A stretch of DNA of 64,000 bases. It comes from an uncultured delta proteobacterium (lineage in GTDB: Bacteria > Desulfobacterota > BSN033 > UBA1163). Under the pieces are notes generated by a model. It ran no database searches and was not told the origin of the DNA. It saw only the letters and a list, made by a program, of their open reading frames with translations. Of the stretch, positions 1 to 64,000 are shown one piece after another. Every line of letters begins with the position of its first letter. Within the stretch, counting starts at the first letter, position 1. The stretch is taken from NCBI GenBank assembly GCA_963708295.1, contig CAVPSJ010000004.1:512001-576000 (forward strand). Reading direction: 5' to 3'. The position numbers were made by a program, and so were the translations under genes.

Positions 1-11
1 CCGGCGGATGG

Positions 12-797
12 GTGAGGCTTTTTTGTAGACAATTCTTTAATATGACGGCTACTCGGGTTCTCAACCCAAGATCCAAGACGATATCTTTCGCGTGGAAGCC
101 ACTCGTCATGCTGGCGGTCGTGGCGGCCGCGTTCGCGTTGGCCTATTTCACGCCGGTGCGCAACTTTCTCGGCAACATTCAAATGGTCAAACTCTGGCTG
201 CTCTCGCTGGGGTGGGTGGGGCCGGCTGCATGGATGGGGATTGTTTTCGTGCTGGTGGCCGCGGGCATGCCCCGCCTACTGTTCTGCCCCATCGGCGGGT
301 TGGCATTCGGATTCTGGTATGGCCTCCTATGGACACAGGTGGCGACACTGGCCGGTTACTATGTGTTGTTTCTCTTCGTGCGCTGGGGCGGTCAGGATTT
401 TGTCTTGGGCCACTGGCCAAAGGTCGGGCGGTTAAAGAGGCATTTCAACGGCCATCCCGCGGCACTAACGGTCTTTGCCGTACGCCAGCTCCCCGTCAGC
501 GGGCTGGTTATTAACTTTCTCTTGGCACTCTCACCCATCCGACACAGTCACTTTCTGATAGGAACCGCATTCGGGATTCTACCCGCGGCGATCCCCTTCA
601 CCCTGGTAGCCAGCGGCATGCTCAAGCTGAACGGCCAAAACACGCCTTTTTATATAGCCGCTGCGGTGGGGATCTTCCTGCTCGTATGTGCCACTATGTG
701 GTATTTTTCTCGCCATGTAAAACTTCTGGCCGATCTGGGTAGCGAAACCAGAAGCGTGGGGGAAGAAGCCGAAAGCTCATCACCCGACGCTCCCTGA
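12..797 (+). CDS. DedA/TVP38 (SNARE-associated VTT domain) membrane protein
   Basis: Hydrophobic ORF with GGLAFGFWYG and FAVRQLPV..INFLLALSPIRHSHFLIGT motifs typical of the VTT family; true start may be the ATG at 42. Confidence 0.8.
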   Translation: MRLFCRQFFNMTATRVLNPRSKTISFAWKPLVMLAVVAAAFALAYFTPVRNFLGNIQMVKLWLLSLGWVGPAAWMGIVFVLVAAGMPRLLFCPIGGLAFGFWYGLLWTQVATLAGYYVLFLFVRWGGQDFVLGHWPKVGRLKRHFNGHPAALTVFAVRQLPVSGLVINFLLALSPIRHSHFLIGTAFGILPAAIPFTLVASGMLKLNGQNTPFYIAAAVGIFLLVCATMWYFSRHVKLLADLGSETRSVGEEAESSSPDAP

Positions 798-1053
798 AAG
801 AAGAGCGAGAAGGTCATGAGGTGCTTCGAAAACAACCCCATCTCCTGTGATCCTTCTTGACCTCCCCCAGTTTCTGCTTTTCTCTAAAAGGGCCTGAGCG
901 AACCCAATCACTTTCCAGTGCAACCGCATTTCAAAGTCTTGGGAATTTGTCTGCTTACCGGCTGGTCCCATCGGAGGGCGCGGCGTGGTTACCCTTTTTC
1001 ATCCCCGATGATAGATGTTCGGAGGAATGCGTCATCGAGGAATCCATTCGACT

Positions 1054-2097
1054 CTAAGGCGCGAAATAGGGACGGAGTTGATGGGCTACCTCCTCGGGCG
1101 GCTCTACAACGAACCCGTCATGGAGAATGCTGGACGAATACCAGGTGTCACTGACCGGGTAGGTCTGCACGCTGGATCGAGAGACAATCTTCATTCCCGC
1201 CCAAAAATAGCGACTGAGTTTCTTATCGAGGGGTCCCGAATAGATGGCGTAGTTGAAGCAAGAAAACCCTTTGTCATGATAAGCCCTTAACACCCGTGAA
1301 ATACCCTCGGCAAGATTTTCCCAATCGTTATCGTCAAATTCCAAGAAGTTAGACTTATCCCTCACGACGGCATTCACCTCGTCCTCTTTCATTGGAGCAA
1401 ACGGAGTGAACCATTCCGTAGATCCCAAGCTTCCCAGATACCTTTCGCCAAGCTCTTTCTCCTTCTCGATTAACTCCTCCCAAAAATTCCGAGAATACTT
1501 CCTGTGATGGGACCTTCCTTTTTCTGTGTAGACCTTGATCAGGGAATGGGGACCATGAGACAGAATCACCTGAAGGTGAGGATGGACCATGCTGGCTCCG
1601 CTGGGGTAAAGATAGTTACCGCCGATCTCAGCATATTCGACGCCGCCTACTTGGTGAGCCCGTCGGATATAAAAATCCGCCAGCCTGAGAGCGTCCGTAA
1701 GAATACTCGGCGAAAACTCGTTGAGCTTTAAATAATGTTTCCGGGTGATGGCGATGATCGCGGAATATTGCTTATGGGCAAAAAGGTTGGGGAACAGGAT
1801 CGCCTCACCCCGCGTCAACCTTCCCTCGGAGATAAAATCAATCGGGAATGTTGGAGTCGAGGTTGCCACTTTTCCCGGGCAGAAAAAACACTTTCCCCGA
1901 GTTTCTTCAATCAGCTTTTCTAAAACAGCTGCGTCTGTTTTGTAAACCCCGGCCCAGAATGCCCGGCCGGTGCGTATGAAGGAAGTAAAACCGCTGAGAG
2001 GATCCTCACGGTATTCAATTGGTTGACAATCGATCTCAAAATTCTTAAGCGGGTTATGAAGCAAGGCCTCTTCTTCAAACTTTTTGAACCGGATCAT
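1054..2097 (-). CDS. Galactose-1-phosphate uridylyltransferase-like HIT-family protein
   Basis: EYREDPL, CFFC, LFPNLF and GASMVHPHLQ (HxHxQ) motifs. Confidence 0.8.
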   Translation of the reverse strand: MIRFKKFEEEALLHNPLKNFEIDCQPIEYREDPLSGFTSFIRTGRAFWAGVYKTDAAVLEKLIEETRGKCFFCPGKVATSTPTFPIDFISEGRLTRGEAILFPNLFAHKQYSAIIAITRKHYLKLNEFSPSILTDALRLADFYIRRAHQVGGVEYAEIGGNYLYPSGASMVHPHLQVILSHGPHSLIKVYTEKGRSHHRKYSRNFWEELIEKEKELGERYLGSLGSTEWFTPFAPMKEDEVNAVVRDKSNFLEFDDNDWENLAEGISRVLRAYHDKGFSCFNYAIYSGPLDKKLSRYFWAGMKIVSRSSVQTYPVSDTWYSSSILHDGFVVEPPEEVAHQLRPYFAP

Positions 2098-2849
2098 CTT
2101 TTCCTCCCTTGGGCTCGGATTTCCAAAAGAACAAGCCTTAGTTTCTTGCCGGAAGCTTTCGCTGGATGAATATGTCCTTTTTACAGGATTTGCTGTTGAA
2201 ATTCAAACAGGAATAAGTCAGCGGATAACCGATGATTCATTCTCTTCTTCAGAGCAGACGGACATGTTGTGTCGCAAATAGAAGACCAAAAAATCCCTAC
2301 CGGGAAATAATACCGTTACGGCGTACCGAAGAGAAGTTCAAAAACAGAAAGCTAACCCAAAAGGTTAGCTTTCTCCGAATTGTTTATTTGGAAACCCGCC
2401 TTCTCCAAAATAGCTCACGGGTTCCCTTTTTTTTTCGGGGGATCGGCTTGGAACCTACCCCCTATCTATGGGAAATTTCCATCTGTGAATTTGTCCGTAT
2501 GTTGCTTTGCTTGCTTTCGTTCTCCTTTCCTATAATCATTATAATCTATTTTTCTTTTTTGAGCCAATCGACGAAACCCGATGCCGGGCCTCAGATCTTC
2601 GTTCTTCTCCTCGCTCATACCATTCGGCTCAACACGGGAAATGCCAAAGCAAAGGGTTTCTCAAATCAAGTAGCGCGGATGGGCTTAAAGGATAACTTCT
2701 ACCCCATTTTCAGGATTCCGGGATTCGCTAAGAGACGAACTCGTAGCCCAGCGACATGGTAGCCCGGTGACGAGGCGAAGCGCCTGGATGTTTTTGGCCG
2801 ACACTTCATCAAATAATTATGGTATAATACCACTCACCAGGGGATTTAG

Positions 2850-3095
2850 ATGAATTTTTCAACATACACCGACATCATCGTTTCCTTTGCTCAGAACAAC
2901 CCGGTTATCGTAATTGTTATTGTGCTGGGCCTTCTTTACTTCATCTACCGGAAGCCAAAACTTTTTTTTGGCCTTCTCGGTCTCGGGCTGGTGCTGGCAG
3001 GACTGTTTTATCTGGTCATGACGATGGCGGGGTCGGGGTCGGAGAAGAAGAAAACACTGACTCACGAGGAAGAGCAATCCGATACCACCCGTTGA
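2850..3095 (+). CDS. Small two-TM membrane protein
   Basis: Two hydrophobic segments; extended -10 TGGTATAAT at 2820-2828. Confidence 0.65.
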   Translation: MNFSTYTDIIVSFAQNNPVIVIVIVLGLLYFIYRKPKLFFGLLGLGLVLAGLFYLVMTMAGSGSEKKKTLTHEEEQSDTTR

Positions 3096-3302
3096 CGCTT
3101 CGCTTTTACCAAACCAGGGAGTTCTTTGACTCGCGACACCCATCTCGTGTCCAATCTACTCCCGTCCAAAGGGGTATTCAGGATGGTCAGGCGTGGGCAA
3201 TTCTTTGCCATTCGTTCAAACTGTACGGCAAAATTTGGCCACTTATTATATTCTATCTTCAAAAAACCTATAAAAAACAAAAACTTGAAATCGCTGACCA
3301 AT

Positions 3303-3318
3303 TGGCATAGAATATGCT
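3303..3318 (+). promoter_or_regulatory. Candidate sigma54 (-24/-12) promoter
   Basis: TGGCATAGAATATGCT = GG-N10-GC, preceded by an A-rich IHF-like tract (AAACAAAAACTTG). Confidence 0.55.
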
Positions 3319-3454
3319 CACTTATCCTCGCAGAATTTGTCAAAGGAACACGTGTCTCCAAGCGAGGTGACGGCCTGACCGGCCGCAAAACGGTATGAGA
3401 AGCTTTACCTGATGCTGGATTTTGGCCGATCACTTGACAACGATTCATGAGATC

Positions 3455-4555
3455 ATGATCTCGATCTTCACCGGAAAGAAAGAATTCAAAATTCGTCAGG
3501 ACATCCTCCGCGGTGTCTACGAAGAAAACCTCTCGATACTCGGCAGGGGCCAACCCCCCCTGTCACGACGGAGATCTTTCTTTGCGAAAGGAATTTTCTT
3601 GTCCATGGTGCTCTCCGCCTTTGTGGTTCTCATGCCCGACCAACACACGGGCAGTTCATTCGCGCCAGCAGAACGCACCCTGAAGATCAGCTCACTTCCC
3701 GTTTCGCTTCCCCCGGCAATGGTTTCAGCAGAATTGTCCCCGGATACGGACAAGTACCCTCATCTTCCCGCCGCAAGTGCTGCCCCGGAAGTCCCGCCGA
3801 ACTCTTCCGAGTTCAGTGCCATTCTAAACAATCACAATGTATCCCTCATGCGGATGCTTGGGCTGAAAATTAGGACGATCATGATCGATGCAGGCCATGG
3901 CGGATCCGATTCGGGCACCATTGGAAAGACCGGTACGAAGGAAAAGGATATCACCCTCGATCTCGCTAAGAGACTGAAAGCCCATTTGCTCAAGAGCAAC
4001 CTCCACGTCCTCATGACGAGGGAGGATGATTCGACCGTGCCACTTCTCGAACGGGTGACCCTTGTCCGTGAAGCAAAAGCCGACCTTTTCATCTCCATTC
4101 ATCTCAATTACTTGCCAAAGAAGAACACGAATATCATTGAAACGTATTATTTCGGACCTTCCGATGACAAGAAAACGCTGAGGCTCGCCGAGAAAGAAAA
4201 CGCAGGATCGGAATATGGATTGAGCGATTTCAGGGAAGTCGTGGAAATGCTCGGCACGACCATGAAGCTTCAGGAATCCAAGGAGTTTGCTGAATCCATT
4301 CAGGCGAATCTGTTTCTGAATCGGAGTAAACATACAAAAGATATACAGGACCACGGCGTAAAGAGGGCACCCTTCGTGGTCCTTCTGGGCGTGGACGTGC
4401 CCTCCGTGCTGGCAGAGGTGTCCTGTCTCAGCAATCCTGAAGAAGAGCTTGATCTCAATTTTGAAAGCCACAGAGAGAATATTGCCAGTTACCTTGCAAC
4501 CGGTATTTTCGACTATCTCAATAAAGGAGCCCGAACCCATGAAGCCAAAAGATGA
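3455..4555 (+). CDS. Membrane-anchored N-acetylmuramoyl-L-alanine amidase (Amidase_3, AmiA/B/C-type)
   Basis: IDAGHGG, EKDITL, FISIHLN and LAEVSCLSN zinc/catalytic motifs; N-terminal TM; ATG at 3455 is in frame with ORF 3422. Confidence 0.9.
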   Translation: MISIFTGKKEFKIRQDILRGVYEENLSILGRGQPPLSRRRSFFAKGIFLSMVLSAFVVLMPDQHTGSSFAPAERTLKISSLPVSLPPAMVSAELSPDTDKYPHLPAASAAPEVPPNSSEFSAILNNHNVSLMRMLGLKIRTIMIDAGHGGSDSGTIGKTGTKEKDITLDLAKRLKAHLLKSNLHVLMTREDDSTVPLLERVTLVREAKADLFISIHLNYLPKKNTNIIETYYFGPSDDKKTLRLAEKENAGSEYGLSDFREVVEMLGTTMKLQESKEFAESIQANLFLNRSKHTKDIQDHGVKRAPFVVLLGVDVPSVLAEVSCLSNPEEELDLNFESHRENIASYLATGIFDYLNKGARTHEAKR

Positions 4556-5567
4556 GCAGAAGGAAGACAACGTCCTGTTTGTCGGCATCGACCTTGGAAC
4601 ATCACGGAGTGCCATCTCTTCGAGCAATGGCATGCGGGAATGGATTGAGAGTTACGCCGGATGGCCGAAGGACTTTATCGCTGAGCAGGTCGTCGGAAAA
4701 CCGGTGCTCTTCGGAGCCGAAGCACTGCAGCACCGGCTTTCTCTCGACATCTGCAGGCCCCTTGAACGGGGCATCATCAAGGAAGGGATCGAAAGTAGCG
4801 AGAGGGCGGTCAAAGAAATCATCCGACATCTTATTGATCTTGCCAAGCCTGAGGCCGCCCACAAGATTCACGCAGTGGTCGGGGTCCCCGCCGATTCGCT
4901 AAAAGTCAATAAGCTTTCCATCCGGAGGGCGGTCGTAGAATATGTGCATACGCTCATGGTGGTATCGGAACCCTTTGCGATCGCCTACGGAATGAATCTG
5001 CTGAATGACGCGCTCATCATCGACATCGGGGCCGGGACCATTGACTTCTGCATCATGCATGGGACCATTCCTTCTGAAGAAGACCAGCGGACCATTTTCA
5101 CGGCAGGCGACTACATCGATGAGCAACTCTTCAATTATCTCATTGAGAAATACCCGAATTCAAAGTTCAACAAGAACATGGTGCGGCAGTTCAAGGAGAA
5201 ATTCAGTTTTGTGCGCGACATCCAAGAACAGATTCGCGTCGAGCTGCCGGTGAACGGCAAACCGGTCATGCATGACATCAAGGAGGAGATTCGGCGGGCA
5301 TGCGAGAGCATGCTGCCGTCACTCGTTGAGACTACGACCGAAATGATCGCCCGGTTTGATCCCGAATTCCAGATGAAGATAAAGAACAATATCGTTCTTG
5401 CGGGAGGAGGAAGTCTGATCCGAGGGATTGCTGAGTACCTACAGAATGCCTTGAGGGAATACGGCACCTGCAAGGTCACCTGCGTTGCAGACCCGCTCTT
5501 TGCGGGCGCGGATGGGGCGCTCAAGCTCGCCCAAGACATGCCGTCCAAATACTGGGAAACACTCTGA
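4539..5567 (+). CDS. MamK/Mad28-type actin-like ATPase
   Basis: GIDLGTS, YAGWPKD, VVGVPA, VVSEPFAIAYG, IDIGAGT, EEDQRT..AGDYID, NIVLAGGGS and C-terminal LKLAQDMPSKYW resemble MamK rather than MreB; RBS AAGGAG at 4524; overlaps the amidase end. Confidence 0.85.
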   Translation: MKPKDEQKEDNVLFVGIDLGTSRSAISSSNGMREWIESYAGWPKDFIAEQVVGKPVLFGAEALQHRLSLDICRPLERGIIKEGIESSERAVKEIIRHLIDLAKPEAAHKIHAVVGVPADSLKVNKLSIRRAVVEYVHTLMVVSEPFAIAYGMNLLNDALIIDIGAGTIDFCIMHGTIPSEEDQRTIFTAGDYIDEQLFNYLIEKYPNSKFNKNMVRQFKEKFSFVRDIQEQIRVELPVNGKPVMHDIKEEIRRACESMLPSLVETTTEMIARFDPEFQMKIKNNIVLAGGGSLIRGIAEYLQNALREYGTCKVTCVADPLFAGADGALKLAQDMPSKYWETL

Positions 5568-5577
5568 GCGCAGGCCG

Positions 5578-6582
5578 ATGTTTGAAGGTCTGAGGCGCCC
5601 CCTGAGAGAGCACATGACCGGCGAAACGATACTTGTCGTAGACGCAGGTGAGGACATAGATCAGAGAATGACCGCTACGCTCGAGGCGGAGAGCTACCTG
5701 GTCTATCCCGTCTCCAGCCAAGATGTGAACGCTGAGCTGGCTGAATTACTCCAGCCTTCGTTGACCTACATCAAGCCCCTTGACCTGAGCCCAACGGGGC
5801 TCAAACCCTGTAAAGCCATTCATGCCATTCCTCTCTTAAGAAAGGTCCCTGTTATTATCTTAGCCTCCATGAAAAAACCGCTGAGTCCCGACACCTCCAG
5901 GGAATACGGGGTCGTGGATTTTCTCGAACCGACATTCGGCCCGGAAGAGCTCATCGAAAAGACTCGATCGATTCTGGGAAAGACGGCTCCTTCGCGAAGC
6001 CCGATAGAGGATGGACCGACCCCCTTGCCACAACCTCAAAGGGAAACGAAGAAAAAGCGCCCTGCGTTTTTCCTGCCTGCGATCGGCATCGTGACCCTTC
6101 TGGTGATTGCCGGAGTGGGTATTCTGGCTTTTCAGCAATTTATGCCAGCCCAGAATATTTTGCCTTCTTCCACCGTGGCAGCCCCTGTTCGGGTTCCATC
6201 CCCCGCTCCTCGGGCTGAATCGAAACCGCAGTTGCCCCCGGAAAAGAACGTCGTAAATACTTCCGACCCTGTATCGCCCGTACCGTCCACGCCGCCCGGG
6301 CAACCCTCGTCGCGCTCATCGGAATCCGCATCCCAACCCCCACGCACGCCGTTCTACTCTGTCCAGCTGGGAGCCTTCAAGAATGAAGACAAAGCGCAGG
6401 CCCTCGCGAAGAAGTTCCGGGAAAAAGGATACGACGCATTTATTCATCTGGGCGTAGCAAAGGATAACTTTCCGATTTATAGAGTACTGGTCAGCAAGTA
6501 TGAAGAAAGAAAGGCTGCCAAAAAGCTGGCAGGAGAAATTCAATCGAGGGAAGAAATCCAGACCACCCTATACGGCGAATGA
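5578..6582 (+). CDS. Pseudo-receiver domain - TM - Pro-rich linker - SPOR domain protein
   Basis: N-terminal REC-like fold (ILVVD..VPVIIL..GVVDFL), TM FFLPAIGIVTLLVIAGVGILAF, C-terminal YSVQLGAFKNEDKA SPOR motif. Confidence 0.85.
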   Translation: MFEGLRRPLREHMTGETILVVDAGEDIDQRMTATLEAESYLVYPVSSQDVNAELAELLQPSLTYIKPLDLSPTGLKPCKAIHAIPLLRKVPVIILASMKKPLSPDTSREYGVVDFLEPTFGPEELIEKTRSILGKTAPSRSPIEDGPTPLPQPQRETKKKRPAFFLPAIGIVTLLVIAGVGILAFQQFMPAQNILPSSTVAAPVRVPSPAPRAESKPQLPPEKNVVNTSDPVSPVPSTPPGQPSSRSSESASQPPRTPFYSVQLGAFKNEDKAQALAKKFREKGYDAFIHLGVAKDNFPIYRVLVSKYEERKAAKKLAGEIQSREEIQTTLYGE

Positions 6583-6600
6583 TGATCAAGACGCGAAGCC

Positions 6601-7554
6601 GTGTCCACCGTCTTCTCAAAACCGACTCAGACTCGAGATAAGCTGCTGAAAACGAAGATACTGGTGTTCCTGTTCCTTCTGGCATGCTTACCCGGTTGTT
6701 ATTCCGGAAGCGTCAAGCCGCTGCTGAACCGTCCTGAATTTAAGGCTGAGAACGAACCGATTCGAATCTTAAGAATCCTTCTGATCACCGACGTCTCCTA
6801 TCAAAAAGACGAAATCGAGAAATTTGTTTCAAAATGCTCGCGCCTTGCTGAAATGCAGGTTGGGATACGCCTTGAAATTGTTGATGGGTACCAAATCAAA
6901 TGGGAAGATGAGTTAGAGGATATCATCAAAATGGAAATGAGGATTGCGGCGGACACCTGGAGTAAGAGGGAACGATTTGATATCGCCCTTACTTTTGTGA
7001 ATTTTGTTCAAAGAGTCAGGGGCGGTAAATTTCCCCTGGGGGCCACCGACACATTTTTTTGGAGGTATCTCTTCGTAAAAGAGCTGGATCCATATATTCT
7101 TCTACACGAGCTGTTTCATGCCTTTTTGCTCGAGCAAGGTGATTCAGGAAGCTGGGTCATGAAGGCAGCAAGACCTCCTTATGGAGGCGAATGGTACTGG
7201 CTTACCCCGGAGGATAGGAAGAAGGTACTTCGTAATAAATGGAGAGATTTCAATATCATGCCTGCTACCGAGCATGAAGAAGCAAGGAAATCGAACGAAA
7301 GCTGGTTTTACTACAACTTGGGGTCGACCTATCTTCAACGAAGGGAGTTTGAGCAGGCCATTCTATTGTTGAACAAATCTCTTGAGATAAACCCGGCGTA
7401 TGCCGACGCTTACGTCAGTCGGGGGAGGAGTCATTATTTTAGAGGAGAATACGACAAATCTTGGGAGGACATTAAAAAGGCACAAGACTTGGGCTACACA
7501 ATTCCCGCTGAATTTCTCAATGATCTTCGCAGGGCCTCTGGTAGAAATAAGTAA
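6601..7554 (+). CDS. Putative lipoprotein with HEXXH zinc-peptidase motif and C-terminal TPRs
   Basis: Lipobox-like LPGC after a hydrophobic stretch; LLHELFHAF; YYNLG..SLEINPAYADAYVSRG TPR pattern. Confidence 0.7.
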   Translation: MSTVFSKPTQTRDKLLKTKILVFLFLLACLPGCYSGSVKPLLNRPEFKAENEPIRILRILLITDVSYQKDEIEKFVSKCSRLAEMQVGIRLEIVDGYQIKWEDELEDIIKMEMRIAADTWSKRERFDIALTFVNFVQRVRGGKFPLGATDTFFWRYLFVKELDPYILLHELFHAFLLEQGDSGSWVMKAARPPYGGEWYWLTPEDRKKVLRNKWRDFNIMPATEHEEARKSNESWFYYNLGSTYLQRREFEQAILLLNKSLEINPAYADAYVSRGRSHYFRGEYDKSWEDIKKAQDLGYTIPAEFLNDLRRASGRNK

Positions 7555-7718
7555 AGACGTGTTGCTGAAAGAGTGAATACAAAATCTCTTCCCCAAACAC
7601 AAAATTGTAAGGAGTAATGAATAGTTTTCGCTGTCCTGTTTGCCATGTACTCCGTTATATCTAAATGCAACCTAACGACGGAAGTGAATTATCCTTTGTT
7701 CATCTGCAACCAACGGGG

Positions 7719-8732
7719 CTAAAAGCCATGAGACTCGTTGTTCGCCTCTTTTTTTTCCTCTTTATATTTTAGTTTAGGCGCCTCGATCGTAACGGTTACG
7801 CCTGGCGGGACCGAACGGGTTAACCAAACATTGCCTCCGACAATCGAGCCGGCCCCAACGACCGTCTCACCCCCTAGAATGGTTGCGCCAGCATAGATGG
7901 TAACGTGGTCTTCGATGGTTGGGTGGCGTTTCACCCTTCTAAGCGTATCGCCCTTTTCTTCCATAGGAAGACTGAGGGCCCCCAGGGTAACTCCTTGATA
8001 AACTCTGACGAATTCGCCAATGACACTGGTCTCTCCAATCACAACCCCTGTCCCGTGGTCGATGAAGAAATGCCGGCCGATGAGGGCTCCCGGGTGGATA
8101 TCAATACCGGTGACGCTATGCGCATACTCCGTCATCATCCTCGGGATCAAAGGAACCTCCTGACCGTGAAGCTCGTGGGCAAGACGGTAGGTCATGATAG
8201 CCATGATGCTTGGGTAACCAAAGATAATTTCATCAAAGCTTTTTGCGGCGGGATCTCCTTGGTAGGCAGCTTTAACGTCTTCGGCCAGAATTTTTCTAAG
8301 GCCTTTCAATTTCTTCAACAGGGCAAGGGCTTCCTTTTGTCCTCTTTCTGAGCAAGAGGTGCAGACCATTTGATGACGACGGCATTCATGACGGATACTC
8401 AGGGTGATTTGCTTGGATAACAGTTCAAAAAGGCTATTTATTTCGATGCCCATTTGGTAGGCCAGGTTGAAACTATCCACCTCATGCTCCCCAAAATACC
8501 CGGGGAAGAGGACCTTTTTAAGACGCTCGACGATCTCAATCACGACCTCTCGAGAAGGCAACCCTACCAGGTTCAGGTGATGCAGGGTATCCCTATCCTG
8601 GCAACTCTCCACCAGACCAGAAACAATCTCTGGAAGTTCTTGACGAAACAAAGGGGGCAGCTCACATTCCACATGGTCAGTCTCTGATGAGAAAAGCGTT
8701 TCTTCAGGACATTCGCAATTAATTTTATTCAT
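7719..8732 (-). CDS. cysE: Serine O-acetyltransferase (long EpsC/CysE type)
   Basis: GDPAAKS, TGIDIHPGA, FFIDHGTGVVIGET and RHPTIED motifs. Confidence 0.9.
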   Translation of the reverse strand: MNKINCECPEETLFSSETDHVECELPPLFRQELPEIVSGLVESCQDRDTLHHLNLVGLPSREVVIEIVERLKKVLFPGYFGEHEVDSFNLAYQMGIEINSLFELLSKQITLSIRHECRRHQMVCTSCSERGQKEALALLKKLKGLRKILAEDVKAAYQGDPAAKSFDEIIFGYPSIMAIMTYRLAHELHGQEVPLIPRMMTEYAHSVTGIDIHPGALIGRHFFIDHGTGVVIGETSVIGEFVRVYQGVTLGALSLPMEEKGDTLRRVKRHPTIEDHVTIYAGATILGGETVVGAGSIVGGNVWLTRSVPPGVTVTIEAPKLKYKEEKKEANNESHGF

Positions 8733-9041
8733 GACACTTATGGCTCCTTTCTCGTAATTCCTGGATACCGATAGAAGCTTAATCCTTTCAACTCAAAGCC
8801 GCGTTCAGATGCATTGAATCTTTATCATTTTCAAGATAACACATCCTTGATGCGTGTCACCACTCCTGGCTGATCGTATCGGAACATCAATCAGAGAACG
8901 AATAGAAAGCGAGAAATGTCTTACACACTTTTTGAGAAGTAATTTAGAATTTCTAGGAAAATCCCTTCCGTTTTAGATAGCAAAGGGCAGGGTTGATTTT
9001 GACCCTGCCTTTTGCTATTTTCTTTTCGCTGTGTTCTTTTC

Positions 9042-9070
9042 TTGACACAGGACCTTCCTTTCCGTATACT
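9042..9070 (+). promoter_or_regulatory. Sigma70 promoter of the thiolase gene
   Basis: TTGACA-17 nt-TATACT. Confidence 0.7.
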
Positions 9071-9165
9071 TATCTCGCCCGAAGGGGAGAGAGGACGGGC
9101 AGGCAAGGCATGTTCTGGAGTGAATTTATGTCTGAGATCAATTTCATGAGAAAGGGGACAATGGC

Positions 9166-10368
9166 ATGAAGAGTTACACGAAAGCGTATATACCTTACGG
9201 GGGTTACTATTCAACCCCGTTCTGCCGTTGGCAGGGGAGTATGCAGTACGACAACGCAATCACGTTGGGAGCCGAAACCGCGAGAAGATGGTTTCTGGAG
9301 AAAAAAATCGATCCCACGATTGTCGACTATCTTTATTTTGGCACCACCGTGGCTCAGCACCACTGGTTTTACGCTCACCAGTGGTCTGGTTCCATTCTGA
9401 CGGACGACAAGAAATATGTTCCAGGCCTCTTTATTCATCAGGCCTGCTCAACTTCTACAACGATTCTCAACCTCTGCGCGTTGAATTTGGAGGTAGGGGC
9501 TTATGAGGTGGGTTTTGGCCTGATGAGCGACCGGTGTTCCAACGGGCCCCACACCACATGGGCGAATCCCTTGGGTCCTGGAGGCCAGCCGGACAAGGAA
9601 GACTGGAATATGGACAACTTCGCTGGAAACCCCCGCGTGCCCGTCGCCATGATGGAGACCGCCGAGAACGTAGCCAAGGAGGTCGGCATCACCAAGGAGG
9701 AGTGCGACGCCTTGGTCCTGAGGCGCTATGAGCAATATCAGTCGGCGCTCGCAAACAATAGGGCATTCCAGAAGCGCTACATGTTCCCCGCACAGGTCAC
9801 AGTTAATAAGAAACAGACTAAATTGGTCGAACAGGACGAGGGTTGGACCCCTACCACGGCCGAAGGTCTGGCCAAGCTGAAACCGGTGAGGCCCGGGGGC
9901 GTCCACAGCTTTGGCGCCCAAACTTTCCCCGCGGACGGCAATTGCGGCGTCATCGTGACTACGAGGGACAAGGCTAAAGCACTGAGCGTAGATCCCAAGA
10001 TAGAAGTACAGATCATCTCCTATGGCTTTGCACGAGTAAAACCGGCCTACATGCCGGCAGCGCCTGTCCCGGCCGCTGAGATGGCCCTTGCCGTCGCAGG
10101 CCTGAAGATCACCGACATGAAGGCCATCAAGACCCATAACCCCTTTGCCACAAATGACCTCAACTTAGCCAAGAAAATGGGCGTGGATGTCATGAAGTTT
10201 AACAACTATGGATCGTCGCTAATCTACGGCCACCCTCAGGGACCCACTGCAGGCAGGGGGATCATCGAGATGGTAGAAGAGGTGGTGCTTCTCGGTGGTG
10301 GCTACTGTCTCTTTACAGGGTGTGCAGCAGGAGATACCGCAGCCGCGGTGATTGTTAAGGTCGGATAA
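9166..10368 (+). CDS. Thiolase family protein
   Basis: QACSTS nucleophile Cys, NNYGSSLIYGHPQGPT and GCAAGD motifs. Confidence 0.9.
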   Translation: MKSYTKAYIPYGGYYSTPFCRWQGSMQYDNAITLGAETARRWFLEKKIDPTIVDYLYFGTTVAQHHWFYAHQWSGSILTDDKKYVPGLFIHQACSTSTTILNLCALNLEVGAYEVGFGLMSDRCSNGPHTTWANPLGPGGQPDKEDWNMDNFAGNPRVPVAMMETAENVAKEVGITKEECDALVLRRYEQYQSALANNRAFQKRYMFPAQVTVNKKQTKLVEQDEGWTPTTAEGLAKLKPVRPGGVHSFGAQTFPADGNCGVIVTTRDKAKALSVDPKIEVQIISYGFARVKPAYMPAAPVPAAEMALAVAGLKITDMKAIKTHNPFATNDLNLAKKMGVDVMKFNNYGSSLIYGHPQGPTAGRGIIEMVEEVVLLGGGYCLFTGCAAGDTAAAVIVKVG

Positions 10369-10667
10369 AATCTTTACGTGGAGTCGAGGTACCCCGCTTT
10401 CTTATGGGCCGTAGGGGTCCGATGGGGACAGCGGCCCTTTTCATCTGTGCGCCCGACAAGAAGGCACAGGCAGGCGCTTCTCGATGATCTCAGTATTCCA
10501 TTTCTTTTTTCGGACCAAAGGATAAAGAAACAAGCCGGCTAAAATGCATCCTTGCAAGACCTGATCCCACGGTTTTCTCCCAGAGGACCACCCTTAACAA
10601 TCGCTTGAATCACCCTTGAATCCTGGAAAGTGATAATTATCCTTATAGTAAGAAAGGGGACGCCAAT

Positions 10668-10922
10668 ATGGATAAAATGATTAGCTGCAAAGATTTTGAG
10701 CCCGGTTGCGCTTTTACGGCTTGTGCCCGGACAGAAGCAGAACTCTTTGAAAAAATTCTGGAACACGGCCGGACGGTTCACCGCGCAAAGGATTTCTCCC
10801 CGGACATCTATGGTAAAGTGCGCACCTCCATCAAAGAGGGATATTGCGATCTGGAAGACGAACTGTGCAAGTATGGAGAGTGCTGCTGGGAAGATGAAAG
10901 AGGAGCATTGCCGAGCCTCTAG
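10668..10922 (+). CDS. DUF1059-family small metal-binding protein
   Basis: SCKDF..GCAF.A.A.TEAEL...I.EHG..VH pattern. Confidence 0.75.
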   Translation: MDKMISCKDFEPGCAFTACARTEAELFEKILEHGRTVHRAKDFSPDIYGKVRTSIKEGYCDLEDELCKYGECCWEDERGALPSL

Positions 10923-11093
10923 CATTAAGACAAAAAAAAATCTAACGACGCCCCCTTATTCTCTTTTCGAAATTCCACCTAGCCTTCTGGGGATCAGCCA
11001 AAGACCTGTCCGTTTCTAAAAGCACCTCTCGTTCCGAATGTCATCCGATCCCGTGCAACACGATCAGGAGATCTCAAAAGCCATCCTGCGCTT

Positions 11094-11285
11094 CTATATC
11101 CGGATATTCCTAATGCGCGATTTGACTTTTTCTGGCGGAGTCGCGCATTTGTCATGGGCGCTGCAGGCATGTTTTCGGCACCTTTCCAGTAATATTTCCT
11201 CTGTCTTGGCCCGGATGGTAAAGTCGCAGTCCGACCTGAAATCTTTACAACTTAGTTCCTTATATTCTTCTTGTTTATCAGCCAT
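11094..11285 (-). CDS. DUF1059-family small metal-binding protein
   Basis: SCKDF..DCDF.IRAKTEE.L.....H...AH pattern; RBS GGAGG. Confidence 0.75.
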   Translation of the reverse strand: MADKQEEYKELSCKDFRSDCDFTIRAKTEEILLERCRKHACSAHDKCATPPEKVKSRIRNIRI

Positions 11286-11499
11286 GATTCAACCCTCCTT
11301 CCCTTACTTTGTATAAATCTAATCATTGGAAGGTGGGATCGCAAACGCGATGATGCGTGATGATGCGTATTGCACGCCGCGATCGAACACCCAGAAGCCC
11401 AATCTTTTCGGGAACGCTTTCCCTAGCCTGTATGGCGGCTTGATGTTTCTTTTTTAGCAAGCCCATTTTAACTCCGGGCACTCAACCATCAAGCCACAC

Positions 11500-11799
11500 T
11501 TAGCTCACCAAGTGAAACCGCTGGATATCCGGTTCAGCTGCGACTAGGTTAGGCAATTTGACCAGGGCGTCCTTGAAGTGCTTCGCTCCAAAGTGAGATT
11601 GGAGCGCTGTGCTGCTTTGCCACTCCTCGACCAATGCAAAATCTGTAGGATCTTCGTTGTTCTGTAATAGTGTATAGCTGATACATCCGGGCTCTTTGCG
11701 GGTAGGCTCCACCAGAGAGGTCAAAACGGATAGAAGTTCATTCACCTTGCCAGGACGAGCCTTGACCCTTGCAATCACTCTCAACGTATCTTCTGCCAT
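11500..11799 (-). CDS. ABM-family putative quinol monooxygenase
   Basis: TRKEPGCISY, F.LVEEW.S..AL..H motifs. Confidence 0.85.
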   Translation of the reverse strand: MAEDTLRVIARVKARPGKVNELLSVLTSLVEPTRKEPGCISYTLLQNNEDPTDFALVEEWQSSTALQSHFGAKHFKDALVKLPNLVAAEPDIQRFHLVS

Positions 11800-11863
11800 T
11801 TCCTTCTCCTTTCTTCCCTGCTTTCCAGCCAGTTCATGTTCCGCAAATTATACGCAAGCAAAT

Positions 11864-12463
11864 TCATTTTCTCAACACCACCCAGAGACCGCCTTCAGTG
11901 GTGATTTCACACGTTTCTTCAAGGCCGCTTGCCCGCAATTGATCGCGCACGTTTTCTTCGGTTATTCTGACTCTGCCCATTGCCGCGTTAAGCTTCTCCG
12001 AACGCTTGCCGATCTGGCTGATGACTTCGGGCGGCGTATACTTCCCGAACCCTCCGCCGATGAAGGCGATGCCTTCTCTGCTCAGCGTCCGGTAAATGGC
12101 CCTAAAGTCAACCTGGAAGAGCCTGGGAAAAAACAGGGCGCCCCGGAAGATTGCCAGATCAACGTTGCCCTCATCGATATTGCTTAAGGAGCTATCACTT
12201 TCGATGATCCTGACCCGGTCTTCCAATCCTTGCTTTCGGGCCTCCGACTGATACAGAGGGACCGTCGCTTGTGGGAAGGCAGCAATTGAGAAGCTCCGGC
12301 CAATATTTATTCGCACAAGCTCAAAGACGAGGCCCGAAAAAGGACCCATTTCCAAGATGTGACCGTCTCGGCGCCTGTAGAGTTCCTCGATTTGTCTCGC
12401 GAGGTAGGGCCGGATCGGCTCCCAGAGGAGATTCAGCTCTTCGATAAGATTAGCGGTCTCCAA
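11864..12463 (-). CDS. Class I SAM-dependent methyltransferase-like protein
   Basis: LEMGPFSG (degenerate motif I), DLAIFRGALFF, FIGGGFG. Confidence 0.7.
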   Translation of the reverse strand: METANLIEELNLLWEPIRPYLARQIEELYRRRDGHILEMGPFSGLVFELVRINIGRSFSIAAFPQATVPLYQSEARKQGLEDRVRIIESDSSLSNIDEGNVDLAIFRGALFFPRLFQVDFRAIYRTLSREGIAFIGGGFGKYTPPEVISQIGKRSEKLNAAMGRVRITEENVRDQLRASGLEETCEITTEGGLWVVLRK

Positions 12464-12618
12464 TTCTCACCTCCGATGCTTTTCATGCAGCGACCGAGCC
12501 TCGAGTGGAAACTCTTAGGATCGTGTTAAATGTGATGGAATGGCCTCGGTTAGGAAGACTGTTTATCGGGAGACAATGACCGTGTGGGATCGCCGGAGCT
12601 TTGCGAAAACCCACGGAG

Positions 12619-13860
12619 TCATTCCCACTTATTCAATACCAATCCGGTCAGGAGCTTCGGATAAAAGTAGGTGGACTTCGCCGGCATTCTCACGGAAGAA
12701 AGGGCAGATTTTTCAACATCCTTAGCCTGCGTCGGATTCAGGAAAAAAGCGGCGGCATACTTCCCATCATTCACTTGGTCGAGTGCCCTGGCAACATCCA
12801 TCTCATATCCGATTTCGGCATTCGTCAGGATCTTCTTAAATACCAACTCATCCAGGATGATCACATCGATTTCCCGCAGGTCAGGAGGGACCTCCGAGAG
12901 ATTCTGCCCTCTATGAGTAAGAAGATGCCATACCGTTTCCCGTTTCCTAAAGAAACCGAATACATTTTTTCTTCCTGAGAGTTTTCGACGGATGTCGAAA
13001 TCATCAGCGATCGTTTCACTCTGGAAATGCTCGGAAAGCATTTTATCGATATCCTCGGGAATCTCCTTGATGAGCCGGTGGGTCGGAAGGATGGTGACCC
13101 CCTCGTCCATCATATCGGCGACAAATGCCAGGGTGTAATCATATGATTTCCTGTCCGATGGCGATGTCTTCTTGATCGACATTTCTCTCGCATATTCAAA
13201 CGAAGTCTCGTATCGATGGTGTCCGTCAGCGATAAAGATCGGCTTGTCCGCAAGTTCTCGTCTAACGATTTCTATTTCCTCGGGATCATCGATCTGCCAA
13301 AGGCGGTGAAGATTACCGGAAAGGTCATTCGTCTGGAGATAGGGCCTCGTCTGGGCTATCCCCGAAAGAATATTGGATATTCTGTCTGTGGAGCTCCTGT
13401 AGAGTAAGAAGATGGGACTGGTATTCGCCTCACAAGCTTTCAGGAGATTCAACCTGTCCTGCTTTGGCTTGGAGTGCGTGTATTCATGCGGGTAAATGCT
13501 CCCGTTGCCCAGTTCTTCGAGTTTGAGGAGGCACAGAAATCCGCGGAGCTGTTTTCGCACATCCTCTACTGTATAGATGATCTCATAGGCATAAAAGGAG
13601 GGGCGATCGCTGCGCTTCAATATGCCATCCTTGATCCAAACATCCAGACATTTTTTGGCCCGTGTGTATTTATTCTCGGTTTCGTTATCCCCTGGATATT
13701 CTTTGCCGAAATCGATCCTCACAATGTTATGGGGGCTCTTCGTGTATAATGCTTCCCGTCCCTCCGGTGTAATAATGTCATAAGGAGGGGCGAGGACATC
13801 CTCCATCGAAATCTTGGAAACATCGTACAGGAATCCTCTGAAGGGAATGATCTCCGCCAT
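12619..13860 (-). CDS. DUF1015 family protein
   Basis: PFRG, APPYDII, PHE.T, IADGHHRYET and KSTYFYPK motifs. Confidence 0.9.
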   Translation of the reverse strand: MAEIIPFRGFLYDVSKISMEDVLAPPYDIITPEGREALYTKSPHNIVRIDFGKEYPGDNETENKYTRAKKCLDVWIKDGILKRSDRPSFYAYEIIYTVEDVRKQLRGFLCLLKLEELGNGSIYPHEYTHSKPKQDRLNLLKACEANTSPIFLLYRSSTDRISNILSGIAQTRPYLQTNDLSGNLHRLWQIDDPEEIEIVRRELADKPIFIADGHHRYETSFEYAREMSIKKTSPSDRKSYDYTLAFVADMMDEGVTILPTHRLIKEIPEDIDKMLSEHFQSETIADDFDIRRKLSGRKNVFGFFRKRETVWHLLTHRGQNLSEVPPDLREIDVIILDELVFKKILTNAEIGYEMDVARALDQVNDGKYAAAFFLNPTQAKDVEKSALSSVRMPAKSTYFYPKLLTGLVLNKWE

Positions 13861-14124
13861 AGGTTGGGGCTTTCGTGTACCGCCGAATAGTTGCTTTTCT
13901 CAGGACCCTGTGGGAGTCTCCGAGAAAACTTTTTTTGTATCTTACCATGGGGAAAAAGAGAAAAGCAAATGGACCTTGAGACATTTGCCTCCCTGTCCAT
14001 CACGTTTGCGGTCGTCCGTGATAAAAAAGGTGACTTCGTATCTTTTTTGAGGCAAAATTGAGAGTGTTTGGGTCCTTAAGGTCCCGGACAGATCCGAAGG
14101 CACATCAAGAAGAAGGAGGTTGAG

Positions 14125-14793
14125 ATGGACTTTATCGAAACAGTGGAAAGTCGTATCAGTCGCAGAGGATTCTTGCCAAAAAAGGTTGAAAAGAAGACGT
14201 TGGAAAAGATTCTGAAGGTCATCAATCGCTGCCCATCCTACATGAACACACAGCCTTGGGAGGTATTTGTGGTGACGGGACGGAAGAAGGAAAACCTGGC
14301 GAAGAAACTTTTTGAACAGGTTTCCTCCGGGAAACCCCTGACTCCGGATTTGCCGTTTCCCAAGGCATGGCCGGAGGCTCATGATGAGCGGTCCAAAAGC
14401 CACCGGATGAGGCGTTTCAAAACGCTGGGCATCGATCCGGATAAGGAACAAGATAAGGTAGTCGCTTCTTACCGCAACAATTTTAAGTTCTTCGATGCCC
14501 CCTGCGCCATCTTTATTGCCATGGACAAAACCCTCACTCCTTGGTCCGTTTTCGACTGCGGCGCCTTCGTATACGGATTTCTTCTGGCGGCTCACGCAGA
14601 AGGTTTGGGCGCCTGCCCGCAGGCCATGCCCACAGGCTATCCCGATGCGATCCGTTCTGAATTGGGAATCCCTGACAGCCTGGCGATCATTCTTTGCATT
14701 TCCCTCGGATATCCCGATCTGGAGATACCCCTGAACCAATACCGCTCCTTGCGGCGGGATACCGATGAATACATCCGCTGGCAAGGATTTTGA
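14125..14793 (+). CDS. Nitroreductase family protein
   Basis: RISRRGF, PSYMNTQPW, FFDAP, GLGAC and LGYPD motifs. Confidence 0.9.
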   Translation: MDFIETVESRISRRGFLPKKVEKKTLEKILKVINRCPSYMNTQPWEVFVVTGRKKENLAKKLFEQVSSGKPLTPDLPFPKAWPEAHDERSKSHRMRRFKTLGIDPDKEQDKVVASYRNNFKFFDAPCAIFIAMDKTLTPWSVFDCGAFVYGFLLAAHAEGLGACPQAMPTGYPDAIRSELGIPDSLAIILCISLGYPDLEIPLNQYRSLRRDTDEYIRWQGF

Positions 14794-15263
14794 TCATTTC
14801 ATGAAGGGGTTGCCACCGGGTAAGAATGCGGTTTTTCTTTCGGACCGTGAAAGGCGCGGCCAGAAGGGCTGTGCCGTCAATGGACGAAGAGGGAGGAAGG
14901 ATCAGTGTCTTCCTCCCCAATGACGAGCCTCGTGGTGACCGCCATGGAAATGATGCCCCGCCGCGAAATGATGGTTGCTCGCTGCAACTCAAGCGGATTC
15001 GAACATGTTGAGCCTTGAGACGGGTGGGTAACGCCCTCCGGAGGCTTTTGATGGATTTGAGCGGTGGGAGATTGTACGGCGGCACCAGTGACCGCTGTCT
15101 TCCTTCTCGGCGGTCCTTCGAAACGGGTGGGACGAGGTTAAAGTAGTTAGGGCAATGCGCCGATTAAAGATCGACTGGAATAAAAGCTCGTCTTCGATCC
15201 TGCTTTATGACGATCGCCTGGAACCGATTCTCAACCGCAATACCCGCGGAGAGAACCCTTTTC

Positions 15264-15464
15264 TTAGCTCGTTTTTCTTACGTTGCTGGCTTGGGGACCT
15301 TTGGGGCCGTCGGTGACTTCAAACTCAACCTCATCACCCTCTTTAAGGGATTTGAACCCTTCCCCTTGAATGGCGGAGTGATGGACAAATACATCCTTGC
15401 CACCTTCCACTTCGATAAACCCAAAACCCTTTCTGTCATTGAACCACTTTACTCGTCCTGTCAT
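15264..15464 (-). CDS. cspA: Cold-shock protein
   Basis: GRVKWFN..KGFGFI and [12 protein letters not shown] motifs. Confidence 0.95.
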
Positions 15465-15634
15465 TGAAACCTCCGAAATGTCGCGGAATTAAGACTTCCG
15501 CCGGGTAATACTGCCTATTATGTACCATTCCCCGCAAAAAAGCAAAAAATTAGAGCAATCGTCTCTTGCCGCTTCTATCCCTCTGTGAGGGAACAAGAAA
15601 TTCTTCGTATCCGCTGTAAAAAGGGAGACGAGAA

Positions 15635-15859
15635 TCAACGAAAGCCTCCCCCACCCGGGTTGTATCCGCCTTTGGGAACACAAAACGCATCCTGGACAGC
15701 GGCCCTCGCCCGCGTGCGGTCTTTATCTGAAATGTCTTTTAACCCGTGTACGGCCCGAGCGTGATCGATGGCGGTCGCTAATGCTTCCTCCGAGGTTTCC
15801 CCACAGGCCTCAAAATCGCAATCCTGACCAAAATCTCTACATCTCAGAAGTTTCTCCAT
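15635..15859 (-). CDS. DUF1059-family small metal-binding protein
   Basis: RCRDFGQDCDFEACGET.EE......DHARAVH. Confidence 0.75.
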   Translation of the reverse strand: MEKLLRCRDFGQDCDFEACGETSEEALATAIDHARAVHGLKDISDKDRTRARAAVQDAFCVPKGGYNPGGGGFR

Positions 15860-15997
15860 AGCACCCTCCTTCTGCCCGAAACAAGTGACTACTCAGTGCA
15901 ACCTTTGCTTATTCGACTTAAGAATAATCACTCCTCCTCCCGAAGACAAGGTAAAGTAAGGGGCAGGAGGACTTTGTTGAAATTTTCACTTGCTCAT

Positions 15998-16339
15998 TCA
16001 TCTCCATTGCCTGCACTGCGCCATGCTGAGATCATCGGGAAACTTTTCAAAGGAATTTTGTAGGATTTGGATTCGAGCGAGAGAAAGGTTTTCTGTCCCT
16101 TCATGAACCAAGGAGCAGGCAAGCATACAGGACAGGCAACCCTGGCATTTCTTGGTATCGACAAGAAGATATCGTTTGGAGGCTGGAATCGCTGCGATGG
16201 CATCGTCTAACCAGATTAGCCTTGGTATGAAGCCGCCAATCCCTGCTCCGAGGGCCGCCTTGCCAGTGACTTTCAAAAACTTCCTGCGAGAAATGCGGCC
16301 ACCACCGTTCTTTTGCTTCTTTTTTCCTTGATTGCCCAT
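15998..16339 (-). pseudogene. Truncated Tat-exported 4Fe-4S dicluster (DmsB/NrfC-like) subunit
   Basis: SRRKFLK Tat motif and CQGCLSCMLAC, then a stop within the second cluster motif (CRQW*). Confidence 0.7.
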
Positions 16340-16845
16340 GGGTCTGTATCTCCACCCTTTAAACTCTTTTGATCCTGGTGAGAGACTATCAACGGGGCAT
16401 TAGGTTTGTCAACAAAAATGTTAGCGAGTGGCCTCGCTGACGGCAGGGGTTCTGCTGTTGAGATACAGTACGTTGGTAATGACACTTTTATCGTGCTCTC
16501 ATCAGCAGGCGGGATTGTAGCCCAGTAGTAATTATATAACCACAAGGACGAGAGTAAGGGTTCGGCAACGGAGTCAAACCTTTATTCTTGGCAATTCGAG
16601 AAAAGGTGAAAAGGAGTCAGCCCGTTAACAAAAGACACTTGGTTCCTCCATCGCGGGAAAGAACGATCTGTGTCAACCAGACTTGCGACTTCAGTGCGAG
16701 CTAAGCCATTCCTTCTTATCATCTCCAATTGGCAGGGAAATCACCTTCCAAGCAGGGGAGGCGCTTGCCCTCTCCCGGCTTGGAAGGTGCGTGCAGGGGT
16801 GGATTAGGTGGTTGTATAGCAGCGTAACACTCCGTGCAAAGGAGG

Positions 16846-17496
16846 CTAATCATGCTGGTAGAACAAAACTGCAGATGAATGAAGTACCATCTGAGTGGTA
16901 GGCGGCATGTTTCCAAAAGGTGCAACAAAGGACATAACGGAAGGAGCGCCGCCAGTCAGTGTTATCGTTTTACCGTCGGGCGAGATAAATCCCATTCTTA
17001 CCATACCATCAATATGGGAGGTATTGCCAGTGTTCGGGCCGGATTTCCATTCGGTAGCGTAAGTACCCGGGTCCGCCGTGATGGTTATCTTACGATCCTT
17101 TGTCACAGTATAGTGAAATAGGAATGTTACGTTCGCAGACCCTGAGCTGGAAGGGTTAGTGATAGTGGGTGGAGGGGGATTGGGGTTAGGTGTTGTAAAA
17201 GGAAGTGTAGCGAAGTGAGTAAGTGTCTTAAACGATCCCGTGCCGTCACGTTGGAATGTGTAAACTCCCTCAGTACTAAACGTCTGAAAAATATACGCAC
17301 CCGGCGGTCCTTTGGGTCTGAGATTGGGTTCAAAGCCAAGGAATGCGATAAGAGCTGTGCCTCCGCCTGTAAAGTCATATTGGCCCCGTATGCCTTGAGG
17401 GGCAGACGGGCTGGTGGTTGCGCATGCAGCCAACATGAACGGTGCTACGACGGTGATAATCACAATTAAAACCAGATTCCTAATATTTCTATTCAT
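16846..17496 (-). CDS. Hypothetical lipoprotein
   Basis: Signal peptide ending LAAC; RBS GGAGG. Confidence 0.7.
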   Translation of the reverse strand: MNRNIRNLVLIVIITVVAPFMLAACATTSPSAPQGIRGQYDFTGGGTALIAFLGFEPNLRPKGPPGAYIFQTFSTEGVYTFQRDGTGSFKTLTHFATLPFTTPNPNPPPPTITNPSSSGSANVTFLFHYTVTKDRKITITADPGTYATEWKSGPNTGNTSHIDGMVRMGFISPDGKTITLTGGAPSVMSFVAPFGNMPPTTQMVLHSSAVLFYQHD

Positions 17497-17664
17497 AGTT
17501 GACCCTCCTCGTCAGCGATTCTTTAAGATGGCTTCAACATATATTGTTCCGTTTTCTGAACAATAACCCTTCTGCTTCCCAATTCGATTGGCTCATAGAC
17601 ACCACCTCCGTTCAGATTCTAACGATACTCGTTCTTGTGGGAGACCCGAGGGGCAACTTATGCC

Positions 17665-18597
17665 CTACTGCTTATGATTGCCGTAAAACTTCCACTGGTC
17701 GTTTTCTTTAATGATCTGTGTGCCGGACATAGGCACCTTCATTGGTTTAGTATCATCTCGTCCCTTCGAGCAAAAGAATCCATCCAGATACGCTTTATCT
17801 CCCTGAGCTTCAAAAAACGTCACAGTCGCCTCGACTGAAGTAACGCCACGTTGGATAGGAGAGAAACGATCATTTCGAAGCCACTGTTCCAAACTTGCTT
17901 TCGTCATTCCGTTGTGAGAAAATTGATCCGAGTATTTGGTCATGATCCTCTCCACATCGTGGCTCACTATGTCGCTGCAGTGCTTATCAAAAAACTCCCG
18001 AACATCGGAGGGCACTTTGAGTGGCTCTTCTCTACTCGGCTGAAATGTCAAGGAATAGGCGTAGTTTTTCAGGTCCTCCTCTACCTTCCCCTTATCGGAC
18101 GCCACGATGATCGGGATCCATATATCCTCTTTCTTCGTATTAAGCACCAACATATTCACCTTCACCCCGTCATTGCGAACCCATCCCAACTCCGCTTCCT
18201 GCGCTGGAGTGCCATCTTTCAACTGCGAAGGTTTGTCATTTATTATTTTGAAATCTCTCCCAGATTTACTAAAGATAGGTAATAATATCTTGCTCCAATT
18301 GTCTATGGGGAGAGGGCTTGGGAAGACCGAAATCACAAAGTTAGGTATTGGGGGAAAAGTCCTTGAATCGGGAGCCGCGACCCGAATAACCTCTCCTGGT
18401 CTGAAAGGCTGCTTCACCCACTCTTTGGGATAGGAAACGGTGAAGGCCGGCCAGCCGTTCACATAAATGCCAGGAGTCGGTGCAAGGAAGGTCGGCTTCA
18501 CTTGACTCGTAGGATTCTGAGCTTGGGTGAGAGCAGAAAAACTCCCTACTAATGACATAACAGCCATGATCAATAATACGACGATGAGTTTTTTCAT
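17665..18597 (-). CDS. Exported hypothetical protein (PsbP-like domain plus NTF2/SnoaL-like C-terminus, tentative)
   Basis: Signal peptide MKKLIVVLL; FTVSYPKEW; C-terminal DVERIMTKYS..WKFYG. Confidence 0.6.
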   Translation of the reverse strand: MKKLIVVLLIMAVMSLVGSFSALTQAQNPTSQVKPTFLAPTPGIYVNGWPAFTVSYPKEWVKQPFRPGEVIRVAAPDSRTFPPIPNFVISVFPSPLPIDNWSKILLPIFSKSGRDFKIINDKPSQLKDGTPAQEAELGWVRNDGVKVNMLVLNTKKEDIWIPIIVASDKGKVEEDLKNYAYSLTFQPSREEPLKVPSDVREFFDKHCSDIVSHDVERIMTKYSDQFSHNGMTKASLEQWLRNDRFSPIQRGVTSVEATVTFFEAQGDKAYLDGFFCSKGRDDTKPMKVPMSGTQIIKENDQWKFYGNHKQ

Positions 18598-18668
18598 AGG
18601 TCCCCCTTCCATGTGTTTGTTTTCTTGGTTCATGGGTCTGATAAAACTCGCTTTACGGTTGACCTTGT

Positions 18669-19109
18669 CTAAAGCTTTCTTTCTTTTATGGTTTGTAAAT
18701 TTCCGGTTTTTGAAAAGAAGAAATGATGGCGACGGTAGACCAATATTGTCCCAAACGATCCTTCCTCCATTTCGAGAGTTATGGTCTCCTGCGGTTTCCC
18801 AAATACGGAATGAATATGCTCAATAGGCATACCTTCTTGGAACAAAAAGATGCCAATAGCCAACCCCTTGCCGGTTGGGATTTTTTCCAGGATATACCAT
18901 TCTTTCGGAAACAATGTTGATGGGGCTTGTGACCCCGTACTGGCTGGGATGAAGTACGTTGGAGAGGCGTTGTCCAACGGCGGTTCTTCTAACGCTACGT
19001 TAGCCGGAGCTGGCATCATCACCTCTCCTCGCATAGCGTCTTCTGCGTAAATAATTCCAGGAATGCAAAGAACAAACATTATTAAAATCAGTAGGGTTCT
19101 CTTTTTCAT
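18669..19109 (-). CDS. Exported hypothetical protein
   Basis: Signal peptide MKKRTLLIL..IYA; RBS AAGGAGG. Confidence 0.65.
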   Translation of the reverse strand: MKKRTLLILIMFVLCIPGIIYAEDAMRGEVMMPAPANVALEEPPLDNASPTYFIPASTGSQAPSTLFPKEWYILEKIPTGKGLAIGIFLFQEGMPIEHIHSVFGKPQETITLEMEEGSFGTILVYRRHHFFFSKTGNLQTIKERKL

Positions 19110-19507
19110 GATTTGTCCCTCCTTCTTGGTTAGTTCTTACTGGCCTCTCATTTAATGGGGACCCTACCTCAGTTCTTCCAGATGATTGATGGAACCGTAG
19201 GGTATCGAGCCCCACTGCCTAGCCCAAAGAAGACGCCTCCGAAGGAGCAGCAAGAATTCCCCTCGGAGGCATCGTAGGATCGTCTTCTTAAATTTCGACT
19301 TCATATCTCACCTCCGATAAAGGTCTTGACGCTGCATCCATGACAGAAATTAATGTGGTATTTCCATGGGTTAAACACTCTGTCAGTTGGTTTCTTTTGA
19401 GACATCAACTGGCTCTTCAAATGTCTTGACTTTAAGAATTCATTTGTCTATGATGGTTTTTGCGTGCGCCTTTGAATTTGACTACAACTGATAGCATAAG
19501 GCGTCAT

Positions 19508-19531
19508 ATCTGACGGTTCGAACCGTCAGAT
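19508..19531. promoter_or_regulatory. Perfect 24-bp palindrome, candidate operator
   Basis: ATCTGACGGTTCGAACCGTCAGAT in a divergent intergenic region. Confidence 0.5.
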
Positions 19532-19597
19532 TTTTTGAACCTCCTCCGACCCTGATAAAACCTTCTGTCATTTCAATAAGATTCGAGGGGATAAAAA

Positions 19598-21585
19598 ATG
19601 GTAGAAAATACCAGAAATCCCATCAGAATCGACCTGAATGAATTCAAACTCCACATTCATCTCAAGAAGAATTCAATTGACGCTCCATTTCAATTCACCC
19701 TCGCGAAGGTTTTACCTCTCCGTGATCGCCCTTGTCGTTAACGAGATGAAAAAATTAGGGAAGAATCACCTCCATCCCCCTGGAACGACACCTCGGCCAG
19801 CTTGTTTTGCTAAACGAAACAATAGGAGGTTCAGCCGGATCGTCCGAAACGGAGAATTTGCTTCCGAGGATTTATAGGAAATGGAAGGACGCCCTCCCTG
19901 ACCTGGAAGATGCCCCTCTTTTTAAGGTTCTCGGAAGAAGAAAAGAACACGATGAAGGGATCGGTAGAACCTATCCATTTGCCGAGGCTGAAAAAGACAG
20001 CTGGGCGAATCTTTTCGAGTACCAGGGGAGCGAGGAGAATGTCAGGCTGAAGTTTTCAATCGACAGGGTCGGAGCAACCTTAGATGATATCGTGATCGTC
20101 TACGGAGATTCTTCAGACGGGGAGGCATGGGACAGGTTTGTCTCGAACCTCAAAGGGAAGCACGAGAACCTATCCGAAGCAGAGGCCATCCAATCTCCCC
20201 CGAAAGTACCTGAATCCCCCGACTCACCGATGGAGAAGCGGAAGACTCCCTGGCAAGGCCGACGTCGCTGGGCAGTCCTTGTCGCCCTGATTGTCGTCAT
20301 TGCAGTGGCTGCCACCTTGGCCACGTGGAAACTCTATTTGAAACCTGCTCCAGAAAATAAGGCTTCTGCGGAGAAGATGGCCTTCCCCTTGCCCGATGTA
20401 CCTTCTATTGCTGTGATGCCCTTTGTGAACATGAGCGGTGACCCCAAACAGGAGTTTCTCACTGACGGGATCACCGAAGAAATCATCACCGCTCTCTCCA
20501 AAATTCCTCGCTTATTTGTGATGTCCAGGCAGTCAACCTTTTTCTATAAAGGCAAACCCGTGAAGGTTAAGCAGGTGAGCGAGGAGCTTGGAGTTCAATA
20601 TGTGCTTGAGGGGAGTGTTCAAAGGTCTGCTGACCGCATCCGGATTAATACCCAGTTGATCGATGCCCTCACAGGACGTCACGTCTGGTCTGAGCGGTAC
20701 GAGCGTGATCTGAAAGACCTATTTGCACTACAGGATGAGATCACCATGAAGGTCTTAGCCGCTGTCCGAGTAAAGCTGACAGGGGAGGAACTATCCTCTA
20801 CGGTCTCGAAATACTATAGCGGGAAACGAGGTCTCGATTGCTGGTTGAAGCACTTGGAAGCGCTCAGATACATTGAGCGTACAACTATCGAGGACAGCAA
20901 TGTAGCTCGGCGGCTTGCCGAGGAAGCTGTTTCAATGTGTCCAGAAAATCCAGTAGGTTATTACGTCCTCAGTTATGTCTGGCTGAACGATTATATTATT
21001 GGGAACCCGAAGTCTCCTCGGGAAACTGTTGAGAAAGCTATAGAGCTGGCCCAAAAAGCCCTTGCCATGGATGATTCCTACTCCGAGCCCCACGCATTGT
21101 TGAGTGTTCTCTATAGTCACAGAGGGGAGTATGATAATGGGGTTGCTGAGGGAGAGCGGTTTGTAGCCGCCTATCCCAGCAGATGGGGTGCCTATAATGT
21201 CTATGCCCAGGCTCTGACCTTTGCATGCCAGTCGGAGGAAGCCATTCCAATCTTCCAAAAGGCAATCCGACTCAACCCCAACCCTACGGTCAATACCCTT
21301 GTAATTTACGGGCACGCCCTCCGGATGGCGGGTCGGTTTGAAGAGGCGGTTTCGGTATATAAGAAAGCCATTCAGCGTACGCCTGATTTTATCCGTGCCC
21401 ATATCGGCTTAGGGGCTACATATAGCTTGATGGGGCGAGAGAAGGAAGCTCGTGCTGAGGCTGAAGAAGTCCTCAGGATAAATCCAAAGTTTTCGCTGGA
21501 TCTCTTTAAGACAGCATCTCCCTATAAGGATCCAGCAGAAATTGATAAAGTTATTAATGCCATGCGCAAGGCAGGGCTAAAATGA
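19598..21585 (+). CDS. Transmembrane TolB-like/TPR protein with an unassigned N-terminal cytoplasmic domain (frameshifted near 19668 and 19765)
   Basis: PSIAVMPFVNMSGDPKQE..DGITEEIITALS, YVLEGSV and TPRs; the N-terminus MVENTRNPIRIDLNEFKLH joins ORFs 19638 and 19807 across frameshifts. Confidence 0.75.
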
Positions 21586-21952
21586 TAGACTGAATCTCCC
21601 TATTCAGGTCTGACAAATACTTCGCAACTATTTGTTTTAACACTGTCGTTCGAGAGCCGTCCCAAAAATAACGACGGAGTGAAGGGGGCCTTCATTCTTC
21701 AGTCAGATTCAGATGGGGTTCCGGTGCAATTAATTTGAGTCTTGGAAAATAGGTTCGATAACGGGAGACATCGCGAGTTTGCAATGGTATTTGGGCAATG
21801 GCGGCATGAGCCTCGATGAAAAAGTTAACCGGATGCATTGAGTGATTATCATTTCTTTTACCCCATTTTCCGTACACTTGACCCATATGTCTATTTTATA
21901 GTTTACTACAAAATAGCCTTGACTATTTTGTAGTCTAAGTTATTATAGCCAT

Positions 21953-23110
21953 ATGCGGTACATTACCCCCTATATCCTGGATGATCTTCATTCAAAAATG
22001 GTCTTTATAAGCGGACCCCGTCAGGTGGGAAAAACCACTCTTGCCAAAGGTATTCTTTCAGACCATTTTCCCTCGGGCAGATACCTGGACTGGGATCTGG
22101 ATGAGGATCGACAGGATATCCTCAAGAAGAGATGGCATATAGAGGATAAGCTCTTGATCTTTGATGAATTGCACAAACTCCCTAGATGGAAGACATGGAT
22201 TAAGGGAATCTACGATGAGTCCCATAAATCCCATGCCTTTCTTGTGACAGGCTCCGCACGTCTCGACATTTACCGCCGTGGGGGAGATTCACTCATGGGA
22301 CGGTACCATCCCTGGCGACTCCATCCCTTTACCCTTGACGAGTTGCCAAAAGGGATTTCTTCCAGAGAGGGTTATCAAAGACTGATGACGGTCGGCGGTT
22401 TTCCAGAGCCCTTCATCAGTGGAGATGAACGGGCGGCTCGGCGTTGGCGGAGAGAGCGTTTCGATCGTGTTCTCCGTGAAGATGTGCGGGATTTGGAGTC
22501 CATTCGAAACATTCAGCTTCTTGGAATCTTTGTGGACATGCTGCGTCAGCGGGTGGGAGGCCTAATTACCCTTTCAAATATAGCAACTGACCTCCAGATC
22601 TCTCCCAAAACGGCGAAGGCTTGGCTTGAAGTCCTTGAAAGGATGTATCTTCTGTTTACGGTTCGTCCGCATACAAGGTCTCTGCCCAGAGCCGTACTCA
22701 AACCGCCGAAAGTCTACTTCTTCGACAACGCCGATGTCCTTTCCGGTGAAGGGGAACGGTTTGAGAATCTGGTGGCAACCTCCCTGCTGAAACGACTCCA
22801 TTTTCTGGAAGACCGTGATGGATATCGATATGAATTGCGTTTTCTTCGTGATAAGGAGGGCCGGGAAATTGACTTTGTCATTATCAAGGAAAACCGTGTT
22901 GAGGAACTGATTGAGGCCAAGTGGGCGGACGATAAAATTTCAAAATCGCTTATCTATTATACTGAACGCTTGAAACCCGAGAAGGCCACTCAAATCACTG
23001 CCCATGTGAGAAGACCTTACAGCCAAGGACGCATCCGAGTTACAGATCCCCTTTCTTACTTTCACCGGGACTTTTTCGCCGGCGCCGAGACCATTAAGAC
23101 AAATTCTTAG
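21953..23110 (+). CDS. AAA_14 ATPase with DUF4143 domain
   Basis: GPRQVGKTT, FDELHK, VTGSA, GGFPE, KVYFFD, FENLV and REIDF motifs. Confidence 0.9.
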   Translation: MRYITPYILDDLHSKMVFISGPRQVGKTTLAKGILSDHFPSGRYLDWDLDEDRQDILKKRWHIEDKLLIFDELHKLPRWKTWIKGIYDESHKSHAFLVTGSARLDIYRRGGDSLMGRYHPWRLHPFTLDELPKGISSREGYQRLMTVGGFPEPFISGDERAARRWRRERFDRVLREDVRDLESIRNIQLLGIFVDMLRQRVGGLITLSNIATDLQISPKTAKAWLEVLERMYLLFTVRPHTRSLPRAVLKPPKVYFFDNADVLSGEGERFENLVATSLLKRLHFLEDRDGYRYELRFLRDKEGREIDFVIIKENRVEELIEAKWADDKISKSLIYYTERLKPEKATQITAHVRRPYSQGRIRVTDPLSYFHRDFFAGAETIKTNS

Positions 23111-23168
23111 TAATAAAGGCTTAAGGATAAGATCGCACTTCTATTCAACCCGGGAAGCTTCAAGGAAT

Positions 23169-23885
23169 TTATATCAATCCAATCAATCTCTTTAGGTTTT
23201 TGGAAAGGAGCCATTCCTTTTTGTCATCTCCGATCGGCAGGGAGAGTACTTTCTCCAGTTCCCATTTCATCGTTCCAAACGGAATGTCAGAACCGAACAG
23301 GATTCTCTCATGTCCTATCTTATCTATAAACTTCATGACCGTGTCTGAACCGGCTAAGGCGGTGTCAAAGTAGACATTCTCTCTCCCTTTGAACGTATCG
23401 AGGAAGTCCATTGGATTTCCTCCCAGTGCTCCCAGGTGCGGAATGATGATCTTCAAACTTTTCGTCTTCTTTACAAAAGCCTCGGTAAAAGCGAATTCTT
23501 CCTCAACAACGATGGGAAGGTCAATCCTCTCTGAGGCATCGATAAATTCTTCCAGCTTAGGATCTTTCAAAGCCTGATAGTTGGATGAGGAATCCTGGAC
23601 CCCTCGCATCCAGTGCCATTTCCCTCCATAATACCCTTTGCCCTCGGCGATGGGTTTCATTGTTTCTGGAATGTAATAATAAGGAATGAATCTTCTTATT
23701 CTATTGGTCTCATCGAGAAGTTTTTCATTGATTCCTTCATCGGCCAACGCTGTGGAAGGAAATGGAAAGACAACAATCCGACTCACGCCACTTTCTTCGG
23801 CCTGCCTCAGAAGTTCTTCAGTCGTTACCTCTGTTCCCATGGTGACCGAGGGTCCCCAGTGGGTATGGCAATCAATGATTTCCAT
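23169..23885 (-). CDS. Amidohydrolase_2 family metallohydrolase
   Basis: IIDCHTH, IIPHLG and ILFGSDIP motifs. Confidence 0.85.
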   Translation of the reverse strand: MEIIDCHTHWGPSVTMGTEVTTEELLRQAEESGVSRIVVFPFPSTALADEGINEKLLDETNRIRRFIPYYYIPETMKPIAEGKGYYGGKWHWMRGVQDSSSNYQALKDPKLEEFIDASERIDLPIVVEEEFAFTEAFVKKTKSLKIIIPHLGALGGNPMDFLDTFKGRENVYFDTALAGSDTVMKFIDKIGHERILFGSDIPFGTMKWELEKVLSLPIGDDKKEWLLSKNLKRLIGLI

Positions 23886-23946
23886 AAGTATTCATCGGAG
23901 GACAACAGACTTTTAAGGGAACAGGAAATTTATAAGCAGAATTGAC

Positions 23947-24831
23947 TCAAATTCTCTCCCTATTGATAGGGGAGGATGAGAGCGGAGCCGACTCGACAAG
24001 GCTCCGGATCACCTTCATATTCTTCAGGTCTTCAACGGTATCCTTTCTCGGGGTCTCCATGATCCCGGGAAGATGCCTCAACAAGGGATGGTTGACCAGA
24101 CATCTGAACCCTTCCCGTCCGATATGCCCCTCACCGATATGCCAATGTCGATCTTTTCTCGATCCCAGAGGAGTCTTTGAATCATTGAGGTGGAGGAGAT
24201 GGAGTCGTTTCAAGCCAAGGGCTTGGTCAAAGGCTTCAAGGGTCCTTTCGATTCCATCCTTGTTGGAAAGGTCATATCCCGCTTCAAAAGAATGAGCCGT
24301 GTCAAGACAGACCCCCATTCTTTCATGGTCAGAGAACTCCGTCGATGATTCTCTTGATCTGATCAAAGGCGTAGCCGATCTCTGTCCCCTGCCCGGCGGT
24401 GTTCTCCATGAGGAGAATGACACCATTCTTCACCTTTTCAAAGGCTTGATCAATCCCTTGAGAAACAGCCTCAATGGCTTGATCTTCGGAGGATTCCATT
24501 CGATGACCAATATGGATGATCAGATAGTGAGCTCCTAAATGGTTCCGCCCTTTGAAGATCTGTGGCGATGGAATGGATGGATCGCTTATAGAATTTTGAT
24601 TCTGAGCGAAGCAATATTGGGGAGATAGGGCATGTGGAGAACGATGGGGGAGAGGTCAGAGGATTGGATGGAGGATCGAAACGCTTCCACTTCCTTTTTA
24701 TTCAACGGAGAATAATTCCATCCCCTCGGGTTTCGGGAGAAGAATTGGATGGTCTCACAACCTCTCGCCTCAGCCCTTTCGACGATCCTTGAGAACCCTC
24801 CTGCAATGGAGATATGAAAACCAAATCGCAT
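23947..24831 (-). CDS. nfo: Endonuclease IV (frameshifted in this sequence)
   Basis: GFHISIAGG, QFFSRNPR, HMPYLPN, CLDTAH, HLNDSK, DRHWHIGEG and METP spread over several frames. Confidence 0.9.
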
Positions 24832-24918
24832 TTACATACCCTCCGTGATGCTCATCGCAGGATATCTCGGGGGTATCTCTTGGGAGCAGGAGAACGACCC
24901 ATTGATTTTCGTCGAGAA

Positions 24919-27608
24919 TTAAAGCTTCCGGATTTTCACCGCGCAGACCTTGAATTCAGGGATCTTGGCTACAGGATCCAAGGCGTCGATGGTCAGCAGG
25001 TTGGCAGCTGCTTCCTTGAAGTGAAAGGTCATGAAAACGACACCCGGTGGAAGATTGTCGGAAACCTTTGATTTGACCTGGACCCTGCCGCGACGAGAGG
25101 TGACTTCGACCAATCCGTTATCCGGCTTGATTCCTAACCGTTGCGCGTCTTCAGGATTGATCTCGATCACTCCCTCCGGATAGATCTCCGAGAGTCCCTT
25201 CGACTTCCGGCTGATCACCGTGTGGTAGTGGTAGAGCACCCGGCCTGTGGTCAACAGGAAAGGATATTTCTCGTCGGGGAGTTCCGGAGCGGGCGCATAA
25301 GGCGTGACGTGAAACTTTCCTTTGCCCCGGCTGAACTTGTCTTTATGGAGGAAGGGAGTGCCCGGATGGTCTTGCGTCGGACAGGGCCACTGGAGTCCCA
25401 ACCCTTCCAACCGTCGCGTACTGCATGCCACCGTATGAGGGCGTCACGGAAGCGATCTCGTCCATGATTTCTTTGGGTGAAGAATATCCCAGCGGATAAC
25501 CCAGGCGTGATGAGAGATCGCAGAGGATCTGCCAGTCTGGCCGGCTATTTCCAATGGGCTCGATCGCCTTGCGCACGCGCTGGACCCGTCGCTCCGTGTT
25601 TGTGAAGGTTCCATCCTTCTCGGCAAAGCTCACTCCGGGAAGGACCACGTGGGCCAATTCGGCGGTCTCCGTAAGAAAGATGTCCTGGACGACGAGGAGG
25701 TCGAGGTGTTTGAGTTCCTCCTTCACCTGATTCATATTGGGGTCCGAAAGCAATGGATTCTCTCCGAGGATGAAAAGGGCCTTCACTTTCCCCTCGGCGA
25801 TCCCCTTCATCATCTCCATCAGAGTCAGCCCGGGACGGGGCGGAAGAGAGACGCCCCACGCCTTTTCAAACCTCTGCCGAACCGCAGGGTCGTCGACCCG
25901 TTGATAGCCCGTATACACATTCGGCAGGCCGCCCATGTCACAGGCTCCCTGAACATTGCTTTGTCCCCGGAGGGGGTTGACTCCCGAAGAAGGTTTACCG
26001 ATCTGTCCTGTGGCCATGGACAGGTTCGCCAGGGCAAGAACGTTGTTCGTCCCCGTGACGTGCTGGGTGATGCCCATCGCATAGAGAATGGAGGAATTGG
26101 AGGACTGGGCATAAAGACGCGCTGCTTCCACGATATCGCTTGCCGGCACACCCGTGATCTTTTCCACCGCTTCCGGAGTATAATCTTTCACCGAATCGGC
26201 AAGGGCCTCAAATCCTTCTGTGCGTTCGTCCACGAAGGCCTTGTTGAGCCATCCCCGGGAAATGATGACGTTCAGCATCCCGTTGATCAAGGCCACGTCC
26301 GTCCCGGGCTTTTGTTGAAGCCAGAGATGGGCGTAGTCCACAAGGTCGATCCTCCGGGGATCGGCCACAATGAGCTTGGCCTTTTTCTGCCTCACGGCCG
26401 CTTTGACCTCGAGGGCAATGACAGGATGATTCTCGGATGTGTTTGAGCCGATGACGAAAATGCAGTCCGCATTCCTGATCTCTCCGATGGGATTGGTCAT
26501 CGCTCCGCTTCCAAATGCCATCGCCAGACCGGCGACGGTGGAGCTGTGTCAGAGACGGGCACAGTGGTCTACATTGTTCGTGCCCAGGGCAGCCCGGGCG
26601 ATCTTCTGGAGGAGATAGTTCTCTTCATTCGTGCACTTGGCAGAGACAAGGACACCGATGGCATCGGCTCCATGCTGGGCCTTTACCTTTTTCAGACCGT
26701 TCGCCACGGTATCTAGGGCCTCATCCCAGGAGGCCTGGCGAAACTTCCCGTTCTCCTTGATCAGGGGCTCGGAGAGCCGGTCAGGACTGTGCACGTAGTC
26801 GAAACCAAACCTGCCCTTCACACAGGTCCAGCCTCGATTCACTCCCAGGTCAGGATCAGAAGTAACCTTCACCACACGGTTGTTCTTTCACGTTGAGAAC
26901 AAGTGTGCATCCGACACCGCAATAAGAACAGGTGGTCGGAACTTTTTTCAACTCCCATTCCCGTCCCTCAAAGCGTCCCGCCTTTTCGCTCAGTGCCCCC
27001 ACGGGACAGACACTGACACAGTTCCCGCAGAAGACACAGGGGGTCTCCTGCATGGAGCGATCAAAGGAGGCAGCAATCTTCGTAGCGAATCCCCGTTTGG
27101 AATGGTCCACGGCTTCGCAGTATTGCACTTCATGGCAGACGGTGACACACCTTCCGCACAGGATGCACTTATTGTAATCCCTTTCATAGAAAGGGTTGGA
27201 GGATCGAATGGGGTAGTTGTGTTTCTCTCCCTCGAAGCGCGATTTCCGAATCCCAAATTCGTAGGCGTATTTTTCCAGCTTGCAGGAACCGCTCTTTTCA
27301 CAGGTCATGCAATCATAAGGATGGTCGGAGAGTAAAAACTCGATCGCCAGTCTTCGGGCATCCTGCACCCGCTTTGTGTTGGTTCGGACCACCATCTTGT
27401 TGGCCACGGGATAGGCGCAGGAAGCCACCAGGGTCCTGGATCCCTCAACCTCCACCACGCATAAACGACAGGCCGTGGTCGGCGTCAGATCTTTCCGGTA
27501 GCAAAGATGAGGGATAGGGATCCCTTCCTTCTTGCAGGCGTCAAAGATCGTCATTCCCGCCTGGGCTTTCACCTCACGGCCGTCGATGGTCAATTGCATC
27601 TCTGCCAT
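24919..27608 (-). CDS. fdhA: Formate dehydrogenase alpha subunit with selenocysteine and NuoG-like N-terminus; frameshifts near 26880 and 25420
   Basis: Fe-S motifs, [46 protein letters not shown] and IPEFKVCAV. Confidence 0.9.
26518..26551 (-). promoter_or_regulatory. Sec UGA codon with bacterial SECIS hairpin
   Basis: In-frame TGA at 26551-26549 followed by the stem-loop CCGTCGCC-GGTCT-GGCGATGG. Confidence 0.85.
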
Positions 27609-27642
27609 ATTTTTGCTCCTATTCTTATCGTTTGTCCCTTTC

Positions 27643-30600
27643 CTATCTTTCTAAATCGCAGCGCAAACAACGCTTGGCCTCTCGGATGGCGGTCTCTTCG
27701 TCGAATCCAAAGTTGACTTCTTCAAAGGTACAGACCCGACGGTCCACGGCCATGGCAGGCATGCCGGCCCTTGGTTTTACCGCCGCCTCTTCCCCTTCTT
27801 CCGCTTCGGCCTTCGGCACGTCGCCCGCCGCTCCGCCTGGTAGATCCGGTCTTTATAGAGATCTTGCCCCTTCAGGTACCGGTCGATGGAGACGGCCGCC
27901 CGGTAGCCACTGGCCATGGCTTCTACGACCGTGGATGGCCCGGTGACGACATCCCCTCCGGCAAAAACACCCGGAAGATGTGTTGCCAGAGTGATCGGGT
28001 CAACGGAAAGAGTCCCCGCTTTTGTCGTTTTAAATCCGTCATTCTGGGGAAGACAGGAGAGATCTGGCATATAGCCGATCGCAGGGATGACCATGTCCAC
28101 CTCCAGCACAAACTCCGAACCCTTCACCGGAACAGGACGACGCCTTCCGCTGGCATCAAACGCCCCAAGCTCCATACGCTGGCATTCCAACCCCTTCACC
28201 TTCCCGTTTTCCGCAAGGATCCGGGTCGGTGCAACAAGGTAAAGGATCTTGATCTTTTCGTGCTCGGCTTCCTCGATCTCTTCATCGTTGGCGGGCATCT
28301 CATCCCGGGTTCTGCGGTAGACAATGGAAACCTCCTTCGCTCCCAGCCGCAGAGCCGTACGTGCTGCATCGATCGCCACATTCCCTCCGCCGATGACGGC
28401 TACCTTCTCTCCCACTTTCACTTTTTCACCGAGATTGACCCTGCGGAGAAAATTGATCCCCGGGATGACACCGTCAGCATCCTCTCCGGGCGTGTTCATC
28501 TTCTGGTTGAGATGAGCCCCTATGGCCAGGAATACAGCCTTGTATCCCTGTTTGAGAAGTTCGTCGATGGTGAAGTCCTTGCCGAGTGACTTGCCCGTCT
28601 TGATCTCGACGTTGTGCTGACAGATGAAGCGGATGTCGTTCTCCAGATTCTTCCGGGGCAACCGGTAATCCGGTATGCCCACGGCAAGCATGCCGCCGGC
28701 CATGGGCAGGGATTCGAAGATGGTCACCGGATATCCTCGCCGTCCCAGATGGTAGGCTGCGTTCAGCCCTGCCGGACCGGCACCCACGATGGCGACCCGC
28801 TCCGCCTTTGGCTTTTCCAGGAAAGTGGGAGGAGTCATGCTTCCTGTCCGGAGCTCCCAATCGGAGGCAAATCGTTTCAGCGAGGAGATGGCAATGGGCT
28901 CGTCGATCTCACCTCTCTTGCACATGTTCTCACAGGGATGGTTGCAGACCCGGCCGCAGACCCCTGCCAGCGGCATGGTCAGCCGGATAAGGTTCAGGGC
29001 CTCTGGGTACCTTCCCTCCGCAATCAAGGACGTGTAACCCACCGCATCACAACGTACCGGACAGGTGTTTTCACAGGGCGCAAAGACCAGGGCCTCACAG
29101 GCTCCCGAGGGGCAGTACTTCTCCCGAATGTGGGCCTCATACTCGTGCCGGAAATGGTTGATGGTCGAAAGCACGGGGTTGGGGCAGGTCTGTCCCAGGC
29201 CGCAGAGGGCCGAATCTTTGATGAGCGGCCCCATTTCCAAAAGGAGTTCAATATCCCCTTCCCTTCCTTCGCCTTTGGTGATTCGCGTCAGGATCTCCAG
29301 CATCCGTTTCGTGCCGATACGGCAGGGAACACACTTCCCGCACGATTCGTCCTGGGTGAAGCTCAGGAAGAAACGGGCAATGTCCACCATGCAGGTCTTC
29401 TCGTCCATGACGATCATGCCGCCCGATCCCATCATGGAACCTGCTTCGGTCAAGGATTCATAGTCGATGGGCAGATCAAGAAACTTGGCGGGCAGGCATC
29501 CGCCGGAGGGGCCGCCCATCTGGGCTGCCTTGAAATGGCGACCCCTGGGAATTCCTCCGCCGATGTTGAAAATGACCTCGCGGAGGGTCGTCCCCATGGG
29601 CACCTCCACAAGGCCCGTGTTATTGATCTTGCCCGTGAGGGAGAAGATCTTGGTCCCCTTGCTGCCCTGGGTCCCGATGGCCGCATAGGCTGCTGAGCCT
29701 CCAAGGATGATGGACCGGATATTGGCGTAGGTCTCCACGTTATTGATGTTCGTGGGTTTGCCCCAGAGTCCTGCAACGGCCGGAAAGGGAGGCCGTGCAC
29801 GGGGCATTCCCCTCTTGCCCTCGATCGACGCCAGGAGGGCTGTCTCCTCACCGCAGACAAAGGCGCCGGCTCCTTCCTTGATCTTCAAGTGAAAACTGAA
29901 GGGGGTGCCCAGGATGTTGTCCCCGATCAGCCCCAGTTCCTCTGCCTGGGCCATGGCGATCTTCAGGTGCTGGACGGCCAGGGGATATTCGGCCCGAACG
30001 TAGACATAGCCGTGTTGGGATCCGATGGCATAAGCTGCGATGAGCATTCCTTCCAGGACCAGATGGGGATTTCCCTCCAGAACACTCCGATCCATAAAGG
30101 CCCCGGGATCTCCCTCGTCGGCGTTGCAGACGATATACTTCACGTCGCCGGGCGAGCTGCGGGTGAAGCGCCACTTTCTCCCGGTGGGAAAACCGGCTCC
30201 CCCGCGTCCCCGCAATCCTGACTTCTCCACCTCATCGATCACCTGCTCCGGCGTCATGGAGAACAAGGACTTTGCTCAATGCGGAATAGCCTCCGCGACC
30301 GATGTAATCGCGGATCTCCGTCGGGATCGATGCGGCCGTTATCGCTCAAGACCTGGCGCATCTGGCCCTTGTAAAAGGGAACATCATGGTCATACGTGAT
30401 GACCTTCCCGGTAGCCGGGTCGGTATAAAGCAATCGCTCTACCAGGCGGCCATTCTTCAGGGTTTCGGAAACGATCTCCGGCACATCTCCAAGCGCCTAC
30501 CTGTTGGTAGAAAATCTCCTTGGGCAGGATGACCACCACCGGTCCCCGCTCGCAGAAACCGTGGCAGCCCGTTCTCATCACATCCACTTTTCCCTCAAGC

Positions 30601-30784
30601 CCCTGTTTTCGTATCTCCTCGATGAAGGCCAACCGGACTTCCTCGCCTCCCCAGGCCCGGCAACCTGTTCCGCCGCATACCGTGACGCAGGTCTTGTTCG
30701 GATCTCTCTCTTTACAATGGCCTCTCGCAGCGCCATCAAATCCTTGTCGGATTTCAGCTTCAACTCTCTACCTCCTTCAGACAT
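27643..30784 (-). CDS. NuoF/HydB-like flavoprotein fused to a GltD/NfnL-like FAD/NAD(P)H domain (frameshifted at both ends)
   Basis: [52 protein letters not shown], then [18 protein letters not shown] and terminal RCLRCDLER*. Confidence 0.85.
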
Positions 30785-31241
30785 ACTGTTTCAGCACCTG
30801 TTCAACCTTTGCCGGCGTCAGCTTGCCATAGTAATTCTTATTGACAAGGAGCACAGGAGAAAGGGCACAGGCTCCCAGACAGGCCACGGTTTCAAAGGTG
30901 AATTTGAAATCGGGTGTGGTCTCGCCCTCTCCGATGCCCAAGGCCTGCTGAACAGCCTTGAGAACATTCTTTCCCCCTCGCACGTGACAGGCCGTTCCCC
31001 GGCAGACCCTCACCGTATAGCGACCCCGGGGGGTCGTGTAAAATTGGGCATAAAAAGTAACCACCCCAAAAATACGGCTCAGGGGAATGTGCAGGCGCTT
31101 CCCGATCGCAGCCAGGAGTTCTTCTGACAAATATCCATAAATCTCCTGTGCCTCCTGGAGCACAGGGATGAGCGCTCCTTCCTCACCCCGGTGTTTCTCG
31201 AACACGCTATCAAGCTTGCTCAGATCCAATGCCTCTGCCAT
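30777..31241 (-). CDS. NuoE/HydC-like 2Fe-2S subunit
   Basis: LIPVLQEAQ, GVVTFY, CRGTACH and CLGACALSP motifs. Confidence 0.9.
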   Translation of the reverse strand: MAEALDLSKLDSVFEKHRGEEGALIPVLQEAQEIYGYLSEELLAAIGKRLHIPLSRIFGVVTFYAQFYTTPRGRYTVRVCRGTACHVRGGKNVLKAVQQALGIGEGETTPDFKFTFETVACLGACALSPVLLVNKNYYGKLTPAKVEQVLKQYV

Positions 31242-31652
31242 TTCATACTCCTTCCGTTTATAGAATCAGTTTATGAGTGCGCTGTATCCTTAGATACGGC
31301 GTTCTAAAGGTGGGCGTTTTTCTTCTAACTACTTATTATTGTAAGACAAAAATCCCTTTTTCTCTAATTTGGAGAAAAACCATCAATCTGTTTTTTTCGG
31401 ATAGATGCACGAAACGTGCAAGAAGAACATCTTTAAACTTAATATACGAAAATTTCTTCCCATGTCAAGATCAAAAGGCATCCGACGTCGAGAAGGAGGA
31501 AGCCCTCAAAGCCGCCTGCTTTTCAGAATGAAAAGGTCGCTTCCTTTGGCAAGAGTTTTCGCCCGTCCGATCAGACTCGATGAATTTGCTCGAACAAGCG
31601 CCTGAGATCCAAAGCGGGAACACACGGTAACCCATTTTTCATAAGATTTTTC

Positions 31653-31681
31653 TTGACAAAAAAGGACCAATCCTTTAGTTT
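31653..31681 (+). promoter_or_regulatory. Candidate sigma70 promoter of the nuo operon
   Basis: TTGACA-17 nt-TAGTTT. Confidence 0.5.
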
Positions 31682-31820
31682 AGTTTTTGCATAAGAGTAA
31701 TTTCACACATTCAACCTCAAGAACAAATATCCGAAATATTAGGATCTTATTCAAGGTCGCCGAAGGGCGACTTCCGACCTTGGCAGGAAGGATTTTTTTC
31801 TGTCAGGATAAGGAGGGAGC

Positions 31821-32177
31821 ATGCTGGTCGAGTATTTCGCCATTCTCGTCTATGTTGCCATCGCCGTTGTTTTCGCCCTCTTCACCATTGCCGCTTCCGC
31901 TCTCTTGGGTCAGAGAAAACCCACGGCTCTCAAACAATCCCCTTACGAATGCGGGATGACGACGGTTGGCTCAAGCTTCCGCAGGATACCGGTCAAGTAC
32001 TACATTATCGCCATGCTTTTTCTTCTGTTTGATATCGAGGTCGTTTTCCTCTACCCGTGGGCGGTGGTTTTCAAAGAATTTAAGGTCTTTGCCTTTATCT
32101 CCATGGCGGTCTTTATTGGAATCTTGCTCATCGCGTATGTCTACATCTGGAAAAAAGGAGCATTGGAATGGGAATAG
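31821..32177 (+). CDS. nuoA: NADH-quinone oxidoreductase subunit A
   Basis: [20 protein letters not shown] and KGALEW motifs. Confidence 0.95.
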
Positions 32178-32674
32178 AAACTTATCTTGAAAAAACCCCT
32201 TTGATGCCCGCCTTAGATTGGATCGTCAACTGGGGACGAAAATATTCGATCTGGCCAGTGACCTTTGGTTTAGCCTGCTGCGCCTTGGAAATGATGGTTG
32301 CCAGTATGGCGAACTGGGATATTGCTCGATTCGGTTCAGAGGTCTTCCGACCCTCTCCTCGACAATCGGACTTGATGATCGTGGCAGGAACCCTGACCAA
32401 AAAGATGGCCCCCATGGTTAAGCGCATCTACGAACAGATGCCAGAGCCCAAGTGGGTCATCGCGTTTGGAGCCTGTGCCTGCTCGGGTGGAATCTTCAAA
32501 ACATACAGCGTCGTTCAAGGAGTGGACCAGATTATACCCGTCGATTTCTATGTTCCGGGCTGTCCCCCTAAACCGGAGGCATTGCTGGCAGCGCTGGTGA
32601 AACTTCAGAAGAAGATCGAGACCGAGAGCCTGTTGGATCGAAAGAATGTTCGAAGTACCCTTGAAATGAAATAG
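32168..32674 (+). CDS. nuoB: NADH-quinone oxidoreductase subunit B
   Basis: [25 protein letters not shown] and PGCPP motifs. Confidence 0.95.
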
Positions 32675-32782
32675 ATTTTATATGACGGATTCATCACTCA
32701 TGAACTGTGAAAATTATAAATTCCCCCTCGCCCCCCCTTTAGTAAAGGAGAGTTGGGGGATTTGGGAAGGGAAGGAAAGGCA

Positions 32783-33271
32783 ATGACCGAGATCAATTTC
32801 ACCATAAAGAAATTAAAAGAAAGATTTGTTAATTCTAATTTAGAGGTGACGACTTTTCGCGGAGAAGTCACCGTGACGGTATCGAAAAAAGAGATTTTTG
32901 AAATCTGTAAATTTCTCCATTCGGACCCAGATCTCCAGTACCGCCTCCTCACCGATCTCTGTGGCCTCGACTTCTTCCCAGAAACCCCCCGTTTTGGAGC
33001 CGTCTACCATCTTTGTTCACTGAAGGGCAATCAACGGCTGAGGGTAAAGACGAGGGTCGGAGAGATGGAATCGATTCCAAGCGTGGAATCGATCTGGAAG
33101 GTAGCAAACTGGTATGAACGGGAGGCCTATGACCTCTTCGGGATTCGTTTCGAAAATCATCCTGACCTGAGAAGAATTCTACTCTGGGAGGGTTATGAAG
33201 GCCACCCTTTAAGGAAAGACTACCCCGCGGAAGGGCCGGATTTCGATAAACCTTTTGTCCCCGAGGTTTGA
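32783..33271 (+). CDS. nuoC: NADH-quinone oxidoreductase subunit C
   Basis: [30 protein letters not shown]. Confidence 0.95.
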
Positions 33272-33383
33272 CCCTTCGGCGTCCTGCAAGCCTCGCCTTC
33301 TCGGGCGGCCCGGTAAAGCTAGCGCTCAGGGTCAACCCTGAGCAAATTACGGCCTTCAGGCCATTATGTCGAATGGGGTTGAC

Positions 33384-34556
33384 ATGGCAGAGACACGGTT
33401 AATGACCATCAATATGGGACCTCAACACCCGGCAACCCACGGAGTGTTGAGGGTTGTGTTGGAATTGGATGGAGAGGTGATCGTCAAGGCAACCCCCGAT
33501 ATCGGGCATCTTCACCGGGGGGTAGAGAAACTGGCTGAAACCAAAACCTACCATCAATCGATTCCTTTGACCGATCGTTTGGATTACACCAATGCGATGG
33601 GCAATAACTTAGCGTATGTTCTGGCGGTCGAGAAACTCCTGGGCCTTGAGGTGCCTAAACGGGCTCAATATCTAAGGGTCCTGATGGCCGAACTCCAGAG
33701 GATTGCTGCCCACCTGATCTGGTTGGGGACGCATGTGCTGGACATGGGAGCGATCACTCCCATCTTTTATACCTTCCGGGAAAGGGAGGCTATTCTCAGG
33801 ATCTTTGAGGAAGTGGCCGGAGGAAGGCTCACTCCGACCTATCTGAGAATCGGCGGGGTTTCCAAAGACCTTCCGGAAGGGATCGAAGAGAAGATCAAGG
33901 CATTCGTCCAGACCTTTCCCGACCATGTGAAGGAATATGAAACCCTGCTGACAAAGAACGTGATCTGGATGAAACGGACCAAGGACGTTGGAGTCATTTC
34001 CCAGGAAGATGCGTTGAGCTGGGGAGTCACGGGCCCAACCTTACGGGGGAGCGGAGAAAAATACGATGTGAGAAAAGCTTTTCCTTATTCGAGTTATGAA
34101 GAATTCAATTTCGATATTCCCATCGGTTCTGTTGGGGATGTCTACGATCGGTACATCGTGCGTTTGCGAGAGATGGAATGGTCGAATGCTATTGTGGAAC
34201 AGGCGTTGGAACGGCTGCCAAAGGGGCCCATCATCACGAACGATCCGCGGATTACCCTTCCGCCGAAGGAAGATGTGGTGACGGATATCGGCGCATTGAT
34301 CCGGCAGTTTAAGATTGTCTCCGAGGGATTCCAGCCGCCCAAAGGCGAAGTCTATGCAAGCGTAGAGGCCTCCAAAGGGGAATTAGGATTCTACATTGTC
34401 AGTGACGGATCGAACCATCCGTTCCGATTCAGGATTCGAACCCCTTCTTTCGCCAACTTGAGCGCCCTCCCGAGGATGGTCGAAGGGAGCCTCATCGCGG
34501 ACGTGATCTCAACCATCGGGAGCATTGACATCGTTCTGGGAGAAATCGATCGGTAA
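33384..34556 (+). CDS. nuoD: NADH-quinone oxidoreductase subunit D
   Basis: NMGPQHPATHGVLR, LHRGVEK, DRLDY and GEIDR; no NiFe CxxC motifs. Confidence 0.95.
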   Translation: MAETRLMTINMGPQHPATHGVLRVVLELDGEVIVKATPDIGHLHRGVEKLAETKTYHQSIPLTDRLDYTNAMGNNLAYVLAVEKLLGLEVPKRAQYLRVLMAELQRIAAHLIWLGTHVLDMGAITPIFYTFREREAILRIFEEVAGGRLTPTYLRIGGVSKDLPEGIEEKIKAFVQTFPDHVKEYETLLTKNVIWMKRTKDVGVISQEDALSWGVTGPTLRGSGEKYDVRKAFPYSSYEEFNFDIPIGSVGDVYDRYIVRLREMEWSNAIVEQALERLPKGPIITNDPRITLPPKEDVVTDIGALIRQFKIVSEGFQPPKGEVYASVEASKGELGFYIVSDGSNHPFRFRIRTPSFANLSALPRMVEGSLIADVISTIGSIDIVLGEIDR

Positions 34557-34570
34557 TAAATAGATAAACT

Positions 34571-34692
34571 CCAAATTCGAAGCACGAAGCTCGAAACAAG
34601 CACGAATGATTAAAATATAAATATCCAAAAAAAACTTTTGAATTTTGAAATTTGGAATTGTTTCGGATTTTGATATTCGGATTTCGGATTTT
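34571..34692. repeat. Palindromic 7-nt-periodic element, copy 1
   Basis: AAATTCGAAGCACGAA...TTTCGGATTTTGATATTCGGATTTCGGATTT; related copies at 36.7 and 46.0 kb. Confidence 0.8.
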
Positions 34693-34711
34693 CCTGAAAT
34701 GAGAGGTTCTT

Positions 34712-36664
34712 ATGACGGACATTCTTTTTAGCAGTTGGGGTGGGGTGGTCACAGACAATCGAGGGAAACCCGAGGCAGAAAGGCAACCCGCTGCAGCGCT
34801 CAATCTTCCCCTGGAATTTGACAAAGAGACAAAGATCAAGGCTTTCATCGGGTGGGATGGGATTGTCATCAGGGACACGGAAGTGAATATCGTCGATTTG
34901 ATCCGGGCTTACCTTGAAGCCGTCCAAAACGAATCCTGCGGGAAGTGTACGCCCTGCCGGGTAGGGACTCGAGTCATGGCGACCCTTGTGAATCGGATTG
35001 CCGATGGTCAAGGCCAGGTGGATGACTTAAAGCAATTGAAATACTTGGGGGAGACCATTCAGAAGAGCTCCAAATGCAACCTCGGGCAGACGGGTCCGAA
35101 GCCTGTCCTGGATGCCGTCGATCATTTTGAAGACCAATTCTCCGGCGCGATCCAATTGCAGAAAAAGATTCCTCGCCTTGAGTATAAAATCAAGGTAACC
35201 GCACCCTGCGAAAGCGCCTGTCCTTCTCATCTCCCCATTACCCGTTATATCGAACTGATCAAAGAAGGAAGGTTTGAGGAATCCCTGGCTGCCATCCGGG
35301 GGGCGACCTGTCTGGCCGGAATCCTGGGAAGGGTTTGTGTCCGTCCCTGCGAAGACAACTGCCGCCGGGGAAATGTGGATGAATGCATCTCCATTAAATG
35401 GCTGAAGCGGTTTGTCGCGGATTATGAGCTGGAAAAGAGGAAAGATCCTTTCGTTAAGAAAGAGGAAATGCGTTCAGAAAAAGTGGCCGTCATCGGCGCG
35501 GGTCCTGCCGGGCTTTCCTGCGCTTACTACCTTGCCCTTAAAGGTTACCCCGTGACCATCTTCGAAAGATTAGGCGAGCCGGGTGGAATGGCAGCCCTGG
35601 GGATTCCCGACTATCGTCTCCCGAGAAATATTGTTGGGTATGAAGCGGAGACGGTAAAAGGATTAGGAGTCGAGATTCGGTATAACACTCAGGTGGGAAA
35701 GGATATTACCCTTTCTCAGATGTTTGAGCAAGGCTATAAAGCCATCTTCATCGGTGTGGGAGCTCAGACCAATACGCCCATGGGGGTCGAGGGAGAGGAT
35801 AAGGGGTATAAAGGATTCATTCCGGGCGTTTATTACCTCCTGGAGATCAATCTGGGAAGAGACCCCTACCCTGAAGGCAAGCGGGTTGTGGTGGTCGGGG
35901 GTGGAAACGTAGCCATTGACTGTGTCCGCTCCTCTTTTCGTATCGGCAAGCCGGATGTCAATCTGGTTTATCGAAGGACGAAAAAGGAGATGCCCGCCGA
36001 TCATGTGGAAATCCATGATGCAGAGGAAGAAGGTGTGAAGTTCCATTACCTCTGTAATCCCGTCCGGATCGTCGAGAAGGAGGGAAAAGTTGTTGGCATG
36101 GAGTGTATCCGGATGGAGTTGGGAGAGCCGGATGAGAGCGGAAGGCGAAGACCGGTCCCGATCAAGGGTTCAGAATTTTTCATCGAAGCCGATATTGCCA
36201 TCCCGGCCATCGGTCAGGCCATTGACCTCTCGTTCCTCGAAGAGACAGACGGGGTGAAGACGACGAGGCGATCTACTGTCGCCATCCAGGAGGGAACCTT
36301 CATGACAAGCCGTCCGGGAATCTTTTCCGCGGGGGATTGCGTGACCGGTCCCGACGTGCTTGTGCGCGCCGCGGGTCACGGAAAGAGAGCCGCTGACAAG
36401 ATCGACCTCTTCCTTCGGGGGATAGAAGTGAAGGAATCTGAAGAAGAGCGCCTGGAGGCCCTGGTGGAGAAGATTAAGGTTTATAACAAGAATGAAAAGA
36501 TTGGAATCTCCGGTGGGCAGAAGAGGGCCGTGTTGAACCTGCTTCCTCCGGATTCGAGAAAATGGATCTTCGACGAAGTGGAGGAAGGATTCTCTATTCC
36601 GGTGGCACAGAAGGAAGCGGAGCGCTGTCTCCGATGTGTAAGAATCGGGTTATTTGCAATTTAA
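34712..36664 (+). CDS. SfrB-like FAD/Fe-S NAD(P)H oxidoreductase (NuoF C-terminal 4Fe-4S domain plus GltD-like domain)
   Basis: FSSWG..VTDNR, AFIGWDG, ESCGKCTPC, MGVEGEDKGYKGF, YRRT and EAERCLRC, as I recall in Geobacter SfrB. Confidence 0.85.
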   Translation: MTDILFSSWGGVVTDNRGKPEAERQPAAALNLPLEFDKETKIKAFIGWDGIVIRDTEVNIVDLIRAYLEAVQNESCGKCTPCRVGTRVMATLVNRIADGQGQVDDLKQLKYLGETIQKSSKCNLGQTGPKPVLDAVDHFEDQFSGAIQLQKKIPRLEYKIKVTAPCESACPSHLPITRYIELIKEGRFEESLAAIRGATCLAGILGRVCVRPCEDNCRRGNVDECISIKWLKRFVADYELEKRKDPFVKKEEMRSEKVAVIGAGPAGLSCAYYLALKGYPVTIFERLGEPGGMAALGIPDYRLPRNIVGYEAETVKGLGVEIRYNTQVGKDITLSQMFEQGYKAIFIGVGAQTNTPMGVEGEDKGYKGFIPGVYYLLEINLGRDPYPEGKRVVVVGGGNVAIDCVRSSFRIGKPDVNLVYRRTKKEMPADHVEIHDAEEEGVKFHYLCNPVRIVEKEGKVVGMECIRMELGEPDESGRRRPVPIKGSEFFIEADIAIPAIGQAIDLSFLEETDGVKTTRRSTVAIQEGTFMTSRPGIFSAGDCVTGPDVLVRAAGHGKRAADKIDLFLRGIEVKESEEERLEALVEKIKVYNKNEKIGISGGQKRAVLNLLPPDSRKWIFDEVEEGFSIPVAQKEAERCLRCVRIGLFAI

Positions 36665-36670
36665 GGGGAT

Positions 36671-36816
36671 TCAAATTCGAAGCACGAAATCCGAAATTCG
36701 AAACAAGCACGAATGTTCAAAATTCAAATGACTCAAACGAACACACATTGTCTAAAACTTTGAGTTTCGGATTTAGGATTTGTTTCGGATTTCGATATTC
36801 GGATTTCGGATTTTCG
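36671..36816. repeat. Palindromic 7-nt-periodic element, copy 2
   Basis: AAATTCGAAGCACGAAATCCGAAATTCGAAACAA...TTGTTTCGGATTTCGATATTCGGATTTCGGATTT. Confidence 0.85.
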
Positions 36817-36838
36817 AAGCTGGAGGCTGGTACAAAGC

Positions 36839-39465
36839 ATGCTGAAGCTAACCATTGATGGGAAAGAAGTGACGGGAAGGCGTGATCAAACGATCTATCA
36901 GGTGGCCAAAGAAAATGGGATCTATATTCCTACCCTGTGTTTTCACCCCAGATTGAGTCTGCTCAAGTCCTGCCGTATCTGTTTGGTCGATGTCCAGGGT
37001 GCGGAGATGCCCATGGCCTCTTGTGCAACGCCCGTGGTGGAGGGCATGGTGGTTCAAACCCGCACGGAGCGCGTCGAAAAGATGAGGCTGGAGGCTTTGA
37101 AGTTATTGTTGGTCAACCATCCTTTGGACTGTCCCGTGTGCGATGCCGGAGGAGAATGCCAGCTCCAGAACCGAACCTATGAATTCGGGATTCAAAAAAA
37201 CGAGTATCCTCCGGAGAAAAGAGAGTTTCCCTCCATCCCTTACGGGACTCCGTTGATCCGGCAATGGTTTGATCGTTGCGTGATGTGTCTCCGCTGCATC
37301 CAGGCCTGCGTGGATGTGCCGGGAGCGGATGTTCTCGAGGTGGCGGAGCATGGTTTTCCCTCCCATGTGAAAGCGGTTCGGAAAGAAAACTGCATCTCCT
37401 GCGGAGAATGCCTCCATATGTGTCCGGTGGGCGCTTTGACCGAGAACCTCAGCCCCTCAAAGGACGGACATGGCAACTGGATAGAATCCAGACCACCTGC
37501 ACTTTCTGCGGGTGCGGTTGCCAGCTCGAGCTGAATACCCTCGCCGACAGGAAAGTAGTCAAGGTGACCACGAAAGGGGAGGCAGGAGTCAATCATGGGA
37601 GCCTTTGTGTCAAGGGAAGATTCGGTTTTGATTTCATCCATCATCCGGACAGACTTCAAAAACCGCTTATCAAAAAATCCGGGATTTTTGTGGAGGCCTC
37701 CTGGGAAGAGGCCCTGGGTTTGGTCGCTACAAAACTTCAAGAAATAAAGAATAAGTACGGTGCCCAGAGCATCGGAGGGATTTCTCCCTCCAGGGGAACC
37801 AATGAGGAGAACTACCTCTTCCAGAAATGGATGAGGGCCTGCGTCGGGACAAACAATATCGATAATGGTGCCCGACTGTCCAGCGGGTCCTCTCTTTCCG
37901 GAATGATGGCCTCCACGGGATGGGGGGCGATGACTCATGCGATGGACGATGTAGCCAAGGCCGACCTCATCCTTATCGTCGGTGCAGACGCGTATGATGA
38001 CAACCTGATCTTTAGCAATAAGATGAGAAAAGCCATCCGTGAGAGGAATGCTAAAGTCATCCTGGTCGATCCTCGGAAGACCCAATGGGAAAAATGGGCT
38101 GACTTCTGGCTGAGACCTCTCCCGGGGACGGATATCGCATGGATCAACGGCCTGATTCGTCTCCTGATCGAAAAAGGGGTTTCTTCAAAAGAATTCGTCG
38201 AATCCAAGACGGAAGGTTTTGAAACCCTGCGGTTTTCTTTAGAGAAATTCTCTCCCGAGTTTGTCAAAAATACTTCAGGAATCTCTCCCGCAGAATTGGA
38301 GGGAGTCGCCAACCTTTATCTGTCGGCGAAAAAGAGGGCGATTGTTTTTGGATCCGGGGTGACCCAACATACTTATGGAACGGAGATCGTAAAAGCCCTC
38401 TGCAACCTGGCCCTGCTGACGGGAGAGACAGAAGAGGGAGGCGGGGGCGTCTATCCGATGCTCACCCAGAACAATGCCCAAGGGGCTTTTGATATGGGTT
38501 CTCTTTCCGAATTCCTCCCCGGTTATCAGAGGGTGGAAGACGAAAAGGCGCGCAGGAAGTTCGAGGAGATCTGGGAGAGGGAAATTCCAGAGAAAACAGG
38601 CCTCACCTCCGTGGAGATGTTCGACACGATTCTGGAAGGGAAGATCAAGGCCCTCTATATCTTCGGCGAAGACCCTTTCGTCAACCTTCCCAACTTGGAG
38701 AGACTCAAGAACGGACTCCATCAATTGGAATTCTTAGTGGTTCAGGATCTTTTCATGACCCACATCGGAAGCTACGCCCAGGTGATTTTGCCGGGGGTGA
38801 GCTTTGCCGAGAAGGATGGAACCTTCACCAGCATGGAGAGAAGGGTTCAAAGGGTGCGAAAGGCCATCTCGCCGGTCGGAGATTCCAGGCCGGACTGGAA
38901 GATTCTCTGCGACCTCTCGACGGCGATGGGTTATTCCATGGGATATCAGAGCCCCGCGGAGATTATGGACGAAATTGCTTCTCTGGTACCCATCTATGCC
39001 GGAATGAGTTACTCCAACCTTGAGAAGGGCGGAATACAGTGGCCCCTAGAGGGTGGCCGGAAACGGAGATTCTTCCCTGTGGAATACCGCGGGCCAGCAG
39101 AGCAGCCCGATGACAAATATCCTTTGTGGATCATTCCCAGAGGGTTTCACTACCATTACGGGATCGGGACGACGACCCAAAGGGCCGTGGGCTTAGCCAA
39201 GGTCTATGCGGATTCCTGCGTCGAAGTCCATCCCGGGGATGCCACCCGAGCAGGACTGGGAGATGGGGACAGGGTAAAGGTCATTTCACCCAGAGGTGAG
39301 GTGGAGACGAGCTGCAAGATTTCCGGAGCCGTCCCCAAAGGAGTCGCTTACTTTGCCACGACCTTTTTCCCTGTTTTTGTCAATAACCTGATCGCCTCCG
39401 GCGATGAATCTACGAATCAACAACCTGAATACAAAGTCTTTATCGGAAGGATAGAGAAAAGGTAG
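36839..39465 (+). CDS. SfrA/NuoG-like Fe-S, molybdopterin-fold subunit (one frameshift near 37455)
   Basis: LVNHPLDCPVCDAGGEC, CISCGECLHMCP and CTFCGCGC; NIDNGARLSSG lacks the Cys/Sec-His. Confidence 0.85.
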
Positions 39466-39474
39466 AGCAAGCTC

Positions 39475-39570
39475 TTGATTACACAGATTTCAAAAATGAT
39501 TAAGCAGATTTTCTTTGTTTTCTATAGATTATTCATCTGTGTAATCTTTCTATGATCGGTGTAATCAGAA
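39475..39570. repeat. Palindromic GATTACACAGAT-type intergenic element
   Basis: GATTACACAGAT and GATTAAGCAGAT are complementary to ATCTGTGTAATC and ATCGGTGTAATC. Confidence 0.7.
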
Positions 39571-39611
39571 ATTTCTGGATTTGTTCAGAAATTTTATAGA
39601 GGAGAAGCTGG

Positions 39612-40631
39612 ATGGAACTGTTATATCTTCTCATTGAAATCATCATAAAATGCGTGGTGGTTTTTGGCGGCCTGATGCTCGTCGTAGCCTATATGACGCT
39701 GATGGAAAGGAAGGTTTTGGGCCGTATCCAGGTTCGTTTTGGCCCGAATCGCTGCGGCCCCTATGGATTGCTCCAGCCCTTTTCAGATGCGGTCAAAGCC
39801 TTCTTTAAGGAGGATCTGGTTCCCGGAAGGGCGGACAAAGTCGTTTTCGTCCTGGCTCCGACGATCTCGATGATTGCAGCCGTCAGCCTCTTTGCAGTCA
39901 TTCCCTTCGGTGATCAGTTTACCGTTCCTTGGACGAATTGGGTGGTGAAGCTGCGAATCGCCGACATCGACGTGGGGCTTCTCTATGTCTTCGGCATCGT
40001 CTCTTTGGGAGAGTTCGGGATCATCTTAGGGGGCGGGTCTTCGGGGAATAAGTATGGTTTGATAGGTTCCCTTCGAGCAGCGGCTCAGATGATCAGTTAC
40101 GAAACGGCTCTCGGCATCTCGATCGTCGGCGTCCTCATTCTCTCACAGAGTTTGAGCCTCACGGAGATCGTCAAGGTTCAAGGAGGCGGGTTCTGGAATT
40201 GGAATATCTGGTATCAGCCGGTGGCCTTCATGCTTTATCTGATTTGCGGCCTGGCTGAGATCAACCGGGTTCCCTTTGATATGCCCGAAGCGGAGGCCGA
40301 GCTGGCTTGCGGGTTCAACATCGAATACAGCAGCATGAAATTTGCCCTCTTCTTCATGGCCGAGTACGCGCATATGGTGGGGTTGGGCGCTGTCGTCGTG
40401 ACGCTCTTCCTGGGAGGATGGCAGCCGATCCTTCCTCAGCTTGGTTTCATTCCCGGTATCTTCTGGTTCTGCGGGAAGCTCTTTATTATCCTCTTCTTCT
40501 TCATCTGGGAACGAGGAACCATGCCGCGACTCCGATACGATCAGATCATGAAGTTTGGATGGAAGGTTTTGATTCCTCTGGCGCTCATTAATCTTGTCAT
40601 CACAGGGCTGGTCGTTTCACTGAAAGGGTGA
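39612..40631 (+). CDS. nuoH: NADH-quinone oxidoreductase subunit H
   Basis: ERKVLGRIQ.R.GPN, AQMISYE and NRVPFDMPEAEAEL motifs. Confidence 0.95.
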   Translation: MELLYLLIEIIIKCVVVFGGLMLVVAYMTLMERKVLGRIQVRFGPNRCGPYGLLQPFSDAVKAFFKEDLVPGRADKVVFVLAPTISMIAAVSLFAVIPFGDQFTVPWTNWVVKLRIADIDVGLLYVFGIVSLGEFGIILGGGSSGNKYGLIGSLRAAAQMISYETALGISIVGVLILSQSLSLTEIVKVQGGGFWNWNIWYQPVAFMLYLICGLAEINRVPFDMPEAEAELACGFNIEYSSMKFALFFMAEYAHMVGLGAVVVTLFLGGWQPILPQLGFIPGIFWFCGKLFIILFFFIWERGTMPRLRYDQIMKFGWKVLIPLALINLVITGLVVSLKG

Positions 40632-40646
40632 GGAAAGAGGTCGACC

Positions 40647-41060
40647 ATGATCATTCCAATATTAAAGGGTTTAGCATTCACTTTGAACCGGTTCTTCTCT
40701 AAGCCCATCACGGTTCAATATCCTGAGGAAAAAATTCCTCCGGCGAAACGTTGGAGAGGCATTCAATTTTTTGAAAAGGATGAGCGCGGGAAGACCAAGT
40801 GTGTGGCCTGCGGCCTCTGCATGGTCGTCTGTCCTTCTCAATGCATCTCTATCGAGACTGCCGAGGATGAAGAGGGGAGACGCTACCCACTCACCTACGA
40901 ACTGGACGCCACTCGATGTATTTTTTGTGGCTTCTGCGAAGAAGCATGCCCGGTGAATGCCATCTTTATGGGAAAGACCTACGAATGGGTGGAATCGCGA
41001 CGGAAACCCTTACTCATGGATACCGAGAAACTTTTGGAAGAAAAAAAGGTTAATCCGTAG
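40647..41060 (+). CDS. nuoI: NADH-quinone oxidoreductase subunit I
   Basis: CVACGLCMVVCP and CIFCGFCEEACP. Confidence 0.95.
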   Translation: MIIPILKGLAFTLNRFFSKPITVQYPEEKIPPAKRWRGIQFFEKDERGKTKCVACGLCMVVCPSQCISIETAEDEEGRRYPLTYELDATRCIFCGFCEEACPVNAIFMGKTYEWVESRRKPLLMDTEKLLEEKKVNP

Positions 41061-41064
41061 TTCA

Positions 41065-41320
41065 AATCCCTTTCCCCCCCCTTTTGTAAAGGGAAGGTGT
41101 GAAGAAATTGGTTTGGTGCTGTTTCACGTCATTCCGGCCCCGATTTTCATCGGGATAAACTCCAGCCGGGCGACCGAAGGGAGGCGAAGTGAGCGAAGCG
41201 AGCGAGCACATCCAGTCTCTCATGAGGTTACAAATACTCTGGACGCCGGTTTTCACCGGGGAGACGAAAACAGATACAGTGTGATTTTTTCACAGCTTCA
41301 GGGGGATGAAGGGGGATTTT
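41065..41320. repeat. Nested composite of palindromic elements
   Basis: Outer C-rich/G-rich arms, then GAAGGTGTGAAGAAA / TTTTTCACAGCTTC arms, then an inner GTCATTCCGG...ATCCAG...CTGGACGCCGG element. Confidence 0.65.
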
Positions 41321-41339
41321 AGAACACAGGAGGCAAGGA

Positions 41340-41867
41340 ATGCCTGAGAATATCGTGACCCTATTTCAATGGTTGATCTTTTTGGGAGCGGCTTTTGGTT
41401 CCATCATCGCCTCCTTGTTGGTGATTACCCGAAAGAACCCTATTCACAGCGCTCTTTTTCTAGTGTTCACCTTCCTCTGCGTGTCGGTGCTTTACGTGCT
41501 CCTTTACCAACAATTTATGTTCATCATCCAGATTTTCGTTTACGCCGGTGCCATCGTGATGTTGATCGTCTTTGTCCTCATGCTTCTGGACCTGGAGGTA
41601 GAGCTTCGATCCGGGCTAAAACTTTTCTATTCGAAGGCGATCGGGGGCGTGCTGGCTGTTCTTTTTCTCTTCGGGATCATCTATTCTGTCGTGGCGAAGT
41701 CCCCGACGGGAGCGGTGGGGTCCTATGCACCGGATAAATTGAGCGGCAATGTGAAGGCGGTCGGCGAGATGCTTTTTACTCAATATCTTTTCCCCTTTGA
41801 AATCGTCTCTGTCCTTCTCGCGGCAGCCATCGTCGGAGCGGTCATTTTGAGTAAGAAAAGAACATAG
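41340..41867 (+). CDS. nuoJ: NADH-quinone oxidoreductase subunit J
   Basis: NPIHSAL, VYAGAIVML and LFPFE motifs. Confidence 0.95.
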   Translation: MPENIVTLFQWLIFLGAAFGSIIASLLVITRKNPIHSALFLVFTFLCVSVLYVLLYQQFMFIIQIFVYAGAIVMLIVFVLMLLDLEVELRSGLKLFYSKAIGGVLAVLFLFGIIYSVVAKSPTGAVGSYAPDKLSGNVKAVGEMLFTQYLFPFEIVSVLLAAAIVGAVILSKKRT

Positions 41868-41952
41868 GTAAAGATTCATGACCAATGGTCAGTGATCCAT
41901 TTTCAATGACCATTGACCAATGACAGACAAATGATAATTGAGTGAGGTCACT

Positions 41953-42267
41953 ATGACAATCCCGAACGTTCCCCCTGAATGTTATCTGGTCTTGAGCGGA
42001 ATACTCTTCACGATCGGAGTGATCGGAGCCTTGACCCGGCGAAATGCGATCGTGGTCTTTATGTGCATCGAGTTGATGCTCAATGCCGTGAACATTTCTT
42101 TCGTTGCCCTATCCCGTTTTCTCCAATCCCTGGATGGGGTCCTCTTTGCCTTCTTTGTCATAGCGGTCGCAGCGGCGGAGGCAGCCGTTGGGCTGGCAAT
42201 CTTTGTGATGATCTATCGCTCGAGAGAAACGATCAATGTGGATGAATTCAATATATTGAAGTGGTGA
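41953..42267 (+). CDS. nuoK: NADH-quinone oxidoreductase subunit K
   Basis: [16 protein letters not shown] and [10 protein letters not shown]. Confidence 0.95.
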
Positions 42268-42315
42268 CCCTCTCCCCATCCTCCCCCTTTGAGGGGGAGG
42301 GAAAGGGTGGGGGGA
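42268..42315. repeat. C-rich/G-rich hairpin element (related copies near 32721, 44323 and 47695)
   Basis: CCCTCTCCCCATCCTCCCCCTTTGAGGGGGAGGGAAAGGGTGGGGG. Confidence 0.7.
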
Positions 42316-42330
42316 TGAGAGGAGTCTTTC

Positions 42331-44322
42331 ATGCTCGAAAATGTCTGGTTGATCCCCCTGTTTCCGGCGATCGGCTTTATCATTAATGGGCTCTTCGGCA
42401 GAAGCTTGGGGAAGAAAGTGGTCAGTTGGGTGGGCCCCTCAGTGATCGGGCTTTCCTTTCTCACCTCCATCCTCATCTTCTTCGAATTGATCGGGAAACC
42501 CCCTGCGGAACGTTTCTTTGAGAAAGTCATTTTCGATTGGGTAGTCTCGGGTTCCTTTCAAACGGTCATCGGTTACCAGATCGACCCTCTCTCCATTCTG
42601 ATGGCCCTGGTGGTCACCGGGGTCAGTTTCTTCATCCACATCTACTCGGTAGGGTATATGCACGATGATCCCGGGTTTACCCGGTATTTCACCTACCTCA
42701 ACCTCTTCGTCTTCATGATGCTCAACCTCATCCTGGCCAACAACTTTTTGCTGATGTTTGTCGGATGGGAGGGCGTCGGCCTCTGCTCCTATCTCTTAAT
42801 CGGATTCTGGTATGAAAAGGATTCCGCCTCCAATGCGGGGAAGAAAGCCTTTGTGGTCAACCGGGTGGGTGACTTTGGGTTCCTTGTCGGGATCTTTCTC
42901 CTCTTCACCAGCCTCGGAAAACACGGGATATGGACATTAGATTTTACCGAAGTCTTCGCCAATGCGAGCAAGCTTGATCCGGGGACGGTAACCGCCATTA
43001 CGATTTTGCTCTTTATCGGCGCCTGTGGGAAATCAGCTCAGATTCCCATCTATGTTTGGCTTCCTGACGCCATGGAAGGCCCGACACCCGTCAGCTCCCT
43101 CATCCATGCGGCCACCATGGTCACCGCCGGGGTCTATATGGTCGCCCGGTGCAACGTGCTCTACAGCATGGCGCCCATCGCCATGGCGGTCGTCGCCATC
43201 ATCGGTGTCGCTACGGCCATTTTCACCGCTTCTATCGGAATCTGTCAGACCGACATCAAGAAGGTTCTGGCCTACTCGACCATCAGTCAACTGGGCTATA
43301 TGTTTTTGGGCGTGGGCGTGGGTGCCTTCAGCGCAGGAGTATTTCATCTGATGACGCATGCGTTCTTTAAGGGGCTTCTCTTCCTCGGCGCCGGGAGTGT
43401 CATGCATGCGTTGAGTGGCGAATTAGATATGAGAAAGATGGGAGCCCTCAGGAAGAAGATTCCTTACACGTTCTGGACTTTCTTCATCGCTTGCCTTGCG
43501 ATTGCCGGAATTTTTCCTTTTTCAGGCTTCTTCAGCAAAGATGAGATCCTCTGGCAGGCTTTTTCCAGCTCTCACGGCCACTGGTTGTTGTGGGCGGTCG
43601 CGGCTCTTGCCGCCGGCATGACCGCCTTTTATATGTTCAGGGCTTTGTTCATGGCCTTCTTCGGGGAGTCCAGGGTCGATCACAATGTCGCCCATCATAT
43701 CCATGAATCACCGAGGATTATGACCGTGCCTTTGATGGTCCTCGCGGTTCTATCCATTATTGGAGGATGGATTGGTTGGCCGCATGTTTTAGGAGGAGCT
43801 AACCATATCCATGAATTTCTGGCACCTGTCGTGGGAGGTGGGATTGAACCTGCCAAAGCCCATGCCGGGATCTCAATCCTCTCGCAGGCCTGGGCATCGG
43901 GCGGAGAGACGGGGGGACATTCGGCTGCCCTGGAATTTCTCATGATGGCAATCTCTGTGGTCATTGCCCTCATCGGAATCGGGATCGCTTATCTCTTCTA
44001 TGTGAAGAACCCGGCCCTTCCTAAAATGGCGGCCGAGAAGTGGAAGCGGCTCTATAAACTGGTCTACAACAAATATTATGTTGATGAACTCTATGAAATC
44101 CTCTTCATCAACTCTCTTAAGAATTTGGGCACCGGGCTCTGGAAAGGGTTCGATGAGTTCGTCATTGATGGTACGATCAACGGCATTGCCTATTTCATCG
44201 GTTTACTCTCCGGGGTCATGAGAAAAATGCAGACAGGCCTGGTCCAAAACTACGCGTTTTCAATGATCATCGGTGGAATTGTCGTCGCGGCCTACTATAT
44301 TGTGCGGGCTATATTCTATTAA
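42331..44322 (+). CDS. nuoL: NADH-quinone oxidoreductase subunit L
   Basis: GWEGVGLCSYLLIGFW, WLPDAMEGPTPVS and THAFFK motifs. Confidence 0.95.
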   Translation: MLENVWLIPLFPAIGFIINGLFGRSLGKKVVSWVGPSVIGLSFLTSILIFFELIGKPPAERFFEKVIFDWVVSGSFQTVIGYQIDPLSILMALVVTGVSFFIHIYSVGYMHDDPGFTRYFTYLNLFVFMMLNLILANNFLLMFVGWEGVGLCSYLLIGFWYEKDSASNAGKKAFVVNRVGDFGFLVGIFLLFTSLGKHGIWTLDFTEVFANASKLDPGTVTAITILLFIGACGKSAQIPIYVWLPDAMEGPTPVSSLIHAATMVTAGVYMVARCNVLYSMAPIAMAVVAIIGVATAIFTASIGICQTDIKKVLAYSTISQLGYMFLGVGVGAFSAGVFHLMTHAFFKGLLFLGAGSVMHALSGELDMRKMGALRKKIPYTFWTFFIACLAIAGIFPFSGFFSKDEILWQAFSSSHGHWLLWAVAALAAGMTAFYMFRALFMAFFGESRVDHNVAHHIHESPRIMTVPLMVLAVLSIIGGWIGWPHVLGGANHIHEFLAPVVGGGIEPAKAHAGISILSQAWASGGETGGHSAALEFLMMAISVVIALIGIGIAYLFYVKNPALPKMAAEKWKRLYKLVYNKYYVDELYEILFINSLKNLGTGLWKGFDEFVIDGTINGIAYFIGLLSGVMRKMQTGLVQNYAFSMIIGGIVVAAYYIVRAIFY

Positions 44323-44436
44323 AATCCCCCTCAATCCCCCTTTTCCAAAGGGGGAGGTTGCTCCTCCCTTTCGTAAAGCCTGCCTGCCGGTAGGCATGGG
44401 AGGCTGGGAGGGATTTAGGAAAAAGGAGTCGATTTC

Positions 44437-45984
44437 ATGACAATTCTGGGTATCCCCATTCTATCACTACTCATTTTCTTTCCAATCTTGGGGGCCGTTG
44501 TTCTCCTCTTCATCAACAAAGAGAATGCGACGGCGATCCGGTGGATCGCTCTCATCTTTGCGTTCGTCGAATTTATTTTCTCGCTGCCCCTCTTCTTCTC
44601 ATTCGATCCCAAGACAGCCGCGATGCAATTCGTGGAGGATTGGTGGTGGATTCAGAGTTATGGGATCAGTTACAAATTGGGCATCGATGGAATCAGTCTC
44701 CTCCTGGTCCTCCTGACCACCTTTTTGACGATCCTTTGCATCCTGTGCTCCTGGACTGCCATCACCTTCCGGGTCAAAGAATTCATGATTTCGTTCCTCT
44801 TCCTGGAGACAGGAATGCTGGGTGCCCTGGTGGCCCTCGATCTCGTCCTTTTCTATGTCTTCTGGGAAGTGATGCTCATTCCGATGTACCTCCTCATCGG
44901 TGTCTGGGGTGATCCCAAGAGACGGATCTATGCAGCCGTCAAGTTCTTCCTCTTTACCATGGCCGGAAGCGTGCTGATGCTGGTTGCGATCTTGGCCGTC
45001 TATTTTCTCAATCAGAAGGCAACGGGCGTCTCCACCTTTGACGTGCTCGAACTCTATAAGCTGGGATTGCCCGTTGGAACGCAGTACTGGCTCTTCGGGG
45101 CCTTTGCTCTGGCCTTTGCCATCAAAGTTCCCATGTTTCCATTTCACACCTGGTTGCCAGATGCCCATACCGAGGCGCCGACCGCTGGAAGTGTGATCCT
45201 GGCAGGTGTCTTGTTGAAGATGGGAACTTACGGATTCATCCGATTTGCCATACCGCTGTTTCCGAAGGCAGCCGTTGATCTTTTACCCATCGTCTCCGTT
45301 CTGGCGATCGTAGGGATCATCTACGGCGCATTGGTCTCGATGATGCAGCCCGATCTGAAGCGACTGGTTGCCTTTTCGAGCGTGAGCCATCTGGGATACG
45401 TCATGCTCGGAATGTTCGCCTTCAATACGCAAGGCATCCAGGGATCGATCTATCAGATGCTCAACCACGGCATCAGCACGGGGTCCCTCTTTTTGATCGT
45501 CGGGATGATCTATGAGCGCCGTCACACACGGTTGATCGCCGACTTTGGAGGACTCTCGAAGGTGATGCCAATCTATGCTGTCTTCTTTATGATCGTGACC
45601 CTCTCGTCGATCGGCCTGCCGGGGACGAATGGGTTTGTAGGAGAGTTTCTGATCCTTCTCGGGGCATTTCAGTCCAATGCTGTCTACGGGGTATTGGCCA
45701 CCACAGGCGTTATCCTGGGAGCCGCTTACATGCTGTGGATGTTTCAGAGGGTGATGTTTGGGAAGATCACCCGGCCTGAAAATGAAAAGCTAAAAGACCT
45801 CAATGCTCGAGAGATTGCCATCCTCGTCCCGATGGTCCTCATGATCTTCCTCATGGGAATCTATCCCAAACTTTTCCTCAGCAAGATGGATGCCAGCGTG
45901 GAGAAGTTTATAAAGGATTTCAAGGGAAGGGTTGAAATGAAAGCAGACCTTCCCTCGCAAAAGGTGGCAGAAATCAAAAAATAA
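44437..45984 (+). CDS. nuoM: NADH-quinone oxidoreductase subunit M
   Basis: [19 protein letters not shown] and LLKMGTYG motifs. Confidence 0.95.
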
Positions 45985-46120
45985 AAATTCGAAACACGAA
46001 ATCCGAAATTCGAAACAAATTCGAATGACCGAAAAAAATTCAAAACTGGCAAAAAGAGGACGTTTGAAAAATTTGATATTTGGATTTGTTTCGGGTTTCG
46101 ATATTCGAATTTCGGATTTA
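45985..46120. repeat. Palindromic 7-nt-periodic element, copy 3
   Basis: AAATTCGAAACACGAAATCCGAAATTCGAAACAA...TTGTTTCGGGTTTCGATATTCGAATTTCGGATTT. Confidence 0.85.
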
Positions 46121-46143
46121 TGAGTTAGTGACGGAGGGTTTTA

Positions 46144-47595
46144 ATGAGAATACCAGAAATTGACCTTTATCTCATTGCACCGGAGATTATCATCACTGCT
46201 TTCGGTTTTTTGGTGCTTCTGTTGGATGTCTTTTTACCCAAAGGGGAGAGAAAGAGTTACCTCGGAGTGATCAGCCTCGTCGGGATCGTTTTCGCCGGTA
46301 TTTATACTTTCCCGCAGATGGGGTCTATCCGATCGGGTTTTGAAGGAATGTTCGTCTCGGATGGCTATGCACTCTTTTTTAAGCTCACTTTTCTGATCAT
46401 TGCCTTTTTGACCGTCCTGATCTCCATGGGTTACATCCACAGGGAAATGATCGAGTTTGGGGAATATTATGCCTTGATCCTTTTTGCAACCCTCGGGATG
46501 ATGCTGATGGCAGCCGGATCCCACCTGATCACCATCTTCCTCGGGCTGGAAACGATGTCCATTTCCATCTACGTCCTGGCCGGAATGATGCGAGAGGACA
46601 AGAGGTCCGTGGAAGCGGCGTTGAAATATTTTCTGCTGGGCGCCTTTGCCACAGGATTCCTCCTCTATGGCATTGCCCTGATCTATGGCGCCACAGGAAC
46701 CCTTTATCTGAAAGACATCGCTGCTTATGTCGCTTCTAAGAACCTGTTAAGAAGCCCGATGCTCCTGATGAGCCTTGTTTTTCTCACCATTGGTTTTGGT
46801 TTCAAGATTGCTTCTGTTCCTTTCCATATGTGGACGCCTGATGTCTATGAAGGCGCTCCGACTTCTATTACTGCTTTTATGGCCACGGGGGTGAAGGCAG
46901 CTGCTTTTTCAGCATTGGTGAGGGTATTCTTCTCCGCCTTGCCGGCCTTTCGTGCGGATTGGACCTCGATCATGTGGGTGATTTGCGTGGCGACGATGAC
47001 GGTCGGAAATATTGTGGCGATCTCCCAGACCAATATCAAACGGATGCTCGCTTACTCGAGCATCGCTCATGCGGGCTACATTCTGGTCGCCTTTGTTGCG
47101 GGAAACGATTTAGGGACTTCGGGCATCCTTTTCTATCTCATGACCTATGCCTTCATGAACATCGGCGCCTTTACCGTGGTCATCCTTCTCGGGAAGAAGG
47201 GAGAAGAGAATACCCTGATTAGTGATTATGCGGGGATTGGGTTCAAATACCCGCTCCTGGCTGCCTCCATGACCATCTTTCTCCTCTCCATGGCAGGCAT
47301 TCCTCCTCTGGGAGGATTCATGGCCAAATTCTATATCTTCAGCGCAGCGGTAAAATCAAAATTTTATTGGCTGGCCATAATCGGGGTCCTGAATAGTGCT
47401 GTGTCGGTTTACTACTATCTCCGGGTCACCGTGCTGATGTATTTCAGAGAATCCGAGCGGGAGATCACCGGCCTCCAATTCTCGCCCGCTTCTGTGCTCG
47501 CATTGATTTTGGCCGTCATCGGAACGCTTTACTTGGGAATCTTTCCCGCCAACGTCCTCTCCTTAGCTCAACGATCGATTGCGGGGTTGATGTAA
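46144..47595 (+). CDS. nuoN: NADH-quinone oxidoreductase subunit N
   Basis: EAALKYFLLG, PFHMWTPDVYEGAPT and KRMLAYSSIAH motifs. Confidence 0.95.
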   Translation: MRIPEIDLYLIAPEIIITAFGFLVLLLDVFLPKGERKSYLGVISLVGIVFAGIYTFPQMGSIRSGFEGMFVSDGYALFFKLTFLIIAFLTVLISMGYIHREMIEFGEYYALILFATLGMMLMAAGSHLITIFLGLETMSISIYVLAGMMREDKRSVEAALKYFLLGAFATGFLLYGIALIYGATGTLYLKDIAAYVASKNLLRSPMLLMSLVFLTIGFGFKIASVPFHMWTPDVYEGAPTSITAFMATGVKAAAFSALVRVFFSALPAFRADWTSIMWVICVATMTVGNIVAISQTNIKRMLAYSSIAHAGYILVAFVAGNDLGTSGILFYLMTYAFMNIGAFTVVILLGKKGEENTLISDYAGIGFKYPLLAASMTIFLLSMAGIPPLGGFMAKFYIFSAAVKSKFYWLAIIGVLNSAVSVYYYLRVTVLMYFRESEREITGLQFSPASVLALILAVIGTLYLGIFPANVLSLAQRSIAGLM

Positions 47596-47792
47596 CTTCT
47601 GGCCCCATAAATTCTTACGAAAACGATGTGGTGTCGATATTCCTGCCTGCTGAGAGGCAGGTATTGTAGACGCTGTTTTTGATTGACGGAATTTCCCTCC
47701 CTATCCCTCTCCCCTTCGAGGGGAGAGGGATAGGGTGAGGGGTACTCGCCTTACACTTTTTTTCGATATATATAAGAATAAGAGGGAGTGAA

Positions 47793-48002
47793 ATGAAACG
47801 TACCACCATTGTTATTGACGAAAAGCTAATAAAGGACGGATTAAAGGCAACGGGTCTGAAAACCTGTGGAGCTTTGGTTGACTATGCACTCTGTGACCTT
47901 CTTCGTCGTGAATCCCCCAAAAGAATTTTAGAGTTAAAAGAGAAGGAGCGGAAACAGCGCGAAGGTTATAAGCGTAAACCCGTTAAACGGGGAGAATTCT
48001 GA
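47793..48002 (+). CDS. VapB-like antitoxin (orphan, probably 3'-altered)
   Basis: MKRTTIVIDEKL...GLKT..LVDYAL pattern; no PIN-domain toxin follows. Confidence 0.6.
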   Translation: MKRTTIVIDEKLIKDGLKATGLKTCGALVDYALCDLLRRESPKRILELKEKERKQREGYKRKPVKRGEF

Positions 48003-48063
48003 GATTGGAAAGTGGAGCAGATCTCGGTAGAACCATGAGAAGGGGTGGAGTCTGTTGACTGCA

Positions 48064-48486
48064 ATGGATAAATATGAAGAACAAGAGAAAAGGATAGCCC
48101 GCATGCTGGGAACCAAGAAGCTCGATGTGACCAGAAAGACATTGAGTACCTATCTTAAATACCTGAAAAACCATGTTGAGATTCCATGTCAACTCACTGG
48201 TATCGAAGACTTCGAATGGGAAGAACCCTATGTCTTTGGTTTCAGAAGTAAAAGCGAATACGAGGAATTAAAAAAGACCCAACCATCTTATAAAGATAAA
48301 TTTAATTTGATTAGGTTTATAGATGAGATAGACGACTATTACGATGGTATTTTTGTTCATGTCCAGCGCATGTCCGATAAAAAGAAATTTATCCTTCCTT
48401 TAGCAGACCTGAAATCAGCGGACAGGAAATCCAAGAATTACCAATTGCTGGATGACTATTCTGTTTGGTTTGTAAACAATAGATAG
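48064..48486 (+). CDS. CcbP-like hypothetical protein
   Basis: LTGIEDFEWEE..KKFILPLADL..NYQLLDDYSVWFVN. Confidence 0.6.
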   Translation: MDKYEEQEKRIARMLGTKKLDVTRKTLSTYLKYLKNHVEIPCQLTGIEDFEWEEPYVFGFRSKSEYEELKKTQPSYKDKFNLIRFIDEIDDYYDGIFVHVQRMSDKKKFILPLADLKSADRKSKNYQLLDDYSVWFVNNR

Positions 48487-48533
48487 ATATTGATACATTC
48501 TTGGAGAATCTACCGGATAAGGAAAAGGAGAAC

Positions 48534-49781
48534 ATGAAGATTGCTCCGCATATTGACAGGTTTGGTGACATAAGGAAGATGTTGGTGGATTACTTTCAAT
48601 ATGTGCTCCTCAAAAAGGATGACGCACTAAAGAAGGCTTTCCTCAAAGCCTCAAGAGAGAAATATGGGGATCCATTGGTCATCGACTCGGAAGACGGATT
48701 TCACGAATTTACTGATAATTTTGTGTATGCTTACAGATTTACTAACGATCTGACAGTGATTGACCGATTTGTTTCTGAGGCTGCCGATCTCGGTGAAAAG
48801 GAGAAGGCAATCGTTTTAAGATGGAAAGACCCTGTGGTAGGAATATTTCAAGTCAAAAGCACGCTTCCTGACGGTTTTGTTGCAGAGAATTTGATCAATG
48901 AAGTTGAATATAAGATTAAACCCACAACTGTCCCTCGGAAACTTGAACAGCTTGCCAGGCCAAGGGCATTTTTCAAGGCAAAAATCATTCCTGCAAGTGA
49001 CAGCGAGTACATTTTTTCAGGGGTTCAGGAATTCCTTGATATTTCTGAAAAAGAAATGTTGAAAAGGGTTGCCCAGGTTCAAGTGAAACATCCTCAGTTT
49101 GCCTTCCGGGATAACGAGGAAAGAATAAGAAGGGGTTTTGAGCTACAGAAGAAGGACAGAGAATTGTTTGTTGAATATTTTGGGAGTGACGAGGTTCTTA
49201 CGGAAGGTAGAAAACTGCCTGAATTGGCAGCTGCGTTCATGAATTATAGATTGAGTAAGATTGAAAAGCCCCTTCCCGAAGGGTATAAGCCCCCAGAGAT
49301 GAGTTTCCCCAAGGGATTGTTAAAGAGTAAAGATGTGGGAATCGTTTTTGATGAGTTGAGTGGCCAGCACTATCTGGTAAATTACGGTATTATACTGAAC
49401 GTTTTTCAAAACCCTGACGAGTTAAAGATTCAGCGATATAAAAGAGATATTTTGACGTACCTGGAAGACCAAACGATATCACCCCATGTTCTTAGGAGGC
49501 TCTGTTTCAGGTTTCCGCAAAATGCAGAGTTTATCATCCGAAAAATATTGGACAGACCTGAATTCAGCCTTGAAAAGGATTTTGATTCCCTCATGGATGA
49601 GTTTAAACCGTCATTTAAGGGGAAGAGGATATATCCGTACATACTGCCCATGTCCCCGAAGTATGTGAAAGCGATCAAACCAGAACTTCACCAGAAAAAG
49701 AAAGACGAACCGAAAGTTGGAAGAAATGCCCCCTGCCCCTGCGGGAGCGGAAGGAAATATAAGAAATGCTGCGGGAGGTGA
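48534..49781 (+). CDS. SEC-C motif-containing protein
   Basis: C-terminal GRNAPCPCGSGRKYKKCC; RBS AAGGAG. Confidence 0.85.
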   Translation: MKIAPHIDRFGDIRKMLVDYFQYVLLKKDDALKKAFLKASREKYGDPLVIDSEDGFHEFTDNFVYAYRFTNDLTVIDRFVSEAADLGEKEKAIVLRWKDPVVGIFQVKSTLPDGFVAENLINEVEYKIKPTTVPRKLEQLARPRAFFKAKIIPASDSEYIFSGVQEFLDISEKEMLKRVAQVQVKHPQFAFRDNEERIRRGFELQKKDRELFVEYFGSDEVLTEGRKLPELAAAFMNYRLSKIEKPLPEGYKPPEMSFPKGLLKSKDVGIVFDELSGQHYLVNYGIILNVFQNPDELKIQRYKRDILTYLEDQTISPHVLRRLCFRFPQNAEFIIRKILDRPEFSLEKDFDSLMDEFKPSFKGKRIYPYILPMSPKYVKAIKPELHQKKKDEPKVGRNAPCPCGSGRKYKKCCGR

Positions 49782-49994
49782 AAAGGCTTAATCCTCTGGG
49801 AACTCTTCGGTCTACTCCCCTTTTTTTTTGACTTATCAGAGCAAAGGTTCGACCTGCTGGCCAGTGAACAACTTCGTATCAACTTCTTTCTGTACCTTTC
49901 TGTTCCATAATTTTTGAAAATGGCGTATATTACTACCGCAAATGAACAACGGATAGACTGAAGGTTCTGGTCTTCAGGAAAAACAATAGAAATT

Positions 49995-50303
49995 ATGACC
50001 ATTCGATCCGAAATAGATAATAAAAAGCGGAAAGCGATAATATTAGGTTATTCAGGGTTAGCGTTCTTCGTGCTCGGAATGATATTGAGCGACAAATCCA
50101 CTTTTCCAATTTTCCCATTTATTGGATTCGCAATTTTTCTTCTTTCAATACTCTATGTTTTTTGGGGAATACGGTGCCCGAATTGCAGACATCACCTCAC
50201 CCCAATTACTTCTTATGGAAGCCCTTTTTCTATTTCCAAGAAAATCAAATATTGCCCATTTTGCGGGATAGACATAGATTCGGAATCGAAAGTGATAAAA
50301 TAA
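49995..50303 (+). CDS. Small membrane protein with zinc ribbon (gene-cassette-like)
   Basis: Two TMs, CPNC and CPFC; AT-rich; immediately followed by an attC-like site. Confidence 0.65.
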   Translation: MTIRSEIDNKKRKAIILGYSGLAFFVLGMILSDKSTFPIFPFIGFAIFLLSILYVFWGIRCPNCRHHLTPITSYGSPFSISKKIKYCPFCGIDIDSESKVIK

Positions 50304-50304
50304 C

Positions 50305-50367
50305 GTTCAACAAGCAGTTGCACTGGATCGCCGATAAATCGGGCTCCCGGTGAGCTTTTCGTTAGTC
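50305..50367 (+). mobile_element. Integron attC site
   Basis: GTTCAAC (RYYYAAC) ... CACTGG / CCGGTG inner boxes ... GTTAGTC (near GTTRRRY); 63 bp; starts 2 nt after a stop codon. Confidence 0.7.
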
Positions 50368-50397
50368 GGTTTATATACCAAATATAGGGACGAATAA

Positions 50398-50538
50398 ATG
50401 GCCTGGGTTTGCCCTTCTTGCGGCTTCGATGACAATCACGATTCTTCGGTGCGGTGTTTGTGTGGTTACGAAATTTCTATGGGCGGAGAGCGGAATTATT
50501 CAAAAATGAAAGGCATTCTGGATACGGAGCCTGAATAA
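50398..50538 (+). CDS. Short zinc-ribbon ORF, possible cassette remnant
   Basis: MAWVCPSCG..N......CLCG, 46 aa, directly after the attC. Confidence 0.4.
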   Translation: MAWVCPSCGFDDNHDSSVRCLCGYEISMGGERNYSKMKGILDTEPE

Positions 50539-50848
50539 GCATCTCGTTGGACTTGGGAACATTTTGTTGCGGGCTTCCTCGTATCCTTTTTTGTGGGTTT
50601 TATTTCCAGTGTTTTTGGTTTTTCCTGGCTTGGACTGCTTATATTATTTATTATTTGTTTGTTTATAGGGTTTTTGGCAAGCCTTTATGGCGAAAAAGTT
50701 ATTAAGCTCCTTTTTGAACTGATTAGATGGATGTGGTAGGCAACGTTAATGCTTACTTTCAAACCATAATCCTCGCCCTTAAGAACGACGCTCGAACAAA
50801 CATTTGTAGGTGAAATCTTTGCTTGCGGCTTTTCCCTGGGGCTGTCTG

Positions 50849-51211
50849 TCAGGGGTAAGTTGTTTCCAATGAATTTGGAGTTACTTTTGGGGCTGATTGT
50901 TCAGACTCCCTTCCCATCTGCTTTCCCTTTCGTCGCTCCTCTTTCTTTTTCTCTTTTGCCTTCAAAACTTCCTCTATGGATTTAACATCAGGTGGCCTAC
51001 TCCTGCCGAAACGTTTGAGATAGATATCTTCGATGAAGGCGGGCAGCGGTGCTTTCCAGGGCTCTTGTTTCTCATTTGAGATTTTCCCCAATTTTTTAGG
51101 ATTCATGCCGAGTTCTCTCGCCATCTGGATGTGAACATCAGAAAGATGGTATCGCCTTCGAGCATCAATCCATATTTGGTACTTTGCGGGTACCTTATTT
51201 TTCTTGGACAC
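50849..51211 (-). CDS. Conserved hypothetical protein
   Basis: QMARELGMNPKKL..EPWKAPL..FIEDIY.KRF, a pattern I recall from uncharacterised proteins. Confidence 0.7.
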   Translation of the reverse strand: MSKKNKVPAKYQIWIDARRRYHLSDVHIQMARELGMNPKKLGKISNEKQEPWKAPLPAFIEDIYLKRFGRSRPPDVKSIEEVLKAKEKKKEERRKGKQMGRESEQSAPKVTPNSLETTYP

Positions 51212-51371
51212 TCATATACTCCGATATTTTATGGTTTCCAAGCCGAGCCAAAAATCTGGGCAAGTGATTTTGCCAGATTATTCAGGATAAATTCATCTTA
51301 AAGCTAATGATCAGCATCAGTTAGGATCGGCTCTCCTATTTGCTTTAGGGTTTTAGCCCCTGCCTGAAGCC

Positions 51372-53396
51372 TTAACCGCAACCCTGTTTCTCTCCTATTC
51401 TCACATCCACCGTATTGTCATAGAACGTACTGCCTCCGCCCTGGTCTGTCAAACGCTGGGAAGTCAACGCATTGACAGAGCGAAGACCGCGACAGTGTTC
51501 CAGCCACCAGATTCCTTCTGCCACCACGACCCCGGAGGGAACCCGGGGAGTGACATGGAGGGTGAACGCGACCTCCCCGAGTTGATTGAAGGCGATGACA
51601 GAATCGCCTTCAATGATGCCTTTTGCCTTTGCATCAGCCGGATTCATTTGAAGGAACATGGCTTTCTCTGTTTTGCGGAGGTCTTCTCTTTCCCTGAAAG
51701 AGGAGTTTAGGCAGTATAAACTCGGTGCCGTCATCAACCGAAAGGGGTAATCTCCTTCGTAGGGAGGGAGATGACAGGGCAGCGGATGAGATTCTCTTGG
51801 GTTCAGAATTTCAATCTTTCCAGAAGGGGTTCTAAAATGGGTTCGCCCATCGGGTGGAAGTGGAATTTCCACCGCCTTCCCCGCGGAGAAGGCTTTTTGA
51901 TCAATTCCTTCCCGCATGGGGCTCGGAAGGGTAAGAAGATGATCAATCAGATCATCAGCCGTTTGACGAAAAAAGGGCTCATGGAATCCCATCCCCTGTG
52001 CCAAAAGAGAAGAAACGTCCCAGTTCGACCTACTTTCTCCAACCGGAGGGATGACCGCTTTCGCGCGTTGAATGCAGTAGGTGCCATAGGAACGGTAAAC
52101 ATCGCTGTGTTCGAGAGAGGATGTGGAGGGCAGCACGATGTCTGCGTAGCGAGCCGTGTCGGTCATGAATCTTTCGTGAACAACGGTGAAGAGGTTTTCT
52201 CGTTGTAGCCCTCTTAGAACTTGGTTCTGGTCGGGAGTAGCTGCCGCCGGGTTAGAATGATAGACATAGAGGCTTTGGATGGGAGGATCCTTCAGCTCAT
52301 TCAGGGCCCATCCCAGGCGATTCATGTTAAGGGTGCGGGTCTTTTTCGCCATAAAATCTTCCCGCAGGACTTCTTTCATGGCAAAGGCACCGGCCGTGCT
52401 TGTACCGGCAAGACAGCCGCCCCCCTTCTTTCCATAGGCCCCGACGAATGCGGCCAAACAAGCGATGGTACGTATGGTCATCGCTCCGTTGCCGTATCGA
52501 GAAAGTCCGCTCCCAAGTCTGATGAAAGGATTCTTCGCTCTCCCGTAAGCATGAGCCATCGTCTTAATACTCTCTACGGGAAGACCTGCGAGGAGGCTGA
52601 CTTTTTCGGGAGAGAAGTCTGGAAGAATCTGTTCTTTCAATTCCTCAAAACCCTGAACGTGAGATGCTAAGAAATGATGGTCAATGAGGTCGTCCCTGAC
52701 AAGAAGGTGCATCAAACCCAGGGCAAGGCAACCATCGCTCCCTGGGCGAACGACGTAAGTTTGATGAGCCACAGACGACGTCACCGTCTGGTAAGTGTCA
52801 ACAAGCCAAACCATTGCGCCCTTCTCTTTAGCTCTATTGACCCCATGGAGAAAATGGAAATTGGTCGCCACTGCATTAATTCCCCAAAGAATGACCAGAT
52901 CGCTCTCGGCCACTTCATCAGGATGGGGAGCGGGCGTTTCTCCCATTACCGCTTTCCACCCCGCTTCTTTCGCAGGAGAGCAGATCGTTCGGTCGAGGCG
53001 AGAAGCCCCCAGTCGATGGAAAAAAGGGTGTCCCGCAGTCCGCTGAATGAGTCCCATCGTTCCGGCATAGGAGTACGGAAGAATCGCTTCGGGTCCATAC
53101 GGATCGATGATCTTTTGCCAGCCCTCTGTAATCCGGCGGATGGCTTCTTCCCAGGAGATTGAGCGAAACTCTCCAGAGCCTTTGGCTCCTGTTCGTAACA
53201 GGGGATGCGTCAGACGAAGCGGTGAATGAACGGTTTCTTGATAGTGATTCATCTTAACGCAAAGGGTTCCTCTCGTAAAAGGATGTTCCGGGTCACCCGA
53301 AACTTTGACTGCTCGTCCGTCAACGACTTCCACCAGTAGTCCGCAGGTGTCCGGGCAATCATACGGGCAAACGGACCGTTTCATCTCTTTCGGCAT
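51372..53396 (-). CDS. Molybdopterin oxidoreductase family protein (YoaE-like)
   Basis: CPYDCPDTC, GTLCVK, YSYAGTMG, TICS and TDTARYADIVLP motifs. Confidence 0.9.
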   Translation of the reverse strand: MPKEMKRSVCPYDCPDTCGLLVEVVDGRAVKVSGDPEHPFTRGTLCVKMNHYQETVHSPLRLTHPLLRTGAKGSGEFRSISWEEAIRRITEGWQKIIDPYGPEAILPYSYAGTMGLIQRTAGHPFFHRLGASRLDRTICSPAKEAGWKAVMGETPAPHPDEVAESDLVILWGINAVATNFHFLHGVNRAKEKGAMVWLVDTYQTVTSSVAHQTYVVRPGSDGCLALGLMHLLVRDDLIDHHFLASHVQGFEELKEQILPDFSPEKVSLLAGLPVESIKTMAHAYGRAKNPFIRLGSGLSRYGNGAMTIRTIACLAAFVGAYGKKGGGCLAGTSTAGAFAMKEVLREDFMAKKTRTLNMNRLGWALNELKDPPIQSLYVYHSNPAAATPDQNQVLRGLQRENLFTVVHERFMTDTARYADIVLPSTSSLEHSDVYRSYGTYCIQRAKAVIPPVGESRSNWDVSSLLAQGMGFHEPFFRQTADDLIDHLLTLPSPMREGIDQKAFSAGKAVEIPLPPDGRTHFRTPSGKIEILNPRESHPLPCHLPPYEGDYPFRLMTAPSLYCLNSSFREREDLRKTEKAMFLQMNPADAKAKGIIEGDSVIAFNQLGEVAFTLHVTPRVPSGVVVAEGIWWLEHCRGLRSVNALTSQRLTDQGGGSTFYDNTVDVRIGEKQGCG

Positions 53397-53554
53397 GAAA
53401 AATCTCCTTGATCACCTTTTGTTTCCCACTCTTCAAATATATAAGACACTTATGTTTACTTCAACTGCCTGGTTGAAAATGGCACTCTTCATCCTTCTCA
53501 TTTTTCTCGACCGCAACATATAAATTTTGAGTATTCCTATAGGCAGTATGGTCA

Positions 53555-54202
53555 ATCGGGTAGGAGGCGGGGTTGCCCCCGCCGTCCTCCCACACCACCT
53601 GGCATACGGTTCCGTACCAAGGCGGTTCCTGCCAAGCCACTCTGTTTCTACCTTATCGCCTGTCTTCCTATAAGCGCCCAGCCTTACCTCGCGGATTCCG
53701 TCCGCTACTTCCAGCTTTAAGGCCCTCTTACGAGGCATCTGCTAAAGAAGATCAGAAACTTGGCTCATGCCTGGCTGACAGGTTTGGCCCTTTGTCGAGC
53801 GGTTTACCCGACTCTTACGGCCTCTGCTGACTTCTACCAACCCATCCCATCACTTTGCAATGACGGTAGCACATGGCAGGTGGGCAGATCTCCCAGGGTA
53901 ATGCGTGCAACCTTCATCCCATATACCCGCCGCATCTACTTCTACATCTTCCGGGTGATTATTGGGCTTTGGATCTTGTTGCCTCCTCGCCCAGATGTAG
54001 CTGCCTCTATGCGGTTCCTGTTCGTCGGGCCGGGACTTTGCCTACAGCTTCCTTCGGATTCCACCTCACGGTGGACACCCTTGCTGTTCGGCTAACAGTT
54101 CCCATCACCAGGGTCTGTAGAGGACTTTCACCTCCAAATCACTCGGTTAAACACCACATCTAACCAAGCTGGTATATGCACTGCACGCCATGCCTGGCAC
54201 AC
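53555..54202 (-). mobile_element. Group IIC intron, ORF-less (about 650 nt)
   Basis: 5' GTGTGCCAGGCATGG; DI motif GCAAGGGTGTCCACCGTGAGGTGGAATCCGAAGGAAGC; DV GAACCGCCTTGGTACGGAACCGTATGCCAGGTGGTGT; DVI ending CTACCCGAT; lies just after a hairpin plus T tract. Confidence 0.85.
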
Positions 54203-54204
54203 AA

Positions 54205-54243
54205 CAAAAAAAAGGTACATGCTGTTTCAGCGTGTGCCTTTTT
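54205..54243. terminator. Bidirectional intrinsic terminator-like hairpin (intron target)
   Basis: AAAAAAAAGGTACATGCTG-TTT-CAGCGTGTGCCTTTTT. Confidence 0.65.
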
Positions 54244-54385
54244 ACGGGAAACGGGAATGACTCCCGGTTATTCCTTCTCAGTGGAAGAATTCCCTTCTTT
54301 TGATCGGAGAAACCGGTTATAATAGGGCTTTAACGACTTGAGCGATGGAAAGCAGCAAAAAACGAATTCATGGGAATGTGGTGCG

Positions 54386-55843
54386 ATGACAGAGAAAGAG
54401 ATGAATGAAGAGGTCAGCTTTGAGGAGCTCTTGAAGGCGAGTACCGAGACTGGCGGTCGCAAGCTTTTCCCGGGAGAAAAAGTTTCCGGAAAGGTGGCGA
54501 AGGTCAGCAAGGATACGATCTTTGTTGACTTAGGGGGGAAGAGCGAGGGCATTGCGGATATTCAGGAATTCCTGGATAAGGACGGCCAACTTACCGTCGC
54601 GCAAGGGGACTGGGTCGAGATGAGGGTGGCGTCGATCCGCGACGGAATTCATCTCACAAAGGGGATGAAAGTTCAGGGTGCGGATGCCCTCGACATGCTC
54701 CGGGAGGCCAAGGAAAATGTTATTCCTGTCGAGGGAAGGGTTTCAGGAGTCGTAAAGGGAGGCTTTGAGGTTAACCTTTCCGGTATTCGCGCATTTTGTC
54801 CTATAAGCCAGATCGACCTTGCCTTTTGTGAAAAACCTGAGGAGCATGTGGGAGGGAGATATCCGTTTCGCATCATGGAGATTAAGGAAAGAGGGAAGAA
54901 CATTATTGTCTCCAGACGTGTGCTGATGGAGGAAGAACGGGAGAAAAGATCCAAAGAAACCCTCGCGAGGCTCAAACCTGACCTGGAGTGTGAAGGGAAA
55001 GTGACGAAACTGACCGACTTTGGCGCCTTCATCGATATCGGAGGAATCGAGGGGATGGTCCATATCTCTGAGATATCCCACGGAAGGATCGGCCATCCAT
55101 CAGAGATTCTCAAACCCGGCCAGCAGGTAAAAGTTAAGGTGAAGAAGATCGAATCGGATAAGGAGGGCCGGCCCAAGATCTCTCTGTCCGTCAAAGCCCT
55201 GGAGCCGGATGCATGGGATAGAGGCCTTGGATTCGAAGAAGGGGAGATCATCCATGGAAAGGTCACCAGGCTCGCGGATTTCGGCGCCTTTGTGGAAGTG
55301 GCGCCCGGCGTGGATGGCCTGGTTCACATCTCTGAGATCAGCTACGAACGCGTTTCTCACCCAAGTAAACTTCTCAAAGAAGGAGAGGACGTGGATGTGC
55401 TTGTCATGGGAATAGACCGGGAAGCGCACCGCATCTCCTTGTCGATCAAGGAAGTGGCGATTAAGAAGAAGATGGAAATGGAGGAGGGATCGGAGAAGGT
55501 TCGCCTCGAAGTGGGACAGATTCTGAGGGGAATTGTGGAAGATGGCAAGCCATACGGTCTTTTTGTTCGACTTCCACAGTTCGGACCCAGGGTGAGAGGC
55601 TTGCTTCCTATCGAAGAGCTGAGAGTCTCTGAGAGGGGAGATGTTAAAAAGAGGTTTCCCAAAGGCCAGGAGATTCGGGTGGAGATCATCGCCATAGACG
55701 AAAAAGGAAGGATCCGGCTGTCACAAAGGGTGATGGAGGAAAGAGAAGATCGGAAAGATTACGAAAAATTTGTTGAGAAGGAAGAGGAGGGGGGAAAACT
55801 CGGCACCTTGGGAGAAATTTTCAAGGATCTTAAGATTAAATGA
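54386..55843 (+). CDS. Ribosomal protein S1-like multi-S1-domain protein
   Basis: Repeated S1 motifs (DFGAFIDIGGIEGMVHISEIS, DFGAFVEVAPGVDGLVHISEIS) and C-terminal GTLGE. Confidence 0.85.
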   Translation: MTEKEMNEEVSFEELLKASTETGGRKLFPGEKVSGKVAKVSKDTIFVDLGGKSEGIADIQEFLDKDGQLTVAQGDWVEMRVASIRDGIHLTKGMKVQGADALDMLREAKENVIPVEGRVSGVVKGGFEVNLSGIRAFCPISQIDLAFCEKPEEHVGGRYPFRIMEIKERGKNIIVSRRVLMEEEREKRSKETLARLKPDLECEGKVTKLTDFGAFIDIGGIEGMVHISEISHGRIGHPSEILKPGQQVKVKVKKIESDKEGRPKISLSVKALEPDAWDRGLGFEEGEIIHGKVTRLADFGAFVEVAPGVDGLVHISEISYERVSHPSKLLKEGEDVDVLVMGIDREAHRISLSIKEVAIKKKMEMEEGSEKVRLEVGQILRGIVEDGKPYGLFVRLPQFGPRVRGLLPIEELRVSERGDVKKRFPKGQEIRVEIIAIDEKGRIRLSQRVMEEREDRKDYEKFVEKEEEGGKLGTLGEIFKDLKIK

Positions 55844-55865
55844 AAATCATGACATTCTCACCGGT

Positions 55866-56759
55866 TCAAGTTACAGGATTTCTTACGGATCGAAGATAAT
55901 GTTTAAGGCAATGCTGGAAATTATCCACGACATCCTTTTTGCTGTTGACGATAAAGATTTGATTTCGGACATGGAATACTTCTTCGAACAACCTTTCCAC
56001 CGGATAGAGGGTTTTTGAGTTCCTTCCATATCTTTTCTCCAACTCCTGCTCAAACATCACGACGAGTTTGTCCTTCATTCTCAACTGCGTATCATTGAAG
56101 AGGAGCGCCACTTCCGGCAGGAGATCGTTCATTCTGGAAAAAAAAGAAGAAATCTCGTTCTGTTCAACTCCTTTGGGAGGGGAGGATTTAACCTCCACAT
56201 AGACGAGCCTCTGGTTCCAGGAGGCAATGACGTCATAGTCGCCACCTGAAGGAGTTTTCTTCACCCGGACTCCATAAATCGCCGCAGAGGAAAACTCCCT
56301 CTTAAACACCTCGGCAATGAACCATTCCAACGTGGGTCCAAAGCTGTAAAGGGGGGAGACGCAGGTTCGATACTTCCCTCTCCCACTTTTTATTATCGCC
56401 CCTATTTCCTGCAGAAGGTGGCAATATCCTTGAACCACCTTCGAAGAGCAGTAATGGGTCAGATCCCTGACTCGGAACCCCTCCTGGAATTTGATCATAT
56501 CTCTCAGAACGAGACGAAAAGAGTATTTCTTCATCATCTCGTAAAGTCGATTTTTATAAAAAGGAGAAAGATCTGCAGGAAAAAACAGACGGGAAGTGGG
56601 ATTCTTGTGGAATACCTTGATTCCCCTCGCTCTGAGCATCTTCTCCACGGGCGAGGGATCTTCTGCGGAAGCAACCTGGATGGATTCAATCTCTTTGGTG
56701 AGGGATCGGACTTTCCTTTTTAAGGATTGGATCTCCCGCAGAGCTTCCTTTAATTTCAT
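55866..56759 (-). CDS. Hypothetical protein with PD-(D/E)xK nuclease-like motif
   Basis: FGPTLEWF..GDYDVIA..VYVEVKS. Confidence 0.6.
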   Translation of the reverse strand: MKLKEALREIQSLKRKVRSLTKEIESIQVASAEDPSPVEKMLRARGIKVFHKNPTSRLFFPADLSPFYKNRLYEMMKKYSFRLVLRDMIKFQEGFRVRDLTHYCSSKVVQGYCHLLQEIGAIIKSGRGKYRTCVSPLYSFGPTLEWFIAEVFKREFSSAAIYGVRVKKTPSGGDYDVIASWNQRLVYVEVKSSPPKGVEQNEISSFFSRMNDLLPEVALLFNDTQLRMKDKLVVMFEQELEKRYGRNSKTLYPVERLFEEVFHVRNQIFIVNSKKDVVDNFQHCLKHYLRSVRNPVT

Positions 56760-57151
56760 TTTGAGTCCTCACTGCCCAAATTGTGCCCGCTTTAAATTTC
56801 ATTGAATTTCTAATGGTTACAGGCGGTTCCCACCTATTAATAATCTCTTACAAAAGTTGGTGTTGGTTGTCAACAATCGGCAAGAATTTTTTTGACATGG
56901 GCACAGTTACAGGCACAGTCATTCCATCAGAAAATAAGAATGAAACGCTGTCAAAGGCATGCTCCTTTATTCTTCCTCCTCTCAATTCCCTTCCGCCACG
57001 GCAAGAGATCTGCGGGTTCGTCTCTTCCTATGTCCATTTTCGGGAGGTCCTTTTTCCTTGACACAGAGCACCCTCAATTTGTAATAGTCTTACAAAGCAA
57101 TTTCTGCTACAATTGACATAATCCGTTAGCCTAATAATTTGGTGGTGACCG

Positions 57152-57475
57152 ATGAAAGAACCTCAGAAAAAACAAGAGATCATGCAATTATTGGAGAAAC
57201 AATTGCCTTACTTACATGAAAAATATGGCGTACAACGAATCGCCGTGTACGGCTCGTTTGCGAAAGGCAATCAGACAAAAAGAAGTGATGTCGATATCCT
57301 TGTTCAATTGGCGAGACCGTTGGGGTTGGAGTTTGTTGAACTGGCTTACCATCTTGAGAAGATATTGAAGAAGAAAGTGGATCTGGCTACCTTTGATACG
57401 CTAAAGAGAAGTCTGGAGAGCCCTCGCTACAAACACATTGCTTCTGACATTGAAAGGACACTGAGCTATGTCTAA
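57152..57475 (+). CDS. MNT nucleotidyltransferase antitoxin
   Basis: YGSFAKG.Q...SDVDILV and KVDL motifs. Confidence 0.85.
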   Translation: MKEPQKKQEIMQLLEKQLPYLHEKYGVQRIAVYGSFAKGNQTKRSDVDILVQLARPLGLEFVELAYHLEKILKKKVDLATFDTLKRSLESPRYKHIASDIERTLSYV

Positions 57476-57503
57476 GCGGAGAGACTCCGACTACCTCAGT
57501 TAA
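57468..57503 (+). pseudogene. Truncated HEPN/DUF86 toxin start
   Basis: Overlapping ATG encoding MSKRRDSDYLS*, resembling DUF86 N-termini. Confidence 0.5.
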
Positions 57504-57511
57504 CCTTCCTT

Positions 57512-57565
57512 TGGTGCCGGAAGTCGGAATCGAACCGACATGGGGTGGAAGCCACGCGGGATTTA
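57512..57565 (-). pseudogene. 3' half of a tRNA-Leu (att-like remnant)
   Basis: AAATCCCGCG-variable arm-GTCGGTTCGATTCCGAC-TTCCGGC-A-CCA; no matching 5' half upstream. Confidence 0.7.
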
Positions 57566-58468
57566 GAACCCCCGATAGAGCTGATACCGCTTCGCCCATT
57601 GGATCGCTTCCAGATATTCTTTCCGGGTGATACGGCGATTGATCTCAGGGCACTCATGGGCTCGATACTCCGGCCGATATTGGTCCATGATGTTGACATA
57701 AGAATGGACTGAAATCTCCTCAGCGATGAACCGGAGGACGGCTTCCGACGAAGCCACCCCATGAGGCATCACCAGGTGTCTGATCAGGAGTCCCCTCTCG
57801 GCAATCCCCTTGGAATCAACGGTCAAGTCTCCCACCTGGCGGTGCATCTCTTTAAGAATCTCTTTGAGTACCCCGGGATAGTCTGGAGCATTTGAGAATT
57901 GTTCTGAACGGTTGCTATCCAGATATTTTGCATCGGGCATGTAAATATCGACTACCCCTTCCAGGAGTCGAACCACCTCGAGGGACTCATATCCAGAGCA
58001 GTTATAGACAATAGGAAGCCGAAGACCCATCTCTATAGCTTCGGGCAGAGAGGCAACGATCTGGGGGGTGTAGTGGGTAGGAGTGACGAAGTTGATGTTG
58101 TGGCAACCCATTTCCTGGAGCCTGACCATGACCCGTGCCATATCTGAGGAGGTCATGGGCTCACCATTTCCAAGATGACTGTTGTCATAATTTTGGCAGA
58201 AAATACACCGAAGGTTGCAGTGGGTGAGGAAAATGGTTCCTGAACCGTGATATCCAACCAGGGGAGGTTCCTCCCCAAAATGGGGAAAGGCGCTCGAGAC
58301 CTTGAGCTCTAACCCAGCCTGGCAAATCCCCACCTCTCCCTTTAGACGATTGACCCCGCATTCCCTTGGACAAAGCCGGCACTCCTTCAGTAATTCTTTC
58401 AGGAGTCGGCCTCTTTGCTGGAGTTCTCCGTTCTCAAAAAGATGGATGTAAGAGGGGATGAAAGTCAC
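57563..58468 (-). CDS. Radical SAM protein (PflX-like)
   Basis: CRLCPREC, HFGEEPPL, CNLRCIFCQN and LLIRHLVMP motifs. Confidence 0.9.
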   Translation of the reverse strand: MTFIPSYIHLFENGELQQRGRLLKELLKECRLCPRECGVNRLKGEVGICQAGLELKVSSAFPHFGEEPPLVGYHGSGTIFLTHCNLRCIFCQNYDNSHLGNGEPMTSSDMARVMVRLQEMGCHNINFVTPTHYTPQIVASLPEAIEMGLRLPIVYNCSGYESLEVVRLLEGVVDIYMPDAKYLDSNRSEQFSNAPDYPGVLKEILKEMHRQVGDLTVDSKGIAERGLLIRHLVMPHGVASSEAVLRFIAEEISVHSYVNIMDQYRPEYRAHECPEINRRITRKEYLEAIQWAKRYQLYRGF

Positions 58469-58610
58469 CTCATTGCCGCTGGATGAGAGATTTTCGCGCT
58501 TTAATTATAAATTATCACAAAACATCAAGGAATTCTATTAGAGGGGGAATCAGAGAAAAGAAGCTTTCTCTGTTGCAAGCGGGTACGATCAAATTTTCCA
58601 AAAATTCAGA

Positions 58611-59315
58611 CTAAATGTTCTTGTAGACGGTAACGAATCTACGATAGTAGTCATTGGGAATTCTCTCTTTTCTCTCAATGAGGCCTTTGACATATGTAGG
58701 GCCGTAGTTATAAGCAGTCAGGGCGGTCCCAACGTCCTTGAAGTCATGCATGAGCTGAGAAAGGTAATAAATTCCAATTCTTATGTTGAGGTACGGATTA
58801 AATAGGGTTCGATCTCCGCTCCACTCAATACCCAGATCACGGGCGAGTGATTTGGCCACATAGGGCATGATCTGCATTAAACCTTTGGCACCCTTCTGAG
58901 AGACGGCCCAGTTGTAGAACTCGCTTTCAGTGAAGATAAGGGCCAGGATGAATTTTGGGTCATGGTTGTAACGGGTAGCCTCCTCGTAGATAACCTCGGC
59001 AAGCTCCTCTTTCGTCACATTGGCCAGGCCTGTCGGTTGCCTCTCCAATACCTCAAGAATCTCCCTTATTGTCTGCTCTCTTTGCGAGTGATCAGGAACA
59101 AAATTGGGGGAATGGAAGGAAATAATAAAGGCGACGGTAAAGAGAACTGATTTTGGGAAAATACATGAAATGGAAAGACTTTTCTTTTTACAAGTAATGG
59201 CTTCGGGAATGGTTTCAATCCTTGCCCACCCCGGTGCCTTCAGACGGCCGTCTCTTCGGCCTGAAATAGCGTGGGGAGGATGTTCTGTACGTAATGGGAC
59301 TTCAAGAAACTCCAT
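58611..59315 (-). CDS. Lytic transglycosylase (SLT domain)
   Basis: TES, GAKGLMQIMP and AYNYGP motifs. Confidence 0.9.
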   Translation of the reverse strand: MEFLEVPLRTEHPPHAISGRRDGRLKAPGWARIETIPEAITCKKKSLSISCIFPKSVLFTVAFIISFHSPNFVPDHSQREQTIREILEVLERQPTGLANVTKEELAEVIYEEATRYNHDPKFILALIFTESEFYNWAVSQKGAKGLMQIMPYVAKSLARDLGIEWSGDRTLFNPYLNIRIGIYYLSQLMHDFKDVGTALTAYNYGPTYVKGLIERKERIPNDYYRRFVTVYKNI

Positions 59316-59621
59316 TTACAAGCCTCCTTGTAATTTAATTTCACAATGGTAACATACCGCAAGCGGTCTTGTCAAGTTCCAAATCCTCCCGTAGCCGTTC
59401 ACGCCACAATATGTAGTAGATGAGGAGAATATAAATCTTACAGACAGTGGGTCGATTCAAATAGGTCCAGGATTCAGGCTGCACTAGTCATCCTCCGCCT
59501 CTGTAAAGAAAGGATCAGCTCCCGAAAGAAAGATACGCGGATTTTCTTGAGAGTTGATCGACTGAAGCTGGAACCTATGTTCCGAGACGGTACTCCATGG
59601 GCAAAACTTGTCTGTTTTTAG

Positions 59622-59882
59622 TCACTTGACTCGCTTTAGACCAGTATGGATCTTCGGTGGTTTTCCTCCTTTCTCCCCCTTCTTCTTCAGCACATTCTCG
59701 TTGAAGAGGCTGTTCTTTACGCTAACGGCGTTGATGATGCAGTAGATAATCACTGACTTTTCCCAGTCCTTTGTTCCATCAAAATGCTCTATCTTCAAAC
59801 GATACTTCTCTCTCAGATGGGATAGGGACGCCTCATCAAAGGAAAGAACCTGTTCAGCTAGCTTCTCAAGAGCTTTTTCCAT
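59622..59882 (-). CDS. Conserved hypothetical protein
   Basis: MEKALEKLAEQVLSFDEASL; RBS AAGGAG. Confidence 0.7.
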   Translation of the reverse strand: MEKALEKLAEQVLSFDEASLSHLREKYRLKIEHFDGTKDWEKSVIIYCIINAVSVKNSLFNENVLKKKGEKGGKPPKIHTGLKRVK

Positions 59883-59915
59883 ATTGACTCCTTTAATCAA
59901 GGAAAGTGCCGTCCA

Positions 59916-62339
59916 TCATAGCATGAAGACGGGATCCACATCTATGTCCAGATTGACCCCTTTTCCTCTCAATGGCGCATCCATCTCGGACCATAATTCT
60001 TTGGCAAATCGATGGAGGGACTGAGGACTTTTTCCTTTTGCCAGCATCTGCCACCGAAACTTCCCTCTCATTTTGGCAAAAGGCGCAGTGCTGGGACCTA
60101 AGATTTCGATTTCTGTGCCGTGGGGCTTTTTCAACAGGGATTGTCCGATCCTTCCCATCTCCTCTGCCATCCCTTTTGTCTTGTTTTCATTGTTTCCAGC
60201 CAATCTAAAGTTGATGAATCGCGAAAAAGGTGGATATTCCAGGTCTTTTCGGAATTGAATCTCTTCCCGGTAGAATCCGACATAATCATGGTCTTTGGCC
60301 CTGAGGATACTATAATGGTCAGGGTTAAAGGTTTGAATCACCACCTCTCCAAAGAATTCCCCTCTTCCGGCTCTTCCCGCCACCTGGGTAAGAAGTTGAA
60401 AAGTCCTCTCACTTGACCGAAAGTCAGGAAAGTGAAGAGAAGTGTCTGCAGAGACCACGCCGACAAAAGTCACATTTGGAAAATCATGACCTTTAACGAT
60501 CATTTGTGTCCCTATTAAGATATCAATGCCCCCGGATTCGAGTCTTTTCAGAATCTGCAGATGAGACCTCCGTCGTGAAGTGGTATCTCGATCCATTCTT
60601 GCCACTTGGGTCTCGGGGAACAATGATTTGATTTCCTGCTCCAGTCGTTCGGTGCCTATCCCCATTCCCTGAAGTCGGTGGCCTTGACACTTTGGACAGT
60701 CTCCCGGCGCAGGGATGCGATAATCACAATAATGACATTGGAGAGACCGATCCCGGAGATGATGGGTGAGCGTCACGCTGCAGTTCGGACACTTGAAGGT
60801 GTGGCCGCATTCGGGACAGAGGATGAAGTTGGCAAATCCCCTGCGGTTAAGAAAGAGCAAACTTTGTTTTCTGTCTGCAATATTTTTTTGAAGTGCTGTC
60901 TTCAGTTTTTCTGAAAGAAGACCCCCTTCCTTCTTCACATCCACCACTTCCACCCGTGGAAGGGGTTTTCCTTCGATTCTCTCCGGCAGGCGAAGGAGGC
61001 GAAATTTTCCTTTCTCGGCGTTATAAAATGACTCCAAAGAAGGGGTGGCAGACCCCAGAAGGAGGGTTGCCTCTGCCTGTTTCGCGCGGACGACAGCTAT
61101 GTCCCTGGCATGGTATTTTAGTTTCTCCTCTTGTTTATAAGACGGATCGTGCTCTTCATCCGCGATGATGATTCCCACGTTCTTAAACGGGGCGAAGATG
61201 GCGGACCGGGCCCCCATCGCAATCTTGACCTCTCCCTTCCAGATTCTTCTCCATTGATCGTACCGTTCCCCCCTTCCAAGCCCGCTGTGAAGAAGCGCCA
61301 GGTTCTCTCCGAATCGATCCTTAAATCTGGAGAGGAGTTGCGGAGTCAAGGATATCTCCGGAACAAGGACGATGGCTTCCTGCCCGCGGAGCAATATCTC
61401 TTCAATGGCCCGAAGGTAAATCTCCGTCTTCCCGCTTCCCGTGACACCGTAAATCAGAAACGGAGAAAATCGTTTCGAATGGATTCCCTTTAGGATCTCA
61501 ACGAGAACGGCTTCTTGATCAGGAGTAGGCTCAGGCTTTGGATATGGCTTGAATTCCGATCGAACAGAGAGATCGCGGCATACTTCTCTCCTGGAGAGCG
61601 AGAGGAGCCCTTTGGTTTCAAGCGATTGGATGGCTTTTGAAGGAGATTTGAATTTCTTGCTCAATTCTGAATAGGAAATGTCCCCTTTCTCTTTCACCCA
61701 GTCCAGAATTTCTGCCTGTTTTTTTGAGATCCGTTGGGTGGCGTCACTCCCTTGATAGCGAACCACTTTCTCAAATTTCGGCTTGACCTCCTTTCCTTCA
61801 ATCCCGGGGACAATATGGAGAAGTCCCTTTCTTTTCCAGGAGAAGATCTGAGACCTCGATACCTCGCCGGGGGAGTCTTTCAACATCTTTCTCAAAGAAA
61901 CTCTCCCACATCGTCCAATTTCCTTAAACATCTTCTCCTGAATCGGCTCCAAGCCACCCTGGGCGAGAGATTCCGTCCCATCCTGAGTGAGGCTCAAAAT
62001 CAGTTCGCTTTTCAGGTGAAGTCCTGGCGGAAGACCGGTCTTGATCACTTCTCCCAGCGGATAGAGGTAGTAATCAGAGATCCAGCGATAAAGGCGAAGC
62101 ATGGGAGGGTCGATGAGAGGGGCCTCGTCAAGGAGATCCTCGACCTCTCGCAACTTCTCCTCCACCCCTTTGGGAGGCTGATCCAGTAAATCGATTGAAA
62201 ACCCGGTGACCTTTCTCCCCTTGAAAGGGACGAGAACCCTCATCCCGATCTGGAGAGAGCCTATCATTTTTTCAGGTATGCGATAGTGGAATGTCTTGAA
62301 GACAGGAAGGCCGACTGCCACCTCAACAATCTCTTTCAT
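59916..62339 (-). CDS. priA: Primosomal protein N'
   Basis: GVTGSGKTEIY, DEEHD.SYKQ, Zn CxxC pairs, QVAGRAGR and DIDVDP. Confidence 0.97.
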   Translation of the reverse strand: MKEIVEVAVGLPVFKTFHYRIPEKMIGSLQIGMRVLVPFKGRKVTGFSIDLLDQPPKGVEEKLREVEDLLDEAPLIDPPMLRLYRWISDYYLYPLGEVIKTGLPPGLHLKSELILSLTQDGTESLAQGGLEPIQEKMFKEIGRCGRVSLRKMLKDSPGEVSRSQIFSWKRKGLLHIVPGIEGKEVKPKFEKVVRYQGSDATQRISKKQAEILDWVKEKGDISYSELSKKFKSPSKAIQSLETKGLLSLSRREVCRDLSVRSEFKPYPKPEPTPDQEAVLVEILKGIHSKRFSPFLIYGVTGSGKTEIYLRAIEEILLRGQEAIVLVPEISLTPQLLSRFKDRFGENLALLHSGLGRGERYDQWRRIWKGEVKIAMGARSAIFAPFKNVGIIIADEEHDPSYKQEEKLKYHARDIAVVRAKQAEATLLLGSATPSLESFYNAEKGKFRLLRLPERIEGKPLPRVEVVDVKKEGGLLSEKLKTALQKNIADRKQSLLFLNRRGFANFILCPECGHTFKCPNCSVTLTHHLRDRSLQCHYCDYRIPAPGDCPKCQGHRLQGMGIGTERLEQEIKSLFPETQVARMDRDTTSRRRSHLQILKRLESGGIDILIGTQMIVKGHDFPNVTFVGVVSADTSLHFPDFRSSERTFQLLTQVAGRAGRGEFFGEVVIQTFNPDHYSILRAKDHDYVGFYREEIQFRKDLEYPPFSRFINFRLAGNNENKTKGMAEEMGRIGQSLLKKPHGTEIEILGPSTAPFAKMRGKFRWQMLAKGKSPQSLHRFAKELWSEMDAPLRGKGVNLDIDVDPVFML

Positions 62340-62589
62340 CCTCCCCAAATTATCCCCTTTTGGTTAAGTTTGTCAAATCTCCCTCCAGGTCAGCTCTCAC
62401 TCCTTCATCCCCTTCCCCCTCATTGCCCGGGAAGGTTGGATGAGGGAGAAAGTTGTAGCGCCGCCATTTAATGGCGGCGAAAGCTGTTATCAAGTTTGAT
62501 CTTTACACCCTTTTTCAGAATAACTATAATAGGCTCAATCCCTACAGCAAATGACTCTAATGAGAATCCGCTCATTCAGGGTAGAATGA

Positions 62590-62806
62590 ATGCAGCTTTT
62601 TAAGAAATTATTTTTATCTTTAAACAAGGCGACTATAAAATATATGGTGGCGGGCGGCATCGCTGTAAATCTTTATGGGATTGAGAGAGCAACCGCTGAC
62701 TTAGATATTGCCTTGGAGCTTGAAGAAGGAGTCGGACAGGCCACAAGACCGGGCTGATGTGTTTTACCTGAAAAGGATTATGGCTGGATGGAAAGATGAG
62801 AAATAG
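62590..62806 (+). pseudogene. Internally deleted nucleotidyltransferase (AbiEii/DUF6036-like)
   Basis: YMVAGGIAVNLYGIERATADLD joined out of frame to the C-terminal RPQDRADVFYLK. Confidence 0.65.
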
Positions 62807-63059
62807 AGAGACCGATCATCTTAAGGAGATGCCTTTATTATATTACAGGACAAAGGGAGAGATTGAGGCTTACCGTAGAAAGCCCACAGGACTAAAGCTT
62901 CAGTGGCTTCAAGCCCAAATGGAATTCTTTTACAAAGCGATGCCTCCTAAAGCAAAAAAGATAAGAGAGAACTTGCAGAAACCTGGCTTGAGATTATCGA
63001 TCAGAGGTGCTTCTCTTAGCACAGAAATACTTAAAGAAAGGAAACAATCCAAACGCTGA
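62796..63059 (+). CDS. Small hypothetical protein (possible partner of the nucleotidyltransferase)
   Basis: Overlaps the pseudogene end; basic helical sequence. Confidence 0.45.
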   Translation: MRNRETDHLKEMPLLYYRTKGEIEAYRRKPTGLKLQWLQAQMEFFYKAMPPKAKKIRENLQKPGLRLSIRGASLSTEILKERKQSKR

Positions 63060-63108
63060 AATTCGTTTTTGACCCCTCAGCTCTACCCTTTCCTCTCCAA
63101 TCGGGAGA

Positions 63109-63822
63109 TTGGAAGCGATGAAAGAAGCCCTTAAACCAATCTCCGATCTCGTCGAACGCTTTCAACGCAATATCGACGCCTACCATAGCCCTGCCTACAA
63201 CGAAACCCAACTCCGAAGAGAATTCATTGATCCCTTTTTTGAAGCCCTGGGCTGGGATATAGCCAACAAGGAAGGCCACGCAGAACAATATAAGGATGTC
63301 ATCCACGAGGATGCTATCAAGATTGCCGGAGCCACCAAAGCGCCGGATTACTGTTTTCGAATCGGCGGCGCGAGAAAATTCTTCCTCGAAACAAAAAAGC
63401 CCTCTATTGATATTAAAGTCCAGACCAGCCCCGCATATCAGTTAAGACGATATGCTTGCGAGTGCCAAGCTTCCCATTTCTATTTTAACCGATTTCGAAG
63501 AGACAGCTATTTATGATTGCCGCCTAAGACCGAAGTTAACTGATAAACCCAGTATTGGGCGAGTCAGGTTTTATACGTATACCCAGTACCTCGACTCTTT
63601 TGAAGAAATATACAACCTACTGTCAAAAGAATCTGTGAGGTCGATGCCGAATTTTTAAAGGAGATAGAGTCTTGGCGTGAGGGCCTGGCTAAGGACATCG
63701 CCATGAGGAACCCGAGGCTCTCTATACGGGAACTTAACTTTGCCGTTCAACTCACCATTCATCGCATGATCTTTCTTCGGATGTGTGAGGATCGAGGAAT
63801 TGAAAAATATGGGGCCAGGTGA
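63109..63822 (+). pseudogene. Fragmented type IIG/Eco57I-like restriction-modification enzyme N-terminus
   Basis: YNETQLRREFIDPFFEALGWD, APDYCF..ETKKP, AYQLRRYA and ILTDFEE across frameshifts, then truncation. Confidence 0.8.
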
Positions 63823-64000
63823 CAAATTAGGCATGTCATTCGACTTCGCATTCAAAGTCCTGCAAAAATAAAGTACGAAGAGGGGCGTTCATAGAATGAC
63901 AAATCCAAAACACTGGTTGTGAGGTAGGTTATGGAAAAAGTTGAAAAAGTATACGAAAAGGGTCCAGGTTTTTTGAGAGATGTTTTCCAATACTTGCTTC

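Follow-up and report, generated by a model that had tools for sequence, protein, structure and literature searches.

The actin-like protein MamK serves as a marker of magnetotactic bacteria. In the septal loop of E. coli, formed by FtsA, FtsN and the amidases AmiA/B/C, a cytoplasmic actin-fold protein is combined with a SPOR domain that binds the denuded glycan made by the amidases, a binding activity well established for SPOR domains in general. The shape complex of Helicobacter pylori comprises the bactofilin CcmA, the transmembrane protein Csd5, which has a wall-binding domain, and Csd hydrolases. In its account of MamK, a metagenome survey lists 2,798 MamK-like sequences, only 227 of them beside other mam genes (PMC7449369), and copies of mamK in non-magnetotactic genomes have been put down to relics or transfers, a proposal that Lin et al. 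2018 report and attribute to Lefevre 2013 (PMC5955933). Two further actins are relevant here. BeeR, a MamK-related protein of Verrucomicrobiota, is described as a three-stranded tubular filament of unknown function (PMC11929497), and is not known to be linked to an amidase. Mad28, a second actin-like protein associated with magnetosomes, is given as 15-17% identical to MamK, with a Ser in its phosphate-2 motif and without the EP of MamK (PMC10653835).

The locus described here lies in a window of 64,000 nucleotides, the whole stretch of DNA that was analysed, which holds four co-directional ORFs on the plus strand (3422-4555, 4449-5567, 5485-6582 and 6601-7554). The ORF listing and the domain matches bear out the original prediction of four tightly packed genes on one strand (Table 1). 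Translation of the amidase most likely starts at the ATG opening MISIF..., which is kept in 17 aligned homologues; that of the actin starts at an ATG with a ribosome-binding site, AAAGGAG, 8 nt upstream. The predicted overlap between the end of the amidase gene and the start of the actin gene was found and measures 17 nt. For the third gene the most likely start is the ATG opening MTGETIL..., conserved in aligned homologues (residues 1-13 of the longer ORF, from 5578, have low confidence in the predicted structure); the gap after the actin gene is therefore 46 nt, not the 10 nt first given. The 18-nt gap before the fourth gene fits its GTG start.

Table 1. Features of the actin locus and its surroundings (window coordinates)
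Feature	Position	Strand	Evidence or remark
Small two-TM protein, 81 aa	2850..3095	+	Often adjoins the module in Thermodesulfobacteriota-labelled loci
Promoter-like element	3285..3313	+	TTGAAA, 17 nt, TAGAAT; overlaps conserved word TGGCATAGAATATGC
N-acetylmuramoyl-L-alanine amidase, membrane-anchored	3455..4555	+	Amidase_3, E 5e-44 (Pfam)
MamK-family actin-like ATPase, 342 aa, amidase-linked subclade	4539..5567	+	NCBIfam MamK, 416.7 bits
REC, linker, TM, Pro-rich linker, SPOR protein	5614..6582	+	SPOR, E 4.5e-13 (Pfam)
HEXXH-TPR lipoprotein-like gene	6601..7554	+	GTG start 6601; neighbour, not a conserved module member

To which actin family does the protein belong? It matches the NCBIfam MamK model (NF040964) over model positions 1-330 of 335, with 416.7 bits (418.5 in the genome search); this is a subfamily model with a curated cut-off of 400 bits, which the actin only just exceeds, and magnetosome proteins, verified or labelled, reach 446-508 bits. 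MamK has solved structures (5jyg, 5ljv), and the actin aligns with it over its full length (residues 6-341, E 3.6e-90 with 5jyg, versus E 1e-14 with solved MreB); the actin fold is also recognised by Pfam MreB_Mbl (E 2.3e-25). Across 37 sequences the ATP-binding motifs (D18, E144/P145, D162xG164 and G289/G290) vary hardly or not at all, and the nucleotide-binding motifs of the MamK family are all present (phosphate 1, connect 1 with EP, phosphate 2 with DxGxG and adenosine with GG, in the motif nomenclature of PMC10653835). The four motifs named in the original prediction, GWPKD, VVSEPF, GTIPSEEDQ and QDMPSKYW, all occur in the translation, and its assignment to a MamK rather than an MreB type holds, as the MreB models stay below their cut-offs (PRK13927, 83.3 bits versus 293; TIGR00904, 71.3 versus 365.75). 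Nor does the context suggest MreB: none of the window ORFs that were scanned belongs to the MreC or MreD families. Two true MreB-like genes are found elsewhere in the genome, as is FtsA (485 bits). The sequence is compatible with filament formation, and the protein would most likely polymerise in the cytoplasm.

With BeeR the actin shares its relationship to MamK, its occurrence in non-magnetotactic bacteria and the lack of a known role. However, its score on the BeeR model is 220.1 bits (cut-off 530), its core is preceded by no more than about 12 residues where BeeR has a disordered N-terminal extension of 30-50 aa, and BeeR forms a distinct clade in the actin tree (SH-aLRT 100). The label 'Mad28-type', also part of the original prediction, has to be dropped. 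The actin has the fold in common with Mad28, as well as an occurrence in Thermodesulfobacteriota and Nitrospirota, but it keeps both DxGxG (IIDIGAGT) and SEPF and aligns full-length with solved MamK, showing neither the phosphate-2 Ser, nor the missing EP, nor the identity of about 16% to MamK that characterise Mad28. A Mad28-like gene from a real magnetosome cluster (L068) scores 48 bits on the MamK model, versus 417 for the window actin.

Is this, then, a magnetosome protein? In the source genome, which is 91.5% complete, we searched for MamA, MamE, MamI and MamP, four of the nine core mam genes: the best scores were 86 for MamA (cut-off 200), 150 for MamE (800) and 32 for MamP (300), and MamI had no match. 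On the positive control, a genuine magnetosome cluster from Nitrospirota, these models give much higher scores: MamM passes its cut-off there (389 versus 350) and MamP, MamA and MamK reach 230, 159 and 469. Pfam scans of 52 window ORFs (mostly at least about 100 aa) revealed no Mam, Mad, MreC or MreD family. By the models tested, the genome is thus without magnetosome genes, as predicted for the window, and a mamK displaced from a magnetosome island elsewhere does not explain the locus. The phylogeny agrees: the amidase-linked actins form a clade of their own (SH-aLRT 97), apart from the verified magnetosome MamKs. The alphaproteobacterial-type MamKs of magnetotactic bacteria lie in another clade (support 98-99). 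In the best tree the verified Nitrospirota magnetosome MamK, about 43% identical to our protein, branches off as the nearest outgroup, but weakly (SH-aLRT 81), and the AU test (p 0.39) does not discriminate between the clades that it could join. Neither the cluster context of a magnetosome MamK in the functional sense nor a grouping with such proteins is therefore found, and the partners encoded alongside are an amidase and a SPOR protein instead of MamJ/MamY-type proteins. The lack of magnetosome genes, together with an amidase synteny conserved in two phyla (see below), argues for a non-magnetosome role of this MamK-clade actin, as had been proposed.

The Amidase_3 match and a single hydropathy segment (residues 41-62 from Met 3455) confirm the predicted TM-anchored amidase. 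The protein consists of a cytoplasmic tail of about 45 aa, one TM helix, a variable linker and a catalytic domain of the AmiA/B/C type. We take H159, E174, H227 and E332 of this domain to be the zinc ligands and the catalytic Glu; none of them varies among 17 sequences, nor do the motifs GHGG, EKD, SIH and AEV in the aligned homologues. The enzyme aligns full-length with AmiC (4bin), AmiA (8c2o) and AmiB (3ne8), unbroken through an insert that corresponds to the (presumably regulatory) helix of AmiA/B/C; with amidases of the CwlV and LytH types, the alignment covers just the first 100 residues or so. Given this insert, the amidase may need an activator encoded outside the module. No AMIN-like region is present and none of the NCBIfam cut-offs for AmiA/B/C is reached. 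The second amidase of the genome is separate and of the AMIN type, with a signal peptide and an AMIN-like N-domain. Unlike such a periplasmic housekeeping enzyme, exported in soluble form with an AMIN or targeting domain, the module amidase is, judging by its sequence, held in the inner membrane with a conserved cytoplasmic N-terminal tail. Residues L29, V32, N36 and L37 of this tail are invariant in the 17 sequences, and its conserved motif ILRGVYEENL has no other occurrence in the genome. The predicted structure of the amidase is of low confidence (mean pLDDT 52).

In the third protein the receiver signal is weak (25.8 bits with the PhoB model of NCBIfam, and no REC match from Pfam at E 0.01). 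Its homologues reach up to 65 bits with Pfam Response_reg, and 24 of the 28 downstream homologues scanned have both REC and SPOR. The structural model indicates that the receiver domain is real: residues 14-135 adopt a (beta-alpha)5 fold with pLDDT above 90, close to CheY-like receivers in a fold search (TM 0.77-0.82). Across the REC and SPOR domains pLDDT is 82-96, the SPOR domain having the beta-alpha-beta-beta-alpha-beta fold, and the model places the TM helix at residues 166-187 of the ORF starting at 5578; hydropathy also gives one TM segment. However, the phospho-acceptor Asp expected at the end of beta 3 is replaced by K in the window protein and by K, R, Q or N in 17 of the 18 aligned sequences, and is kept in one only (L034); the position was set by aligning L038 to RR468, where an N aligns with the Asp. 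This is as expected for an interaction domain, and we refer to a pseudo-receiver. With its SPOR fold at the periplasmic C-terminus the protein is predicted, from its family, to bind glycan. It is not FtsN, as it scores 29.5 bits on TIGR02223 against a cut-off of 107.65, through the SPOR part only.

Compared with the septal loop, the module has the same ingredients, a cytoplasmic actin fold, a bitopic SPOR protein and an AmiC-type amidase. Unlike in that loop, the actin is of the MamK type (the genome having its own FtsA), the amidase is itself anchored in the membrane and has a tail in the cytoplasm, a pseudo-receiver stands in the SPOR protein where FtsN has its short tail, and the whole is dispensable within a genus. 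The resemblance to the H. pylori shape complex is one of logic, with a cytoplasmic polymer, a bitopic peptidoglycan-binding adaptor and wall hydrolases; there, however, the components are a bactofilin, SH3 and LytM/carboxypeptidases, whereas here they are an actin, SPOR and Amidase_3.

Amidase-actin linkage was found in 36 loci labelled Nitrospirota and 12 labelled Thermodesulfobacteriota/delta. In every one of the 45 related loci that could be evaluated, the gene immediately upstream of the actin is the amidase. The two reading frames overlap, amidase stop over actin start, by 17-35 nt in 48 of 49 loci, the exception (L044) being a broken copy. The REC-TM-SPOR gene follows the actin in 37 of the 45 evaluable loci; it is missing or a remnant in the other eight, and in two genomes of the window's own phylum (G026 and G294) the pair is present with no REC-SPOR gene beside it, which does away with the notion of an obligatory third part. 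The outer flanks vary (ScpA, GT2, PPDK, RibD and others). Of the four-gene unit first proposed, the amidase-actin(-REC-SPOR) synteny is retained across two phyla and the HEXXH-TPR gene is not: the conserved unit is smaller, an invariant core pair with coupled translation and usually a third gene.

The HEXXH-TPR gene was indeed found downstream of the module in just two of 48 non-planctomycete loci (L004 and L005). It is also kept in G246, a genome of the same genus without the trio, at about 360 nt from the small membrane gene, the trio being missing between them. Its product has TPR repeats and the motif HELFH, matches no peptidase family in the domain scan, and the names of its 244 homologues say no more than TPR or hypothetical. 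It is a bystander, contrary to the original prediction. The small two-TM gene adjoins the module in 10 loci according to tblastn (on the upstream side in L004 and L005, on the downstream side in L006-L012 and L041), also occurs in G246, and was not detected in Nitrospirota loci; its membership is uncertain. Upstream of the amidase, the promoter-like element scores 10/12 in a consensus scan. A word TGG(C/T)A-N7-TGC is found 150-215 nt 5' of the amidase start in 12/12 Thermodesulfobacteriota/delta-labelled loci and 0/32 other loci, for a background rate of 0.016 per 400 nt. The element could be read as a sigma-70 promoter (with an extended -10, TGGTATAAT, in relatives) or as a sigma-54-like one.

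Amidase and actin trees mirror each other, and the pairwise distances of the three proteins correlate (r 0.79-0.87, 15 loci). All three genes are under purifying selection, with dN/dS lowest in the actin (0.04-0.056) and higher in the amidase (0.19-0.27) and the REC-SPOR protein (0.25-0.29). The module-type actin occurs in 55 of 301 genomes sampled from one Nitrospirota class; none of the 11 other genomes in the window's own family has the module, and same-genus G246 has one amidase and no module. The module is chromosomal, accessory and dispensable within the genus. It appears to have spread into Thermodesulfobacteriota, the trees showing signs of between-phylum transfer. Two soil metatranscriptome runs, from two studies, contain contigs 90-99% alike over all three genes, one of them crossing the actin/REC junction; these contigs belong to relatives and come from RNA libraries that may hold DNA.

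We propose, with a probability of about 0.5, that a MamK-like filament positions the AmiC-type amidase through its cytoplasmic tail and that the pseudo-receiver-SPOR protein reads the denuded glycan. The filament would bind the amidase tail, thereby fixing where stem peptides are stripped from the wall; the SPOR domain would bind the resulting denuded glycan, and the pseudo-receiver would feed this mark back to the filament or to the amidase. From this would arise a cytoskeletal patch or track that is anchored in the wall and reinforces itself. It would most likely serve to remodel the wall locally (for cell separation, for curvature or to mark a pole or site), not to position magnetosomes. 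We infer these binding steps and the cellular role. The topology fits, since the tail with its invariant residues is the only cytoplasmic part of the amidase. The loci and genomes without an adjacent REC-SPOR gene imply that the read-back step cannot be essential. Gene overlap and co-inheritance show co-expression, not contact, and the patchy distribution of the module, which ties it to no phenotype, counts against the proposal. In the literature searched we found no description of an amidase-MamK-like actin-SPOR operon. Of the original interpretation as a whole, the MamK-type actin, the lack of magnetosome genes and the synteny remain, without Mad28, the HEXXH-TPR member and the obligatory REC-SPOR.

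Could the module do something else? The amidase and the SPOR protein might only clamp the filament to the sacculus, as a wall-anchored track along which, as with MamK, cytoplasmic or membrane cargo is positioned. A full-length MamK-family actin, the weak placement of Nitrospirota magnetosome MamK as next outgroup and the long acidic linkers of the Nitrospirota REC-SPOR proteins would suit such a track, and so would the fact that no genome among the 301 combines the module-type actin with the 42-47% type, as if these were alternative uses of a track; this last count, however, comes from related genomes and hence is not a test. We consider the track unlikely, as the catalytic residues of the amidase, needless for a mere anchor, are invariant, and the variable flanks mean that the module is accompanied by no cargo gene. 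Mechanical independence is a rather more doubtful reading, in which a general cytoskeletal or ATPase actin and an extra cell-separation amidase/SPOR set simply share their regulation. Contact between the products is indeed conjectural, the host has its own FtsA and MreB, and the amidase is AmiC-like. Yet the pair remains overlapped through wide divergence and changing flanks, and in the amidase the export signal and AMIN domain typical of such enzymes have given way to a cytoplasmic tail in which some residues never vary, which is hard to explain without a cytoplasmic partner.

That the actin is left over from a magnetosome cluster since lost, or is a mamK received from a magnetotactic donor, with no function tied to its neighbours, would follow the printed proposal for non-magnetotactic genomes (PMC5955933, as reported there), and the signs of between-phylum transfer are in its favour. 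This reading is already disfavoured and most improbable: the clade is separate from verified magnetosome MamKs, actin dN/dS is about 0.05, the amidase overlap is all but invariant, the actin is found in nearly a fifth of the sampled Nitrospirota-class genomes, and MamA, E, I and P fall short in the genome with models that perform far better on a real cluster. Hardly any credit can be given to a mobile element, be it one with a segregation actin like ParM or Alp, or the amidase-carrying lysis cassette of a phage. Presence and absence within one genus and the transfer signs are what such an element would leave, but searches of 72,556 plasmid records, 50,697 phage records and IMG/VR gave no match, the locus shows no flanking repeat and no adjacent integrase, ParR-like gene or holin, and the Alp7A and ParM-like models give the actin marginal scores.

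Our proposal that the filament positions the amidase may be taken further, tentatively and with little confidence. The filament would direct a denuded-glycan mark, written by the amidase and read by the SPOR domain, and, clamped in this way to one place on the sacculus as a cytoskeleton of its own kind, serve as a stable intracellular landmark or ruler; the module and the Nitrospirota magnetosome MamK would then be sister uses of one ancestral filament. If so, magnetosome MamK would have been recruited from a wall-coupled actin, or the reverse, and the non-magnetotactic copies would not be relics.

The amidase-linked MamK-type actin, kept by many non-magnetic bacteria, suggests that cytoskeleton and cell wall are connected in a way not described before, and a large part of the 'dark' MamK family now has a defined, conserved genetic context. 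Surveys based on mamK should exclude the amidase-linked clade, for which an adjacent amidase is a simple flag. If the proposed contacts are true, this would be a third bacterial actin-peptidoglycan wiring, after MreB-RodZ and FtsA-FtsN, and would offer a concrete starting point for the origin of the magnetosome cytoskeleton.

The ORF listing bears out the four co-directional genes of the original prediction, with three gene starts shifted on the basis of homologue alignments and ribosome-binding sites (see table). The corrected starts give a 17-nt overlap between the end of the amidase gene and the start of the actin gene, and widen the gap between the actin and REC-TM-SPOR genes to 46 nt, in place of the 10 nt first reported. 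For the fourth gene, the Pfam scan matched no peptidase family, despite its HELFH motif. We found no terminator-like site on the + strand within 3400-7554, and an Rfam scan of 2000-8000 returned no match.

Positions and annotation of features in the window
Feature	Position	Strand	Annotation
Small membrane gene	2850-3095		two-TM, 81 aa
Promoter-like element	3285-3313		
Four co-directional ORFs	3422-7554	+	
ORF 1, amidase	start 3455	+	Amidase_3, 5e-44; start from homologue alignment
ORF 2, actin	start 4539	+	actin fold; start preceded by AAAGGAG
ORF 3, REC-TM-SPOR	start 5614	+	SPOR domain, 4.5e-13; start from homologue alignment and predicted structure
ORF 4, HEXXH-TPR		+	TPR repeats and HELFH motif
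Six consecutive ORFs	13942-19215	-	113-322 aa, no Pfam match at 1e-5
ORF adjoining the molybdopterin subunit	24919-25431		other frame
Formate-dehydrogenase-like molybdopterin subunit	25343-26875	-	interrupted by one in-frame TGA
ORF adjoining the molybdopterin subunit	26856-27608		other frame

Elsewhere in the window, the TGA within the formate-dehydrogenase-like gene, read as selenocysteine, gives HCARLUHSSTVAG, a typical Sec site.

Which of the four genes belong together? Scanning one genome per species, we obtained 50 loci, labelled Nitrospirota (36), Thermodesulfobacteriota or 'delta proteobacterium' (12) and Planctomycetota (2), with an actin identity of 73-97%, the planctomycetes excepted. 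An amidase homologue lies directly upstream of the actin in all 45 evaluable loci (among 48 non-planctomycete loci, the rest having too little sequence). In 48 of 49 loci examined, among them the window and two more genomes from its phylum, the amidase frame runs 17-35 nt past the start of the actin; the sole exception is a broken copy. A REC/SPOR protein is encoded downstream in 37 of 45 evaluable loci, the others having a 34-residue remnant (two loci) or none (six, including one with a SPOR-TPR protein in its place), and both REC and SPOR were detected in 24 of the 28 downstream proteins scanned. Beyond this trio the flanks vary by locus (ScpA, glycosyltransferases, PPDK, RibD, others), and the HEXXH-TPR gene stands behind the module in the two closest loci only. 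In G246, a 100% complete genome of the same genus, about 360 nt separate the small membrane gene from the HEXXH-TPR gene, and the trio is missing from this interval; therefore the HEXXH-TPR gene is a resident neighbour, and the trio was inserted or deleted within the genus. The proposed four-gene operon stands for the amidase, the actin and, in most loci, the REC-SPOR gene, and falls for the fourth: the module has two to three genes, not four. The small membrane gene adjoins the module, on either side, in 10 Thermodesulfobacteriota-type loci; as it also persists without the module, it is only a possible member.

Four Thermodesulfobacteriota-type loci (L008, L009, L010 and L011) have lost the REC-SPOR gene but retain the small membrane gene next to the amidase and actin genes; two of them keep the 34-residue remnant, at 74% identity. 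One Nitrospiraceae-labelled bin carries three amidase-actin-REC copies on three contigs, one with a broken amidase frame (L044), one with an actin matched only in part (L053) and a third (L030), which may be strain mixtures or paralogues.

The amidase-actin pair is the invariant core of a co-inherited, probably co-expressed and selected module. Compared with relatives, the actin has a dN/dS of 0.04-0.056, as against 0.19-0.27 in the amidase and 0.25-0.29 in the REC-SPOR protein, and the pairwise distances of the three proteins correlate across 15 loci (r 0.79-0.87). Two soil metatranscriptome runs from two studies contain contigs that match all three genes at 90-99% similarity; one RNA-run contig crosses the actin/REC junction and another the REC-SPOR/HEXXH junction. 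These contigs, which are those of relatives and come from RNA libraries, weakly suggest that the module is expressed and are no proof of a single transcript. Runs X1 and X2 cover the stretch in part only, and we conclude nothing from the gaps; nothing in run X4 aligned to it. The promoter-like element ahead of the amidase keeps its position in 12 of 12 Thermodesulfobacteriota-type loci and in none of 32 others. It may be a sigma-54 promoter or, just as plausibly, a sigma-70 promoter with an extended -10.

The four sequence motifs quoted for a MamK/Mad28-type actin are all found in the ORF 2 translation, and the preference for MamK over MreB is well founded. The actin scores 416.7 bits against the NCBIfam MamK model (cut-off 400), as against 220 for BeeR (cut-off 530) and 71-83 for MreB models (cut-offs 293-366). 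Its residues 6-341 align with the solved Magnetospirillum MamK 5jyg at E 3.6e-90, compared with 6e-42 for solved BeeR (8r2n) and 1e-14 for solved MreB. The Mad28 part of the label had to be dropped: passages of PMC10653835 describe Mad28 as 15-17% identical to MamK, with Ser in phosphate 2 and without EP, whereas the window actin retains DxGxG and SEPF.

Is this actin, then, a magnetosome gene that has strayed from its cluster? The host genome, 91.5% complete in 20 contigs, holds one MamK-family gene, two MreB-like genes and a normal FtsA. When it was searched with NCBIfam models for MamA, MamE, MamI and MamP (four of the nine core mam genes), none scored over cut-off, the best matches being generic TPR, HtrA and PDZ proteins. 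As a positive control we used the real magnetosome cluster of the Nitrospirota genome G445, which is of the same class as many of the relatives. It gave 389 bits for MamM (cut-off 350), 230 for MamP, 224 for a MamB-like protein, 159 for MamA and 469 for MamK, which indicates that the models work on deep-branching magnetotactic bacteria; a Mad28-like gene adjoins these mam genes. The original prediction of an operon without magnetosome genes thus holds at the scale of this genome for the four models searched, and on sequence evidence the window actin is not a magnetosome gene. The verified G445 MamK is only about 43% identical to it. We also considered a receiver protein of the G445 cluster as a counterpart of the module REC protein and rejected it: the similarity is a generic 35% over REC, the Asp is kept and the C-terminal half differs.

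An exhaustive profile search with the actin, at a threshold of E 1e-30, gave 168 cluster representatives. Those closest to the clade from outside it carry the labels Nitrospira (62%) and Acidobacteriota (51%), followed by Gemmatimonadota and Verrucomicrobiota (44-47%). In quick maximum-likelihood trees, for which all support values are SH-aLRT only, 20 amidase-linked actins and the Nitrospira representative form one clade (97). Rows labelled as alphaproteobacterial-type magnetosome proteins fall in a different clade (98-99) and BeeR is separate (100). The verified Nitrospirota magnetosome MamK comes out as the next outgroup to the amidase-linked group with a support of only 81, and its placement in the other magnetosome clade is not rejected by an AU test (p 0.39). 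Another AU test, keeping just the four labelled magnetosome rows together, rejected that grouping (p 9e-9). This test was ill-posed, since the clade has unlabelled rows that may be magnetosome MamKs as well, and since the group was chosen with the tree already in view.

The search also returned MamK-like proteins of other architectures. P0160, from an uncultured bacterium and named magnetosome protein MamK by a source, is a 768-aa protein in which a full FtsZ (TIGR00065, 351 bits) is fused to a C-terminal MamK-family actin (446 bits). A further set of about 14 cluster representatives (P0126-P0150; 520-1230 aa), which form one clade with a support of 99-100, end in a MamK-like domain that shares 40-47% identity with the window actin. 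Eight that we inspected share a conserved coiled-coil-like start (…KKERFREWTKSLG…) followed by long E/K/S/P-rich stretches and then the MamK-like domain; they are not amidase-actin fusions, their N-terminal parts having neither a Pfam domain nor a TM segment. Tandem MamK-family gene pairs occur in the window's phylum (G278, G220, G318 and G329). The only such genome inspected, G278 (locus L072 on contig C1), has a pair scoring 459 and 376 bits next to transporter and methyltransferase genes, and its flanking ORFs matched no mam family. In family f21 of the same phylum, seven of eight sampled genomes encode a 338-aa MamK-like actin 47% identical to the window's. At the sole locus inspected (L071, G019:C1), it follows immediately on two co-directional ORFs (651 and 117 aa) without Pfam match, and no amidase is present. 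A Gemmataceae-labelled planctomycete (L047) has a MamK-like actin, 45% identical, with no adjoining amidase and with a SAVED-domain ORF and an FG-GAP repeat protein in the vicinity.

The distribution of the module is patchy. A match at 1e-60 turned up in 17 of the 401 genomes sampled from the window's phylum, and in none of the 11 other genomes of its family; the two best matches (66-70%) are amidase-linked and without REC-SPOR. Of 301 genomes from the class to which one Nitrospirota carrier belongs, 79 gave a match; identity is at least 61% in 55 of these and 42-47% in the other 24, of which the only one inspected proved to be the G445 magnetosome cluster. The two types of actin were never found in the same genome among the 301, a pattern that is not a test, these genomes being related. 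The amidase tree mirrors the actin tree, and in it Thermodesulfobacteriota-labelled rows are nested within Nitrospirota rows (97-98). Provided that the submitters' labels are correct, this nesting suggests that the module crossed between phyla as a whole. Plasmid records, phage records and IMG/VR gave no match to the module, and we found no terminal repeats flanking the trio.

The host genome has two Amidase_3 genes and G246 only one. The gene common to both encodes a signal-peptide, AMIN-type enzyme, to which the module amidase is 31% identical in the catalytic domain. The predicted topology of the module amidase comprises a cytoplasmic tail of about 45 residues, one TM segment, a variable linker and the catalytic domain, whose GHGG, EKD, SIH and AEV motifs are invariant. 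It aligns unbroken with AmiC, AmiA and AmiB, including the insert that forms their autoinhibitory helix; with the CwlV and LytH types, the alignment is limited to roughly the first 100 residues. Residues L29, V32, N36 and L37 of the tail are invariant, inside a motif, ILRGVYEENL, with no other occurrence in the host genome. The predicted amidase structure (mean pLDDT 52, 17 sequences) was too poor to use. In that of the third protein, a receiver with a (beta-alpha)5 fold is modelled with confidence, together with a TM helix, a SPOR fold and two disordered linkers. The acceptor Asp position of the receiver is K in the window and non-Asp in 17 of 18 aligned homologues, which makes it a pseudo-receiver. 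Pseudo-receivers usually serve protein contacts.

Non-magnetotactic MamK homologues are already known. Passages of PMC5955933 regard them as transfers from magnetotactic bacteria or as relics, and surveys filter them out (PMC7449369 and 10.1101/682252). BeeR, whose function is not known, is the one such family studied (PMC11929497). Our full-text literature search found no description of an actin-amidase-SPOR operon, and the clade may appear in the trees that supplement PMC5955933 and PMC7449369.

The predicted topology and the established properties of these families suggest how the module might work. The filament would bind the amidase tail, the amidase would produce denuded glycan, the SPOR domain would read it and the pseudo-receiver would close the loop. 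Among working systems, the FtsA-FtsN-AmiABC loop comes closest, with the Helicobacter CcmA-Csd5-Csd complex as a second analogue. That SPOR domains bind amidase-made denuded glycan is stated in abstracts. Against such a loop, the read-back gene, REC-SPOR, is dispensable in some lineages, and the amidase may need an activator from outside the module. The original prediction is supported in part, by the MamK score, the lack of matches to the four mam models and the linkage to an amidase, whereas the tethering steps it proposed are hypothetical; from its sequence we take the module to be a non-magnetosome system of the MamK family with ties to wall remodelling.

What the first reader, a model, noticed from the sequence alone, without database searches (positions are those of the whole stretch)
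31821..47595. Complex I with an SfrB/SfrA-like module in place of NuoEFG
Seen: the order nuoABCD - flavoprotein - NuoG-like - nuoHIJKLMN, with no nuoE and no FMN-binding nuoF in the operon. The flavoprotein keeps only the NuoF-type C-terminal 4Fe-4S domain ahead of a GltD-like FAD domain with YRR. Established: Geobacter SfrAB is a soluble NADPH oxidoreductase. Inference: a proton-pumping NADPH:quinone oxidoreductase, or reverse electron transport to NADP+. It could be linked to the divergently transcribed FDH operon, which has a homologous GltD domain.
Basis: partly seen in the sequence, partly recalled or inferred. Interest (0 to 1): 0.7.

Follow-up and report, generated by a model that had tools for sequence, protein, structure and literature searches.

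The report
Complex I with NADPH-type input module
This anaerobe's respiratory complex I operon carries, where the NADH-binding genes normally sit, an NADPH-type iron-sulfur flavoprotein and a worn-out formate-dehydrogenase-like wire subunit, a design shared by many relatives but never tested at the bench.

Summary
Pfam gives nuoA-B-C-D, a 650-aa flavoprotein, a NuoG/FdhA-like gene, then nuoH-N. The flavoprotein has a NuoF-type C-terminal 4Fe-4S domain, a 2x[4Fe-4S] domain and a GltD/NfnB-type FAD/NAD(P)H domain. The operon holds no nuoE and no FMN domain.

Two caveats. The NuoG-like gene is in two frames because one base is missing at 37456/37457. A canonical nuoA-BCD-E-F-G-H..N operon lies on another contig.

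The design is widespread. The flavoprotein lies directly after nuoD in 46 of 55 genomes of the family, and in 29 of those it is the only NuoD locus. It is nuo-linked in at least 67 of 401 sampled genomes of the phylum, in 18 families. Flavoprotein and NuoD trees recover the same clades.

NuoG-type cluster ligands, GxGxxA and Tyr-Arg-Arg (the NADP-phosphate binders of NfnB) are invariant. The FDH active site is Ser-Ser.

Best reading: a reversible NADPH:menaquinone complex I. This is inference only.

The idea is published for Campylobacterota (preprint 10.1101/717884). I found no paper on this two-gene Desulfobacterota form. The scan noted the same design on five other genomes.

The parts
31821..32177 (+). 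nuoA
   Evidence: Pfam Oxidored_q4, E 7.9e-37
32168..32674 (+). nuoB (N2 cluster subunit)
   Evidence: Pfam Oxidored_q6. NCBIfam NF005012 scores 241.3 bits against a cut-off of 116.
32753..33271 (+). nuoC
   Evidence: Pfam Complex1_30kDa, E 4.5e-46
33366..34556 (+). nuoD (quinone-site subunit)
   Evidence: Pfam Complex1_49kDa, E 1.6e-117. TIGR01962 scores 569.5 bits against a cut-off of 459.
34557..34711 (.). Spacer holding a copy of a genome-wide palindromic (REP-like) repeat
   Evidence: blastn-short hit of the 36665-36838 spacer at C4:546658-546693; predicted hairpin of -34.4 kcal/mol
34712..36664 (+). SfrB-like flavoprotein, 650 aa. Domains: NuoF-type C-terminal [4Fe-4S] domain, 2x[4Fe-4S] Fer4_20 domain, and FAD/NADP(H) GltD/NfnB-type domain with a C-terminal CxxC tail.
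   Evidence: Pfam. Invariant residues C76, C79, C122, C166, C170, C209, C213, C217, the G262/G264/G267 FAD motif, G398, Y420, R421, R422, C639 and C642. AlphaFold model has pLDDT 92.9 and pTM 0.91. Best folds are NfnABC, StnABC and NfnB.
36665..36838 (.). Spacer with a long palindromic REP-like repeat
   Evidence: Predicted hairpin of -47.9 kcal/mol; 108 blastn-short hits on 15 contigs of the genome. Very high contig depth and loose ends here in public runs.
36839..39465 (+). SfrA-like NuoG/FdhA-type subunit. It carries 2Fe-2S and 4Fe-4S clusters of N1b, N5, N4 and N7 type, plus a molybdopterin-oxidoreductase body with Ser-Ser at the FDH active site. The reading frame is broken by a 1-base gap after 37456.
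   Evidence: Pfam Fer2_4, NADH-G_4Fe-4S_3, Fer4_Nqo3, Molybdop_Fe4S4, Molybdopterin and Molydop_binding. Frames. The gap against 3 relatives. Invariant ligands C34, C45, C48, C62, H94, C98, C101, C107, C147, C150, C153, C185, C188, C191 and C195. Active site ARLSSGSS.
39612..40631 (+). nuoH
   Evidence: Pfam NADHdh, E 4e-118
40647..41060 (+). nuoI (N6a/N6b)
   Evidence: Pfam Fer4 families. TIGR01971 scores 145.5 bits against a cut-off of 113. 8 Cys are invariant in 28 sequences.
41340..41867 (+). nuoJ
   Evidence: Pfam Oxidored_q3
41938..42267 (+). nuoK
   Evidence: Pfam Oxidored_q2
42331..44322 (+). nuoL
   Evidence: Pfam Proton_antipo_M, Proton_antipo_N and Proton_antipo_C
44437..45984 (+). 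nuoM
   Evidence: Pfam Proton_antipo_M
46144..47595 (+). nuoN
   Evidence: Pfam Proton_antipo_M
30777..31241 (-). NuoE-like 2Fe-2S protein; first gene of the divergent operon
   Evidence: Pfam 2Fe-2S_thioredx, E 8.3e-53. NCBIfam NuoE/HoxE models.
27777..30266 (-). NuoF (FMN, SLBB, 4Fe-4S) fused to a GltD-type FAD/NAD(P)H domain, 829 aa. It is a paralogue of the flavoprotein, 46% identical over residues 17-574.
   Evidence: Pfam; identity
24925..27608 (-). FdhA-type formate dehydrogenase with an in-frame TGA before His (CARL*HSSTV). In this assembly it is read in three frames.
   Evidence: Pfam on the fragments; tblastn frames -3, -1 and -2; active-site alignment; the TGA=U read-through shows the breaks are frameshifts

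Best explanation
The operon encodes a 13-subunit respiratory complex I. The three-subunit NADH module NuoEFG is replaced by two proteins of the SfrB/SfrA type.

Proposed electron path. NADPH binds the GltD/NfnB-type domain of the flavoprotein and reduces its FAD. Electrons pass through the flavoprotein's two [4Fe-4S] clusters and the N3-type cluster of its retained NuoF C-terminal domain. That domain also serves as the docking surface. Electrons then enter the N1b/N4/N5-type clusters of the NuoG-like subunit, whose formate-dehydrogenase body is catalytically dead (Ser-Ser). From there they go to NuoI, NuoB and menaquinone, with proton translocation by NuoH and NuoJ-N.

The reaction should be reversible. 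In a syntroph-like anaerobe the proton-motive force could drive menaquinol to NADP+, and the NADPH could feed cytoplasmic formate or hydrogen production, such as the divergent selenocysteine FDH.

Shown here: gene content, domain and ligand conservation, wide and old linkage with the Nuo core. Inferred: assembly, NADPH specificity, direction of flow, proton pumping.
For: (1) The two genes sit exactly in the nuoEFG slot. The operon has no nuoE and no FMN domain.

(2) Linkage is conserved. In the family, an orthologue of at least 73% identity occurs in 49 of 55 genomes. In 46 of these it starts less than 700 nt after nuoD on the same strand, and 29 of the 46 have a single NuoD locus.

(3) In the phylum, the 100 best places outside the family were fetched. 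Of these, 45 are nuoD-sfrB-sfrA-nuoH, 3 nuoD-sfrB-sfrA at a contig end, 3 nuoD-sfrB at a contig end, 1 nuoD-sfrB-nuoH and 3 nuoN-sfrB-sfrA. They fall in 17 families.

(4) The NuoD tree (50 rows) and the flavoprotein tree (100 rows) recover the same clades: {window, f2, f3}, {f4, f61}, {f17}, {f23, f64, f52}, {f13, f56, f62} and {f15, f49}.

(5) All NuoG-type ligands are invariant in 28 of 28 nuo-linked sequences, including the HxxxCxxCxxxxxC N5 motif. The NuoI ligands are invariant too. The N3-type cysteines C76, C79 and C122 are invariant in 29 of 29.

(6) NADP(H) fingerprint. G398 is invariant and G396, N399 and A401 nearly so (GxGxxA). Y420, R421 and R422 are invariant. They align with the VYRRT stretch of T. 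maritima NfnB 4ylf_B, whose Tyr310/Arg311-312 bind the NADP phosphate according to preprint 10.1101/717884 (passages).

(7) Solved NfnABC/StnABC enzymes show a GltD-type NADPH domain wired to a NuoG-like cluster chain. They are the best sequence and fold matches: E 2.9e-114; Foldseek E 7e-52, TM 0.66-0.68.

(8) An RNA-library run holds contigs 90-97% alike over sfrB, sfrA and nuoH. This is weak evidence, because DNA carry-over is not excluded.
Against: No result here shows that the two proteins bind the Nuo core.

Stand-alone sfrB-sfrA pairs are interleaved with nuo-linked ones in the tree: 29 of the 100 fetched places are stand-alone, and the nuo label needs 8 changes. The module can therefore live without the operon. 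The characterised Geobacter SfrAB is reported as soluble (recalled; Coppi 2007 seen only as a citation).

In three genomes the pair lies after nuoN, not in the EFG slot.

In this assembly the NuoG-like gene is frameshifted. Public contigs are mixed on that point. One contig in X3 (depth 4.44 of 4.44) and one in X1 (23.9 of 69.4) carry an extra base there. X2 (0 of 42-149) and X19 (0 of 3.66) show none.

The genome also has a canonical NADH-type complex I, so the variant is not needed for NADH oxidation here. NADPH preference rests on motifs only.
Confidence: 0.55

Rival explanations
1. The pair is a soluble SfrAB-type NADPH oxidoreductase (for example NADPH:ferredoxin) that is only co-transcribed with an 11-subunit, ferredoxin-fed complex I. 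It supplies or drains the same redox pool but does not dock.
For: Stand-alone pairs are common and interleaved in the tree (29 of 100 places; 8 label changes). Three operons place the pair after nuoN. Eleven-subunit complexes without any N-module exist in other anaerobes (passages of PMC11238625 and PMC4911364).
Against: The pair sits between nuoD and nuoH in 45 of 100 fetched places and in 46 of 55 family genomes. It retains the NuoF docking domain and every NuoG-type ligand. Its tree is congruent with that of NuoD.
Confidence: 0.15
2. The module is a flavin-based bifurcating or confurcating head. The NfnB-type FAD splits NADPH electrons between the Nuo chain (menaquinone) and ferredoxin. In reverse, the complex makes NADPH and reduced ferredoxin from menaquinol at the cost of proton-motive force, as proposed for Sulfurimonas.
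For: The FAD domain is of the NfnB type, which bifurcates in NfnAB. The closest solved relatives are bifurcating NfnABC/StnABC. The hypothesis is in print for the Campylobacterota version (10.1101/717884, passages).
Against: No ferredoxin-binding element and no second flavin were identified here. There is no BfuB/BfuC-type FMN subunit in the operon. The energy of NADPH to menaquinone cannot pay both for full proton pumping and for ferredoxin reduction (inference).
Confidence: 0.12
3. The complex oxidises NADH, not NADPH. It does so either at the GltD-type site or by borrowing NuoE/NuoF-type subunits encoded elsewhere.
For: The genome has 10 NuoF-FMN-domain matches, including one 1.5 kb upstream in the divergent operon.
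Against: The flavoprotein's own NuoF C-terminal domain should occupy the NuoF site on the NuoG-like subunit (inference). Tyr-Arg-Arg and GxGxxA are invariant. 29 of 46 family genomes with the variant have no second NuoD locus.
Confidence: 0.08
4. In this particular genome the variant complex is inactive because the frameshift in the NuoG-like gene is real. The canonical operon on C19 does the work.
For: The frame is broken. X2 contigs covering the place show no extra base (0 of 42-149). The canonical operon is present.
Against: Three of three relatives carry the extra base. One contig each in X3 and X1 carries an extra base there. The neighbouring FDH gene has two more frameshifts. The sfrA genes of two other assemblies are split at other places. 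This pattern is typical of assembly indels. All other operon genes are intact.
Confidence: 0.08

Closest known systems
Non-canonical complex I of chemoautotrophic Campylobacterota (Sulfurimonas denitrificans; Suden_1824 in place of NuoF). Source: preprint 10.1101/717884, passages read.
   Same: An NfnB/GltD-type flavoprotein stands in the NuoF position of a nuo operon. The NADP-phosphate-binding Tyr-Arg-Arg is conserved. A reversible NAD(P)H-linked function has been proposed. Neither form has been tested biochemically.
   Different: By that paper's account, the Campylobacterota form also has a non-canonical NuoE replacement and two NuoG paralogues. The window has no gene between nuoD and the flavoprotein, and one FdhA-like NuoG. 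The phylum differs. Sequence relatedness to Suden_1824 was not tested here, because no such sequence was on hand.
SfrAB, the soluble NADPH oxidoreductase of Geobacter sulfurreducens. Coppi 2007 and Kaufmann & Lovley 2001 are recalled, and were seen only as citations.
   Same: The two-protein make-up is the same. The beta subunit has a NuoF-type 4Fe-4S domain plus GltD. The alpha subunit is NuoG/FdhA-like. Stand-alone sfrB-sfrA pairs in the same phylum are about 41-61% identical to the window's flavoprotein and nest among nuo-linked clades.
   Different: The window's pair is embedded between nuoD and nuoH instead of forming its own operon. I could not name the stand-alone genomes, so identity with the characterised enzyme is not tested.
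Bfu-type NfnABC / StnABC transhydrogenases (PDB 9n5u, 9bov, 8oh5)
   Same: They are the best sequence and fold matches of the flavoprotein's residues 157-647. They show a GltD-type NADPH/FAD domain wired to a NuoG-like Fe-S chain.
   Different: There, the GltD domain is fused to the NuoG-like protein, and the enzyme has NuoF/NuoE-like FMN subunits and is soluble. Here the GltD domain is fused to a NuoF C-terminal remnant, no FMN subunit is present, and the context is a membrane complex.
Nuo-Bfu (Schut et al. 2022, PMC9304861; passages read)
   Same: It is a complex I operon of anaerobes, including Geobacter and Deferribacteres, with a non-standard input module in the middle of the operon.
   Different: Nuo-Bfu keeps three BfuABC (NuoE/F/G-like) subunits with FMN, for 14 subunits in all, and is proposed to confurcate NADH and ferredoxin. 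The window has no NuoE-like or FMN subunit.
Canonical NuoEFG N-module; this genome's own copy is on contig C19
   Same: The NuoG-type N-terminal cluster ligands and the N3-type domain are kept.
   Different: NuoE and the FMN/NADH domain of NuoF are absent. The NuoG-like subunit is only 23-31% identical to the C19 NuoG, and it scores as Fdh-alpha (661.9 bits) rather than NuoG (196.7 bits on the same fragment).

Membership tests
Respiratory complex I (Nuo) core | Genes for the 11 core subunits A, B, C, D, H, I, J, K, L, M and N in one operon | tested here: met
   All 11 Pfam families are found in order on the + strand. NuoD, NuoB and NuoI exceed the NCBIfam cut-offs.
Respiratory complex I (Nuo) core | NADH module: NuoE (2Fe-2S thioredoxin-like) and NuoF with an FMN domain | tested here: not met
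   There is no PF01257 or PF01512 match in 31821-47595.
Respiratory complex I (Nuo) core | NuoG-type cluster chain (N1b, N5 with a His ligand, N4) | tested here: met
   C34/C45/C48/C62, H94/C98/C101/C107 and C147/C150/C153/C195 are invariant in 28 of 28 sequences.
SfrAB-type NADPH oxidoreductase | Beta subunit: NuoF C-terminal 4Fe-4S + 2x[4Fe-4S] + FAD/NADPH GltD domain. Alpha subunit: NuoG/FdhA-like. | tested here: met
   Pfam architecture. About 650-aa homologues cover the full length.
SfrAB-type NADPH oxidoreductase | Stand-alone two-gene locus; soluble enzyme | tested here: not met
   The locus is embedded in nuo. Solubility is not testable here.
SfrAB-type NADPH oxidoreductase | NADPH-dependent activity | not testable with these tools
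   Only motifs are available: GxGxxA and Y420-R421-R422.
Campylobacterota (Sulfurimonas-type) non-canonical complex I | NfnB/GltD-type flavoprotein in place of NuoF, with the NADP-phosphate-binding Tyr-Arg-Arg | tested here: met
   The definition comes from preprint 10.1101/717884.
Campylobacterota (Sulfurimonas-type) non-canonical complex I | A non-canonical NuoE replacement and two NuoG paralogues | tested here: not met
   The 155-nt spacer between nuoD and the flavoprotein holds no ORF of 80 aa or more and is filled by a repeat. There is one NuoG-like gene.
Nuo-Bfu | BfuABC (NuoE/F/G-like, with FMN) in the middle of the operon | tested here: not met
   The definition comes from PMC9304861.
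Catalytic formate dehydrogenase alpha (FdhA/FdhF) | Sec or Cys followed by His at the Mo/W site | tested here: not met
   The window reads ARLSSGSS. The divergent FdhA reads CARL(TGA)HSS. Nuo-linked relatives of f44 and f64 read CH. TIGR01591 scores 661.9 bits, below the cut-off of 666.25, on the C-terminal fragment.
NfnB/GltD NADPH-binding flavoproteins | FAD GxGxxG, NADPH GxGxxA, Tyr-Arg-Arg after beta-2, and two [4Fe-4S] clusters | tested here: met
   G262/G264/G267, G398/A401, Y420/R421/R422, and C166/C170/C209/C213/C217. Alignments to 4ylf_B and 5jca_L. Fold TM 0.79-0.81 on the target.

The most novel reading that the evidence does not exclude
This complex may be the missing reverse-electron-transport engine of syntrophic Desulfobacterota. 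In this reading, the proton-motive force drives menaquinol (from acyl-CoA or succinate oxidation) uphill to NADPH at the SfrB-type head. The NfnB-type flavin might also bifurcate to ferredoxin. The NADPH would be passed to neighbouring NAD(P)H-linked selenocysteine formate dehydrogenases for interspecies formate transfer. In lineages where the NuoG-like subunit keeps Cys-His (f44, f64), the same scaffold would be a formate-linked complex I.
Probability: 0.15. Interest if true: 0.85.

Novelty: new variant of a known kind. Interest (0 to 1): 0.6.

Why it matters
'Headless' complex I operons are common in anaerobes, and what feeds them is a long-standing open question. Here the answer would be written in the operon itself: an NADPH-type head.

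If it assembles as proposed, a large part of the Desulfobacterota would couple the NADPH pool directly to menaquinone and the proton-motive force. In my sample that is at least 67 of 401 genomes in 18 families, and in many of them it is the only complex I. This changes energy budgets for syntrophs, sulfate reducers and iron reducers. It also offers a route for reverse electron transport.

Pathway-scoring pipelines that demand nuoE and nuoF would score such genomes as lacking complex I. One comparative study reports complete nuoA-N in only 0-38% of the genomes of its four lineages (passage of PMC13685792). Whether that study covers this family is not known.

It would also recast the long-puzzling soluble SfrAB of Geobacter as a relative of a complex I input module.

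Tried and rejected
- Complex prediction, with the NuoG-like N-terminal 206 residues (alignment A3) against NuoI (alignment A4), returned 'no answer' (score 0.00). It is neither support nor evidence against.
Only 1 of 80 loci (L013) had the nuo context. I therefore switched to the genome search plus fetched regions.
- My first context classifier miscounted because stop-to-stop ORFs overlap. It was replaced by the order-based one. That one still files L119, a 3.4-kb contig printed as nuoD-sfrB-sfrA, under 'no nuo'.
- Selenocysteine as the cause of the breaks in the divergent FDH gene: the TGA=U read-through shows frameshifts instead, apart from the one active-site TGA.
- Promoter and terminator scans gave nothing above shuffles: 13 against 13.8 and 21 against 22.5.
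- The protein atlas gave only generic names.
- The listing of cluster members could not be run because the database is off.
- Nuo-Bfu was considered and rejected, because no FMN subunit is present.
- A catalytic FDH role for the window's NuoG-like subunit was rejected because of Ser-Ser at the active site.
- Ten literature searches found no paper on the two-gene form in Desulfobacterota. Pereira et al. 2011 is not held.
- Parts of the laid stretch without cover in the runs are not used as evidence.

Full report
**What is in the window.** ORF listing and Pfam give, on the + strand: nuoA (31821-32177), nuoB (32168-32674), nuoC (32753-33271) and nuoD (33366-34556). Next come a 650-aa flavoprotein (34712-36664) and a NuoG/FdhA-like gene (36839-39465). 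Then follow nuoH, I, J, K, L, M and N (39612-47595).

The flavoprotein has three parts: the NuoF C-terminal NADH_4Fe-4S domain (residues 62-144), the two-cluster Fer4_20 domain (163-242) and a Pyr_redox_2 FAD/NAD(P)H domain (257-557). It has no Complex1_51K FMN domain, and the operon has no NuoE-type gene. A whole-genome search finds 10 NuoF-FMN matches, none inside the operon. NuoD, NuoB and NuoI exceed NCBI's curated cut-offs.

**Two corrections.**

- *Frameshift.* The NuoG-like gene is read in two frames. Aligned with three relatives, the window lacks one base after 37456: AGCCCCTCAAAGG against AGCCCCATCAAAGG in 3 of 3. Public contigs are mixed on this. One contig in X3 (depth 4.44 of 4.44) and one in X1 (23.9 of 69.4) carry an extra base at 37452/37456. 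X2 (0 of 42-149) and X19 (0 of 3.66) do not. The neighbouring FDH gene has two more frame changes. The sfrA genes of two other assemblies of the family are split at other places. I therefore think an assembly error is more likely than decay, but this is not settled.
- *Second operon.* The genome carries another, canonical operon on contig C19: nuoA, a fused BCD, then E, F, G and H-N. Its subunits are only 23-56% identical to the window's.

**How widespread the design is.** In the 55 genomes of the window's family (21 genera), an orthologue of the flavoprotein (at least 73% identity, four of them partial) is present in 49. In 46 of these it starts less than 700 nt downstream of nuoD on the same strand. 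In the other three the two genes lie on different contigs. Of the 46, 29 have one NuoD locus only, so the variant is their only complex I. Fifteen of the 55 genomes also have a BCD-fused, canonical-type NuoD.

In an even sample of 401 genomes of the phylum (111 families), 146 have a match at E <= 1e-150. I fetched the 100 best places outside the family with 5.5-kb flanks and labelled their ORFs with the window's proteins. The counts were:

| Context | Places |
|---|---|
| nuoD-sfrB-sfrA-nuoH | 45 |
| nuoD-sfrB-sfrA, cut by a contig end | 3 |
| nuoD-sfrB, cut by a contig end | 3 |
| nuoD-sfrB-nuoH, no sfrA | 1 |
| nuoN-sfrB-sfrA | 3 |
| sfrB-sfrA, no nuo gene in the locus | 29 |
| sfrB with neither neighbour | 16 |

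One short contig (L119) counted as 'no nuo' was printed as nuoD-sfrB-sfrA. The nuo-linked loci come from 17 families. Adding the window's family gives 18 families. Adding its 12 sampled genomes gives at least 67 of 401 genomes. This is a lower bound, because lower-ranked places were not fetched.

**Evolution.** I built a tree of 100 rows: 98 locus proteins, the window and a paralogue as outgroup. Two locus proteins were dropped for length. Stand-alone pairs sit at the base, and nuo-linked clades interleave with stand-alone ones. The nuo label needs 8 changes, against 33.2 in shuffles, with 0 of 500 shuffles as low.

A NuoD tree of the nuo-linked loci (50 rows) recovers the same clades: {window, f2, f3}, {f4, f61}, {f17}, {f23, f64, f52}, {f13, f56, f62} and {f15, f49}. 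The head and the core have therefore been inherited together for a long time. The pair has also been gained or shed several times.

**Cofactors.** In 28 nuo-linked NuoG-like N-termini, the ligands of the 2Fe-2S cluster (C34, C45, C48, C62) are invariant. So are those of the His-ligated N5-type cluster (H94, C98, C101, C107) and of the ferredoxin-type clusters (C147, C150, C153, C185, C188, C191, C195). Those of the N7-type cluster are nearly invariant. NuoI keeps all eight cysteines.

In 29 flavoprotein homologues the following are invariant: the N3-type cysteines, the GltD-type cluster cysteines, the FAD motif, G398 of the GxGxxA motif (A401 nearly so) and Y420-R421-R422. That triplet aligns with VYRRT of T. 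maritima NfnB. By my column count it falls on Tyr310/Arg311/Arg312. Preprint 10.1101/717884 names these residues as the NADP-phosphate binders (passages).

The AlphaFold model is confident (pLDDT 92.9, pTM 0.91). Its best structural matches are the GltD-type parts of NfnABC and StnABC, then NfnB/NfnI, GltD and DPD.

The molybdopterin body of the NuoG-like subunit is closer to FdhA than to NuoG: TIGR01591 scores 661.9 bits against 196.7 for NuoG. It has Ser-Ser where FDHs have Sec/Cys-His. Relatives vary at this pair: GS, TH, CL and, in f44 and f64, CH.

**Neighbourhood.** The divergent operon encodes three proteins: a NuoE-like protein, a NuoF (FMN) fused to a GltD domain, and an FdhA with TGA-His at the active site. 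In G049 and G006 a Sec-split FdhA-like gene lies directly upstream of nuoA on the same strand. This recurrent but variable vicinity is a weak hint of a link to formate metabolism.

**Mechanism.** The best-supported reading is a complex I whose NADH head has been replaced by an NADPH head. The path would be FAD, then 2x[4Fe-4S], then the N3-type cluster, then the NuoG-type chain, NuoI, NuoB and menaquinone. It would be reversible under proton-motive force. The shown and inferred steps are separated in the Best explanation section. The one docking job gave no answer and is not used.

The rivals are:
- a co-transcribed soluble SfrAB-type enzyme;
- a bifurcating head that also handles ferredoxin;
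- NADH use;
- inactivity in this genome.

**Comparison with the literature.** The concept is in print for chemoautotrophic Campylobacterota. There an NfnB-like protein replaces NuoF, beside a NuoE replacement and two NuoG copies, and reverse electron transport to NAD(P)H and ferredoxin is proposed (10.1101/717884, passages). Nuo-Bfu (PMC9304861, passages) keeps FMN subunits and is a different thing.

I also read passages of the following, and none describes the two-gene form found here:
- Spero 2015 (PMC4453560);
- Kremp 2020 (PMC7483475);
- Aklujkar 2012 (PMC3543383);
- the HMM survey preprint;
- the Smithellaceae study (PMC13685792);
- several genome papers.

Nor did ten full-text searches find it. 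Public annotations call the flavoprotein 'formate dehydrogenase beta subunit', 'FAD-dependent oxidoreductase' or 'dihydropyrimidine dehydrogenase subunit A'. Subscription journals and supplements were not searchable. Coppi 2007, Kaufmann & Lovley 2001, Sievert 2008 and Weerakoon & Olson 2008 are known to me only from recall or citations.

**Earlier notes of this scan.** The scan has met the same design on five other genomes, and the Campylobacterota form on others. Those notes gave me the two key papers. I checked both papers myself.

**Verdict.** This is a real, conserved and widespread variant of complex I with an SfrAB-type, probably NADPH-linked input module. I file it as a new variant of a known kind. 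It is biochemically untested, and in this assembly it is blemished by a probable 1-base error.

Noticed in passing
window 34557-34711, 36665-36838 and about 45985-46119: Three intergenic spacers of the operon (nuoD-sfrB, sfrB-sfrA, nuoM-nuoN) hold copies of a palindromic repeat of roughly 130-140 nt. Its arms are rich in CGAAAT/ATTTCG, and the predicted hairpin reaches -47.9 kcal/mol. The repeat gives 108 blastn-short hits on 15 contigs of the genome. Public runs show very high contig depth and many loose ends there. It looks like a REP- or MITE-like element. A role in mRNA processing or stability inside the operon is possible.
   Followed up: partly
window 24925-27608 (- strand): The divergent FdhA gene is read in three frames (27599-26892, 26899-25397, 25440-24925). 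It carries an in-frame TGA before His at the active site, so it is a selenocysteine FDH. With the NuoE-like gene and the NuoF+GltD fusion upstream, the domain set equals StnABC/NfnABC plus a live FDH site. This may be an NADH/NADPH-linked or bifurcating formate dehydrogenase.
   Followed up: partly
L122 and L129 (f44); L165 (f64): In these nuo-linked operons the NuoG-like subunit keeps Cys-His at the FDH active site (CARLCHASTV, SARRCHGASV). Those complexes might still oxidise formate or reduce CO2.
   Followed up: no
L142, L143, L145 (family f49): [quoted passage not shown] Other genomes of the same family (L107, L111, L148, L149) have it in the usual slot, with a fused nuoCD.
   Followed up: no
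L115 (family f61): This operon reads nuoD-sfrB-nuoH with no NuoG-like gene between them. It may be a head without the wire subunit, or the gene may lie elsewhere.
   Followed up: no
L194 4811-6883 (G049) and L195 7929-10004 (G006): An FdhA-like gene split by a single stop, probably a Sec codon, lies directly upstream of nuoA on the same strand. In G006 and G051 the sfrA-like gene is itself split into pieces.
   Followed up: no
G000 contig C19:72877-88172: This is the second, canonical complex I operon, with a fused nuoBCD (853 aa) and nuoE, F and G. Fifteen of 55 family genomes have such a fused NuoD frame.
   Followed up: partly
window 51528-53378 (- strand): A further molybdopterin-oxidoreductase gene, 26% identical to the SfrA-like protein over 643 residues.
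   Followed up: no
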